63,040 nucleotides of DNA, filler included, from Asterionella formosa (GCA_002256025.1; 4 parts of 4 records of this genome joined end to end with filler, not necessarily neighbours in it), one strand, 5' to 3'. Positions 1 to 63,040 are shown, numbered from the whole stretch's first letter. Numbers and translations are program-made. The notes: a model not told the origin generated them from the letters alone.

Positions 1-1127
1 CTTTCCCTACACCGGTACCGTATGCTGATGCTGATGCTGATTTATTGGGAAACAGGTAAGCAGTAATGTGTGGGAAGGACAGACGTGCTTGGGACTCGGG
101 CACCATTGCTCAGGAGGGGAACTGGCTTACTGCAGGCAGACGAGCGAGGAGGACGACGGATTGCTTCATTACTTGTTTGTTTTGACGAAGCAACTGCGTC
201 ATGATGACGAATTTTTTTCCAGTGCCGGGGTACCACCCTCCTGGCACGTGTTTCAACCAGCCAGCCAAGTCAAGTACAGTAGTAGCCATGCGTTCTTTGC
301 ACCATGATCTATCTGTATTCTACAATACTGATGTGATACCGATACTGTTGTCAGTTACCCCCACCAGCCAAGCACTTTATGGCTCGTGGTCCCTGTAACG
401 ACATTCGCTCATCAGGAAACATATTGCGTTGCACCAAAGTATCTGGTTCTACTGGATCACTACGTATGGTACACTGCTCACACGGTCACATCCACACTGG
501 TAGACTAGATACTATATATATACACCACCGGACTAAATCATACTCAGTGGTACGACAACAATACTCGGTATGCTTGTTTGGCTCACTCCTCTTTGAATAC
601 CGGTACCTGGTACCAGGTAATGACTGGTTACCTGGTACATAAGATACATCCCTTCATTTTATGTCCATACGTACTTTCCTCCTCAGTATCTGGTACCTGG
701 TACCACCACCGGTAAATTATTATATAGAAAAGTGATAGTCTGGTTAAAAGTGTATGATGACACACATCATGTGGTCGCCTTCCGGCGAGATTTCAAGCGC
801 TGTGGATTCCCACATGTTTCATGATTTCGGAATCAAATGAGATCTATATTTTTTTCATTTTGTACCTGTATATGTACCGGTAGTCGACAACAGTTGTGTG
901 TATTCCCAAACATGGTTTCCTCACCTGCTGGCAAAACAATCCCATGGGATTCAGCATGATTGCTTCCGGATTGCTCCTTTGGCAAATGATCTATAGAAGT
1001 TGTTGTTGTTACCTGCCTTTCACAAAAATTCCACTTTCTTTCCAAATAAAAGAAGTAATAGCTATACATCACTGTATTTATAGTGGTCGTAGCAGGTACA
1101 AAAGTAAACTCTATCCACGTGAGGAGG

Positions 1128-2294
1128 ATGTATTGTGGATCAGCATCCCTACCGTCATGGATAGCGACGGCACTTTTCATCATGATGTTGTCCCATCAAC
1201 CATGGTGTAGTAATGGTGGTAGTCCAACTTCGGAATATACATTGATTCACTCATCCTCGTATCATTTGTATCTGCTTGGTCGTACAACTGGTATTACTGC
1301 TACTGCTGCAAAGTTGAGTTTGGAAGCGACTAAAAGATTACAACAATCCATGAAACATGTGATTATTGGTATGGACGAAAAAGTGGCAAGCAATCATACA
1401 TCATCATCAGCAGAAACAACAATTGAAAATGCATTGGTTCATGTAGATGTTATTTTTCAGCCGTTGGCTCCTCATGGAGACAAGGAACGAGAATTCTTTT
1501 ACCAGCAGCAGCAACAACAACTGCATGACTACTCGAAAAATACAACAATAGCAACAGCAAGTAACACAATCTTGATTCCATTTGTTGTCTTGGGGACGTA
1601 TGAACATTGGATTTCGCTTTTAGAATGGGATCAACGGATTCGTAATGCCTTGAGCACTCTATCCTTTCGTACTGCCATTTACAACGAAATTGAATTGCGA
1701 ACTGTGGTGGATATTGTTCTGATCAAGCAACGTTCAGGTCATGGTAGTAGTCGAGCGAACGAGGAGGGCAATTTGTCCGGGGGAATGGTGGTACTTTTGG
1801 TAACAAGTGCGGCTGTGGTTGCAGTAATGGCGGCCATGGTAATGATGATTGTGGTCTTGAGACGGCCAATCAAGAAATCCGAGAGTTGCAGTAATGATTC
1901 CACGTCATTTCCCAATGGTAGCACTCGTCCTCCTGCTGAGCTGCCGCCCTGCAGCAACATTTACAACGGTCGAGCGACGAGCGGTAGCCTTGAGACTCCG
2001 AACCTGCAGACTCCCCAGCAACAACAACATGACTTGGGAGTACCGGTAATTTTTGTTGCCACTTGTACGAAGGCTCATGAAAGCACGGCCGCTAGCAACG
2101 ACGGCCAGGAGCTGGTAAACGATTATTCGATAGTCAATTGTCCTGCTGCAATCGCTTCGCCATTGAAGAGCGGATTTTTCAAGATTGTGATTGCAGATTG
2201 GTTTCATTCCATTCACGAAGAAGAATCCAAGGCATCGTCATCTTCGTCGGTGGAATCTTGTGGTGGTTGGTCGACTGGAACGTCGTCTCTATGA
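1128..2294 (+). CDS. Hypothetical single-pass membrane protein
   Basis: Long ORF (track 1083..2294; first ATG 1128). Hydrophobic N-terminus, strong TM segment (GMVVLLVTSAAVVAVMAAMVMMIVVL) followed by basic RRPIKK, Ser-rich tail. No family recognised. Confidence 0.55.
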   Translation: MYCGSASLPSWIATALFIMMLSHQPWCSNGGSPTSEYTLIHSSSYHLYLLGRTTGITATAAKLSLEATKRLQQSMKHVIIGMDEKVASNHTSSSAETTIENALVHVDVIFQPLAPHGDKEREFFYQQQQQQLHDYSKNTTIATASNTILIPFVVLGTYEHWISLLEWDQRIRNALSTLSFRTAIYNEIELRTVVDIVLIKQRSGHGSSRANEEGNLSGGMVVLLVTSAAVVAVMAAMVMMIVVLRRPIKKSESCSNDSTSFPNGSTRPPAELPPCSNIYNGRATSGSLETPNLQTPQQQQHDLGVPVIFVATCTKAHESTAASNDGQELVNDYSIVNCPAAIASPLKSGFFKIVIADWFHSIHEEESKASSSSSVESCGGWSTGTSSL

Positions 2295-3922
2295 TAGCAG
2301 CCATCATGTTTAATGGGCCGATGCAGGATTGAAATACGCCTCATTGCGAGAAAGCCGATGACGATACACAAGGAGTCGAATCGTACGGCACGATTGACCT
2401 ACGGTACATTACCGGTACAAGGGGACCGTATCGCGGTACTGGCATTCATATTATTCGCTCCTGTGCATACGTGATTTTGGTACTAATATTAGGGTACAGG
2501 ACGTTACATCTACTGTATTAGCTAAAGAATTATTTAAGAAAGCAACAGTTGATGATTGTGCTGCCATGATGTCTGATGTAACTCTAGTGGGCGCTTTCGA
2601 AATACCAAAATATTTTGTGCCAAAATTACAATATCACAAATACTTTCATGATCTGATAATGGGCACGCTCTGATATTAAAAAATTATTACATATGATGTG
2701 TGTATTATAACACAATTTGTTTTGGCGATTTGACACATAATAACGTCATCGCGCTCTGATAATCAAGATATTTTAATGTACGTGCAAAGTATGATATAAC
2801 ATTAGAACAATTGCAACTTGCATTTAATTGTTGAATGTGCAACCCCGAAAGTGGCAATGGCGGGAAGGAATGCAAGGATGGTATGCTCGTTTTGAGGATT
2901 GTAGCTACTGCCCGGTAACCAACAAATATGCGACAGTATGGTCCATGGTCCATGTAGGTGGAACAACTGTAGAAAGTATACCGAATGACAATTATTCCAT
3001 TCATCTTATATTTATGATAGTGGCTTTTTGTATTCGGTTTTCCGTAAATATTTGATTGGCCGGCCGATGTAAAGCAGCATAGCAGGCAATGAATATCCAG
3101 GTCCGTGAATGTTTACTTGGTTTGTTCGATTTATTTCATATCAGAAACAGAGAATAATATGTTCACGTCTATATAACTCATTAAAAACGAATTTTTTCGA
3201 GTACTTGGTACCCCGATCCTGAGGTAGAAATTTGGTGGTATGTTGTTGCCAATTTAATCCGTCCCAAAAGAACGGGAAGAACACCAGTGGTGCCGGCGCA
3301 TCGACGCAACTATTATTGGACGGAAGGAGTACCAGGCAGGGTACAAACAGGTACCAAATGATTCGCCTCATCAACATCGACTGCGACCTCGCAGTTTGCA
3401 TTTACAGAATGTCTTTTAAAGGTGATACTGTAGCTGAAACAATGCACAAAAACCGATTTTCCTGCCGTCGCGACGGTTGGGTACCAGGTACCTGCGCACG
3501 CATTCATAGTATGTCTCGCGCCAGTTTTGAAACCGGGCAGATGGAACACATACGCACACGGTACATAAATCAACCAACCAAACGCATTTATTCCGTTACG
3601 TGAGTTTTAACACATAAAATATTCATTTCAAAAGAATACATACAATCATTTTTATACTCATCCTCCAACAAACAGCTGCCAATCAATAGACGACCGGTAA
3701 TTTAACTTCCTCATCTATACAACAAAACAACGCACGCCCCATTCAACCTCCATTGGAGCCGACGATTCCAGACCATTGCGTTCGAATCTACGAACTTAAT
3801 AACGCTTTTCTCATTCTGATTTCGAAATCAGACTCAGCATCGACAGACGCGCTACTGCATCATATCATAGACTATCATACCGTTACCGGTTGTCTATTAT
3901 TCATACAGTAGCCTATTTCTCA

Positions 3923-4963
3923 ATGGCTTCACCCTCGATTCCAGAGGATGCGACAATGACTGCAGCAGTAGGATCGTTCGTTTCGCCTCCAACGACCAAA
4001 CGACTCTGGTCGATGTTTCAAACGCCATTGGCCAACGATCAGGGCACTGCTCCTGCTACTACTGCGGAACAGGAGCGATCCATGATCCTCTCCATGGACT
4101 GCCTTCAGAGAGAGCAACGAGAACGTGCCGAACGCATGATACAAGATGACAACCATATGACGGAGGAAGATAATACCATGTTGTTGCCTATTAACGAACT
4201 TAGGAACAATGTCGATGAGGAGGCGGCGACGCACCGACAACTTCCTGTGCTCTCCTGGCGTCATGCCAAACTTCCTTCCTCCATCATCCCTCGACGAAGG
4301 AATTCCACTGGGGCGGATAGCGGTACGCTCGCCAGGGAGACTCCCTTTTGTTACAGTTTGGAATCACCACTCCATCTGGAGACAGGGGGGAGTGACAGCA
4401 TGCTGATGCCCGCAACAGGACTATTTCTTCCCAACGAAACTCCTACTACTATCACAAATAGTTGCTTCAGTTTCAGTGATTCAAATAGATTTCTCCTTCA
4501 ATTGCCAGATTACTCGCAAGAAATGGAATATTCAATGGATGCCGAAGATGCGGAGGAGGAGGATGCCGACGAGGTCGAGCTCATTCCTGCCTTTCGCCGT
4601 ATCCTTTTGCGTCCTAAACAACAACTGCTCTTGCATCATCATCAGTCTGACGCAGAAATACAACACAACAACCGAATGATAAAGAACATCAACAACCATT
4701 CCTCTGCGTCATCCTCATCTACAGGATCACCATTGGCAGTCCCTCCACAACCGGCCCTATTCAATTATGGATTGCCATTGCATTCCTTAGCACCTAAAGT
4801 TCCCAACCACAACAAAAACAGCAACTCTACCAAACCCAGTACTACCGATTTACCATTTTTACCCTTCATGACACCAGAATTTACGAGACCTACGTTACAA
4901 GATAAAGTTTTGTTTGATGGCTTTCAGACACCACCATCACTCTCCATGAGAAAGTCATCATAA
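3923..4963 (+). CDS. Hypothetical low-complexity/disordered protein
   Basis: 346-aa ORF from ATG 3923, rich in S/P/T with acidic and His/Gln tracts; no domain recognised. Confidence 0.6.
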   Translation: MASPSIPEDATMTAAVGSFVSPPTTKRLWSMFQTPLANDQGTAPATTAEQERSMILSMDCLQREQRERAERMIQDDNHMTEEDNTMLLPINELRNNVDEEAATHRQLPVLSWRHAKLPSSIIPRRRNSTGADSGTLARETPFCYSLESPLHLETGGSDSMLMPATGLFLPNETPTTITNSCFSFSDSNRFLLQLPDYSQEMEYSMDAEDAEEEDADEVELIPAFRRILLRPKQQLLLHHHQSDAEIQHNNRMIKNINNHSSASSSSTGSPLAVPPQPALFNYGLPLHSLAPKVPNHNKNSNSTKPSTTDLPFLPFMTPEFTRPTLQDKVLFDGFQTPPSLSMRKSS

Positions 4964-5141
4964 CATTGTAAAATATTCTCCTGTTTTTTAAGTATAGCAA
5001 AGTCATCTGTTCTCAGACGCTAGTAATGAAACTTGAAACTTGTTGAACAAACTATGGAACTTCATTGAGACTCGTCACATTTTTTGATTCATTTGCAGGA
5101 TCGCAAAAGTGAGAGCATTTTCGGTATATTAGTCTATATTT

Positions 5142-6419
5142 TTACCATGGATGAGTCCCATCGACCAAATCAATCCAAACTTCTGCTCGTCGTTTGCCCA
5201 TACTAAAAATAGCATCATATTGAGCAAATTGGACTCCATCTCCTTGCGATGGAACATTAATCCCATCTCTAGTCAAAGCTTCTCGTAATAACCGATCTGC
5301 TTTTCGAACCACAGGCTCCATACTGGCATCAGAAAAGTCAGAAATAGCCACAACTTTGGAAGGAATGACTAACAGTTGACATTTCCGCCATTGGGCATCC
5401 TGTGCTTTTTCTGTTGCCAAGTCTGGAATGGGCGGTGGAGTGTCATTACCTTGACCTGGTGTACAATAGTCCAATGGCCACAACATGAATTTATCAGAAG
5501 CTTCCTTGTTCTGAACAGTCATAATGGCTGGTCCCATGGGTGACATTCCTTTGGTAAAGGCCCCCAAACTTCCAAAGCCTTCATCGCGACGACCATATTT
5601 GATCTGCACTCCTGAAAAGGATGGGTACCTGCGTACTTCATATCCATTCCCACGTCTCAGTAATGTATATGGCAACTCTGGTGCTGCCGTGGCCGCTTGG
5701 ATCCCACCTGGTGAGAGTTGGGACAGAAAATCAGCCACCGCCACTTGTTTGTCAACGGGCCCGTAGGTTCCACCCTGTTTCAAATTGACAGAATCCCAAT
5801 AGTCAGTTTGCCCAACAATAATCACCCCCGTAGATGATGTGGATGGTGCTGCATTCACAACTACCTTGTAAATGGAAACCCCTGTAAATCTCGCTGTTGG
5901 GGTCCATGGCAATATCTTGGCAGTAACTCGGAGCGTCCACCTGGTCACAATGTCAGAAATAGTGCCGTCGTGAGCAACGTTTCCGCCTGTAATACTATGC
6001 AACTGAATGCCCGCATTGTCAAATAGCAATTTCCCCAAGAACGTTCTACTTGCCAACATATCCACGTTCTGTTGGTATGCTTGAACCCCCGCAAGGGATG
6101 TCATGGGATCATCAAAGGTCACGTCCTGGGCATAATACTCAGTTCGCATGGGGTCGAAGAAGGATATGTATTCACGTTCGAGGACTCGTTTGAGAGCTGC
6201 CACGGACGATTCAATGGAAGATGGCGTTGACGTTGATTTTGAAGAAGAAGCAAGCAGCAGAAATGACGGCTGCCTCGTTGGTGTAGTAGCTGCTGTAGCT
6301 GCTGATGTTAATGTTGACAGGGGCACAAAGGCCTGGCAAAATGATAAGCTGCAGAATGTAGCCACCAAGAAAGCTAGGGCGACGACTCGTATAGAGAGTG
6401 GTACTGGTACTGGTAACAT
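5142..6419 (-). CDS. Plastid-targeted SOUL haem-binding family protein with N-terminal DUF2358/SnoaL-like domain
   Basis: Signal peptide ending CQA-FVP (ASAFAP-like); YAQDVTFDDP...TRWTL...TDYWDS (DUF2358-like); YTLLRRGNGYEVRRYP and AQYDAIFSMGKRRAEVWI (SOUL-like). Confidence 0.85.
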   Translation of the reverse strand: MLPVPVPLSIRVVALAFLVATFCSLSFCQAFVPLSTLTSAATAATTPTRQPSFLLLASSSKSTSTPSSIESSVAALKRVLEREYISFFDPMRTEYYAQDVTFDDPMTSLAGVQAYQQNVDMLASRTFLGKLLFDNAGIQLHSITGGNVAHDGTISDIVTRWTLRVTAKILPWTPTARFTGVSIYKVVVNAAPSTSSTGVIIVGQTDYWDSVNLKQGGTYGPVDKQVAVADFLSQLSPGGIQAATAAPELPYTLLRRGNGYEVRRYPSFSGVQIKYGRRDEGFGSLGAFTKGMSPMGPAIMTVQNKEASDKFMLWPLDYCTPGQGNDTPPPIPDLATEKAQDAQWRKCQLLVIPSKVVAISDFSDASMEPVVRKADRLLREALTRDGINVPSQGDGVQFAQYDAIFSMGKRRAEVWIDLVDGTHPW

Positions 6420-7578
6420 GCTGGCAGGAGTGTAATGGTTGTAGATGATGTGTCGAGCGAAGAATGATTCGTATGCGCTTATGATTGATTGGCTTTTTAT
6501 ACCGGTATCTTCATTGTTAGTGTTCAGTTCCTCCTGGTTGGATTTCTGACTACCGGTACGGTAGGTAATTTCGTTGAATCATCTGTGCTAGTATCAAAGC
6601 ATTATAAATAGGAGTACCAACGGTACCTGTGGAAGGTCCGGTAAAACACGTAATCATAGCTAAATATCTGGACTACCGGACCTTGCTCTGGTACTTACTA
6701 GGTGCCAGGTATACCGTGCACCGGCATACACCTGTTGCCCATGTACTACTGGTACCTGGTATCCTGGTACCCTGGTACCAGGTAGTCCACTCGGTTGCAT
6801 CCTGGTATACAACCAACACCATCGTACGTGAGTCCGGACGGTGTCATCTCAAGGAAGAAGTGTCGTGTCGTGCATCGTGTGCATACATCATATCGGTACA
6901 TATGCATACAGGGCCTACTGTGTACCAGGTACCAGGTACCAGGAGGCAAATTCACAACCACATCATACAATTACCGGTATTACCGGTATCTGGACTACCG
7001 TACTGGTACGGTATCCAAATTCAGATACATTTTATAAACTTCGAATGACATCATCGACCGTGTCATTCACTCCGTCATTGAATTAATGCTAAATATTTTT
7101 ATATGTGATTTCTTATCATCATATCATGGTGCGATACGTACTACTACTGCTAGTACGTGGTAAAACTATTTATTTACATACAGATATATATATTTGGATT
7201 CATTTTTTCTAGTGCAAATAAACACTGGTGCATTCTTTTAATTTTTGTTCTTTCCCGATGTCATATTATAAGTGGTGGTGTGAAACGAAACACGTCGCTC
7301 CCTCCACTCCTATATATGTTCCTGTTAGTGTATGATTCATTGCTTCTGTTTGTTCTGAGGAAGGACCGAATTGTTTACCTACTTGTGGATAGAGTGATCG
7401 AGAGAGAGAGAGGTGCAGAACATTCCCAAATTCCGTACCTTGACAGTTGCATTGTATTCGCATTCAGAGCTCAACGTATCGTATCGTATCGTCTCTCATT
7501 GTCCATATCAGAAGCGCTTCCTATCAACTCAGGAATATCATTGACAAACACACACACACATACACAGACTCAACGACA

Positions 7579-8505
7579 ATGAGATTCCTTCTTTACGCCA
7601 GCACCAAGAAACCTTCAAAGCATTGGAGTAAGATTGCCTCGGCTGCTCTTGAATCATCTTCAACGTTTGCTGTGCCACAGCAACAGCAACAACCACAGCA
7701 GCAACCACAGCAACAAGCATGGGGCCAACAATGCTCGCCTCAATGTGGATGTGTCTTGAGATTCGAATGCACAACAACATCAACAAAGAAAAATGAGTCG
7801 TCTGCCATTATTACTTCGGCACAGTATCATGCCAAACGAGTCGTTACCACCAAACATAAAAATGGTCACTTGGAACCACTTACGGCATGGCCACTCATGG
7901 TCCCATGTACATGTCAGACCTTACATACCTTGGCACAACAGGTGGTCCAGTACATGGTCCATCAAAAAATGACAACTGTGCAGCAGTCGACAGAATATAC
8001 TGGAGTGCGATCGTCGTTGGCCATGCAACATGCTGTATTAACCGCCCAAAATTTGCCAGCCAAAGATACGACCTGCTTTGATTTAGTCGAAGAAGCATTG
8101 ATTGCCATGACCAAGGGATATTTACCAAATCAACGATCGACAACAATGTCATTCCCACAGGCTTTGGCGCAACGTTACACAGTACCAGTGGAGGTAGTAT
8201 CAAGTACAAATACCGGTACTCCTTCCACAATCAACATGGAGAGTGTGACTCGGTATGGGCGATCCTTGCGTCGGAGCAGCAGCAGTCAATCATTTGGACA
8301 AGACGAATCTATATCCGTGACATCACCACGAAGTATGAGTGCACTTACTATGTTCGATTTAGCGTTGATGGAGGAATTTCATTTACAAGATAAGGAGGAT
8401 TCGATAATGAATCCAGCGGCAACCGTACCACCATCAACAGCAAGCATGGATTGGGAATCATATGTAGATACCTTGTATCATCGAGACGAGGATCAAATGG
8501 CATAA
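7579..8505 (+). CDS. Hypothetical protein with divergent IscU/SufU (NifU_N)-like domain
   Basis: 308-aa ORF from ATG 7579; GQQCSPQCGCVLRF...CTCQTL...LPAKDTTCFDLVEEALIAMTKGY parallels the IscU GxPxCGDVM...GC...LPPVKxHCSxLAEDA pattern. Confidence 0.6.
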   Translation: MRFLLYASTKKPSKHWSKIASAALESSSTFAVPQQQQQPQQQPQQQAWGQQCSPQCGCVLRFECTTTSTKKNESSAIITSAQYHAKRVVTTKHKNGHLEPLTAWPLMVPCTCQTLHTLAQQVVQYMVHQKMTTVQQSTEYTGVRSSLAMQHAVLTAQNLPAKDTTCFDLVEEALIAMTKGYLPNQRSTTMSFPQALAQRYTVPVEVVSSTNTGTPSTINMESVTRYGRSLRRSSSSQSFGQDESISVTSPRSMSALTMFDLALMEEFHLQDKEDSIMNPAATVPPSTASMDWESYVDTLYHRDEDQMA

Positions 8506-8924
8506 ATTTTCTTTACATGATGCGTTTCTTCGTCGCTGCATGTGGCGTTCTATCTTATTAGCAGGCTGTTTTTGTCTCTGTGATGTATTCCCTACCTACA
8601 TATAGTAGTAGTCACGTTAAAAAGTGATATTGGTTGTTCAGAGAACATTATTGTTTGACAAAATACCCCATCGAGGGTGTAACTTATTTCATCTAACTTT
8701 CGAATGCCTGTAAATGTATAATAGGGTGCTCAAAATACGGTCTTGGATCCGAGGCCGGACTGAAATTTGTAATTCATTGATATTTAATGGAACTTGTGAT
8801 CGCTACGAACTAGAACGGCACACATGTACATAACACCATTTTTGTTAAAGAATACTCTTGCTTCAAGCTTGGGAGGCACATGACAAGAACTCTTATAGAC
8901 ATGAGACTCGAACATAGTATAGTT

Positions 8925-11900
8925 CTATGCTTGGCCTTCGATGCCACTCGTTGTGCTACTCAACATCATACAAGATAAGTCCAACTGATCCACTGACCCT
9001 CGACCGTCTTGCCACTCAGGGGGAAGATCCACAAGCGTCACATTTTCTAACGGAACTCGACGAGGAACATGAAGCACGTCACGAAAGATTTCTGCTGGTA
9101 CAATTTCTCGTAACGAATCCAGCAAGGGATCGGACAACAAACCCAGTCCAAGGCATTGTTGTAGAAGATTTCGCACCATTGTATGTTGTTCCTTCAACGC
9201 CACAATTCGAAAAATTGGAGCAACGCAGGCTGGTGTAAGAGAGCCAGCTGTTCGGGCATCGTTGAATATCGTCAGAGCTTGGAGTAGTAAAGTGTCAGAG
9301 CTTGCTTCCGTTTCTACCAAATTCTTTAAAGCAAGGGAAAATTCATTCTCGTCATGAAGAATCTCCAATTGTAATTGTTCCTTGGATGCTTGCTGCTGCA
9401 CATGTACATAGATACCATTTACGCAAACCCTATCAAGCCTTTCAGTGACGGCAACGTCATTTAGTCTGTCACTTTCCTTCGTAGATTCTGAAGAAAACTG
9501 GCGGAATAATAAACGTTGCTCATCAGGGTTGAGCGGAGTCCTCCATTTCTGTGGTAGACTCTCTATGGACGTATCTTCGACACCTGATGACAAGGGGAGC
9601 TCGAGCACATTACGGAACATTTCTAACGGGACAGACTGGCGAAAACGGTCAAGATTCAGGGGAGAAACCATGCCCACCTTTTTGCAACCATTCATTAACT
9701 TGCATATGCCAGACAGTCTCATTTCTCGATTGATGGCATACGCATCAAAAATATTAATAATCGAGGCAAAAATATGTGGAGTGAGCGAACCAGTTTCAGA
9801 TGCCTCCTTGAAGATTTCTAACGCCCTTAAAAGATGAGATGAACACCCCCCTGGCTCTTCCATGACTTTCAGGGCAAGTTGAAACATCTTTGGACTTGGT
9901 GTTTTCTCTTCGTTGTACTTGTCTTGGTATAAGCGTAAAAGCTCTAATGTCTGCTCAACACGATCTGGTTGTTTTGAGTTTCGGATAGCGTCCATACAAA
10001 TACAAATTGACAAAATATTCGGTGTACTTCCTCGATCGATCATGCGGTGGAGAACATTGCTGCACTTTTCGCTATCGCCCGGCATGCCCCTCCGTTGATA
10101 ACAACTCATTGCAGTATTATAGGTGACTTGATCCGGCCTGACTTTGACATTCTGTTGGATCCACATTTCCTCCAAGAGGCTATCTACCAGATCAGCTTGG
10201 ATAGGTAAGGACTTTGAAATGGCCTTCATGACAACGTTGTACGAAATCGTACTCAAAGCAGCATTCCGATCATTTTGGCTATACTTTTCCTGAAGGCGAA
10301 GAACCTTCTCAGCACGCTCACCAGCTTCGTTTCGGCCGCTGTTTGCCCACTTATTTAGTGCTGAAGCGAAAAGAACGATGGGGACTTTGATTTCACTGCT
10401 TTCAGCTTGTACTACAAGGTCATGAAGCAAGGTGTCGGCGACATCAGCTGGCGATGATTCGAAAAATGTTCTCAATGAATTCATGTCTGGTGCCAAGAAC
10501 GGTAATGTTTGCGATGCGCTAATCATAAGGGCGTAAAGCTGCCGGACTCGATCATCGCCGTCGCTTGTATTTAGCTTCGAGTAGGCATTCATAACAACAT
10601 TAAAACAATTGGCATTCAGGCGTCGGGACGGATGCATTCTGTCGACACCTTCGAAATTGGCGGCCTCCAAGTTCAAATCCAAAAATGTCATCAAGTGCTC
10701 TTCAGCTTGAGCAATTGCGGGAAATGTTCCAATTTTGGTCCAAGCCTTCATGACATTGCTATACGACATGCGATCTGGTATCAGATCTGTGCGTTCCATT
10801 TTCACTAACACGCTTTCTGCAGCATTTGTCGACCTTGAGCCTTCGGCAGCTTCAGCAATAAAATGAAGAGCGACATTGTAGAGCGCAAGTTGATCTTCTT
10901 TTGCAGCCAACGGTAGCTGTGCTAGCTTGCTATCCATCATATTAATTATTTCCTTGACCTTGTTGTGCGACTTTGAATTCAAAATACTTTGAAACCCCTC
11001 ATTTTGCACAACCGTACTTTTGAGCGACTGCATCAATCCTTCAATATCCTCGTTGCCTTTATAATACTTTATGTACATGCCACGCACTCGTTCCAACAGT
11101 GCTCCGTCTGGTTTGACGCTTGACATGTAGCGCTTCATATTGGATGGAGCTTCCATACGGGCCCGTTCCAGAAGCAGCATATGCCGCATCAGTTCCGTGA
11201 CGCGGTCAAGATGCAAGGAATTCCCATGAATTGTATATCCCCGCACCACAAGTCGAAAGGACTCGTCCAGTGGATGGGCTTGGACGTTGGCTCTGTAGGG
11301 GTCATTCTTTAACACTTGTAGTTGCTTCTCATACTCGGTACATAATCGACCTAACACAGCATCAGCGCGCTCAACTCCTTGTATCGTTTGTAAATTGGAC
11401 CATGCTGCAATAACACTATTGAAAATATATCGATTGGGTCGTTGATTTTTTCGTAGTGTCATCATTTGATCTAGGAAGGCTTCTGCGACCTCTGCATCGT
11501 GGATTGTTTTCGTACCATGTTCATATGCCATGAAAAGATATTTCCATGTTCGTAAATTTGGCATGGAATGCGTCTGAATATGATCAAAAACTTGTTTGGC
11601 TTGATTCGGTGGATTATGCATTTGAGCACGCATCACATGATTATGTGTCAAAATGTCCAATGGTACTTCTTCGGCGATGGCATTGTCCCACAATAATCGT
11701 ACTTGCTGCGACGCCATTGGGGTGTTACATTCAGCCCATGCCCGTATGGCCACACCGTATGTAATAGGCAATTGATCTTCACTCCATGAAATTGATTCTC
11801 TGGCTGCATCTAAATACTCCATCATGGCCCCACAAAGGTCCATTTGTTGTTCCACGGAGGTCAGTAGAGTTGTGGCTTTGGCATACGCCGTAATAACAGC

Positions 11901-13103
11901 ATTTACCAGGAGGTGATTGATGGGAATATTCAATGATGCCGCCACAGCATGTACTCGTTCGACATGAGCAATCAGCGTAAGGGGATCATAATGAAGAACA
12001 CCACATAGCTTGGACAAGGTCGCTTCGCGGGGCTTTGGGTGCTTCTGTGGTTCCGCAATATAGTTGGCAGCCATTTGTTCTACCATTGTCATGGCTTCAT
12101 CCAGATGTTGTGCTCCATGAATGGCAGACGATAGGTAGGTTTCAATAATGGCTGGTGTCTCTACCAACACGTGTTCATGACATAGATCCATGATTAGAGC
12201 ATAAATTTCTTTGGCTCTATTCCTGTCCACTTCCGCCCATGCGGCCATGAGTTTCAAAAAGGAAGTAGCATCTGGTGTAACATTGGCCAACAATTGTTCA
12301 GGTGTAGATTGTGTAGATGATGATTGTCCAATTCGCAACAACAAATGTTCGGCATCTTGCAATATTCCCTTTTGTTCCTCAAGTGACCTCCATCGTGAAG
12401 AGGACCATTCACTGTATGCACCTAAAAGTTGACTTAAAGCAAGGCGCATCATGTTTTGATATCCTTCTGTATCTTGTCGTATATTTCTTGACGTATTCGT
12501 GCTACTATTACTACTATTCCCGCTGGTGTCCTGGGTAGTATCAAAATACACTTGAATGGATTGCATCTTTCGAAAGAGTTCAGTTGCCGTTGATAATTCT
12601 TCAAATGACAATCGTTTCGCTTCTTTTTGATACAACCTCAAGGTCACAACACCCATGTCTAAAACCGGTTGTAGCAATTTGTTTGGTATAGTTCGTTTGG
12701 TATGTGGAAGGACCAATGTATGTAACAAATGTCCAAACTCCAAGGATAGTTTGTCATTTCCAATGGTTCCATGCACAAGACAATATCTCATGACATTGTA
12801 CACATCCTTGAGTAGTGCTTGATTTGTTGTCGTTGTCATGTGTGGCGAAGGAATATTCCGATCCTTATAGGCAGCCTGTAAGGATGGGTAGGACAATAGT
12901 TGTTGGCCCAACTGAAGTGTCGTTGTTGTTGCTGCAGTTGCGTTGAATGTTGATGATGCTAGAGTAGCAAATGGTAGACATGTAGGAGGATATCGCCTTG
13001 TAGTATTAGCCTGTAGTAGGATCATCATTTGCCTACCATTCCAAAGGATTCGTTGCATCGTCATGGTGGTGTGGATCTGCAACAATCGTAGTCTATTACT
13101 CAT
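8925..13103 (-). CDS. Large pentatricopeptide-repeat (PPR) protein, probably organelle-targeted
   Basis: Intronless ORF (track 8925..13178; first ATG 13103). Many PPR motifs (PNRYIFNSVIAAWS, PDRMSYSNVMKAW, PDQVTYNTAMSCY); Arg/Ser/Thr-rich N-terminus. Confidence 0.85.
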   Translation of the reverse strand: MSNRLRLLQIHTTMTMQRILWNGRQMMILLQANTTRRYPPTCLPFATLASSTFNATAATTTTLQLGQQLLSYPSLQAAYKDRNIPSPHMTTTTNQALLKDVYNVMRYCLVHGTIGNDKLSLEFGHLLHTLVLPHTKRTIPNKLLQPVLDMGVVTLRLYQKEAKRLSFEELSTATELFRKMQSIQVYFDTTQDTSGNSSNSSTNTSRNIRQDTEGYQNMMRLALSQLLGAYSEWSSSRWRSLEEQKGILQDAEHLLLRIGQSSSTQSTPEQLLANVTPDATSFLKLMAAWAEVDRNRAKEIYALIMDLCHEHVLVETPAIIETYLSSAIHGAQHLDEAMTMVEQMAANYIAEPQKHPKPREATLSKLCGVLHYDPLTLIAHVERVHAVAASLNIPINHLLVNAVITAYAKATTLLTSVEQQMDLCGAMMEYLDAARESISWSEDQLPITYGVAIRAWAECNTPMASQQVRLLWDNAIAEEVPLDILTHNHVMRAQMHNPPNQAKQVFDHIQTHSMPNLRTWKYLFMAYEHGTKTIHDAEVAEAFLDQMMTLRKNQRPNRYIFNSVIAAWSNLQTIQGVERADAVLGRLCTEYEKQLQVLKNDPYRANVQAHPLDESFRLVVRGYTIHGNSLHLDRVTELMRHMLLLERARMEAPSNMKRYMSSVKPDGALLERVRGMYIKYYKGNEDIEGLMQSLKSTVVQNEGFQSILNSKSHNKVKEIINMMDSKLAQLPLAAKEDQLALYNVALHFIAEAAEGSRSTNAAESVLVKMERTDLIPDRMSYSNVMKAWTKIGTFPAIAQAEEHLMTFLDLNLEAANFEGVDRMHPSRRLNANCFNVVMNAYSKLNTSDGDDRVRQLYALMISASQTLPFLAPDMNSLRTFFESSPADVADTLLHDLVVQAESSEIKVPIVLFASALNKWANSGRNEAGERAEKVLRLQEKYSQNDRNAALSTISYNVVMKAISKSLPIQADLVDSLLEEMWIQQNVKVRPDQVTYNTAMSCYQRRGMPGDSEKCSNVLHRMIDRGSTPNILSICICMDAIRNSKQPDRVEQTLELLRLYQDKYNEEKTPSPKMFQLALKVMEEPGGCSSHLLRALEIFKEASETGSLTPHIFASIINIFDAYAINREMRLSGICKLMNGCKKVGMVSPLNLDRFRQSVPLEMFRNVLELPLSSGVEDTSIESLPQKWRTPLNPDEQRLLFRQFSSESTKESDRLNDVAVTERLDRVCVNGIYVHVQQQASKEQLQLEILHDENEFSLALKNLVETEASSDTLLLQALTIFNDARTAGSLTPACVAPIFRIVALKEQHTMVRNLLQQCLGLGLLSDPLLDSLREIVPAEIFRDVLHVPRRVPLENVTLVDLPPEWQDGRGSVDQLDLSCMMLSSTTSGIEGQA

Positions 13104-13221
13104 TCTTGAACAAATATGTACCAGACTAGTTCCATGTCCTGCTGCTGGCCTCGTCCTTATTTCTGAATTGTAGGGCAAGGATATGATTTGATAAGCGACA
13201 ATGAGCCCGAAGAACTGAGCA

Positions 13222-13310
13222 CAGATCAGATCAGATCAGATCAGTAATAGGTCAGATCAGATCAGATCAGATCAGATCAGGTACGATACGATACGATACG
13301 ATACGATCAG
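13222..13310. repeat. Compound pentanucleotide microsatellite (CAGAT)n/(GATAC)n
   Basis: Directly visible runs of cagat and cgata upstream of the PPR gene. Confidence 0.9.
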
Positions 13311-13739
13311 TAATTTGATGCTTTTATGTCACAGAAAATATAAAACGTTCAACCTTCCTCTATCTGTTCTTCTAAACAATCCTATCATCATTCTTAGACC
13401 ATGTTTTTCTCATGAGCATGTTGAGTTGATGTGATCATGAGATGAGCGTCAGCCACAAGTAACAATAATAGAAGATTAGTTACGAGACGACGGCAAATCA
13501 TTAAATAATTTCAGCTGGCTTATGAAGAAACATATATTTTCATAGGGTATATATATTATCAGGTTATAAGATCTTTATTGGGTGGTAAGTACCCGCCCAG
13601 GTGTCAGGTCCAGGTAACCTGATTGTACCTTGTACCAGGTACCTGATACCAGGTGGTACCTGGTATCGGATTCCTGCAAGTTGCGGTCATTTTGCTTAAA
13701 TAAACAATTTAAACTGGGATAAAGATAGCTAATTCTTTG

Positions 13740-14830
13740 GTTGTGCAAAATAACAGCTCCCAGCCGCCAGATGAAGTCTTGCCCTATACCTTTTATTTTG
13801 TGCAATCACCAATAGCACCAACTCCTTCCATTAGCAAGCCATCTGATCAAGATTAATGCCATTCCTGAATCCTCTCTGTTTCTGTATTCAATAAATTCGA
13901 CAAGCAGGGTGCCAGTGATTCCTTTATTTAGATTCAGTCCTGCTGCTGGTGTGATGGTCTAGAGAGTGGCATTCAATTCTGGTGTCTGGGTTGCTGAGAA
14001 GACTGCTGTCAGTTGCTTGTATTTCATCATGAAGAAGTTGTGTTGTAGGTCAATGTTTTTCCGCATCCTCTTTGACAATCGTATTCAGATTGGTGTCAAC
14101 TCAGGCAAATGATACTTCCCAGAAAAAGCCAGACTACAAGGTCAACATTGTCATCTTTCTCAATGGCAAACTCATTTCAGCTTCATTCTTTCTTTGTAAG
14201 TACTAGCCCTTGCTCGAATTCTTGTCAGGGACATTTTGAAGCAACCGTTCAGCGTCATTCTTTCTTTGTAAGTAGCTAGCCCTTGCTTGCTTGAATTCTT
14301 GTCAGGGCCATTTTGAAGCAACCATTTTTTGGACACTGCCATCCACCACTTGCCAATGCATATGATGTTCCATAGGGGACCCTGATGCAAACATTCCATT
14401 TTGTTGCTGGCTGGTGCATTGACATATTGAAGAAAAAGAAGATCAAATCAGGTACCATGCCCATCCAGAATCAGAAAAAGTCGGTCAAAAACTTTAATCT
14501 GTCCATCACTTTAAGTAACTCATAAGCAAAGGAGCTCTGCCATTATCGATCCATTCTCAGGACAGGAACAAAAGATTGGGTTGCTTCAATTCCATTGACG
14601 AACAAATATGACTGAAGGGCTCATTGGATAGCGTTTGTTTCTTTTTGGGGGTTGTTGCTCTTTGCCACACAATAGTTTCTGACCCCAATTTTTCCATCCT
14701 TTGTCTGTGATGTGTTAGATCCAACTCCATCCACAAGGTTACATGGTTGGTTGTTCATTTAATTCGTTGCTGTTAGTCTCTGGAAAATTACATGGTGCTG
14801 TGATTGGGACGACCACTTGCTCCAGGTGAA
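13740..14830 (-). pseudogene. Decayed pogo/Tc1-mariner-type DDE_1 transposase
   Basis: Minus-strand fragments LVDGVGSNTSQTKDGKIG, CPENGSI, LILDGHGT*FDLLFLQYVN, KWNVCIRVPYGTSY, NGCFKMALTR; many stops and frameshifts; ~74-bp internal tandem duplication at ~14183-14322. Boundaries approximate. Confidence 0.7.
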
Positions 14831-15387
14831 GGAAGTTGCATTGTCTCAAGGGTACTAGCTTTATTTTAGTTTGTACTCGCCCCTCCCCCACCATTCTCAC
14901 GGTGTTTGTTGAGTTTCATGTTCAGGTCTATCTGCTCCTAGATTCTTATTTCTTACTACCTAGTTGGGGGAATGGCTTAGTGCTTATCACACCTTCTGCA
15001 GTTGCGGGATTCGCTCCTGCATTCTCCAACAGTCGTTTTCACATAGTACCTCCCTTGTAGGGTTGTTCCAGGGGTGCAGCTGACAAAAAGACAAGTACCA
15101 TTGTACCATATGGACAAACAAAACCGGTATTAATTGTTTCCGTTGAAAAATGGGCATGGGTGCTATTATTGGATAGCTAGCTAGCTTTGACATACTATAA
15201 ACTTTATTTCAATTTTTATTTCTCACACTGCTGTTTTCATCTGACTTAAATATAACTGGTATCAAAGTGGATGCCAAAGTGGAAGGTAAGTTTGCTTCTA
15301 GTTTCAATTTTTCTGCTTGGGAACAATATAATAAATTTTTGTAGCTTCTATTGTTCGTGGAGCAGCAAGTGAACCAGTAACTCTCTA

Positions 15388-15697
15388 ACATCTAAGCCGC
15401 GTATTACGTGAAGTGACCATCACGTAAATAAGCCTAGTTGATTTTGAATGCATCACATGAATTAGTTGAATACATCAAAATACGTAGTTGAACATGTCTA
15501 TATATTATCTGAATACATCACGTTAAATATTTGATCAAAGTATCATGCATGCATTCCTGATCATCACTATATTATTTGAAATACTTCACATAATTATTTG
15601 AAATCCTTCACGTAATTCTGTAATTTCGTTCACATAATTGTAGAATAAAGTTCACTTAATATGTTAAATTTGTTTACGTAATTTTCTGGAGCTCATT
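15388..15697 (+). mobile_element. End (long TIR) of the same element family as 43919..45360, truncated by contig end
   Basis: Starts ACATCTAAGCCGCGTATTACGTGAAGTGACC and aligns over ~300 bp with 43919 onward. Confidence 0.85.
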
Positions 15698-15797
15698 NNN
15701 NNNNNNNNNNNNNNNNNNNNNNNNNNNNNNNNNNNNNNNNNTTAATTAATTAANNNNNNNNNNNNNNNNNNNNNNNNNNNNNNNNNNNNNNNNNNNN
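15698..15797. other. Artificial contig-joining linker (44N + TTAATTAATTAA + 44N)
   Basis: Six-frame stop 12-mer at 15742-15753 inside Ns; identical to the linkers at 31484 and 47266. Confidence 0.97.
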
Positions 15798-16142
15798 TAA
15801 CATATTAAGTGAACTTTATTCTACAATTATGTGAACGAAATTACAGAATTACGTGAAGGATTTCAAATAATTATGTGAAGTATTTCAAATAATTATGTGA
15901 AGTATTTCAAATAATTATGTGAAGTATTTCAAATAATTATGTGAAGGTGATCACATAATATAGTGATGATCAGGAATGCATGCATGATACTTTGATCAAA
16001 TATTTAACGTGATGTATTCAGATAATAAATAGACATGTTCAACTACGTATTTTGATGTATTCAACTAATTCATGTGATGCATTCAAAATCAACTAGGCTT
16101 ATTTACGTGATGGTCACTTCACGTAATACGCGGCTTAGATGT
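15798..16142 (-). mobile_element. End (long TIR) of the same element family at the start of contig 2
   Basis: Ends CACGTAATACGCGGCTTAGATGT; contains ~4 tandem ~22-bp subrepeats (atttcaaataattatgtgaagt). Confidence 0.85.
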
Positions 16143-16489
16143 CCCACACCAAGGGAAAACCTTTTACCTTTGAAAAGGTTTGATGTAATGGATATTAATT
16201 CAGTCCGTAGTATGCATAGTTTGTTGAAAAGTAACTGGACCATTGGCATATACTTGAATAAATAGAATAAGGACCTCGTCCATGGTCATCCAAGGTAGTA
16301 GGATTATCCAATAGGATTAAAACCTCATCAACAACCTTGTAATCGCAAGAACGACGACGGAAAGTATCACGACGTAGTCATTTGTCAATTATCACTTATC
16401 GACATTGATATCCCAATATCAATTTCATATCTGTAATCAAATCGTGTTGGAAAACCCATGTTCCTGGTGAAAATACACAATGTACTATA

Positions 16490-17497
16490 GTGCCAAATAT
16501 ATGCATGGAGTTTCCACATAATGTGGCACTAACGCTGGCACATCCACTCCTTTGGGCGGTTTTTGAGCCAAGTCTACTGGGTTTCTTACCAGGCAAGCTG
16601 ACACAACGGATCCAGATGGCATGCGCACTTGTACGTAATCTACCACTAGGTACAAATCCTGTGGGGAAACGGCTAATTGTTGTGAATGGTGCAGAGGCGG
16701 AACTCTACATTAATGAGATCTGGGATCCAGATGAGTTTTCGAACAATGTGGGTGAAGAAGTTGCTGAAGTGTCAACAGGAGTAGCTGCAGTTTCAACAGG
16801 AAATAATGGAGGAGGAGGCGTGCAGCAGCACCACTAACAATAAGCCGTCAATGCATTTATTCAGAGGAACCGGAACAAGAACGAATTCCTTGGGCTGTAC
16901 TCACAGCAAAGGGAGATTCAAGGAGAGGTGAAGGAGATTCAAAGCCAGATTTCCATCCTTACAAGCACCATGACCAAAGGGATGGGCAAGATGCAGACAA
17001 GCTTGAATCGACTTTCCCGGATGCCAGCACAAATGCTCAGGGGCAGTGTTTCTAATTTTGCTTTTGGCATAAAAAATGCCAACAACAACCTGAATTCAAA
17101 CGTCGAAAATGTTGCTGTCATAGGGACCATTAACAACAGCCAAGCAGGCAATGACGACAAACAAACAAATATGGCTTTGGATCCTGTTTACAATAGGTTC
17201 CTTTCCAAGACACCAAAAACACTATTTGTTCTTTGGCAAGAATGGGAATTTGGAATTACAGGACGAAAACCAACAAGGATATTTACAAGGGCAGAGAGGG
17301 GGAGGAAATTTTTTATCTATTATCGACGCAAGGTTTTCTGGGATACAGTGGCAGGTCTTGTTCGAGCTGGGTACACTGCACATTTTGCAATCGACCGAAT
17401 CTATGAGGCATATGGTCCAGAGAAGACTATTACTCAAATTCTCAACCAAACGTTGAAAGATCGCCGCAATGGTGGGCATCCACAACTATGTGTCTAA
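16490..17497 (+). pseudogene. 3' remnant of a Crypton-like element with GCR1_C domain
   Basis: ORFs 16490..16837 and 16928..17497 share a frame, separated by two TAA in a Gln/His tract; LSKTPKTLFVLWQEWEFGITGRKP...YYRRKVFWDTV is GCR1_C-like. The recombinase catalytic part is not seen. Confidence 0.7.
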
Positions 17498-18430
17498 CTA
17501 GATTTACATATAACTATTGGGAAACTACTACATGCTTACATTCCATTCTCCTTTGATTTACAATTTACATTCTGACTTCATTTTATTTTCGCATGCATGA
17601 TATGATATCATGCGTAAACCGGTATATTGTGGCTATTTACATACAGGCGATATTTGACATGTACTGCCAAGCCAAAAATGATCGAGACCATACTCCAGTG
17701 CATGCTTTGTATGTCATGCTAGTAAACTACTAGTGCACTAGCTTTCACTACGGCAAAAAATGGTAGTATTGGGGGTAGAATTAATTGTCAATACTAGCAC
17801 AGTATTGGAAGATGTGAAAGAATAACCAGCCAAGAGCAACCGCGAAATTTCATTTCAGAACTCTTATTTTCAATAAACATAACAAAATTCAATGAATGTA
17901 CCGGTACATACATAGGACTATTTTATGATAGTACCGGTATAGTTTTTGCGTGTCATGTTCTGTAGCATTAAGATATGTATAGATGGTACCAAACCAAGGT
18001 GCCAAACTATCCATGTACTGCCTCTATGTCCTTTGACATACCTTTCGAAGTATACGCGGTAAACCATGTCCATAAACATAAATACCCGCATAAATTTTGA
18101 TTGTATTAAAAATTTTCGCTACCTTTAGTCAGCTGTTAAGCCCATACTGAGGTCTTATTTAGGGTCCGTCTTACAGAGTGAGAAGGAAGTCAACAAAAAG
18201 TATACATAAGTGCTCCGGTATAAGTATATTTTCTTCGCTCGTTCCTCATTTGTATTGCATAAAAGAAACATAAACAAGAAAGTTCAAGTCAGTGTTCTCG
18301 TTGCCTGAGCATCATACACAATCAGTCATTCGACGCTACTGCGAGTTTGCTTTTCGGTCCTTTCGCACACTTCCTCCATTATTGCTCAGACTCAACATCA
18401 TCCGGCAACCCCTCAAGTTTCCAAAATATC

Positions 18431-19123
18431 ATGTTCCACTCGTCTACGTTGTATCATATCCCCAAGACGATATCCAGTCCAATTGTCCAGATCATGATGG
18501 AAATGAAGGTCCCCTGCCCGCCGGTCAAGATTGTGACTTTAAATTTTAGCGACATCAAATCGCCTTGGTATTTAGCCATCAACCCCATGGGAACTTCGCC
18601 TGCATTTCAAGACGGCGACTTGATCATTTGGGAGTCTGGGGCGGTACTGTCACATCTTTTGGAAACATATGATACAAGTTTCAAGTTTCATCCAGCTCCT
18701 GGGAGCGGCGTCCAACGAGGAAAGTTTCTTCAGATTCAACAATATATAATCGCGACTGTCTACCCATTCATTGCTTCATTATTTCTCCATACGCTGAAAC
18801 CTCTAGACGAGCAAGATGAATCCTATGTTGAAATTGCCAAGAACAAGTGGCGAAACTTGCTGGCACCAACCCTGGTCAAGGCATTGGGAGAAGGGCCCTT
18901 TTTTCTGGGAAACGAGCGATCGGCTGTTGATTTTCTGATTTGTAAGCCACTCAACAATGTTAAGTCCATGGGACTGTTGAGTGAAACACCCACCTTGGAG
19001 GCACTTTTTATGACAATACAAAATTTACCATCCTTTGATGAAGCATATGGCTCGCCAGTGAGGAACACGCTTGTACATTCAAAGGAAAAGCGATGCATGG
19101 TACTTGTTCCGCATGACAAATAA
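18431..19123 (+). CDS. Glutathione S-transferase family protein
   Basis: YLAINPMGTSPAFQDGDLIIWESGAVLSHLLETY (GST N-domain) and LGEGPFFLGNERSAVD (C-domain N-cap). Confidence 0.88.
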   Translation: MFHSSTLYHIPKTISSPIVQIMMEMKVPCPPVKIVTLNFSDIKSPWYLAINPMGTSPAFQDGDLIIWESGAVLSHLLETYDTSFKFHPAPGSGVQRGKFLQIQQYIIATVYPFIASLFLHTLKPLDEQDESYVEIAKNKWRNLLAPTLVKALGEGPFFLGNERSAVDFLICKPLNNVKSMGLLSETPTLEALFMTIQNLPSFDEAYGSPVRNTLVHSKEKRCMVLVPHDK

Positions 19124-19658
19124 CAAGTAGTTTTGTGGTTGTTGTGATTGATTTGTGACAATGAGAGAAAACTCATTGCTGGCAAGTGAGTTTTTGATGT
19201 CATCAAAGTGCCCAAAACATAATAGTAGCTAATCATAATTCCTACAGTTTGCTATCATTTACCCTGTTTATGAGGTCACCAACACTACCAAAAGCACCGC
19301 CATTGTCAATCAATTGATTTAGCATTGCTAGCGCCGGTTTTCTCATGGTTAATTATGCTCGAGGGGTATCTCAGTGGCAACTTTTCCAAACTACCGGTAA
19401 GCAAGCAGGAGTAGTAAGATAATGTACTATAGGAGTTTGTTGAAGCAATGATGACTCCACTAAAATTTCGGTGAAACTCAACGAAAAAGTTTTACTTTTG
19501 AAAAGTACCGGTATATGTACAAGGAAAAATGCACAGTCTAAAACAATCCGGTTTCATGTGATTACCGTATCTTAGTTTTTGCCTGTATACCGGTACATGG
19601 TACCAGGTACTTCATTTGATATACCGGTATGCAGTATACGTATTCATAAAATTTGCTA

Positions 19659-19688
19659 TTTACCGCAACCTGTTCAGGTTGCGGTAAA
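19659..19688. repeat. Perfect 14-bp inverted repeat with 2-nt spacer
   Basis: TTTACCGCAACCTG-TT-CAGGTTGCGGTAAA; a third half-site TTTACCGCAAC at 19730-19740. Confidence 0.9.
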
Positions 19689-20123
19689 GGAGAAAATTAG
19701 CTTTATTTTCTTTAGAGAAAAAACCGTCTTTTACCGCAACTCCCCGATATAACAAGCCAGTGCGATGATGAGTGTGTAGCTAATATCCGGACTCGTCTCG
19801 GCCTGCCCGCCTGCTATAAGCTATATTGGACGACCTGTTGTTAATTCCTCACAGGCAACGACAGCAAATCATCAACAAGGAAGCAAAAGGAAATCGTCAT
19901 TTTCCTTTTGTTGCTTGCCACAACAAACAACAGTAAAATTCGTTCCATACAGTTGCCAAAGTCAAAACAGATCAAAGTATCTCCTGAATAATAAGGACGA
20001 AGCGAACAATTATATAGAAGCAAGCTTGCAAAAAGGACGCTTCCATCCTCATCATCTTCTTCTTCATCATCATCATTATTAAGCCCCTCCCATTTGCCGT
20101 ACTCATTCACAGCCTAGTCAATT

Positions 20124-23100
20124 ATGGGACCTGCAGTGAAGCGTGCCAAGACGGCATTTCAATATTATCAAGCTGATGCACTCTCTAAAATTCGCAAGGA
20201 GATGGGATCAGGAACGTCCATGGGTGATGCCATGACTGAGGTACGAACATGCTGGAGCAACTACTACTACTAGTAGTAGTGAGTGGCACATGCATGTTAT
20301 CCAAAAGGAAGCACTGTCACTCACACGTTTCTTGGTATTCATTGTTATTATTATTGCTATTGTTATTATTTTTGTAATTACCAACTACTATTTCGACATA
20401 CAACAGCTCGCAGCACGTTGGAAAACTATTTCATCCACAGAACGACAACCATATATTGATCAAGAAACGTCGGATCGTATCCGCTTCCAAGAAGAAACGG
20501 CAAAAGCCGATGCTGAGCAATTGGCAGAACAAGAAGCCAGGCGTTTGAAATTAGAGCGTCAGGAGGGGGAAGTTACATCCTCACGTGGGGCACGTCAAGA
20601 GCAACAAGTGTTGCGTGATGAAAAGGAGGCCAGGCGGAAAGAACTGGCAGATCGACGACGTAGCGAAATGGATCCTGAAGAATTGGAAGAACGCGAGGCA
20701 GCACGTGCGGCAAAGAAAAAAGAAGTGGATGAAAGACAACGGAAACGAGCAGACGAAGAAGCCCTTGTACAAGATAGGCACAAGAAATTAAACAAGGAAG
20801 AAGCGAAAAAGGCAGCGAGTCGATTGGAATATCTATTGAAGCAATCCAGCATTTTTGCGAAACTTAAAATGGGAGGTGGAGACCCGACGGAAGAAGGTGG
20901 TGGGGCGTCGCCAGATCATAGACAAAGGGAAGACAAATACAAAAAGGCCGGGACAAACGTGGCTTTGGAGGAAGAGGAAGAGGACGAAGAGGAGGAACAG
21001 CACCACTTTTTAACAAAACAACCGAACTGTATCAAACATGGACAGATGAAACCTTATCAGTTGGAGGGACTGAATTGGATGATTCACTTGGCGGAGAAAG
21101 GGTTGAACGGGATACTTGCTGACGAAATGGTGAGTCAATGGATTCTAATGGATAATGCTTCCATTGAGGAATTGATGCGAATGATGCAAATCGTCTGATC
21201 AACCTTGTTCCTTTTTAAATACAGGGTCTTGGAAAAACTCTTCAATCGATTTCCATTCTAGCCTACCAATACGAATTCCAAAGAATCCAAGGTCCGCACT
21301 TGATTTGTGTTCCTAAATCGACCCTGTCCAATTGGATGAATGAGTTGAATCGCTGGTGCCCAGCACTCCGTGTCATTCGCTTTCACGGCTCCAAAGAAGA
21401 GCGCGAGCATTTGAAGGAAGAATACTTTACTAATGAAGCTGCGGCTCACGATGGAAGACGTCCTGATAAGAAACAATACTTGGAAAAAGGGGAATGGACT
21501 GACGACAACAGCGAAAATCCAAGAGCATGGGATGTGTGCGTGTCAACATACGAAGTCTGTAATGCCGAGCGAAAAACTTTGCAGAAATTTGCTTGGAAGT
21601 ATTTGGTCATTGATGAAGCGCATAGATTGAAAAACGAGGCGAGCTTATTTAGTCAAACCGTCAGATCGTTCCATACTCAGCACCGGCTACTTTTAACTGG
21701 AACAGTGAGTGTTTTTTTTGGTTTTCCTATGGCTTATTGTGACCTGTTTTCTTTGCTCAACCCAGACATTTCAATAATCTGCAGCCTCTTCAAAATAATC
21801 TTCACGAGCTTTGGGCACTTTTGAATTTTTTGTTACCAGATATTTTTGGGTCCTCGGAACAGTTTGACGAATGGTTTGATTTGGAGATTGACGACGAAGA
21901 GGCCAAGCAACAAATGATTTCGCAACTACACAAAGTTCTTCGTCCATTTATGATTCGTCGCCTCAAGGTAGATGTGGCCAAGGGCTTACCTCCAAAAACG
22001 GAGACTCTCATCATGGTAGGGATGTCAAAGATGCAAAAGCAATTGTATAAGAAGCTATTGCTTCGTGATTTGGATAGTATCACTGGTGGGCCTGCTTCCG
22101 GTAGCAATCGAACTGCAGTTCTCAATATTGTAATGCAGCTGCGAAAGTGTTGTGGACACCCGTACTTGTTTGAGGGATTGGAAGATAGAAGCCTTGATCC
22201 TTTGGGTGAGCATCTTGTCGAAAACTGTGGAAAATTGGTCATGGTAGACAAACTTTTGAAGAAACTCAAGGAACGTGGATCTCGCGTTTTAATTTTTACA
22301 CAAATGACCAGAATCTTGGACATTCTGGAAGATTTTTTGCATATGCGAGGGTACAACTTTTGCCGAATCGATGGAAATACCACATACGAAGATCGTGAAG
22401 CTGGTATTGACGCGTTCAATGCCCCGAACAGCGACAAGTTTGTCTTTATTCTGTCGACCCGTGCTGGTGGACTTGGAATCAATCTACAGACTGCGGATAT
22501 TTGCATCCTCTACGACAGTGATTGGAACCCTCAAGCAGATCTTCAAGCTCAGGATCGCTGTCATCGATTGGGTCAAAAGAAACCAGTGAGCGTGTACCGG
22601 ATGGTTTCGGAGAACACAATTGAGGAAAAGATTGTTGAGCGCGCTCAGCAAAAACTGAAGCTTGATGCTATGGTTGTCCAGCAAGGCCGACTGAAAGAAA
22701 AGGATAGCAAGGTCAGCAAAGAAGAAATCTTGGCTGCTATTCGATTTGGAGCAGACACTGTATTCCGCTCGGAGGAGAGTACAATTACCGATGATGATAT
22801 TGACGTCATCTTGGAGCGTGGTGCAGCAAAGACAAAGGAGCTTGCAGATAAGATTCAAAAGGCCGAAAAGGGAGATTTGCTTGATTTTCGTCTTGATGGT
22901 GGACTATCGGCACAAACGTTTGAAGGTATTGACTATAGTGACAAGGAACTCAGAAATCAACTTCGCCTGCTGGCTGCCGATTCGATGGGCAAGCGGGAAC
23001 GTCGGGCTCCTCCCACAAACTATAATCCAATCATCGAGCCAAAGAAGTCGATGGTGTTGAATAACGAGCGAGTGAAGCTCCCCAAAAGTCTTCGCTTGCC

Positions 23101-25051
23101 ATCCATGGAAGATCATCACTTTTACAACCGAGAACGTCTCTTGGAGCTTGACAAGATGGAGTTTCAAACGTATGCAACGTTGCGAGAAATCGGTCAACTA
23201 CCTCCAATGCAGTACATTAATTCTCAACGAACTCTTTTGCCACCTGAGCTGGCCCAGGAAAAGATTGAGCTCCTTGATGAAGGGTTTGGCACTTGGACTC
23301 GCACTCAGTTCTTCCAGTTCGTGAAATGTCTCTCAAAATTTGGTCGCGATGATTTCCCCGGCATTGCCGCTGACATGGATATGCCTGAACATGTTGTTGC
23401 TGCCTATTCAGTTGCGTTCTGGCAATACGGAGAGATTGAACTTAAGAAAGAAGAATGGGAACGGATCGTTTCTATGATTGAGAGGGGTGAGAAGAAGATT
23501 GCAAAGCAAAAGAAGCTCACAGCTCTCTTGATGAACTTTGTCGAGACTTTTGAGAATCCACGCGAGGAAATGACATTTGCCAACAAGGGAACAACCCATT
23601 TTGCACAGGAACAAGATCGCGCGTTACTTTGTGCCGTTGCCAAGCACGGATACGGAAATTGGGATGAAATTCGAGAAGAAATTTGGAAAGATGACCGTTT
23701 GAAGTTCCAACACTTGGTTCAGGGAATGAACACGGACATGATTGCAAAACGAGTAGATTACCGAATGCGACAAATGGAAAAGGAATGTGAAGCTCGAGAG
23801 AAAGCCGTTAAATCTAGAAAACCTGCAAATGTGCTAGCAGCGGAGAAGGCTCTCGCAACGATTAAAGAAGTAGATGACTGGGAGAGTGAGGCTTCTGCCC
23901 TTCAATTACGAGGGGAAGCGTCACCGCTATTGGAGAAATTGTCCGATGAAGCACGGCAGTCCATAGTGGAAAGGCTTCAAGAACGGCAACCTTGCATTGA
24001 TCGACTTCGTGAGATTGAAATCCAGCTACGTGGATGCATTCAGCTGGCCTTGGAGACCAAGAAAGAGATTATGCGCGGAGCCCAGTATGTGAATTACAGT
24101 AATATCACTCTTAGGGGTGGAAGTAACAATACGAAAGAGAATAAAGACTCCTTGGAAATCACTCGTGGTGCCAATGGTGACGATATTGAGGGTCGAATAA
24201 ATGCTCAGATTCTCAAAACTCCTGAATGTGGTCAATGCTCCTCTTGCAGCGAGCGAACATCACGAAAGCTTTGTTTGCGACGACTCGAAGTGCGCAACAA
24301 ACTTCTTCTTGCCGAAGGCAAGAAGATGGAAGTTGAGCTAAACAAAGGAAACAAGGGACCTTCGCCAGTGCCTATTGCTCCCGCCTCCTCTGCGGCCGTC
24401 AGTGTCGCTAAGAAACGGAAGGCCATCGAAATTGCCCCTCCGAAGAAGGGCACTGGTGTAAAGGCGTTACAATCTGACCCTTCAATAGATCCTGATACGT
24501 CCAAAAGGAAAATTCGTATTACTTCGCAGGGCAACAAAAGAATGTCGATTCCTGACGAAATCCTCCCAGATTTTTGCATGAGAATCGGTGCCTCTGGAAC
24601 ATCAGAGCGCATGAAGGTAATCAACACGTTTGTCGAGGACTATCCAGATGTAAGTGTTCGACAGGTGACATTCAAGTTTTCTGAGATAACTACAAAGGAA
24701 TGTCCACCGGGAATTACTCCTCCGGAGAAGAGGAGTGGTCGTGCATTCCAGTTTTACCTTCGTCCACGTCTTTACCACATTCTTCCAGTTGAGGAGCGAC
24801 CGGCAGATTGGGAACGATTAAAGAAAAACGATGAAATCCTCTGGGCAAAGGAATTGGTGGAAAGGGAAAGGGAGGAGAGGATCAAGGATAAGAAGATTAA
24901 GCAGATGATGTCGTCTAAGTCGAATTCACCTGTTCCGCACGACAATATGGATTCAATCTCCATTTCTGCCTCAGCAGTTTCATCAACAATGGCAGGAGAC
25001 GACACCGAGGAGGAGGGCGAGCCCGAGCCGAAGAAGACTCGTTTTGGTTAG
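20124..25051 (+). CDS. ISWI: ISWI-family chromatin-remodelling ATPase with N-terminal HMG box; exons 20124-20240, 20407-21129, 21225-21704, 21785-25051
   Basis: GT-AG splicing restores [15 protein letters not shown] and [20 protein letters not shown] box; [30 protein letters not shown]-like region; HMG-like [10 protein letters not shown]...MTE|LAARWK. Confidence 0.93.
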
Positions 25052-25993
25052 AATGGGGCCGAAACTTTGAATGGCACAAGAAAGGGAATGGACATGTTTC
25101 TCACCATTACTTACAAAATCTAACTACATTAATGCTGATGTAGACTATACCCAAAACAAAAAGGTTTGCTGAGTTTTTGTTTAATTTTCACCACATGGTT
25201 GAATACATTAGTTATAGGCAATTATGCAAATTTAGAGACATGTTTCAAAGGCCAGCAAGGACCAATAGTTCATTTAACAAGTAGAGCATTGTAGTTGTAC
25301 ATATGTCTGATTTCAAAGAAGCTTTCGTAGATTCTTAAATGTTCAAGAGCAGATGCCGTAAAATCCATTTACTTCAGTTTTCTCATTCCTCACCAACTGC
25401 TCCTCTGGTTTTGCTTTCTTTTTTCCTAGGACAAATTTTGTTCGGGGGGGAGCAGTTGATCTTGCATCTTCACTTCCTTCGTCTCTGAGGAGGCAAACCA
25501 CAACCCAAGTGGGACATGAAGAATAAGGATCAAGAAGAACACCGAGAAGTATGTTAATATCGAATACCATCTATACACGAAAAACAAGATACCGGTATAC
25601 CGTAGTAATAGTGGTGATGTGGTGATCAACAGAAGCAGTGTGAACCCCATCCCAATATATCATACATAGAAAAGGCTCAAAAGTACGTGATGATACCCAA
25701 CATTTTACATACTACCGGTACATGATACGACATGTCACCGTCGCTGAGCATAGGTAATACATACGATACTACATACGGTATATACTATCTACAAGCCCGG
25801 TATCTGAATCCCCGCCAGCAAACATTTTCTGTGTCAATCCCAAGATCCACCCACAGTAAAAGCAAAAGTGAACACATCACAACGCATACCACGACGACGC
25901 AAGCACACTCACGTTTGCACCGCTACGCTACTTTTGCAAACAACTGCTTACGAAAAGCAGTTATAAAAAAGATAAAAAGTTATACAAGACATC

Positions 25994-26827
25994 ATGAAGG
26001 TCCTCCGCTCTAGCATCATGGCTATCATTGCCGCAGCTGGTGCAGTATCTGCTTTCTCCGCCAACAAGTCAAGTCGTTCCTTCCTCACCAGCAGCAGCAA
26101 ATCCATTTTCGCTTCGTCCGCATCCAAACAGAGATTTGTCAAAAATGCGCTTCACAGATCGACGAAACCTGGGCTGTCCATGAATTTGTTCGCCAACCTC
26201 TTTGGTGGTGGTGGTGGTACTTACTCCAACACCATTGATTACACTGCATTAGATTATCCTGGTCCTGAATTGGGAGAAGCCGCCTTGGCAGGAAAAAATA
26301 TCGTCCCCTCCGATCCGACGTTGAACGCTGCCACATTTGCAGGTGGGTGCTTTTGGGGCCTGGAATTGGCCTATCAACGAGTTCCTGGAGTCATGTACAC
26401 TGCTGTGGGGTACACCCAGGGCCCAGAAGCCACTCCCACCTATTCTCAAGTGTGCAGTGGTGCAACTGGACATACCGAAGCTGTGGTGGTATACTACAAT
26501 CCTACCGAATGCAGTTACGATACCCTGTTGGATACCTTTTTTTCTCGTGTCGACCCCACAACAGTGAATGGACAGGGCAATGATCGAGGACTGCAATACC
26601 GGACTGGTGTGTATGTTCATACTCCAGAACAAGAAGCCCTGGCCAAGGCTCGATTCGAACTGGTCAAGGGTCAATACAAGAGGCCCATTGCGACAGAATT
26701 AAAGTCTGCCATGCCATTTTGGCCAGCTGAGAAGTATCATCAACAGTATTTGGAAAAGGGTGGTCGTGGAGGAAATCCACAAAGTGCTGCGAAGGGTGCA
26801 ACTGACACCATTCGATGCTATGGTTGA
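25994..26827 (+). CDS. msrA: Peptide methionine sulfoxide reductase A, plastid-targeted
   Basis: FAGGCFWGLE, GATGHTEAV, QYRTG, AEKYHQQYL, C-terminal IRCYG; signal peptide ending VSA-FS. Confidence 0.95.
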   Translation: MKVLRSSIMAIIAAAGAVSAFSANKSSRSFLTSSSKSIFASSASKQRFVKNALHRSTKPGLSMNLFANLFGGGGGTYSNTIDYTALDYPGPELGEAALAGKNIVPSDPTLNAATFAGGCFWGLELAYQRVPGVMYTAVGYTQGPEATPTYSQVCSGATGHTEAVVVYYNPTECSYDTLLDTFFSRVDPTTVNGQGNDRGLQYRTGVYVHTPEQEALAKARFELVKGQYKRPIATELKSAMPFWPAEKYHQQYLEKGGRGGNPQSAAKGATDTIRCYG

Positions 26828-27064
26828 GAAATCTTGTTGTCGTGAGGTTGGAATTATATTTGTTCCTAAAAATCATAGAGTACCACTATATAATAGGCAC
26901 TTAGTTACCAAGTTTGTTTGCACGAACTTTTAATGCAAACATAAACATGCTGCCCCGTGATATAGGCAATGCGAACAGACCTACTTCTACATGGCAAAAT
27001 AGTAGTGCCACTAACCTGACAAAAGTATACACCTATATTCGTGGCTAATGTGATTTTTAAAAAA

Positions 27065-28073
27065 TTATTTCTTTCCAAAAATAGCTTCTTCAAAGTGTTT
27101 CCACAAAATACTAAACAAAATTCCTTGCAATCCATTGGCCAAAATCTTGGTCTCCAACCCTCTGAACATGAGTCCCGACACCCCACTCTCAGCAATGACA
27201 TTGCGGACGACTTGTCCATAGGAAAGTACATCCTTATGCGACTGCTTGTACACCTTAATGACACGGATACTGTTGCTACAGGTATCACTCACTGCCGACG
27301 AACAAAATCCTAAAATGGCCCGCCGACCCAATTCCATCAATTGCGTATCTTGCTTTGGGATAGTATCTGACAAGTAATTGTAAGTAAAGAACCATGGGTA
27401 GTGTCCGACAAAAGTGGCTGACGCAGCTGCAATGGATCCTTGATACAACGTTGTGGGCCCTCCAACCTTGAGTTTGTCCACCACAGCCCGAAAGGATCCA
27501 GTCACTTGCATAGTGGTTTTGACAGTATCAATTGGCATGAGGAAGATGCGCCACGTTGCTGCAGCTCCCGAGGCAGCCACTGTCTTGACAGCCGCAGGCA
27601 ATTCCCTGGTCGATGCGTAGGAGTCCAACAAGGTCAAGACTCCCGTGTTGGCTGCGGTATCTCCAAATCGTGACAATGGACCCTGCACCAGGGCAGGTAG
27701 GACGCCACGGTAAAATCGAAAGACACCACCGTCGGCGTACAAATGACGAAGAGCGACCGGGAAGGATGTGCCGTTGCGGTATTGGTAGTTGATCTAGCAT
27801 TGACAAAAGTAGAACAAGAATAGGTAAGTGAGAGCTTGTCTGCAGAGGATCCTATGTACCTGCAACTAACTACTACTACTACACCAACAGTGCAGAGTAC
27901 TAATTGATAAGTGGGAAACGTACCGTTGTTCGCATCCACATCAAGCATGCTACATTGGCACCCATGGCTATGGCACCAGCGGTTCCTCCACGGACCGCAG
28001 AAGCTGACGCCTTGGCCAAGATTTCACGAAATGTGGGTGTATGTTCGGGTTCATTACTACCAGTTGGACTCAT
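27065..28073 (-). CDS. Mitochondrial carrier family protein; exons 28073-27924, 27793-27065
   Basis: Splicing gives LMWMRTT|INYQYRNG; carrier signature MPIDTVKTTMQ; RFYRG, LYQG and MFRG repeats. Confidence 0.9.
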
Positions 28074-29010
28074 CGTCGCTGCTTAGGTTGTTTGTTTAGT
28101 TAAATGAATGAGAGAAAGAGAGGAAGAGGAGGCAGGGACTAGTGTGGAGAAGTGTGTCGAAATGGGATGCCGTAGAAGATCAATTTTGGAACTAACATAG
28201 AAATTAACAAGCAATGCTACAGTGTATGTATGGTACAGCCAGCCAATGTGGCGGTGGCTGATAAACACAGCAGGGCAGCTCGATGACGAGGGCCAGGAAA
28301 AAGGACGAAGGAGAACAAAAAGCTCTCGGGCTCTCCTATGTAAATAATTTCTATCACCTTTTATGTGGTACCTGGTACGATGAATACGTATGTGCATTTT
28401 TATCCCGGTATACAATTCCATGTACCGGTAGACTAGTCAACCTGGATATAAAAGGATAATATCTATCATATCCAAAATCCATACTGTTTGTACAGTTGGT
28501 GTCGGCTGATCAATAACTTTTTCTTCCGCGTACTACATACAGTATCTATGATAAGACTGGTGTGCGTACGGAGGTTCCACTTAGTGCATTACATACGGCG
28601 GCTAGTGATGTTATGATGACGACATGTATTCGTACCAGTGTACAGTACCGCTGCTACGTATGGCTTCATATGATAGCTAATGTACGGTATTTTGCTACAT
28701 AACAAATGGCATCATCGCCACTGCGTGAATGATATTCGCTCATGTACCGGTACCACGTACCGTGGCAGGTGATGACATCATTATCTATCACGACAAATTT
28801 TTGGCTTGCTTGCGGCCTTGCTTTATCACAGGTAAAAAATGTAAAGTGGCACTTCCCTACAACGTTAGGACAAGACTACTGGTATCTAGAAGCAGGCTCT
28901 GCACATCAGTCCACTTACCAATAGTATATATATCATTTTTGAACAAGCCAAATAGTACACCGGTAGTTACTGCACCCCGGTACGAAATTACTATTTGAAG
29001 ATAGTATTAG

Positions 29011-31002
29011 CTAGTTGAGCAATTCAATCACTTCGCGGGAGGAAGACGAAGCAAATTTTCTGCATGTAGCATCAGCCATGGAGGCATCCCGGCTCCGCCT
29101 TGATGGGCTTTGTTGTTGCCGTCGCTTCAAACGCTCTAGTAGAGTTTCATCCTCATCTCCTGAGGATTGGCTTTGTTCTTGTGATTCCGGCTCACTAGCA
29201 TTTACCAAATCACGTTGAAATTCTGCTACAGAGACTCGCAGGGAGTGGGAGGTCAAGGGGTCACCATCATCACCCCATGTCAAGTCCACATAGTCATCAC
29301 TGTCCATCGAATCCCGGACTCTTGTCGAAAATTTCGCTTTTGCCCCAGCAATCTTCTCGTTGGACAAGTCGAAACGAATATCAACACTCGTGGATGGCGA
29401 CGAATCACTATTCATGTCTAGAATTGGGCATGCTACTGGCCTTGATGCAGGCTTTGTCTCAAAAACCACTCGTTGATTGGCACCTATCTTTTCCCCCTCG
29501 TGCGATGAATCTGGTGAAAAAATACCAAAGTCTGGAATTGATGGGTCGATTTTCTTCTTTTTTGCTGGCTCTTTTGGCAATGCAATGTTCTGGCCTAACG
29601 ACGTATGCACTGGATTGGGTTCAGTGTTGGTTACCACAGATGAATGTTTTGTAGCAATAGACTCTCCTTGCGTAAACACGTTGTACACTTCCATGGAACT
29701 CTTTGAACCAACTCGACAAACTCGTTCCATTGCATTATCTACAGCAGTATCTAAATCGGCAAGTAAGACCTTGCCCTCTTCCTCGTTCACCCCCTGATAT
29801 GCTTGAAACAAGGCATTTGGAGTTGGGTAGGCTTGTGCAATGGCCAACACTTTCTTGTGCGACAGGGAAGGAATTTGTTTGAGCATTCCACAATAAACAG
29901 CTCGCACCGTGCGTGTCCCTTGTTCTCTATCCAACAAGACTTTCGCTTTGAGCTCTTCATAGGTAATAAACCTCGTTTGATTCAAGGGTGGCACAGGTGC
30001 AGTATCAAAAACCAATTCTTCCAAAGAAACTTTTTTTCTTTTTAGTGGTCGAGGTTGGCAACTAAATGATGGTAAACATGTCGCCGATGAGTCTCCAAAC
30101 GCTGACGGGAAGGCTCGTTGTAGTATCCTTCTGTGAACTAACTTCAGAAACCGAACTGTATCATCCAAATGCTTCGTTTGATGCACTTGAAACCCCAATT
30201 GAACTCGAGTTTCCATCATGGCCATTTTCAAAGTATCCGCTGGACAGTTGGTAACCGCATTCAAGTCCCCCTCTACTAATAGCATAACTTGTGGAACTCC
30301 ACAATGCTGCAATCGAAGTCGTTGTTCCAGATATCGTGTCCCAAATAGCGACGACGCTAAATCGTCCACTTGTTTCCGTTCTACAATGGTCCCTAGCATA
30401 ACTTGTGTCTCTCCTGATGTTGCAATCCACGCCATGTCCCCAATGGGCAAATGTCGCTGCTCGCACGGGACTCCGCTCATTTGCAATTTGGCTTGAACAT
30501 GTTCAGCGCGCTGTTCTCTGCCATCGAGCAGTAATGTTACCTTCCAATTCTTCGTCGGTAAGGCCAGGGATGTGGCAGCAGCTACAGCAGCTTCGTAGTT
30601 TGTTTGTTTGATTGACTTGATGCAGGCAAATGATGGTGCAGTTGGTGGAAGCAGCTGGCGCAATGGTTTGTTCTGTTTCCGACTTTGAGTTAGTAATGGT
30701 CGTTGGGAAATGGGCGAGGATCGCTGTATCGTTTCATTGGGAACCATAACTTTCGCCAGAGTCGGTCCGACGTATTTGAGTGCCAAGGCGTCTTGAAGGG
30801 TGGATATTTGAGTTGGACACTCTCGTAACGATTTCATTGCTCGTTGGATGGAATGTGCAAATTTGGACGACGAGGCGGAGGCCTTTTCGTGACGTTCCTT
30901 TAGCCGCTCCAAAGCATCTTGATTTCCTGTATGCTTGGCCAGTTTTGTGGACGTTGCTGCTTTGGATGATGTATAACAGGACGAGCGGGACGACGACATC
31001 AT
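29011..31002 (-). CDS. MUS81: Crossover-junction endonuclease MUS81
   Basis: N-terminal HhH (LALKYVGPTLAK); ERCC4 domain LLDGRE...LPIGDMAW...VERKQVDDLASS...RYLEQRLRL...LLVEG; C-terminal HhH (MLKQIPSLS, YPTP). Confidence 0.92.
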   Translation of the reverse strand: MMSSSRSSCYTSSKAATSTKLAKHTGNQDALERLKERHEKASASSSKFAHSIQRAMKSLRECPTQISTLQDALALKYVGPTLAKVMVPNETIQRSSPISQRPLLTQSRKQNKPLRQLLPPTAPSFACIKSIKQTNYEAAVAAATSLALPTKNWKVTLLLDGREQRAEHVQAKLQMSGVPCEQRHLPIGDMAWIATSGETQVMLGTIVERKQVDDLASSLFGTRYLEQRLRLQHCGVPQVMLLVEGDLNAVTNCPADTLKMAMMETRVQLGFQVHQTKHLDDTVRFLKLVHRRILQRAFPSAFGDSSATCLPSFSCQPRPLKRKKVSLEELVFDTAPVPPLNQTRFITYEELKAKVLLDREQGTRTVRAVYCGMLKQIPSLSHKKVLAIAQAYPTPNALFQAYQGVNEEEGKVLLADLDTAVDNAMERVCRVGSKSSMEVYNVFTQGESIATKHSSVVTNTEPNPVHTSLGQNIALPKEPAKKKKIDPSIPDFGIFSPDSSHEGEKIGANQRVVFETKPASRPVACPILDMNSDSSPSTSVDIRFDLSNEKIAGAKAKFSTRVRDSMDSDDYVDLTWGDDGDPLTSHSLRVSVAEFQRDLVNASEPESQEQSQSSGDEDETLLERLKRRQQQSPSRRSRDASMADATCRKFASSSSREVIELLN

Positions 31003-31483
31003 GGTGGACTATGCTAGTCTACCGGTACTCTATGTTTAATAGTATAGAGCATTGCCATTTTGTCTACCACCACTGGTATGCAAATGTTTGCATATAGAAT
31101 TAAAAAATAGTATCTTGTTCTGCCTACCGGTACTTATACCGGTATTTGGAAAATGATCCAGCCATCATGCAAGCGGGGAGGATTTTAAAAACCAAAGTAC
31201 CGGTAATATACCGGAAAGCCAAAATGTATGATACGTGTACCGGTAACGAGTAACGGTAGATGACAGTCACGAACAGTAAAACGATATTTACAATCGGCAC
31301 GTTGTTCGTATGTACCGGTAATGAGCATGAACGGGTACAAGTACAATGGTATCATCGCACCAGTACCCTGGTAACCGGTTCACATATTATGTATTTAAGA
31401 ATGCCGGTGGGGGTGCCTGGTTTATCTGCCTTTTTAATGCCATCATTTTTATAGCTCACCATGGCATTATTACAATTTGAGCC

Positions 31484-31583
31484 NNNNNNNNNNNNNNNNN
31501 NNNNNNNNNNNNNNNNNNNNNNNNNNNTTAATTAATTAANNNNNNNNNNNNNNNNNNNNNNNNNNNNNNNNNNNNNNNNNNNN
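31484..31583. other. Artificial contig-joining linker
   Basis: 44N + TTAATTAATTAA (31528-31539) + 44N. Confidence 0.97.
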
Positions 31584-32016
31584 CATCCACTTCAAATAAA
31601 CACTTCTGGGCTGGCGTGGCCACTTCCCGTGTGATTTCCATCTCTGACTCGCTCAATGCTTCCTTAAGATATTCCTTCATAGTAATGACAGCTGTGCCCT
31701 TGCCTGTGTATTGTATGTGCATACCCAGGAAAATGTGCTCTGTTCCTCTGGTGACAGTCATTTTGTCAAAACGCTCCTTGATTTTTTCGATAATTGATGT
31801 CACGACGTCTGGGTCCACATGCGAAATCTTGTTGTCGTCTACATACCACGCAATCGTGTTTTGCTTCCCGTTGATTGTGCAGTTAGCAATGCAAGAGTCG
31901 TAAGGGTTTAACACAAACCCATCTCTTTTAGGGTGTTGTGGAATAAATCATACCATAGTAGGGTAGATTTGACGCACCCATAAATCGCTTTCACTAGCCT
32001 GACGTACAACACTTTG
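31584..32016 (-). mobile_element. Ty1/Copia reverse transcriptase fragment (diatom CoDi-like), frameshifted
   Basis: KVLYVRLVKAIYGCVKSTLLWY, frameshift near 31915, then LNPYDSCIAN...WYVDDNKISH. Confidence 0.92.
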
Positions 32017-32949
32017 TGAATACAAAAACAACATACCAATGAAAACAAGTCGACAGTGTGTGTACGCACAAGCCAAGCAGGTTTGAGGCAACGGACAGTT
32101 CCAACAAGCAAATGACGATACAGATATCAAAGTCTTCTTCCTACGACCAAACAACAATGAAAAGAGCCACTTGCTTTTGCTCTCTTGATGGTATCAAAGA
32201 TGCGGACAAGTTCAATAGTTAATTCAAGTACAGTATGCCAAATGCAGAAATGAGCGAGCGATATGAGAATGAAATGCATTCTAATCAGAATCATTCTATA
32301 ACTATAGATATGTGGACAGTAGTCTGTTACGCACATTTTCTTATCTCTTTCTATGCTTAATCTCAATAGTAGATGCAGTATCATGTGAGAATTGAAAATG
32401 TCAACGAGAACAAGTAGAATGTGTTTGTTTTCGGGTTGATTGGCGAAATTGTCATACTGAACTCGATGAAACAGATTTACTTTGTGCACTGTGTGCGGAA
32501 CCATTATGAGTTCGAATGATTTCTTCTCTCCTGTAAACTCTTAATTGAATGATTAATGAACAAAGGTTCACTGCACAGCATGACGATTACTCGAAGATAT
32601 AATGATCACTTGACCAACAAATTGAAGACGTTATCGCAAACATTCATTCCGCTTGTCATCGCTAGTATTTCGTTGTTATTGCAAAAATCGGAGTGATGAC
32701 GGATGGAAATGATGAGCCAAATTACATTACTTGAACTGGTACTATTATCCTACCAAGAAATTCGAATACAGGAATCAAATAGAAACAATACATATAATAA
32801 TTGAATATATGTAGTCAAAAGGGTTACTATTTAAATTAGAAAGGCATTTATCAAAATTATTAGATGATATAACGAAAAGTTATGATCAGATGATCACAAT
32901 CCTATGATGCATCATGGAAATATGATTGTTTTTATTTGCAGATGTTCTT

Positions 32950-34131
32950 GTTCCTGGGTGTAGGTAGCTGATTGATAAAATCTTTCTTCTGTGATCAGAA
33001 ACCACCTCAAAAACAACTGAAGAATACCCCTTGGACCCTTTAAATATATTCTTCTGGTAGGCAGGACATCAATTCCATCCAATGTGCACACAATTGACTG
33101 TGCCTATACAACCTGGAAGCCCACCAATGGAACTGTAATCATTTAGAATTCGTTGCAGTTGGTCATCATCTTCCTTTTCCTCTTTCAGTAAGTATACATA
33201 TTCATCCTTCTTTTCTGCAAACTCTGAAGTCCAGTGAATGAAAAATTTTCGGTGTACCTCTTTAGAGATGTCAGTTTGAATGTACACATACAAATGGGAA
33301 GCACTGGTTGCTAGTGTGTAGAGAACACCCAGGAGGAGCAACTCAAGGTCCTTGCACAGAAGATTGGTGCAATCTTTCCTGTGTGGATCACATACCAACC
33401 ATTTGATATTGTCATATAAAACAGTTTCAAGAATATGTCGAATGGAAGACGAAAATTTTTGCGAAAGAGTCTTGCTTCCCATGTGTTCATGTAAGATGCG
33501 CTTTTCGTTTGTTAGGAACTCCTTCCACCAACATGACTCTTCCCTTGACACCACAGGTCATTTCTTTCTTTTTCGCTTAGCAGATGTTGTTGGATGGCAA
33601 TTGCTGTTGGATGATGATTGCTGATTTCCTCTTTCAGATTGAGCTTCCGAATGGAACTGAGAAACCAGCTGGCAAGGCTACTGGTAGTTGCCATGACAAC
33701 CATTGTTGCTTCCATGGCTGTACACACTGCTGATAATGTGCCAGGAAGGTTGACGAGTCGTCATGTTACAAATTATCATCATAACAAAAATATCAAAAGT
33801 AAGAATTATTATATTAATAATATTTAATAATAATGACAAGAATACTACAATAGAAGTATCGAAGTATCGAATACTAATGTCATCAGTATATGTGATGACA
33901 ATTATATATTGTTTCCGCCATTCTGATTGGTGGAGACAATCTTTGTTTGCCCAAAGATTAATCTTCAGGAAACTAAGATTGTTCAAGAAAATACGAAGAT
34001 TGGGTCAATATCGGGGATGACCGGGATTTGCGAGTTATTTAGCAGTTAAGGGACCCAAATACGAAGATTAAACGCCCAACAGGTATCCGTTCGACTGAAT
34101 CTTCGTAATTCGTGCACCGTAAGACGGGGCC
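32950..34131 (-). mobile_element. Decayed PIF/Harbinger-type element: transposase fragment plus probable terminus
   Basis: GLPGCIGTVNCVHIGW, then (frameshifted) KGYSSVVFEVVSDHRRKILS...HPGTR; minus-strand end TTA|GGCCCCGTCTTAC at 34134-34119 fits Harbinger-type TAA/TTA target plus GGC-starting TIR. Confidence 0.8.
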
Positions 34132-34352
34132 TAAGTCGAGCTATGACTGTATCTAAGCATAGGCAAAGTGGTCGTTTTGGTGAAATCTAATTTTACCATT
34201 AACCATTTTATTTAGTTGTACATAATGTTTTGATTGAGTTATATCATTTTAATATTTTGGTACAAAGGACCTCGCATTGCGTAACTGCGGGGCCGCAACC
34301 TGAAATAAACCCATGTCTTCGATGGACTCTAAACTCTTACAAACTCTCTTGA

Positions 34353-36404
34353 ATGAGTCGAGTAGCTAGGATACAGCTGAGGCGGGGACGCTTCAGAACT
34401 TTGAGAAAGTTGCAGCTGCTTTCTTGTTTATTGCTTGTCAATTTGCTCGGTCATCTTTTCCTAATGAAATTAGAATTTTCTATCCGGAACGAAAGTAAAA
34501 CCTTTTTTTTTGAAAGACTAAATCATTTTAAGCTGCAAAGTAATGACGTTACCACGCCTGACTCCTCCGTGCTGGTAGTCGTTCCCGGTATCGGTGACAT
34601 GAGAAGACTCAGGATCCTGAAAGCTTCACTCCTACAGCTTCGGCATACTTCTTCTGCCGTTTGTTTGGTTATTGTTTGGAATGCTTCGGCGATAGAGCAA
34701 GTTAAAGAAGAACTCCAATTTTGCCATGTCCAATATAATTCTGGAATGTGGACTGATCATATCAAATTGGTAACCAGTGACAACCCCACAATAAAATTTG
34801 GTCGTTTGACACACATTGCTATTTTAATTGATGATGTTGATGTCAGTAAAGTTCACTTCACCAAATTTTTGAATCTGATGAGAATTTCCGGATATGGTAT
34901 GGCCTCCGCTTCCTTTTCTCAGTGGCACTATCATGTAATGCATAGAAGAAGCGTCTGTAGTAGTCATCGATCGGATTATGCCGACATTCTGTTTTCTGTT
35001 TTCACAACTCCCACTTGGCTTTGTTGGCTAAGCTTGATAACTGAAGACAACAGAATAGGGTGGGGTTACGATCTTGTTCTTTCAGGAAAGTGCAATGTAT
35101 CTGTTGGTGTCATCGACGAGTTTGAGGCATTTCATGATGGGCAGTGTGAACATGGTGGTGACTGCACTCGGTCATATAATGAAAAACTTGCATTATCACA
35201 GCTCTGGAAGTTTGTTATCGACTCGACCACAGCCAGTAATGAAGACGAAGCACGTGCTTTTCTTGTTGAAATCACCGCTAACCGTCCCAAGAACTATATG
35301 CTCTGTGACTTTTGGAATCCGAATTTTGTCAAGACACTAAAGGAAAGTAACGCCATGAAATTTCATTTGGCAGATGACAGTTATTTTAAAACGATGAACC
35401 ATCGAAGTGGATGGGGACGCGTGATACAGTATTTGATTGATTCGAATCGTTTGGTTGAGAATTCTGAAAAGATCGATATTGATCGAAAAGGTGGTAACCT
35501 GACCGACATATTTTTTCTGGATTTCGTAGAGAAATATTTTGCATGGGACAAGAAAGAGACAGTGAGAATGCCATGGATTGGTATCATGCATCTCGCAATG
35601 AATCTTCCCGTACATATTCATCAAGCAATACGCCTAGAAAATACATTACAGAACATTAATTTTCTGGCAAGTCTTGAGCACTGCCTCGCTTTGTTTGTTC
35701 TGTCTGATGATGTCCGAACATTCTTGACAAAATATCTGAATTCGAATGGGTTTGGGAAAGTTGCTGTTTACTCAGTTCGACATCCAGTGACAATGGAAAG
35801 CAATGCTAAGAAATTCACTTTGCATGATCTTGACATTTTGATTGAGTCTTCAAGTGCAGGAGTTATCTTGCTTGGACAACAGTATAGGCGATTAGCCACA
35901 ATACACAATTTAAAGACAACACGACAGAAGTTTTGGCTACCAGGAGCACCCAAAGGCAGTGCTGAGGTAGAGATGATGAAAAATGAATTGCCCACTGACT
36001 TGGCAATAGATAATTCAACAACAATTGATCCCTCTGTTACGATGCTTTACACTTCAAATTTTACAGATTATGCCAATTTGTTAAAGCACAATATTGTCAT
36101 AATAGACCTTTGGGGGGCCACAGCTGATAATGCAATTCTGGAAATAATGGCTCTAACTATTCCTGCATTCGTGAGAAGACTACCATCAACAATTGAGTAT
36201 CTTGGTGACGACTATCCCATGTTCTTTGACAATAAAACAGATATTGAGCATGAAATTAATCAAGACCCAGTTCTTCTGATGAATCAATTAAAAAGAGCAC
36301 ACTACTACCTCCAAAATATAAAAATGGAGAAGTTGACACTTGAATATTTTTTGCGTTCTCTTCAAGATAATACCCTTTCATCTTTTAAAATTTCTGGTGT
36401 TTGA
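34353..36404 (+). CDS. Type II membrane protein with two putative glycosyltransferase-like domains
   Basis: 683-aa intronless ORF; N-terminal TM; ILIDDVD (DxD-like) and GWGYD in the first half; HRSGW...PWIGIMH...DNAILE...RLPSTIEYLGDDYPMFF in the second half. Confidence 0.7.
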   Translation: MSRVARIQLRRGRFRTLRKLQLLSCLLLVNLLGHLFLMKLEFSIRNESKTFFFERLNHFKLQSNDVTTPDSSVLVVVPGIGDMRRLRILKASLLQLRHTSSAVCLVIVWNASAIEQVKEELQFCHVQYNSGMWTDHIKLVTSDNPTIKFGRLTHIAILIDDVDVSKVHFTKFLNLMRISGYGMASASFSQWHYHVMHRRSVCSSHRSDYADILFSVFTTPTWLCWLSLITEDNRIGWGYDLVLSGKCNVSVGVIDEFEAFHDGQCEHGGDCTRSYNEKLALSQLWKFVIDSTTASNEDEARAFLVEITANRPKNYMLCDFWNPNFVKTLKESNAMKFHLADDSYFKTMNHRSGWGRVIQYLIDSNRLVENSEKIDIDRKGGNLTDIFFLDFVEKYFAWDKKETVRMPWIGIMHLAMNLPVHIHQAIRLENTLQNINFLASLEHCLALFVLSDDVRTFLTKYLNSNGFGKVAVYSVRHPVTMESNAKKFTLHDLDILIESSSAGVILLGQQYRRLATIHNLKTTRQKFWLPGAPKGSAEVEMMKNELPTDLAIDNSTTIDPSVTMLYTSNFTDYANLLKHNIVIIDLWGATADNAILEIMALTIPAFVRRLPSTIEYLGDDYPMFFDNKTDIEHEINQDPVLLMNQLKRAHYYLQNIKMEKLTLEYFLRSLQDNTLSSFKISGV

Positions 36405-36422
36405 ATCTCTAAAGAAATATTT

Positions 36423-36590
36423 TTCTTGCATATGTGAGAAGACTGCCATCAACATTTGAGCATCATGGTGAAGACAACCCCATATTCTTTTGACAATAAA
36501 GCAGGTATTGAGCATGAAATCAATCAAGACACAATAATGGAAAATTTGACACTTGAATTTTTGTGTTCTTTTCAAGATGATACACTCTTT
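36423..36590 (+). repeat. Degenerate tandem duplicate of the 3' end of the 34353 gene
   Basis: gtgagaagactgccatcaacatttgag... matches 36171 gtgagaagactaccatcaacaattgag... through to ttcaagat, with an internal deletion. Confidence 0.85.
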
Positions 36591-36741
36591 GTAATATAAT
36601 TATTTCAAGTCACAAAGTTTTTCTGTGACAACGATTTACACTGCTGGACCCCATTGGAAGTTATGGTGACTGAATTGTACTAAAGGAAGGTCCATGAATT
36701 TGGTAGAAGAGTAGTGTGAGTCAAATAGCATCTAGTTCAGA

Positions 36742-36870
36742 GTACAGGCCTCCCCTTGAGGTTGCTGCCCCCTCTTGCATTTTTTCATGGTGGAACCAAT
36801 TACCTAATAATTTTCTAGACATAATTAAAGTAATTTACTGTAATTCTGTTTTTTCTTGTAGGCACTGGTA
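36742..36870 (+). repeat. Dispersed repeat (probable transposon end), homologous to 47366..47497 reverse strand
   Basis: ggtggaaccaa..acc.aataattttct....ata...aaagtaa...ct.taattct.ttt.t..t.gtaggcact.gta shared by both copies. Confidence 0.75.
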
Positions 36871-38719
36871 TATAACTATTAAGCTACGATTTTGTGATTA
36901 TTACTGTGTACATATAAAAAAGTAGAGTGTGGAGGTAATGGTTGTGAGCAGCTGCAGAAAACTGCATCCTCATGTTGCAACCTTAACCATGACAAAAATA
37001 CAAATTATTGAGAACAAAGCTTTGCTGCTTGCTACGTACATTAAGCAAAACATAGAAAAATACAATGATGAAAGAGGTAAAGTAATTACACTCATAATGA
37101 AAACGAAAATTGAGATCGCCAATAGCAACATGAAGTTGCCTTTTTCTTTCACGGTGAAGAACTCTCTCATTTTCCACTTGAAGGAAATAGTTGTTGTATT
37201 GATACACATAAGAAAAATGTGCTCCATCCTGTAGAAAAGATAAAATTTAGGGAGGTCCGTTATAAGGGAAATCTCTTGATTTTCCTGCCTCCCTCCTTAC
37301 GTAAAATCAGTCAAATTCAGTCATGGCACTGCACATTGAGAGGGCCAGGACACTGAATTATAGGGTAACTGACACAAAAAGCTTAATAGTATTTTGGAAG
37401 GGGTAAAGAAAGTGATTAGTCACAATCCAAATATCCAAGGAGCTAGCATCACATTTGTTCCCTGCAGCTATAGCTACAATGTTCCTAGTAGTGTCTCAAA
37501 ACAATTCCCAAGTAGTGGGGACATTCTGTTGATTGTTGTGTATGCTTGCTTCCATTCATCTTCTCTGAAACTCAATACCTTTTGTACTCTACTCCTGTTC
37601 ACATTGTCAAACAAGAATCGCCAGTTGGAACATTCCACCAGCCAAAGCAGCAACTGAATGATTTCCAAAACAATATTGGAATCATTATAATCTACATCAT
37701 TTGCACCAACAACACGACTTGCAATGTACCAAGTTCCAGCACCACACCACACCACACCCAATGCAATTGACAAGTCAGGTTGATTGTCATCTCAATTTAA
37801 TGTCTTCTCAAGTGAACCCTAGTACTGTGTTTTTATAAAGTGACTCCATCACTGCATACAATCACATTTTCCACAATGAAAATGATCTTGATCCTGTTCC
37901 TTGAAACTTCATCCATCCAGGCGGGTCATCTTTCTCCTTCTCCTACAATATATGAACTTTCACACCATGCACACCAATGTCAGCAACAAAGTTTGCAATC
38001 ATGCCGGCTCTCCTTGCTTCCTCCACAACCACCACAAGTCATGTTCTTCCAGCATCATTGCCTCCCAAGCCGCTTTAACTATCAGTTGCTGCTTCGCCTG
38101 GCCTGATTGAACATTTCATTTTTTTGCTTCGATGACATGAATGAAGTGTAAGTTTACAATTGTTGATGTAAATGTATTGGCAAGTTTTCACATGAATTTT
38201 CCACTCACTCAATTTCTTTTTCATTCTTTATTTTAATCCCTACTTGTCAGTGTTGCTTCTTACCATTTGATTTTCATTTCATACTTTGGTTGCTTAAAAA
38301 ATCATCTCGAACTTTTCAATGCTTGTTACAATGATTCTTGTGTGACTATTTTTCATGCATATTTGGGGCTCCATCCATTTTTGTGATGTGGTTGATTGCT
38401 GTTGAAAGTTCTACTCCTGATGTTGCTCAATGGTCCCTGCTCAAACCTAAAATTGGACTGCCAAAAATTCCACTGTGCCCTTAATAAAAAATACTTAGTG
38501 ATACCAAAAATTACTTAGACACCCACAGTTCTCATCAAAAAAAAGGCAATAGCTAGGGTGGGAATTGCTGGTACAAGTACTTGTATACCGATATGTGACA
38601 TGACACACAATTATGGATGCTGCCGCTGCTGCCGCCTTGCTCATCAGTGGTGACAGGACTACTTTTTACATTTTACATTTACCATCAGTAAAATGTACTT
38701 TTCGGTTTTATCATCTTCT

Positions 38720-39767
38720 TCAATTGCCACTATAAGTAGGACGTCGGCCTTGTTGAAAGGCAGCAAGTCCTTCAAGTCGATCCTTGGTTGGCAATACTTT
38801 GGCATAACACTGTCGCTCTAGTTGCAATGCATCCCCCATATCTTTTTCTATCCCACCATCCATGGCTTCCTTGGCAGCTCGAATGGCAATGGGTCCATTC
38901 TGTGCCATGGCTTGTGCCAATCTATAAATAATTACAAAATTTATAGTTTACCATGATGTGAGCAAATATTCACGTATATATATATCAACAAACAAACACA
39001 CACACACACAGTACACAAACGTACTCCATTGCCTTGACATGGGCTTGACCATCATCAACCACATGTTGAAAAATCCCATACTCCAATGCCATGGAAGCAG
39101 TCAGGACTTGTCCAGTAAAAATCAATTCCTTGGCTCGTGCCATTCCAATCAACCGAACCAATCGTTGGGTCCCACCAGCACCAGGAATAATCGCCAAGGA
39201 AGTTTCTGGCAATCCCACCTTGGCCATGGTCCTTGATGCCACACGAATGTCTGTTGCCAAAGCCAATTCCAATCCACCTCCAACGGCAACTCCCTCAATG
39301 ACACTAATGGTTGGCATGGGCAATCTTGCCACACGATCAAATGTCATTCGCAGCAAATGTACCCATTGGTCGACAGCGTCTATAGTCGTCATGAGAGCAC
39401 GTTCTTGTAAATCAGCTCCAGCAGAAAATACTCGTGACGACGATGTCAACAAGACACATCGTGAAGAAGGCATGGAATCTAGTTGATCCAAGATTCGGTT
39501 CAGTTCATGAATCATGTCGTGTCCCATGGCATTGGCCTTGTTGGGACGATTCAATGTAATGGTGGAAATGACACCATTTGTGTTGGGTGGAAATGGTTCG
39601 TGAGTGACAAGAACTTGCGGCGGCGTTGTTGTATTTGTTGTTTGCCATCGTGAAGAGAGAACTTGGCCAAGGCTGTTTCGACTGCTGCGACAAGTTGATA
39701 TCCGTGACCCTTGTACTGATGACACTCGCAGGAGATTACAGAGTAGAGGAGAAATAGATTGATTCAT
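38720..39767 (-). CDS. Enoyl-CoA hydratase family, methylglutaconyl-CoA hydratase (AUH)-like, probably mitochondrial; exons 39767-39025, 38921-38720
   Basis: FSAGADLQER, GGGLELALATDIR, GLPETSLAIIPGAGGTQRL, CYAKVLPTKDRLEGLAAF; GT-AG intron 38922-39024 restores the frame. Confidence 0.9.
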
Positions 39768-41618
39768 CCTGCTTTCTTACCACAAACAACAGAGATGATG
39801 CAAATATCGGTATGCAGGGATTCACTTCTACCGGTATTCCCAGGGTACTATGTACCTGCTTCTACGTAGCATAAACTGGTTACCAGGTGCCAGTAGCTGG
39901 TACCAGGTACCTGGTACCTTGTACCTATGTAGTGGCAGGTCAGCCAGGAAGGTGCGGTAATTGCGTCTTCTGCGCGCTTTTTTGGTTTCAGCCCATCTGC
40001 AGGGCATTGAAGCCACAACGGACCAATGAAGTCAGCTGACTTTCTAGCCAATGGTTTTTTCTTAAGTAAATTCAAATCATAAGCTTGATTTCGAAAAGGT
40101 AATAACTGCTAAACCGAGTCAACTTACATTGAGCAAATTTTTTAGCAATGAGCAAAATTTTCGTGTACTTGGCACTTGTTGCATGAGAATAATACGACTG
40201 ATGTGTATTTGCTTCGCAGTTGTTACAACATTAACATGAATACTAATAATGAAGGAAAGCTCTGATACGGAGAAGAAGGTAATGAGGAGAGGCAACCCGC
40301 CGCTATCAGCGACATCAGTTTATCCTTCAGAATCAGACAAGTACAAGGGCAAGGACAAAGTGGGCAGTTACACCAGTTGTGTCAAAAATGGGGTACTAGC
40401 AGGGAAGCAGCAGACAAGAGAATGAACAGGAGTGAGACGGTGTGACGAGACAACTCTTTATATAGATAGATTGAAACAATTCTAAATTTAGAAGTTAAAT
40501 TACAATCCGTTTCCACATATTTTGGACAAATATTTCATAGAGATCATATGATGGTAATAATATGGCGATAAGATGAACAAATACACATTATAGGATGTAG
40601 CTAAGGTAAATCGATAATGGTCTTGTAAATACAATAAGTAATTCAGGGTCATGAGAAGAGCGATTGAAATTCAAAGAGAAGTAGTGATTTCGACTTGAGT
40701 TGTTGTTACTCAATTATGTATGATTACTCTGTGGTTACCGTTATGAGTCAGCCAATATGGATCAATATTAGAACAATATGATCAAACATTATAAGTATAA
40801 ACATGCTTATCAAAAATATTCATATATAAAGTATGTACCTGTAACACAAATAACAAAATGCTTATTATGCACAGAAAAATTCTGTCCCAGTTATCGTACA
40901 ATACCCCTGATCTTATATTTACAATACTTTTTATTTGCAGACGCATTTTTAACTGTTACTGATTTACATACCGGTATACACCTTTGTACGTGGAGTGATA
41001 TTGAAACTACATACAGAAACCTAGATTCAATATTAACGTATAAACACAAACCATGAGCATGCATGTTGGCATACTCCTAATTTATATATGTGTTTTGGCA
41101 TTGAGCAAAATTATGTCTACATTCAGCAACGTAGAAAAGTTTTTTGAACGTTTAAATATCATTTTTGTTTTTTAAAATGAAACTCCATCAATCTGGCGCT
41201 GATTCCTATTTAATTTAAATATTCAAATGGACACTCGAGTAATGGGAATTCATAGTACTAGGAAACTCCTTTTTCCCTGCCATTTTTACAACCCTAGCAA
41301 TGTTTTCTCCAAACTAGGGCCGGTGAAGCCAGGGCCGCAACGTTAAGAGGTTTACGGTGTATATATATAACGCAACATGCATAACAGTAGTCTAGTAATA
41401 CATCATCATTATGTTTACATTCATACATGGCCATCACTCTGGTAAGTACAAGACTGTGCACTTCTACATGTTCATATCAATGAACAAACAGCCTGTACTA
41501 ACTCATTCATTCTCATACCAGTGTACATCCATAGGATTAGTCATACTGTGTGCTACAGGTACACCCTAGAAGGGCTGGGTGTTCCAAAGGGATGACGCTT
41601 AGAGGCGTCTTCCCTTTT

Positions 41619-41636
41619 CCCTAACCCTAACCCTAA
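41619..41636. repeat. Interstitial telomere-like repeat (CCCTAA)3
   Basis: ccctaaccctaaccctaa directly visible. Confidence 0.7.
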
Positions 41637-41847
41637 CACTCGTGATTACATAGTTGTTTTGAATGACTGAAGGGGGGCCAAAGAATTAGATTGCATAGCA
41701 GGGTAAATATCCAGAAGAAGCACCATTACCCTATAATTGATAAAATTGCAGCTGGCATGATTGGGTGGGTTGAAACAATAAGGGTGGACTATACAATGGT
41801 TTTTGAACGTGCTAAATGGGGCCAGTTATTTGTTAGCACAATTGATT

Positions 41848-43153
41848 TCAAGGATTGTTTTCAAGAAACCTAAGGATTTCCTGTTGCCGTGCTGTGATGA
41901 AATCGGATTCAGCAAAGGAGGCAGGCGCAAAAAGATGTAGTTGTGACATAGATTCAACATCCAGTTGTGCGATGTTTCGTGCACAATTTATCATCCTCTC
42001 AACATCAGGATTCAATTTTTCAAATGACACATTAAATGCATTGGCATTGGCATGTCCATAAGTCCCATATTTGAAACGGTAGTTGTCTGGGGTGTTGAAG
42101 AAGTTTTGAAAGTGATATCCATTGGGGTTTGTCATATTGTTGTATGGATAATAAATTGTCCTGCCCGGACGTACAAGGTCCTGTATCTTGTACAATGGAA
42201 AGGGCCCTTGAGGTATTTTGGAAAAATCATCGTTCCAGCCATATCCAGGTAGTCTATCATTTGTAGGTCCCAGTGGGTAAGAAGGGATTCCTGAAGAATT
42301 TCCTATACGTTCGAAGCAATGGCCAATGAGCATCTGAGGTTTGAACCAGCCACAACACCGCATGCAGGAGAAAGTGCCTGCAAAAAACATGCCCTTTGCT
42401 ACTAGTCTTGATTTTGCGCAATCTGTGTCCGATCGCAACTCAGGGAAGTCACAAGACTGAGCGGCGAGGAGAAAGTCTCGCGAGAATGTTTCATCGGCGT
42501 CTTGAATGATTCCAATGTCATTTCCTGTCATACCATTTTGGATCCAGAATTCTAGAATTCTTTCCCTTTGAGCGAATTCTCGCATCATGGAATCATCATT
42601 TGAAAAATTAAAACTTTCCCAGATGTGTTGCTTGACGTGCACGATGGTCTCCGGACCAAAGATACCACCTAATAATAGTTTATGGAAAGGAGAATTCTCC
42701 GTAAATCGAAACTCTCGAGGAGATAAGTTCTGTGTTTGATTACTTTCATAAAATTGCAGAGCTTAGAATACTTAGCCATGAATCGTCAGCGAGAAGGGAT
42801 CCAACAAAAATTCTCCTCTTGTGACCACCAGCAAGAGGAGTGGTTCCATAGCGATGGCACCGAAGTTTTACCGCATTCCAATTATCCCCATCAGCTGAAG
42901 TAAGGATTCTCTTGAATTGACTAGCAAGCAATCTAGTGGAGAGTGGCTCATCAGCGAGAACATTCAGAAGTTGAAGAAGGTTCGTTTGGTGTGCATCGCT
43001 CGACTTGTTCTGGCTCAAGCGAGTACTGAATTCATGGTCTGCCTCAATTCCGGCAATGATGGAGTGGGCATTATTTGAATTCAGGAGGAAACTGAGGCGT
43101 AAAATAGAAACAATGCAAATGCAAAAAAGGATCGGTTTGCTGTATTTGCACAT
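41848..43153 (-). pseudogene. GT17 (MGAT3-like) glycosyltransferase, frameshifted near 42750
   Basis: N-terminal TM ORF ends ...DDSWLSILSSAIL*; the alternate frame continues YESNQTQNLSPREFRF...REFAQRERIL...IIQDADETFSRDFL...GYHFQNFF. Confidence 0.7.
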
Positions 43154-43541
43154 TTTAGTACTATGTCCCCTTCAATTATGAGCAGGTCCTGCAATCAGGC
43201 CTGTAATAATTCTACAGTTTTTGTCATTGCAATATCAAAAGATGATAAGCAAAATTATAATATTACAAAGGATATTCTTCTACGATAGGAATGTACCGGT
43301 AGGCAGATGTAGTGTAGCATATCAAGTACGATGGTACATACCGTACTGTAGTACAGTAGTGCATCACTACTAGTACATACATCACAGTACCATGTAGTAG
43401 TACAGAAGTACCACGGTTGTACAGCACTATCATCGTCGGGTACAAGGTTTACATACACATGAGGTGATCTGTGTAAAGTCATAACCTTCGCTGAAACAAT
43501 AATTGATCAAAGAGCAACAGCTATTGATCAATCAAACAATG

Positions 43542-43872
43542 TATCAATATGTCAAGGCATTTGGTTAGCATATTAGTTTTGATAACTAATATATGTGACT
43601 TCTATCTATGCGAATCTGACAAACAAATTTGATTACCCACACCAACACGGTCATTGATACATCAAAATTATCATCAACATAACAAAACATTTGATCAATA
43701 TATCAACAATTTCGGTTAACTGATTAGATTTGGTAACTAATATAAACGAGTTCTTATATATGCATAACCTCCTAACATGTGTATGCTAAAAACCTAACGT
43801 ACAAATTTTATTGATCATACAGACACTCCAATTGATACATCAAAATTATCATCAACATGTCAAAATATTTGA
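43542..43872. repeat. Two diverged AT-rich tandem units (~150-180 bp)
   Basis: attgatacatcaaaattatcatcaacat at ~43652 and ~43831; taactaatata repeated with similar spacing. Confidence 0.7.
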
Positions 43873-43918
43873 ATAATCAATAAGTTTTTAAACGTATGCT
43901 GAGTAAAAAGTTAGATCT

Positions 43919-45360
43919 ACATCTAAGCCGTGTATTACATGAAGTGACAATCGAGTAAATAAGCCTAGTTGATTTTGAATGGATCACATGAATTAGTTGA
44001 ATGCATCAAAATGCTTACTTGAATATATCTATATATTATCTGAATATATCACGTTAATTATTTGATCAGAGTATCATGCATGCATTCCTGATCATCACTA
44101 TATTACGTGATCACCTTCACATGATTATTTGAAATACTTCACGTTATTATTTGAAATACTTCAATTAATTCTGTAATTTAGTTCACATTGACTTGTATTT
44201 TTGTTCACGTAATTCTATAATATAGTCCATTTCACAACAGGAGCATTATTTTTAATGCATCAGTGAGTTGCGGTGCTGCCTGATGGCTGGCTAATGCCGG
44301 TGTCTTGCTGTCAATTTGACTGCTCCATGAAACAGTTGAATAGCACATGTGTGTGTTGCTTTCTGCTGTTGCTAGTTCTATTAAATTAATTACTGACACA
44401 CTGTTCTTTTGTAAATCTTTGCAGGTCAATGAAGAAGTCATTTCAAGGACAAGGAGGAAGCCAGTGTGATACATTCCTGTTGCGATTTCGCACCATGATG
44501 CCTGTTCAAGAATGAATAATTTTTTCATTCAGAATGAACGGTTTCTGTTTGTCTTGCATTGTCCTTGCTTGCTTACAGACGTCTCATAATGACTGCCTTC
44601 TCAAGACTGAAGATGCCATTCTGAAAGAACTGCTTTGTTTGATTGCACATCGAGATTTGTTTCCCATGTAATGTGAAATACCGGCAGTTGAATTAGAAAT
44701 CGACATATTTGATAGTACTTTTAAATGACGTTAACAAAACTACAGAATTACGTAAACAAATTTAATACATTACGTGAACTATACCATAGAATTACATTTT
44801 TTCATTCAGAATGAACGGTTTCTGTTTGTCTTGCATTGTCCTTACAGACGTCTCATAATAACTGCCTTCTCAAGACTGAAGATGCAATTCTGAAAGAACT
44901 GCTTTGTTTGATTGCATATCGAGATTTGTTTCCCATGTAATGTGAAATACCGGTAGTTGAATTAGAAATCAACATATTTGATTGTACTTTTAAATGACAT
45001 GAACAAAATTACAGAATTAGTACGTAAACAAATTTTATACATTACGTGAACTATATTATAGAATTAAGTGAACAAAATTATAAGGCAATGAGAACTAAAT
45101 TACAGAATTAATTGAAGTATTTCAAATAATTACGTGAAGTATTTCAAATAATCATGTGAAGGTGATCACGTAATATAGTGATGATCAGGAATGCATGCAT
45201 GATACTCGTCTGATCAAATAATTAACGTGATATATTCAGATAATATATAGTTATTTCCAAGTAAGCATTTTGATGTATTCAACTAATTCATGTGATCCAT
45301 TCAAAATCAACTAGGCTTATTTAATTGATGGTCACTTCACGTAATACGCGGCTTAGATGT
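43919..45360. mobile_element. Complete non-autonomous long-TIR (foldback/MITE-like) element, 1442 bp
   Basis: ~270-300-bp TIRs ACATCTAAGCCG...CGGCTTAGATGT; internal ~276-bp tandem duplication (starts ~44521 and ~44797); two further ends at 15388 and 16142. Confidence 0.88.
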
Positions 45361-47265
45361 AGGATTTGGATTCCAGGGCAATAGCATCGCAAAAGTTGTT
45401 GTACATAACTAGATATGGCTAAATAAATTGTTTCTCTACTACATTATCATGCTAATGGAAAATTACCCCAACATTAGCTATAGCCAACCGCACAATTTTG
45501 ATTTCCTCAAAAATGACATAAACTGATCACCATTCCTAGATGTTGCAGTTTGTGTGCATCAGACCTCATATATAAACTGGCTGGTTACCACCCACCAGTT
45601 TAAGTCATTATTACGAAAATTAGTAGTACATCTGGTCGATTGTTTTGACAACGTCTTCGTCACATACTAGGGGCAATAATTTTTTCTTAAGTAATTTCTT
45701 TTTAATATTTTATTAGTTTACATGCAAACCACCTTTATGCTTAAATTCACTTGCCTGATTGGCCATTTGGATGGGTGAGAAACACCAGCCAACACGTAAA
45801 TTTCATTGCTGTATCATCAGCATCAAGCAACAAAAACAAAAATGGTCACTGCATGTAATCCCAACATGCCTACCAGTACTCCATCCAATCTTCTGGTAGA
45901 GTTTTGATACTACAAAGCATCTGTTTCGAGGATAGAGCTTTGGTGGAGGCCTGCCATTAGTCAGAGAAGTAAAGATTGTGGAGGAGAAGGTAAGCCCATT
46001 GCGACTGGTGTCAGAGTTATCACAATCCCTGGCACCTTCATTGTTGATTGTCAACTGTCATTGTTGCTTGAATTTCCTCTAATGATATGCATGCCTTCTT
46101 TCATAAACCTCCTGAAGTAGACACAGTTTGCGATTTAGTGCAACATGAAGACATACAGAAGGCATGAAGAGGAAAATCTTGGCAATGGAGACTTGGGTGT
46201 ATCTTTGAACTATTATCATGTTTGGAGGCAGACTGGAGTGGTGATTTGGGATTGCTGTATAGGAAGAAGGAGGCTGTTAGGTGCAGCAGGTGGATACACT
46301 TGGAAGTAAATTTGCCTGCTGTCCCATGAGGTGTCCAGCCAGCCATATTCAACAATCTTCCAATTTCACCATTCATTGGGAGATGACAAACGATTCACTC
46401 TATAGGTTCATAGAAATTGAATTTACAACTTTAGACTTCTTCAAAGTTTTAAATCAATCAATGGATGTCGTGAAATGTTAAAATATTCGACTATAGAGAA
46501 AAGTGAAGAAACAAAAAAATATAAAATTCCCCAAATAACCATTGGTTTACATGAAATTCCCGTTGGCGACATAGCGGAACAAAATTTGCATCGTCAGTCA
46601 CGAGGACTGCTCCATGTGTTGCATATCACAGTGACATCATCAGTCGGAGTCTCAAATGAGATTCCAGTGTAAACACAGGTATGCCTATGTACGTACAAGA
46701 TACCACGTACAGTAGTGCATAGAAGAGGCACGACTACATAGAGCGCGCTGCCTGCCTATGACATCACCACACGAAAAGTGTGACAGCTTTTGTACTAAGG
46801 TACCTGGTGCTGGAATTCAGTAAAACATTCGGTACACTACCGGGTATGTTACCAGGTACCGGACCAACAAAATCCTAATCGGTCGTCGGCCGGACCTGAC
46901 TTGACACCATCTTGACACCAGCGTATTTTCAATAGTGAAGAGTGTCGTACGTACCTGCATCTTTGTTATGTACCGGTACTGTGCTTGACACCTCGACAAT
47001 TTATGGTGACATTGTGTACCCGGTATTTATATATCAATGTACATGTGGTCATAAAGGGTCTCCTAAATACAATCATACGTAAGAATAATCATCCAAGGGA
47101 GCTCTGGGTGTAAACTACTACCCGGTATGTACCTGTGTGCGTACCCCCGATGACGAAAAGGATGCCAAGATGATCGCCATATTAAAATTACACAATCGCG
47201 CACCTGCTTCTCAATTGTCACCTTCAATCGAATAAATACTGTAGGCGACAAAGTAGGTACCAGGT

Positions 47266-47365
47266 NNNNNNNNNNNNNNNNNNNNNNNNNNNNNNNNNNN
47301 NNNNNNNNNTTAATTAATTAANNNNNNNNNNNNNNNNNNNNNNNNNNNNNNNNNNNNNNNNNNNN
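47266..47365. other. Artificial contig-joining linker
   Basis: 44N + TTAATTAATTAA (47310-47321) + 44N. Confidence 0.97.
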
Positions 47366-47497
47366 TACTAGTGCCTACGAGGACAAAAAGAATTATAGCA
47401 CGTTACTTTGTCTATGACAAGAAAATTATTGGGTGTTTGGTTCCACCTCGAGAAAAATGTACAGGGGGGTCCAGCAACCATAGGGGGGGTCCAGGAC
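47366..47497 (-). repeat. Dispersed repeat (probable transposon end), homologous to 36742..36870
   Basis: Reverse complement aligns with 36742-36870; internal GGGGGTCCAG repeated twice. Confidence 0.75.
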
Positions 47498-47960
47498 AAT
47501 GAAGTATACGGTATATGTTGGCGGAAGGAGTGTGAGGAGGATAGCGGTAGAAATCTACGAGTCCCATGATGAACCATTACGACGGACGTACGGATGGACG
47601 GGACAAGAGCTTGCTCTTCATACATACCGGTTTGCACATCAGGACAGCCGGTAATCTACCGGCAAATTGGAATGTTTAGCGGTGCGAATACAGTACCGGT
47701 ACCGTAAATTCCGTGGTCCTGTCCCCCTTGAACATGTGGTGCTACTGGTACCTGGTACCAGTACGGTAGTATTATCGGTCGTATGATGTACCGTTCTTAC
47801 TGTAGTTAACAACTTACTGCGTGTTTCATGCTGGCTTTGTCTGTTGTTGTTCAACGATGATGACCATGACGAAGACGACGACGCCAGTGTTTCTTGCCTA
47901 CCGGTACTCGTCCCCACAAATAGTACTACCAGTAGTACATCACTTCCGCACCATCGCATC

Positions 47961-48696
47961 ATGCTTCACTCAGTACTACTAGTGGTACTGTTACTTCTAA
48001 CAGCACTCGTTCCTTACTCGCTATCCTTTGGTATTTCTCGTTTCATCGTGCGACCTTTATCGTATGATTGTTGCGCCGCAAGAAATGCTGTCGGTGGTTA
48101 CAAAATGTCAGAATGGGGTGATTTTTCCTCCATGGATGATGATGACGATGTCGATGCTGCTGCTGCTGCTTCTGTCATTAAGGAGTATGCCAAGGAAGAA
48201 GACACTCAAGAAAGAAAAGCTCAAGTGGGAGGTCTCCTGCAAGCTCCAACAGTTGAAAATGATGCTGACCCAATGTTTGTTCCCTTGGGTAAGTGCAACA
48301 ACGTGGGTCTCTATTTTATTGATATTCAAGTACTCAGAGGAGAACTGGATTCAATTTAAAATCAATCACTCACCTTCTACATTATCTTTAGGTTCTCAGT
48401 TAGAACTATCGGAAGAGAATGTCTTGGGTGTGTTGGCAGCATGTCGAGAAGAAATTGGTACCATGTTTGGTTACACTGCCGAAAATCGGGGAGTGGGGAT
48501 TACTGGAGGGGTTGATTTTGTTGAGTTTGATGGACCAACCATTGTTCTGAGGCTCAAGGGACGATTTTGGCATGAACGTACAACAGTATTGAATCGAGTG
48601 GCAGCCTATCTGGTGGGACGAATCCCTGAAGTTATTGATGTTACTGTAGAAGATGAATGGCAACTAACGCAAGAGGCCAATGATGCAGCGCTGTAA
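47961..48696 (+). CDS. NifU C-terminal (NFU)-like protein lacking CxxC, probably plastid-targeted; exons 47961-48288, 48392-48696
   Basis: Signal peptide ending SLS-FG; LSEENVLGVL...GGVDFVEFDGPTIVLRLKGRFWHERTTVL...IPEVIDV; GTAAGT...AG intron restores the frame. Confidence 0.8.
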
Positions 48697-48767
48697 TATA
48701 ATAAAAGCAAAACAAAAACATTGCCAATACTAGTGTTCCTCCATTACATACATGTACACTGCCATTC

Positions 48768-49222
48768 TTAATCACTTGCAGGTTGCCGATATTCCTTGGG
48801 TGCTTGGGTTTTGGACATGTCATTCGTTTCGGGCGTTCGGGCAGGAAGCCATCCATCCACTCCAACAAATGGTGGAAGGCCATTGTCCATACGAAGTTGA
48901 TTGCACTCATCTAGCAATCGTTGTTCCAATTTCACCCACTGATCTCCAATGAAGAATCCAGCAAAAAGGCACCCAACATGATTCCATGGCACTATTATTT
49001 TCATATAGGTATAGTTATATGATCGTACACAGTTGGGGGAATATTTTAGGAAGGAAGAGGTTACAGTATTAGTGTGAGAGATAACTTGAGGCATCGGACA
49101 GCGTGACAGACGAAGGGAAACTCACTTCGTGACAATGGGACTTTTCGAGTGAAATTTGCGGCCAAGCTTATTCCTATTCCGGACAAGCTTCCGACGACGG
49201 CAGCACCAAAATTAAACACCAT
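48768..49222 (-). CDS. NDUFC2: Complex I accessory subunit NDUFC2/B14.5b-like; exons 49222-49126, 48991-48768
   Basis: Spliced product MVFNFGAAVVGSLSGIGISLAANFTRKVPLSRMPWNHVGCLFAGFFIG... follows the plant/fungal B14.5b pattern G..G.G....N..RK.P..R.PW.H...G. Confidence 0.75.
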
Positions 49223-49746
49223 GATGGAAAAGAGATTAGAGGAGGATCAACAAGCGACGCAAGAGGGAAACGAACGAAGCTGCTTTAAGTGTTGCACGGA
49301 ATGTGTCGAGATTATGATATCATTCATTAGCGATTGCAACAGCACAAACAGGAGTGTCGCTTGACCTTCACAGGTAGCCATCATACAGGAGTTTTCCTGC
49401 GCGCAGCATCACCAAGGAGCGAAAAGCAACAACCACCGGCACATGCGTGGTAATCGACTAAGTCGACCGCTGGCTGAGGAAACCATGGATGCATTTGAAC
49501 TGAATTTTGCGCGGTTTGCTTTTTCCTTTTGGTCGTTGCACCTCATCTGAAATGAACCACTCTCTGCCTGTTGGCTACTGTATATAATTTGAGACAGTAG
49601 CTGTTAACAAACCTACCGGTATACTATAATATCATCTGGTTTATTCACATTATGCCTTTGTTTGTTTGACATTGTAAACCTATCTATCGTATGAGACCCT
49701 CAATTATTAATTAGCTTTCAGAAGCGATCCATTCCAAACCAACATC

Positions 49747-52700
49747 ATGCCAACTCTTGTTACCGTGTTTGACGAATCTCAAGAAACGACGCTTGGTTCT
49801 GAAAATAACAGGAACAATGGATTATTATCATCGACATTGTCATGGAAGGAGACCTCCTACAAGAGAAACATGACTACCAGTAACAACAAAAGCAGTAGTA
49901 GTACAACGTACAGTAACACTGACGACTCGTTCTGGCAAGCCGCTCAAGCAATGATACTAAAAAACAAACAGATGGAATCGCAACAAGGCCCGGAACAACC
50001 GAGTGATCAAACGGAACGGATACATAACTTGTCGACTGCTGTATACAACAAGGCGACAACCAAAACTAAGCAGCTCCCGTGTGCCGATATTATACGAGGG
50101 AGTACTAGTGATGAAAGATTAGAAGGCGATGGACGGTCCTATTTCAGGGAGATTCCGGCCAATGTAGTCATGAAGAGTAGTGCTTCCATCAACATCCAGC
50201 CTCGGAAAGCGATTGGAACCGAAAAAGTACAAAGAGTCGTCCGCCGCGGTAAACAATACTCTGCGCTATCATCTCTGGATGGATACAGAAGTCATGCAGA
50301 TGTCAACACCACAAGAACGATTACTGCTAACAAAATCACGAATACTGAAGCTGAAGAATCGTTTTTGCATGCCGCTAGAACTATGATTCAAAAGAGTAAA
50401 CCCTTGAAATCGCAACAAAGTCAACCACGAGACGTCGAGAAATACCATCAGGTTGTCGACAACGCCCAACAGCATGCAGACGGCCGAACGTCGTATTGTT
50501 CGCTAGCAAATGAGGCAAGATCTCAAGTCGGACATTTCATCAATTCTGGAGCACAGGATGAAACCATGCTTGAACCAATATATCCGACCACTTATGATAG
50601 TGATGGGATAACGACCAATGAGACATGCGAGATTTCTTCAAAGTTCCACCCAGAAGGACTACGCATTGCTAGCGCAAAACATCCAAGACTACAACCATCA
50701 CTTGACAACAATACATTGGAAACACGAGAGTTTCAGCTGAAATTGCGAGAGAAGGGGCAGCTTTTCCAAGAAAAGTACGCCATCATTGTTTTTGATGCCA
50801 TTAGAACCTTCGAGGAGAATCATCCGGAAGGCTTGAAAGCCTTCAACTCCATGTCGCACAAGCAAAAATTGGAGGAGCTGCGAAGAGTCAATGCGCTCCT
50901 TGCCGGCCTTGCAGCCATCTCCCAGACCGACTCCAACTTTGAAGATGAAAAGCTAACCAATGAAACCACGATGCCAGATACATCTTTGGCATTGCTTTCA
51001 CCAGATGAGACCAAAAAAACGAGTAAGTCACAATTAAGAGATGACATACTTACCAGACTTTAGGGAAGCGACAATTAGTCCCATTGGACCTACTAGTTAA
51101 CACGCGTCACGTCTCCTAGCAGGCAACGCAAGCCATACCTCCACTGGGTTTGCATTTCACGATGATTACGTATCCATGTCGTCGCCTGTCGAAATAGTTA
51201 GAGGTTCGACAAGGGAAGAGTCATACTCACCACGAACCTACCATTCGCCTGACAGTCATTCTGCCCGCACAAATCATACAAAGCGGCTTGCCACCACCAG
51301 TGGGAAACGAGGAATGGACGTCTCTCGTCTCCGAATTGAAGATAGCTCTGATAACTATTCTATGGATAATACGCCTGAAACCTTGGACGAAACTTCGTCT
51401 CAATCGCAATTGGACTGTGATCACCTTCCATCACCAAATAATTGTCTTCTTTTTAGCGACTCACAGTCTCCGATTGAGTGCCATTCGACAATGCCGAGCC
51501 CCGATTTCAATATAGAAGACTCCAAGTCAAGCTCAGGAGTTGAACGAGGATTTGATTGCCATGATACAGCGGAAACTATTGATGTCACCATGATTCATGG
51601 GCAGAAACAGCGTATCAAGTGGAAGGAAGGTGGAATCCACGAGGTTCCTGCCAGAACTATTCTTAAGGATGGTGCTTCCTTGCAATTCAATTCTATGCAA
51701 ATGACTGGAAATAAGAACGTTCAATCTGATGCGCCGTGTGAAGACATATTCAATCCGCTTTCATTTCCAGAACCATTGAATTGCTTTGAAAGAAAAATCC
51801 AAGTCAACCTCGAAGAAATGAGTAATTCTTACAAAATCAATAGCAATGAAGCTGACGATTCATTCTTGCAAGCTGCTCAAACTATGGTACAAAAAAGCAA
51901 ATTTGTAGCGACACAACTACCTAGACTACGAGACTTTGAACTCAGCCTGTCAAGTGGGTACAATGCAACAAAAACACCAAGCATAGAAATCAATGAGTTT
52001 TTTGACGTCAATGAAGGATACAGGGGAGAAACGAGACCGAACAACCTGTCAGCATCGATGCGTGACCATCGTGTACCAAGTGATCCAAGTTCCGAATTCG
52101 AAAATATCATCAATGACGGAGAAAATGACAAACTTATGATTCAACAGAAATATTACCCAGTGGCTGTTGGCCCTACCGATGAAACACACAAAATTTTGTC
52201 CAAGCGCCATCCAGAAGTACCAGCGGTTGCCCCTGCAGATCATACAAGTTTCAAACCGGATGAAAAAGGAGTTACGACTGAATCCATCGTGTTTCAGAAA
52301 AATTCACGATCGGAGGAACAATTGTTTAAAGAAAAGTATGCTCTGTTCGTTTTTCATGCGATCAGTACCTTTGAGAAAAAATTTCCAGAGGGATTACATG
52401 CCTTTAACTCGAAGTCACATCAACGAAAACTAGCCGACCTTGCAAGAGTAAATGCGCTCCTCGTGGGGCGCCCATTCAGTTCCGAGAACATTGAAGTAAC
52501 TCCTCGTTCTAACCCGAGTTCAAAAATGGCTGAAGGTGACTGCGCGTTGCACCATGATGCACCAGACGACAAGCTAAAAGAATTTCATCATAAAGACGGC
52601 GGAGGCTCCGTTACGAGGAATGAAACCTACAAAATCGGAGGGTCGACTGAAGATACATCTTTGGCCTTACTTTCGCCCGCTGAGGGAAGAGAAAATAGAA

Positions 52701-55700
52701 AGGCAATAGCAGGAGATGACATACCTGGGAGATTTCAGGATCGTGAAAATACATCACATGTATCTACCAAGAAACACGCGTTACGTCTCTCACCAGGGAC
52801 CCCAAGTCATAACTCCACTGGGTTTGCATTTTATGATGATGACGCATCGACAACTTCGCCTGTGGAAATAGTTAGAGGTTCGACAAGGGAGCAGTCATAC
52901 TCGCCGCGAACCTATCACTCACCTGATAGTAATTCAGCCCGCACAAATCATACAAAGCGACTTGCCACCACCAGTGGGAAACGAGGACTGGATATATCTC
53001 GTCTCCGAATTGAAGATAGCTCTGATAACTGTTCTATGGCTAGTGCGACTCGACCCTTGGGCGAAACTTTGTCTCCATCGCAATTGGACTGTGATCACCT
53101 TCCATCACCAAATAATTGTCTTCTTTTTAGCGACTCACAGTCTCCGATTGAGTGCCATTCGACAATGCCGAGCCCCGATTTCAATGTGAAAGACTCCAAG
53201 TCAAGCTTAGGAATCGAACGACGATTTGATCGCCATGATACAGCGGAAACTATTGATGTCACCATGATTCATGAAATGATTCATGAACAGAAACGGCAAA
53301 GCAAGTTGAAGGAAAATCTAATGTCTTATTCCGTGGCGATTCCTGCAAGTGATATTTTCAATGGAAATACTTCCTTGCACTCGCAGCCGATGAATACGAC
53401 TGGATCCAAAGTCAACAAACAAGTTTCGCCGTATGGGAAACTATACTCACCGCTTTCATTCCCAGAGCCTTTGGATTGTTTCCAAGGTGATACGGCGACC
53501 TGCACCACACGATTGATTGATGCTAACAAAGGTGCTAACAGTGTACCTGACGACTCATTCTTGCAAGCCGCTCAAACTATGGTACAAAAAAGCAAACTTT
53601 TGGAGACACAACTACCTCCACTACGAGACTTTGAAGAAGTCAATGAGAATATGACAAGGATCAAAACACCGTGTACTGCGTGTAAAACTGCAAATACAAA
53701 TAATTCCGAACTGCATCAAATTGTCACCGTTGCTGAAGGGCGTGTCGACGGTGAACGTTCGATTGATATCAAAACAATTTTGGATCGTAACTGTGTCCCA
53801 ATTTATGCCGGCTCTGAAGTAGGAAATGTCATCAATGAAACATTATTGGAAGGACTAAAATATCCTCCCTCTGGTATAAGCCTAGCCGATGAAATTGACG
53901 AAATAATAACAAAGTTTTATCCAGAACGACCTACAATTGCAACCACAAATGATGCAAGTCCCCATCCCTTTGAAGCACAAGATATGGTCAACGAGATTGT
54001 TTGTAAATCGGAGGATTTGAGAAAAGTAACCATGAGCGTCAAGGGCGTGGTTTCTGTTTCCCTGAGCAATAAAGTCACCCAACAACTCAAACAACATTCA
54101 AAATCTTTTGGTGACCGGACTTTGCTTCACAACCCACAGGCAATTGGATATTTCACAATCGAAGGGTCGACTCAAGATAGGTCGTTGGCATTGCTGTCAT
54201 CTCCGGAGAAATCAGAAAGGAGAGAGTCACCAAGGTTTCAAGATAGTGAAAATACATCACTTGGATCTTCTAGGAAACACGCGTTTCGTCTCTCACCAGA
54301 CACTACAAGTCATAAGCCCAATGGGTTACCATTTTACGATGACGACGTATCGTCGCCTGTCGAAATCGTTCGAGGCTCTGCAAGAGAAGATTCATATTCG
54401 CCGCGAGCCGACCATTCGCCTGATATCATCGCTGTCCACCGAAGTCATACGAAGCGCCTTGCCACTACCAGCGCGAAACGAGGAATGGATCAAGCTCAAC
54501 TCCAAGCGGACGATAGCTTGGACAACAGTTCTATGGCTAGTGAGCCTCGACCATTGGAAGAAATTTCGGCTCCATCACCATTGGACTGTTCTCATCCATC
54601 ACCCAACAATTGTCCTCTTTTTAGCAGCTCACAGTCCCCGATTCTTCACCAGGCAAATATGCAAAGCCCGCATTTCAACCAAGAAAACACAGGGCCTTGC
54701 TTGGAGAGCGGCTGTGGTGCGGACCTAAATGATACAGTAGAAACCATTGATGTCACAACGATTCATGAGCGGCAACGGCGTGTCAAGTCCAAGGAAAATG
54801 GAATGTCCTATTTGCAAGAGATTCCAGCCAACATCGTCCTCAAAGACGGTGCTTCCTTTCACTATCAGCCTCTGAACGTAACTCGACCCGAGAAGAACCG
54901 ACGATTTTCACAGCGTGGGAAACAACGCTCTCTGCACTCATTCCCAGATCCTCTCGCTGATTGTCCAGGACGTCTTGGGCAAAAGATTAACGCTGTTTTT
55001 GATGAGTTGGTGGAACGGAACGAAAGGGTGATCATTTTCTCGATGACGACTGATCAGATTTGCAGAATGACTGTGAAGCTTCTCCTAGATCAAGGGGAAA
55101 GAAATTTACACTCCATTCCGGATTCAGAGGTGATGAATGGAGGAACGTTGGTTGTTGCTCGCTCAAAAGCATGTTTGGAACAGTGGGAAAGGGTTTTGAG
55201 AGTTGGAACGTTCCACTCTGTCTTGAATCATACAACAATGCCTCTGTCAGAACGCAACCGAGCTGCTACGAAGAAATTCACCGAATATGACGTGGTGCTT
55301 ACTACATTTGATGGGATAATATCTAAAGATACAACAGTAACTTTGAACAGTGAAGGTCATGTCGTTCCCGGGAAAATTGGATTTCAAGGTGGATGGTACG
55401 CTGCAGCACGTGCTGACAACAGTGAAGCCGGTGAAGCGCAATATCAAAATACGTATCTCAGTCTTCTTCATCTAATCCAGTGGAGACGAATCATTTTCGT
55501 GGATTCATTGGGAAGGAAGTGCTATCTCGCGAAAGGGGGAACGCTTCGAGGAAAAGCGGCTATAGCCTTGAATGGCACGAGTCGATTTATTTTCTTTGAG
55601 ACTACCGGAACACAGAGTAGTCCAATCGCTGCCCTTCGTAAAAGCGATCGCGCGGCAGTTCGTTCTGTTTCGGCTGTGTTGCATTTACCTCTGGGCAATA

Positions 55701-55768
55701 CAGAACAGTGCGTGATTGACGATTGCTGCATCGATTTGAATGCGGTCGTCTTGGGTGATACAGGTTGA
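49747..55768 (+). CDS. ~1974-aa internally repeated disordered protein with C-terminal degenerate SNF2 (RAD5/16-like) lobe; exons 49747-51022, 51120-55768
   Basis: ORFs 49747..51063 and 51176..55768 join in frame via a GTAAGT(51023)...TAG(51119) intron; three SPVEIVRGS repeat units; GGTLVVA...QWE...YDVVLTTFD...LHLIQWRRII. Confidence 0.75.
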
Positions 55769-56501
55769 AACTGCAGCTAGAGTAATTTGTTTATTTGTCA
55801 ATTCATGAACACATCATGATTGTAACATCCGATACCTAAAGTTAGTATACCCTGCACGGTGCTGTGTACGCGCATTTTTTCAAGGTCCGATGCTTATCGT
55901 ATGATTACGGTATCTGACGTGTTTATTTAGATGCAAGAATAAGTTGCAACATCAAAAGAACACTTATTACATAAATACATACTGTGCATATACAAGTATG
56001 ATTGTGAAGTTCTATGTATGCATCAGGAAAAGCTATTTATAGACATGTGATGAATATTTATAGTTGTGCACTGTGCAATGCTGTACCCTGGTACCAGCAA
56101 GTTGCGTTAATATTGCTGAAACTAAAGATTTAGCTATCTTTATCCAAGATTAAAATATTAGTTTAAGCAAAATGACCGCAATATTGGAGGTACAATTTTG
56201 CAAGCTGCGTCCAATCGCTCAACTATTACCGGTAAATTATAAAGAAGGGACGAGCGAAAGCGGACGAATCAAAATCAGTCGTACAAAACGTGATGATCAA
56301 TTCGCTATGAAAACTATGATGTCGCAGCTACAAGCTGGGGTATAGCTGATGATGAATTTTGCCGGTACGTAAAAGTAAATGCGCCATTCAACCCCAGGAG
56401 CGAAGTTAAATGTGATAAAACGACAAGCAACATTTACAACATTCCCCAGGAGACGAATACTATTAGCGCCGCCCAATTCATACTAACAAGAGAGAAAGAT
56501 A

Positions 56502-57905
56502 ATGGTGAACTTGGTCCAACCATCACAGCAGCATCCGCCGGACATTGCGCTGCTTCATCGCGTTCTTTTGACGGCCCCAAGTGAGTTTGACACCCTCACT
56601 GTGACAGGTTTTCCTCGTGAGAGTACCCTTTCCTTTTCTGATTTTGTCGACCAGCTGGACCACAAAACAGCCCTCGAGTGGATTATAAAACGAGCCTTTC
56701 GCGACTCTGTCGTGGGTCAACTAGCTGCCGTCAAGTCCTTGCTGTTGGACCTGCACGAACACATTCGACAACTGATACCCAATCGTCCGGATCTGCATCC
56801 TCTCCTATCGGACCAAGACGTACAGCAAGTAACACAGGAGGAGGAGGACAAGACCGACAGCCGTCTTCCGTCCTTGGTGCAAAAGGCAGCCATGGCTCTG
56901 CAACAACTGGAATCGCCGGATCGAGCCGCAAGCACCATGAGCTGGATTCAGCAACAAGCGGACACTCGGAGTCACAATATTACCACCATCATGTTGCATA
57001 CTACCAACTCCCTCCTGTATCTACTATACAAGACGGAAATATGCAAGCAAGACGGCGCAAATTTCTATCTTCAGCATGTTCATGCCAAACAATACACTGT
57101 CGAAATGGAGCAGCACTGGTATGCGATGCAAAAGTTGGACTTGCAGTTGACGAAACGCTGGATTCAATCCATACCGCCTCCACAGGTCGATGAAACGCCG
57201 ATCCATTGGTTCAAGATGGCATTTATTGATACCATTTTGTTTCGTTCTCAAGAAGACTCATTTTTAGAACTTCCAGAAATATGGAGATTGGATATCACCA
57301 ATATTGATTTTATGCGAGAAACGACGAAAGAAAACACGGCACTATATGCCTTGGAGCTCTTGTGTCGTCAAATGGCTGGTGTCATTAATGTGGAGGAGGA
57401 AGACGATGACCCCTACAGTGACATATCACGGCGTCGTTATGATTTGAATTTGACCTTGAGTCGTCGCTTTTCTGGCAACACAGAGGATTGGGAGCAATGC
57501 GTCAGTGACGCCGTGGTGAATGCCACAGAAGCCATGATGAAACCAACCAAAAAATCATTGTCTCCCAAAGATGTAGAATCATTGAATCAACGTACCAAAC
57601 AAATTTTGTTGGGACAAGATCCAACCATGCCAGTCGTGGACAAACGAATGAAAAATTTCTTTCGTAAAATGGTCATCCAACCCACTGAATTGGACATCAA
57701 TGGACCTAACACTTCTCGCCGAGAATCCTTAAAACGAGCCATGGCCGTTGCCAAACAAACAGGTCATACAGTTGGATTGAGATATGTAACGTACGAATTG
57801 GCCTCGGCGGCGGAGTTGGCAAATCGGATGACAGCCCTAGGTTGGAGCGTTCACCATGCATTCTTACAGAAACAACTACAAGAACTACAACGACCAGCAC
57901 CCTGA
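56502..57905 (+). CDS. T-complex protein 11 (Tcp11/SOK1) family protein
   Basis: IIKRAFRD...LLDLHEHIRQLIPNR...LESPDR...ANFYL...TKRWI...LPEIWRLD pattern typical of Tcp11. Confidence 0.7.
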   Translation: MVNLVQPSQQHPPDIALLHRVLLTAPSEFDTLTVTGFPRESTLSFSDFVDQLDHKTALEWIIKRAFRDSVVGQLAAVKSLLLDLHEHIRQLIPNRPDLHPLLSDQDVQQVTQEEEDKTDSRLPSLVQKAAMALQQLESPDRAASTMSWIQQQADTRSHNITTIMLHTTNSLLYLLYKTEICKQDGANFYLQHVHAKQYTVEMEQHWYAMQKLDLQLTKRWIQSIPPPQVDETPIHWFKMAFIDTILFRSQEDSFLELPEIWRLDITNIDFMRETTKENTALYALELLCRQMAGVINVEEEDDDPYSDISRRRYDLNLTLSRRFSGNTEDWEQCVSDAVVNATEAMMKPTKKSLSPKDVESLNQRTKQILLGQDPTMPVVDKRMKNFFRKMVIQPTELDINGPNTSRRESLKRAMAVAKQTGHTVGLRYVTYELASAAELANRMTALGWSVHHAFLQKQLQELQRPAP

Positions 57906-58122
57906 TTATATTGAAATGCAATTATGTTTCTGTGCCATTCATCTTCCATGTGGCGGTTCCTAGCCATCTGCTTTGTATATCATTGTGTTTGGGTTTGTAT
58001 GTTTTGAACCCAACAAGGTTCAAAAATACCAGTAGTCATGAAATCATCTAAATTTTTTAAATAAATCTCATTACGTTTGTCTACACATTAACGACTCTCA
58101 TCTTTTCTCCACTCTTCTACTA

Positions 58123-58539
58123 TCAGTTTGGATCACAGCAAATTTCCCAACAACACAATATTGCCAATATATTACAAAGTGAACATCCACAGCAGCAATA
58201 CAACACAAATAGAATCACTAGTAGGAATGCAATGCCCGATACCGTTCCTATTTCAGCAGGACTCCAAGTCTTCATATCAAATTCGTTTCCTGGTAGTTGT
58301 CGTTGCTGGTTGGATGCAGTGATGGATCGTAGGTGACGAATTGCTGGTTCAGGTCTTGTTGTTGTCGTTGCTCTTGTGACAGAGTCAAGGGTTTGCAGAG
58401 AATGTTCTTGATGTTGATCGACATGTGCTTCTCCATTTTGTTGACTAATAATGCTCTGACCATGACATGGAAGTAGCAGAACCAGTAAGAACAGAAACAA
58501 CGCCTTCAAGGTCCGCTTGTAGAATGTAGAATTCATCAT
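58123..58539 (-). CDS. Small signal-peptide + TM protein with Cys-rich C-terminus
   Basis: Hydrophobic N-terminus; TM GIAFLLVILFVLY followed by CCCGCSLCNILAILCCWEICC. Confidence 0.65.
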   Translation of the reverse strand: MMNSTFYKRTLKALFLFLLVLLLPCHGQSIISQQNGEAHVDQHQEHSLQTLDSVTRATTTTRPEPAIRHLRSITASNQQRQLPGNEFDMKTWSPAEIGTVSGIAFLLVILFVLYCCCGCSLCNILAILCCWEICCDPN

Positions 58540-58629
58540 GCTGAACCTATACGTTTTGGTTATGTTATGACGGAGGAAAGGAAGCGTTCACAGAAATTAA
58601 ATTTATGAAAGTGGATATATCGGTACTGT

Positions 58630-59348
58630 NNNNNNNNNNNNNNNNNNNNNNNNNNNNNNNNNNNNNNNNNNNNNNNNNNNNNNNNNNNNNNNNNNNNNNN
58701 NNNNNNNNNNNNNNNNNNNNNNNNNNNNNNNNNNNNNNNNNNNNNNNNNNNNNNNNNNNNNNNNNNNNNNNNNNNNNNNNNNNNNNNNNNNNNNNNNNNN
58801 NNNNNNNNNNNNNNNNNNNNNNNNNNNNNNNNNNNNNNNNNNNNNNNNNNNNNNNNNNNNNNNNNNNNNNNNNNNNNNNNNNNNNNNNNNNNNNNNNNNN
58901 NNNNNNNNNNNNNNNNNNNNNNNNNNNNNNNNNNNNNNNNNNNNNNNNNNNNNNNNNNNNNNNNNNNNNNNNNNNNNNNNNNNNNNNNNNNNNNNNNNNN
59001 NNNNNNNNNNNNNNNNNNNNNNNNNNNNNNNNNNNNNNNNNNNNNNNNNNNNNNNNNNNNNNNNNNNNNNNNNNNNNNNNNNNNNNNNNNNNNNNNNNNN
59101 NNNNNNNNNNNNNNNNNNNNNNNNNNNNNNNNNNNNNNNNNNNNNNNNNNNNNNNNNNNNNNNNNNNNNNNNNNNNNNNNNNNNNNNNNNNNNNNNNNNN
59201 NNNNNNNNNNNNNNNNNNNNNNNNNNNNNNNNNNNNNNNNNNNNNNNNNNNNNNNNNNNNNNNNNNNNNNNNNNNNNNNNNNNNNNNNNNNNNNNNNNNN
59301 NNNNNNNNNNNNNNNNNNNNNNNNNNNNNNNNNNNNNNNNNNNNNNNN
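58630..59348. other. Scaffold gap (719 N)
   Basis: Run of N without the linker 12-mer. Confidence 0.98.
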
Positions 59349-59540
59349 TTCAATGTCTTTGAATCATATTATCGATCAGTTCTGCAAACATCACTTGATC
59401 ATACTTCCCAAGCAGAATATCGCGGTATACCACCTCCCGCTAGGTCCCATGTGCTCATAAACCCAAACGGAAAGAACCATTACTGTTCAGTGGGAGGTAA
59501 GGAAAAATACAACAGCAAGGAAAGGAACCAATAGAACAAC

Positions 59541-60402
59541 ATGGGAAATATCTGCACGAACGGTGACAACAACCCTGTTGACTTGAATGCTCAAATTGAG
59601 CAGCCACAGCCATTCACCCCAATGCTGCCAGTCCCAAAGGCGACAGATGCAATTTCTAACGAGCTTGCACTTGGAGCTGGATGCTATTGGGGGTAAGTAA
59701 AATGAAGTTGACATTTTCTACAATAGCCGTCATGCCGACGTATTCCCAGCCAATACACTAACTGAGCACGAACTCGCTTGCCTGCTCCAGAACGGAAAAG
59801 TTTGTGGTAAAGGGTAAGTCAAGATGCATAGCTTTGTTGCAGCCGTCTCGATTTCGTATCTTATTCCATTTCCTTATCCCAAATCCTCCTATCAATTACT
59901 AGACTTTCAGAAAAAGTTTCCCAACAGCATCAAAAAAGCAAGAGTTGGATTTATGGCCCCTGTTGCCAACCCACGTATCAGTAAACCGACGTATCACCAA
60001 GTTTGCTCAGGATCTTCAGGACATGTGGAAGTCCTTTACATTGAATTGAATGATCCACAAAAACACTTTGAAGAATTGATAAGGTTCTTTTTCCAATTTC
60101 ATGATCCAACCACACTCAACCGACAAGGCAATGATTCAGGATTTCAATATGCATCTTATATTTTCTGTAATGACGAGGAACAAACAGCCATTGCTCTCAA
60201 AGTAGGAGCAGAGCTACAAAATCATTTGGACAATGGAAGGATCAAAGCATTTTCTACCAAAAAGGTATCCACAAAGGTTGGGCCCATGAGGATGTTTACA
60301 GAAGCGGAAGCGGACCATCAGGGATACCTAATGAAGAATCCACATGGGTATTGCAATCACCGAATCCGATTCAAAGATTGGCCAGCACTATCACTGCATT
60401 AA
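59541..60402 (+). CDS. msrA: Peptide methionine sulfoxide reductase A; exons 59541-59692, 59791-59813, 59903-60402
   Basis: Splicing gives GAGCYWG|TEKFVVK|DFQKKFP; CSGSSGHVEV, HDPTTLNRQGND, AEADHQGYLMKNPHGYCNH. Confidence 0.92.
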
Positions 60403-61879
60403 TACTAGACTGCGCATTTCTAGTCGATGGTGCCTTATGGAACGACCTCACAGTCTTTATACTGATGCTCACAGCTCACAAGTATTTAGAAATCACCACC
60501 TATTTAACAACAAGAGCAAACATTTAGATCCGGGTCAGCATGGTAACAATTTTACTCCCTCCCACAACAAAAAATATCTGTCATATCTTCACCTGAAATC
60601 CTATAATTGATCAGTTTATATCATTCTCATCAATTCCTCTAAGTAGACTAGTCTACTGAAGTCTACCCTACTAGTACCTTTCAATAATGAGATTGATAGC
60701 ACTGTAAAATATCACTGCGAATCAAGTACTCCTTCTTGGTCTTTCCACTTATCATTATTTTAGAAACAAGCCAATCCATGGGCGATTCTGCTACATTCAA
60801 CTTATTCTCATATCCAGAGTGTCAAGTCCTTTAGTAAAATACAGCCTCACCATGATGGTATTTGATGCCCACATTATTACTAATGTTACAAAAGAATTAC
60901 TGGTTGCTTTGCTACAGTAATAGTACTACTCCCTTTTGGGAAAAAGCAGATGCAGCAATTTGCAGCAAGTCAAGTGCCAAGCAGCTTACTTTTAGGACGG
61001 CTTAGATAGAAACACACAATTTTTCTATGACAGGGTCGGCTCATTCGAATTTCTTACATGAGTTCATAGTTGTGAGTTTAAACTCTAGTTCTGTAATTAA
61101 AATAGTAGCACATAAATAAATCTCGAAAATAAGTTGAATAAAAAATGACACTCAACTGACTCCTAGAAACTAAAATAAATGGTAATGAGTTGCAGAAAGG
61201 ATCTGCTTGACAACATCAAAGTTGTTGATAATGTGATGGTTGTTGGTAGGGAGCCTAATGGCAAGAGATTCCTGCTGGGTTTCAATATGTAACAATGGTG
61301 AGAATTGCAAGTTCCACTATCCATGAGGAAAAATTGTGTTAAATGTTGGTAGAAAGGTCAATTTTAAACTTTCTCTCTCAATATAGTATATACCACCACA
61401 GTACATTGATCTGTAGCTTACATGATGCTGGGGCACATTATGGCAATTGAATTGGAGACATTGCTTGTGGAATCAAAAAAGTTTAATAATCACTGTGCAA
61501 AAGTTCAAGGTAGTACCAATAATGTCTACATTTAGTCTACAATATACTCCATGGTGAGGGGACCATAACATGGGAAGGGGTTACCTGGTACATAGACCCA
61601 TTCTATTCATTACTAATACTTGTTAATGTAGAATGATTTTGAGAATGTCGCAGCTAGATGTGCCTTTTTTATCGGCTCTGGGATAAATACAGAGGAATTT
61701 ATTTTACAAAATTATTTATGGTATGAGGCCATTGCTAACGGTGGACCAAAACGCCAACCAAACAGTGTTTTGGTTTCGGCAACCCTAAAAAACGATACTA
61801 TCGGGAGTGAAAAACCCAACGCAAATGCATCACATTTAGGGGATTCCATGCCATATCCCAATAAGTTACCCAAACTCAT

Positions 61880-61918
61880 TACATTTAGGTATTTTTTTTC
61901 CAAAGTTACCTAAATGTA
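61880..61918. repeat. Perfect 12-bp inverted repeat with 15-nt spacer
   Basis: TACATTTAGGTA ... TACCTAAATGTA. Confidence 0.8.
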
Positions 61919-63040
61919 GGATTCCATATTGACTACTTTGAATGTCGTCACTAGAAGCCCAATAATTTTCGTCGTAGAATCACTACATATAGGATGCATC
62001 ATATATCATATATATATACAACAATAGATAGATATACGGTACTCTGGTAATAGGTACCAGGGTACCACACTGGCAAGAACAACAACAACAACAGCAACAA
62101 CAACAAATTACTGTCTTCCCCTTGTTTCAATAACTGGTTGGAACATCATGCAGGTACTAAGAAACTATTCCTATTACTATGCTAGTATATAAATTTATAG
62201 ATGGATGCTTGTACCCGACAGGAGAGTAATTTGGCAATGTGCCATAACATACCATTTCGTTTCCTTGACTCATACTATTTCTTACTGGTATGTGGTAGCA
62301 AGGCATAGTTCAGCAGGTATTCCTAGCCACCATCAGGCTTTTCAGCATGACACCTCGTGTGTGAATTTTTGGAAGTGAGATGGGAAATGAAATTGTGTTC
62401 ATGCACATTCCTAGAAAACCCATTATTAGCCAGTATTGCGTTCAGTACAGAACGGATGGTCAATGAGTGCACGATTACATACAAAAAATGTATGTTTTTT
62501 TTTAACCGCTAGCATTTGTCGTATGGATGTCACATTTTTTTGACAACAAAGCGTACCGGTACTCACGTTTCGTTCGCCCTCTTCTCGAAATTTTCTATGG
62601 TAGACAACGAGGAGTTCCTACCTGCTCTTGCCCATCACGGTCATTTCTATTATGAGCGAACTCCGAGGCAGCTGAATCGTAGACATCGAGTCTGGATCCA
62701 TTCGGTTTCTGAAATAGCTCTCTATTTTGATTGGACAATCAATTTGTAACAATGACCCCGTTTCTATTTACCGGAAGATGGATGGGCAAATGAGAACCTT
62801 AGTCAGTGTTGCAAGGTCCCTTTGTCGCACCAATTCGTGAATTCCTTCAACTGGGATCAAGGAACTTCTTGTGTCTGTCTGTCATTGACCAACATATTCA
62901 TTTCAATCGATATTTCCTTAGGAGTATTTCTAAGGAGTCAATGTCGTACCACTTGTCGGGCCCAATGACTGGTGACGTGTAGAAATCATTTGATTGGCTA
63001 CATTAGCAATGACGACGTGTCTGCACTATTGGTAGCATTT

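Follow-up and report, generated by a model that had tools for sequence, protein, structure and literature searches.

The octamer TACCGGTA is hugely over-represented in the diatom DNA studied here and nearly absent from its coding sequence. Among a family of short units bounded by TA it is the most frequent, and we consider it quite possible, if somewhat short of probable, that a TA-targeting cut-and-paste transposon with CC...GG ends left these units behind as excision or repair scars, which have accumulated where promoter DNA is open.

The window, by which we mean the whole 63,040-nucleotide stretch analyzed, consists of four stretches of nuclear DNA from a freshwater diatom separated by N spacers (15698-15797, 31484-31583, and 47266-47365). 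It holds 35 exact copies of TACCGGTA, distributed 9/16/5/5 over stretches 1 to 4, against 0.4 to 0.9 expected; 100 dinucleotide-preserving shuffles gave a mean of 0.38 and a maximum of 2, and none reached 35. This palindrome is the top 8-mer of the window, and TACCGGT is the top 7-mer. Markov models of orders 0 to 3 predict 1.7, 0.6, 1.2, and 4.3 for its both-strand count, which is 70; models of orders 4 and 5 predict more (19 and 52), but this is owed solely to TACCGGTA itself, which makes up 35 of the 45 ACCGGT hexamers. The word is sharply specified, each of its 24 one-mismatch variants occurring 0 to 8 times and those with a change in the flanking T or A only 0 to 3 times, and the palindrome TACATGTA is at background, with a single copy. 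The original prediction had reported at least 35 exact copies where about one would be expected by chance; both figures hold, every coordinate that it listed was matched, and Markov correction leaves the enrichment standing through order 3. It was also right that only two copies (2041 and 8211) fall within coding sequence, as judged by our ORF-based gene models, and that flanks are not homologous: those of the 35 sites are unrelated. A literature search likewise yielded no description of TACCGGTA in diatoms. An assembly artefact, which had been named as a possible explanation, is contradicted by an independent RNA-library contig (run X1, 30778-31483) that covers the six TACCGGTA copies upstream of MUS81 with 7 letter differences and one 6-nt gap; therefore, the octamer is no artefact of this assembly.

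The TACCGGTA and TACCWGGTA sites, together with the related units discussed below, lie as follows.

598..714, cluster upstream of the orphan gene 1128-2291 (+): TACCGGTA at 598; TACCWGGTA at 604, 611, 629, and 694; chain TA-CCGG-TA-CCTGG-TA-CCAGG-TA at 598-619; 10-nt unit TA-CCACCACCGG-TA at 701
875..882, TACCGGTA, 253 nt 5' of the ATG at 1128
2041..2048, TACCGGTA within the orphan gene's coding sequence, encoding Val-Pro-Val; also present in the gene's sole database homologue, P0118 (369/370 identical)
2410..2417, TACCGGTA, 119 nt 3' of the stop of gene 1128-2291
3482..3490, TACCAGGTA, upstream of ORF 3923-4960 (+)
6402..6415, chain TA-CTGG-TA-CTGG-TA among the opening codons of a SOUL/DUF2358 gene (ATG 6419, minus strand), as in-frame 6-nt units
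6500..7013, spacer shared by the divergent SOUL gene (-) and ORF 7579-8502 (+): TACCGGTA at 6500, 6551, 6972, and 6981; TACCWGGTA at 6753, 6776, 6923, and 6930; chains at 6551, 6747, 6923, and 6996; an inverted pair of 16-nt TA-CC...GG-TA units at 6624-6693; at 6747-6784, units whose junctions vary in length (CTGG/CCTGG/TCCTGG/CCCTGG)
8211..8218, TACCGGTA within ORF 7579-8502 (orphan, low-complexity)
13633..13665, two TACCWGGTA together with degenerate units bounded by TA, at 530-554 nt 5' of a PPR gene (ATG 13103, minus strand)
17899..17939, two TACCGGTA (17899 and 17932) upstream of a GST gene (ATG 18431)
19392..19629, four TACCGGTA (19392, 19506, 19588, and 19622) and TACCAGGTA at 19601, in the gap that separates the transcript contigs of GST (ending at 19259) from those of ISWI (starting at 19998)
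25590..25720, two TACCGGTA past the end of the ISWI contig (25507) and ahead of a PMSR gene (contig from 25987, ATG 25994)
28369..28752, TACCTGGTA at 28369 and TACCGGTA at 28423 and 28745, in the spacer from the MUS81 3' end (28889) to the 5' side of a mitochondrial-carrier gene (-)
29012..29013, TA at the MUS81 stop codon, TA-CGG-TA in a run X2 contig
31020..31320, six TACCGGTA preceding the MUS81 ATG (31002, minus strand) by 18-311 nt, with TA-CCACCACTGG-TA at 31066
39829..39916, TACCGGTA at 39829 and chain TA-CCAGG-TA-CCTGG-TA at 39901, 62-141 nt upstream of an enoyl-CoA hydratase gene (ATG 39767, minus strand)
40969..40976, a lone non-coding TACCGGTA, over 700 nt away from any modelled start codon
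43294..43301, TACCGGTA, 141 nt upstream of ORF 41851-43153 (-)
44948..44955, TACCGGTA inside a MITE-like element that carries a 269-nt tandem duplication; it lies in the second copy, and its counterpart in the first (44679) differs by one letter, through a substitution without an indel
46838..47127, end of stretch 3: TACCAGGTA at 46850, TACCGGTA at 46971, and TACCSGGTA at 46838, 47017, and 47119
47694..47906, upstream of ORF 48064-48693 (+): chain TA-CCGG-TA-CCG-TA at 47694, TACCGGTA at 47899, and four-unit chain TA-CTGG-TA-CCTGG-TA-CCAG-TA-CGG-TA at 47743
49614..49621, TACCGGTA, 133 nt 5' of the ATG at 49747
56227..56234, TACCGGTA, 275 nt 5' of the ATG at 56502
61582..61590, TACCTGGTA in unannotated DNA toward the end of stretch 4
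62554..62561, TACCGGTA in unannotated DNA toward the end of stretch 4

Taking as upstream zones the 700 nt 5' of the start codons of 18 ORF-based gene models, 42 of the 53 sites fall in such zones. Overall there is about 1 site per 1.2 kb, with densities of 3.5/kb in upstream zones, 0.06/kb in coding sequence, and 0.5/kb in the rest of the non-coding DNA; the 7-fold upstream excess over that rest exists despite there being more TA dinucleotides in other non-coding DNA (1,399) than in the upstream zones (1,021). At least one upstream site is found for 15 of the 18 gene models; only 3 of 18 have a site within 300 nt downstream. Distances to the ATG are broad (18 to 656 nt, many near 480 to 600), as measured to the ATG since the contigs cannot define transcription starts, and a single spacer may hold up to 8 sites. 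The motif had been predicted for non-coding DNA of all four contigs; it is indeed present in all four stretches, concentrated upstream of genes rather than in non-coding DNA generally. A metagenome scan for related DNA returned a single locus of 35% identity, without the motif.

The family comprises 81 units in the window, of the form TA-x-TA by construction of the count: 35 TA-CCGG-TA, 18 TA-CCWGG-TA, 15 TA-CGG/CCG-TA, and 13 TA-CTGG/CCAG-TA, with both-strand counts of 70, 18, 15, and 13 against order-2 expectations of 1.2, 0.6, 5.8, and 2.7, respectively. By inner letters, these are CCGG (35), CCTGG (9), CCAGG (9), CGG (9), CTGG (8), CCG (6), and CCAG (5). A few letters thus stand between two TAs, as in a transposon footprint, and the frame is specific. 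Half-sites TACC-N-GGTA are spaced by no letter 35 times and by one letter 21 times, with 1 to 5 cases at each spacing from 2 to 15. Of the segments of 3 to 20 nt between TAs, those of the form C...G number 129 of 593 in upstream zones, 74 of 780 elsewhere in the non-coding DNA, and 60 of 607 in coding sequence; upstream of genes, 52 are CC...GG and none GG...CC. Length varies at the TA junction, where CTGG, CCTGG, TCCTGG, CCCTGG, and CCAGG stand in a row (6747-6784), and such runs, together with the excess of CGG/CCG units, show the junctional heterogeneity typical of end-joining. The excess of one-letter-shorter forms is about that of all non-CpG substitution forms combined. Longer units recur as well: a 10-nt CC...GG unit is common to the unrelated promoters at 701 and 31066, and 16-nt CC...GG units form an inverted pair at 6624/6674.

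Neighboring units share a TA exactly in 13 pairs. When each unit was moved by 25 to 200 nt in 5,000 trials, the mean number of such pairs was 0.6 to 1.1 and the maximum 7; among neighbors within 30 nt, a gap of -2 occurs 13 times and any other gap at most once. In 11 of the 13 pairs the units are unlike, where drawing units at random in proportion to their frequencies should yield about 10 by arithmetic.

Strains were compared using RNA-library contigs from four libraries, covering 15.7 kb and deriving from mixed natural samples. Three indels were listed, and in two of them exactly (C)CGGTA has been gained or lost next to a TA. At the 31238 copy, the run X1 contig has a bare TA instead of TACCGGTA, exactly 6 letters being absent; at 29012, at the MUS81 stop codon, the run X2 contig is 5 letters longer and reads TA-CGG-TA where the window has TA. 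The remaining indel is coding, 9 nt long, and in frame. The MUS81 C terminus comes soon after VIEL in the window, in P0001, and in three relatives, and therefore the longer run X2 form is probably derived. Bare-TA alleles thus exist beside unit-bearing ones, in two events only, for which we infer the polarity. Such insertion or loss of whole units at TA speaks for repair of double-strand breaks or of transposon excision sites, rather than for methylation-directed mismatch repair. The original prediction of a methylation- or repair-driven process is to this extent right in spirit in its second half, since the copies seem to arise by a mutational process of the repair type; a methylation-driven origin is not supported.

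We imagine that repeated cutting and rejoining at TA dinucleotides would leave TA-(C)C(W)GG-TA scars, the likeliest agent being a cut-and-paste transposon of the Tc1/mariner kind, which would insert at TA and duplicate it. On excision, the last 2 to 3 letters of each end (CC... and ...GG) would be retained between the two TAs, so that TA-CCGG-TA would result if the element begins CC(A)... and ends ...(T)GG; one more letter kept, with the mismatch resolved either way, would give TA-CCWGG-TA, and nibbling of the ends the shorter TA-CGG-TA and TA-CCG-TA. Fresh insertion into the TA of an older scar could produce chains of unlike units with shared TAs. Tc1/mariner excision leaves 3' overhangs, and end-joining yields TA, the first or last 2 to 4 transposon letters, and TA (PMC6943129); footprints are TACAGTA or TACTGTA for Sleeping Beauty (PMC6943129) and TACATGTA for Tc1 in Caenorhabditis elegans (PMC3520976). 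Selection would clear scars from coding sequence, some in-frame 6-letter ones excepted: the 5 units in coding sequence all have four inner letters, amounting to in-frame 6-nt insertions, with none of the 15 three-letter or 18 five-letter units (P about 0.07, by arithmetic). To account for the upstream excess, the scar reading must further assume that open promoter DNA is targeted; scars would then gather upstream of genes presumably because the transposase has access there. Within the 62 kb of sequence examined, the letters between the TAs match the terminal letters of no element: we found no TA-flanked element with CC...GG inverted ends (the best pairs, with 16 to 17 of 24 letters matching, are the arrays themselves), no longer consensus among 50 one-sided TACC(W)GG ends, and no DNA-transposase domain in 58 scanned ORFs.

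The upstream concentration and sharp specification are also what one would expect of a general cis-regulatory promoter palindrome, TACCGGTA together with TACCWGGTA, recognized by a factor that binds as a dimer, such as a Myb-related protein with a single repeat, and kept by selection. This is the chief alternative, which we regard as possible but rather doubtful. Two half-site spacings can be accepted by flexible dimers, as GCN4 does in recognizing AP-1 and CRE sites. Furthermore, TACCGGTA is identical to M94, a "high-confidence" predicted promoter motif of Phytophthora infestans alongside M93, TACATGTA (PMC3597505), and this sister palindrome is bound by the Myb-related PsMyb37 of P. sojae in yeast one-hybrid and gel-shift assays (PMC11134190). 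M94 is itself a prediction, for which the available part of the source reports no binding (PMC3597505), and the string CCGG is absent from the main text of a 2024 paper on P. infestans binding specificities, whose logos are in figures (PMC11267843). Several features of the units speak against a bound palindrome. In the 13 TA-sharing pairs, the centers lie 5 to 7 bp apart, so that two dimers could hardly bind together, and most pairs are unlike; the junction length variants, recurring longer CC...GG units, broad ATG distances, and many sites per spacer also argue against it. Exact whole-unit turnover, once at a stop codon instead of a promoter, is unexpected for a selected site.

That leaves explanations by general mutational bias or by repetition. 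A word bias like that of HIP1, with a methyltransferase or very-short-patch repair acting on CCGG/CCWGG to drive the genome toward palindromes, would account for a hyperabundant octameric palindrome centered on these strings. The commonest one-letter variants are the CpG-transition forms TACTGGTA (8) and TACCAGTA (5), with a both-strand count of 13 against 2.7 expected, as if the central CpG were methylated, and the CpG observed/expected ratio of the window is 0.79. Repair bias, however, should act everywhere, and the density differs sharply between coding, upstream, and other non-coding DNA; just 35 of 127 CCGG and 18 of 92 CCWGG stand in the TA frame, the related one-letter variants show enrichment, not depletion, and the observed strain changes are of whole units, not base conversions. 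The original analogy with HIP1 and its methyltransferase link thus find no support, and we think this origin very improbable; no methyltransferase domain was found among the 58 window ORFs scanned, a scan of little power. Equally improbable, in our view, is micro- or minisatellite growth by slippage of a 6- to 7-nt unit (GGTACCW) seeded by chance in AT-poor spacers. Tandem Repeats Finder does report short period-7 arrays at six places (686-704, 6749-6784, 6922-6943, 13625-13665, 39881-39926, and 47745-47759), but most copies of TACCGGTA are solitary (3 of 35 in chains), slippage would yield like neighbors, both unit-type strain indels sit in non-repetitive contexts, and the same word in 15 of 18 promoters would go unexplained. 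Derivation from one dispersed repeat or MITE family, or from a library or assembly artefact, has next to no likelihood: one copy (44948) does lie inside a MITE-like element, but the unrelated flanks, a direct-repeat grouping around the sites that holds only the short 7-nt arrays (family D12), and the independent contig already contradict it.

Compared with known systems, TACCGGTA resembles HIP1 (GCGATCGC) of cyanobacteria in being an octameric palindrome and the most over-represented word of its DNA. HIP1 is prokaryotic and spread over coding and non-coding DNA alike; the diatom octamer has 2 of 35 copies in coding sequence and the remainder concentrated upstream of genes. Phytophthora M94/M93 (AM-20) shares with it the identity of M94, a stramenopile host with a compact genome, abundance upstream of genes, and the palindromic form TAC-NN-GTA. 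In P. infestans, as far as the available text goes, M94 is minor and stage associated, and TACATGTA is far commoner; in the diatom, TACCGGTA dominates, precedes genes of all kinds, and shows chains and unit-wise indels of which the available portions of the oomycete papers on M94 and TACATGTA make no mention. We know of no genome with footprints reported at such density, and to our knowledge neither this density upstream of genes nor chains of scars nor restriction to gene-upstream DNA has been described for Tc1/mariner footprints; literature searches for footprints at comparable density, for footprint chains, and for gene-upstream restriction found none. The diatom units differ from the known footprints in having inner CCGG or CCWGG rather than CA..TG or CWG, and in a donor known here only as a prediction. 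Like Sleeping Beauty TAC(A/T)GTA and Tc1 TACATGTA, they have flanking TAs, which in those footprints are the duplicated target, and short palindromic inner letters; a free central A/T in the odd-length form, nibbled variants, and presence or absence against a bare TA are common to both.

The over-representation of TACCGGTA (TA-CCGG-TA) claimed in the original prediction is borne out, and the octamer stands at every coordinate listed there: the window holds 35 copies, compared with a mean of 0.38 and a maximum of 2 in shuffled sequence. It is the most frequent 8-mer of the window and, among palindromic 8-mers, 3-fold ahead of the others. The enrichment persists under Markov correction at orders 0 to 3, where 70 are counted over both strands against expectations of 1.7, 0.6, 1.2, and 4.3; at higher orders, 19 and 52 are expected, because the motif accounts for 35 of the 45 ACCGGT hexamers and such models therefore swallow its signal. 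Every one-letter variant occurs 0 to 8 times, and among the 16 TAC-NN-GTA words, CCGG alone is enriched, besides its two CpG-transition forms. As a separate observation, the most over-represented 4-mer of the window is GTAC (596 versus 310, both strands).

The motif is a family of TA-bounded units, not a single word. TACC faces GGTA at spacing 0 in 35 cases and at spacing 1 in 21 (A 9, T 9, C 2, G 1), with just 1 to 5 cases at each spacing from 2 to 15. The enriched pieces between TAs are CCGG (35), CCTGG (9), CCAGG (9), CGG (9), CTGG (8), CCG (6), and CCAG (5), a total of 81 units. More generally, the form C...G is shown by 129 of the 593 inter-TA pieces of 3 to 20 nt that lie upstream of genes. 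Elsewhere, 74 of 780 such pieces have it in the remaining non-coding DNA, as do 60 of 607 in coding sequence (CDS); upstream of genes, the CC...GG form is found 52 times and the mirror GG...CC form 0 times. A 10-letter CC...GG piece recurs at 701 and 31066, in unrelated promoters, and 16-letter CC...GG pieces form an inverted pair at 6624 and 6674.

The window consists of four stretches of about 15.7 kb with N spacers between them and one further N gap at 58630-59348. In a domain scan of 58 ORFs, those of the window correspond to eukaryotic proteins, among them the following.

Proteins among the window ORFs
ISWI-type SNF2 ATPase with SLIDE domain
MUS81/ERCC4 nuclease
PPR protein
SOUL/DUF2358 protein
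GST
Two methionine sulfoxide reductases
Mitochondrial carrier
Enoyl-CoA hydratase

The named relatives of MUS81 are all from diatoms (Fragilaria, Cylindrotheca, Nitzschia, and Fistulifera, 39 to 46% identity), one further relative (P0001) is 98% identical, and the RNA libraries matching the window DNA are mostly lake and freshwater metatranscriptomes. Judged from these ORFs, relatives, and libraries, the window is nuclear DNA of a freshwater diatom. The two methionine sulfoxide reductase (PMSR) genes are paralogous and lie in separate stretches, at 25994-26824 and 59818-60399; RNA contigs are loose-ended at 26202, which may reflect the PMSR paralogue. MUS81 has a natural in-frame variant, a 9-nt deletion at window position 29565 in contigs of RNA runs X4 and X6, and P0001 carries an IKS tandem duplication at residues about 125-130.

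Location was scored for 53 sites (35 octamers and 18 TACCWGGTA) against 18 ORF-based gene models, those of stretch 2 being refined with RNA contigs.

Sites by class of DNA
CDS: 31.7 kb, 2 sites, 0.06/kb
Up to 700 nt upstream of a start codon: 11.9 kb, 42 sites, 3.5/kb
Downstream-only DNA: 5.3 kb, 3 sites
Other non-coding DNA: 13.1 kb, 6 sites, 0.46/kb

The motif had been assigned to non-coding DNA; its rarity in CDS holds, but the location is really gene-upstream, at 3.5/kb compared with 0.46/kb in other non-coding DNA. TA supply is not the cause of this concentration, since the site-poor non-coding classes are the richer in TA dinucleotides (1399, versus 1021 in the site-rich upstream class). 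At least one upstream site, 18 to 656 nt from the ATG, is present in 15 of the 18 gene models, and a site within 300 nt past the stop in just 3 of 18; genes with upstream sites are of every functional kind. No sites occur in the three convergent spacers at 4960-5145, 8502-8928, and 36401-38988, in the Copia-like remnant tract (2.8 kb, start of stretch 3), or in AT-rich tracts. RNA contigs (polyA, metatranscriptome) cover 18470-19259, 19998-25507 (with three GT..AG introns), 25987-26923, 26574-28349 (minus strand), and 28889-31010 (minus strand). One contig of run X1 spans the six MUS81-upstream sites; RNA depth is zero or near zero in several bins with motif sites, although missing cover is no proof of non-transcription.

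Units are also joined via common TAs into nine chains, such as the following.

Chains of units
598: TA-CCGG-TA-CCTGG-TA-CCAGG-TA
47743: TA-CTGG-TA-CCTGG-TA-CCAG-TA-CGG-TA

There are 13 TA-sharing pairs; shifting units at random by up to 25-200 nt gave means of 0.6 to 1.1 and a maximum of 7 in 5000 trials. Between neighbors no more than 30 nt apart, the shared-TA spacing is seen 13 times and any other spacing at most once. Replication slippage was rejected as the origin of the chains, as 11 of the 13 pairs join unlike units, the opposite of what slippage predicts; this proportion is about that expected from independent draws on the unit frequencies. Length also varies at the TA junction, with CTGG, CCTGG, TCCTGG, CCCTGG, and CCAGG standing consecutively at 6747-6784.

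Compared with 15798-31483, contigs from four RNA libraries show three indels in all. In the first, 6 letters are absent at 31237, reducing the octamer at 31238 to a bare TA. In the second, run X2 carries 5 additional letters behind 29011 and reads TA-CGG-TA at the MUS81 stop codon, where the window has a single TA. The third deletes 9 nt of coding sequence in frame. The longer X2 form looks derived, since MUS81 stops no more than 3 residues past the conserved VIEL in the window, in its 98% relative, and in all of three 60% relatives. The TA chains, the junction length variation, and the whole-unit strain indels are signs of a mutational process at TA. All 5 units in CDS are of the 4-letter kind, equivalent to in-frame 6-nt additions, and none of the 33 frame-shifting units lies there, which is no more than suggestive of such a process. 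The CDS octamer at 2041, in an orphan gene, is also present in that gene's single database match (P0118, 369 of 370 identical). The 269-nt tandem duplication around 44948 has no indel at the motif, where a single substitution separates its copies.

Most likely, in view of this pattern, the units are excision footprints of a TA-targeting cut-and-paste transposon. According to a passage in PMC6943129, end-joining leaves TA, the first or last 2 to 4 letters of the transposon, and TA, the Sleeping Beauty footprints being TACAGTA or TACTGTA; TACATGTA is given in an excerpt of PMC3520976 as a Tc1 footprint. Excision of an element whose ends read CC(A)...(T)GG would produce TA-CC-GG-TA, and one extra letter kept, with the mismatch resolved either way, would give TA-CC(A/T)GG-TA. 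Nibbling of the ends would result in shorter scars, such as TA-CGG-TA, and chains would grow whenever an element inserted again at the TA of an earlier scar. Insertion would have to favor open promoter DNA, a preference known for several cut-and-paste families, including Hermes in yeast and mPing in rice.

A promoter holds about 68 TAs and about 5 units; if its TAs were chosen at random, roughly a dozen shared-TA pairs would be predicted by rough arithmetic, matching the observation. Keeping about 26 units per 15.7 kb in the face of decay would need unit gains of roughly 1 to 3% of the substitution input, and the 2 unit indels, set against about 118 listed substitution places, are by equally rough arithmetic about 2% of strain differences. 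The gain and decay figures thus appear, at this coarse level, self-consistent, the whole analysis being based on 62 kb and two strain indels. Within the window, nothing convincing was found as a pair of inverted ends TA/CC...GG/TA, one-sided unit ends had no common extension, and no transposase was present among the 58 ORFs. Were elements to excise far faster than scars decay, few resident copies would be expected, so that finding none in 62 kb is unsurprising. Neither 3-letter footprints of the Mos1 type (TACCATA/TATGGTA, 3 + 7) nor copies of TACCATGGTA (0) are enriched in the window. The canonical Sleeping Beauty/Tc1-type words TACAGTA/TACTGTA number 22 in the whole window, versus 10.9 expected under an order-2 model.

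The main rival is that the palindrome is a general promoter element to which a dimeric factor binds; this would account naturally for the upstream location and the sharp sequence specification. There is precedent for it: in part of PMC3597505, TACCGGTA is the predicted promoter motif M94 of Phytophthora infestans, standing beside M93, TACATGTA, and a section of PMC11134190 describes this related palindrome as bound by the Myb-related PsMyb37. However, a bound palindrome leaves unexplained the TA-overlapping sites and unlike units in chains, as it does the junction length variants and the indels of whole units, of which one lies at a stop codon. Both readings may also hold together, with scars serving as the source of sites later used by a factor.

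A HIP1-like word bias driven by methylation, the interpretation offered originally, fails on distribution (0.06/kb in CDS versus 3.5/kb upstream) as well as on specificity, given that just 35 of 127 CCGG and 18 of 92 CCWGG sites have the TA frame. The one point in favor of methylation is that CpG-transition variants are the commonest decay products (13 versus 2.7, both strands); nibbling of CCWGG scars could explain these forms equally well.

If the units are indeed scars, a mobile element with few resident copies could shape most promoters of a genome, and palindromes of 5 to 7 letters would be gained in promoters at a rate rivaling point mutation, the unit-indel rate lying, by rough arithmetic, near that needed for the observed copies at mutation-decay balance. 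Diatoms would thereby have a concrete mechanism of rapid promoter turnover, and the TAC-NN-GTA palindromes abundant in oomycete promoters would have an origin open to testing. A wider proposal, which we regard as rather improbable, is that scars have become the commonest octamer of the genome and that stramenopile promoter palindromes are made from them (TACCGGTA in this diatom and as M94; the Myb-related-bound TACATGTA as M93/AM-20), with a class of transcription-factor sites born as transposon footprints, not point mutations, and promoter DNA continuously rewritten by a TA-targeting element. Should the bound palindrome be the true explanation, diatoms would have their first proposed general promoter element; its sequence, common to an oomycete motif, would point to an old stramenopile factor. 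Under either reading, the motif is a cheap promoter marker in unannotated diatom DNA.

Other repeats were encountered in the window. An inverted repeat at 43917-45362 was rejected as the predicted TA/CC..GG/TA element, as its ends differ; it is a MITE-like element with a length of about 1.45 kb, and its inverted ends of about 310 nt (94-96% complementary) start CTACATC and contain 22-nt tandem repeats. In its center is an internal 269-nt tandem duplication, and a 3-bp duplication, GAT, may be present. Partial copies (84-91%) lie at 15388-15697 (end of stretch 1) and 15798-16142 (start of stretch 2), RNA contigs being loose-ended in the latter at 16108-16142, and the 8-mer TTACGTGA (14 versus 1-3 expected) belongs to the repeats of this element. 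At the start of stretch 3, a Copia-type reverse-transcriptase remnant (RVT_2, E 2e-4) occupies 31585-33557 on the minus strand and is accompanied by more ORFs of that strand. At 49747-55765 (plus strand) is a very long ORF pair (438 and 1530 aa) without a Pfam family, made of internal repeats 1.5-1.7 kb long with 75-88% identity. An interstitial telomere-like repeat, CCCTAA x 3.2, is found at 41619-41637, about 210 nt past the 3′ end of ORF 41851-43153 (minus strand). Just upstream of the PPR start codon, at 13222-13307, a pentanucleotide array of (CAGAT) x 11.6 directly adjoins another of (TACGA) x 5.2. The ORF at 16844-17494 (plus strand) has a weak GCR1_C match (E 0.0011, below the cut-off); a passage of the Crypton paper derives this DNA-binding domain from Crypton transposons and gives their termini as TATGG, unlike the diatom motif.

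A metagenome scan for MUS81 relatives gave 308 pattern matches and 1 confirmed locus (35% identity, 2928 nt), which is without the motif and so offers no orthologous promoter for comparison. Scanning viral contigs for two octamers within 30 nt yielded at least 120 stretches, in loci with 2 to 7 copies; the 10 richest are coding Thr-Gly-Thr-type repeats or phage/giant-virus tandem repeats, irrelevant to the diatom. One viral contig, L020 (5001-5144 and 9814-9829; 34% GC), has runs of GGTACCGGTACC-like words by A-runs, apparently intergenic, a similar family unrelated to the diatom.

Among the matches listed in the literature searched, the octamer string appears as primers or barcodes, and no description of the motif in diatoms was found, in agreement with the initial remark that no diatom equivalent had been described; nor was there a relevant paper on diatom mariner elements or footprints, or on footprint accumulation at such a scale. 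Excision footprints and promoter palindromes are each known as kinds; the scale, the chains, and the restriction to promoters are not known to have been described before. Like the diatom units, Sleeping Beauty and Tc1 footprints have few letters between TAs, but the inner letters differ (CA..TG or CWG versus CCGG and CCWGG). Phytophthora M94, in the part of its source concerned a predicted promoter motif, has the same sequence as the diatom octamer.
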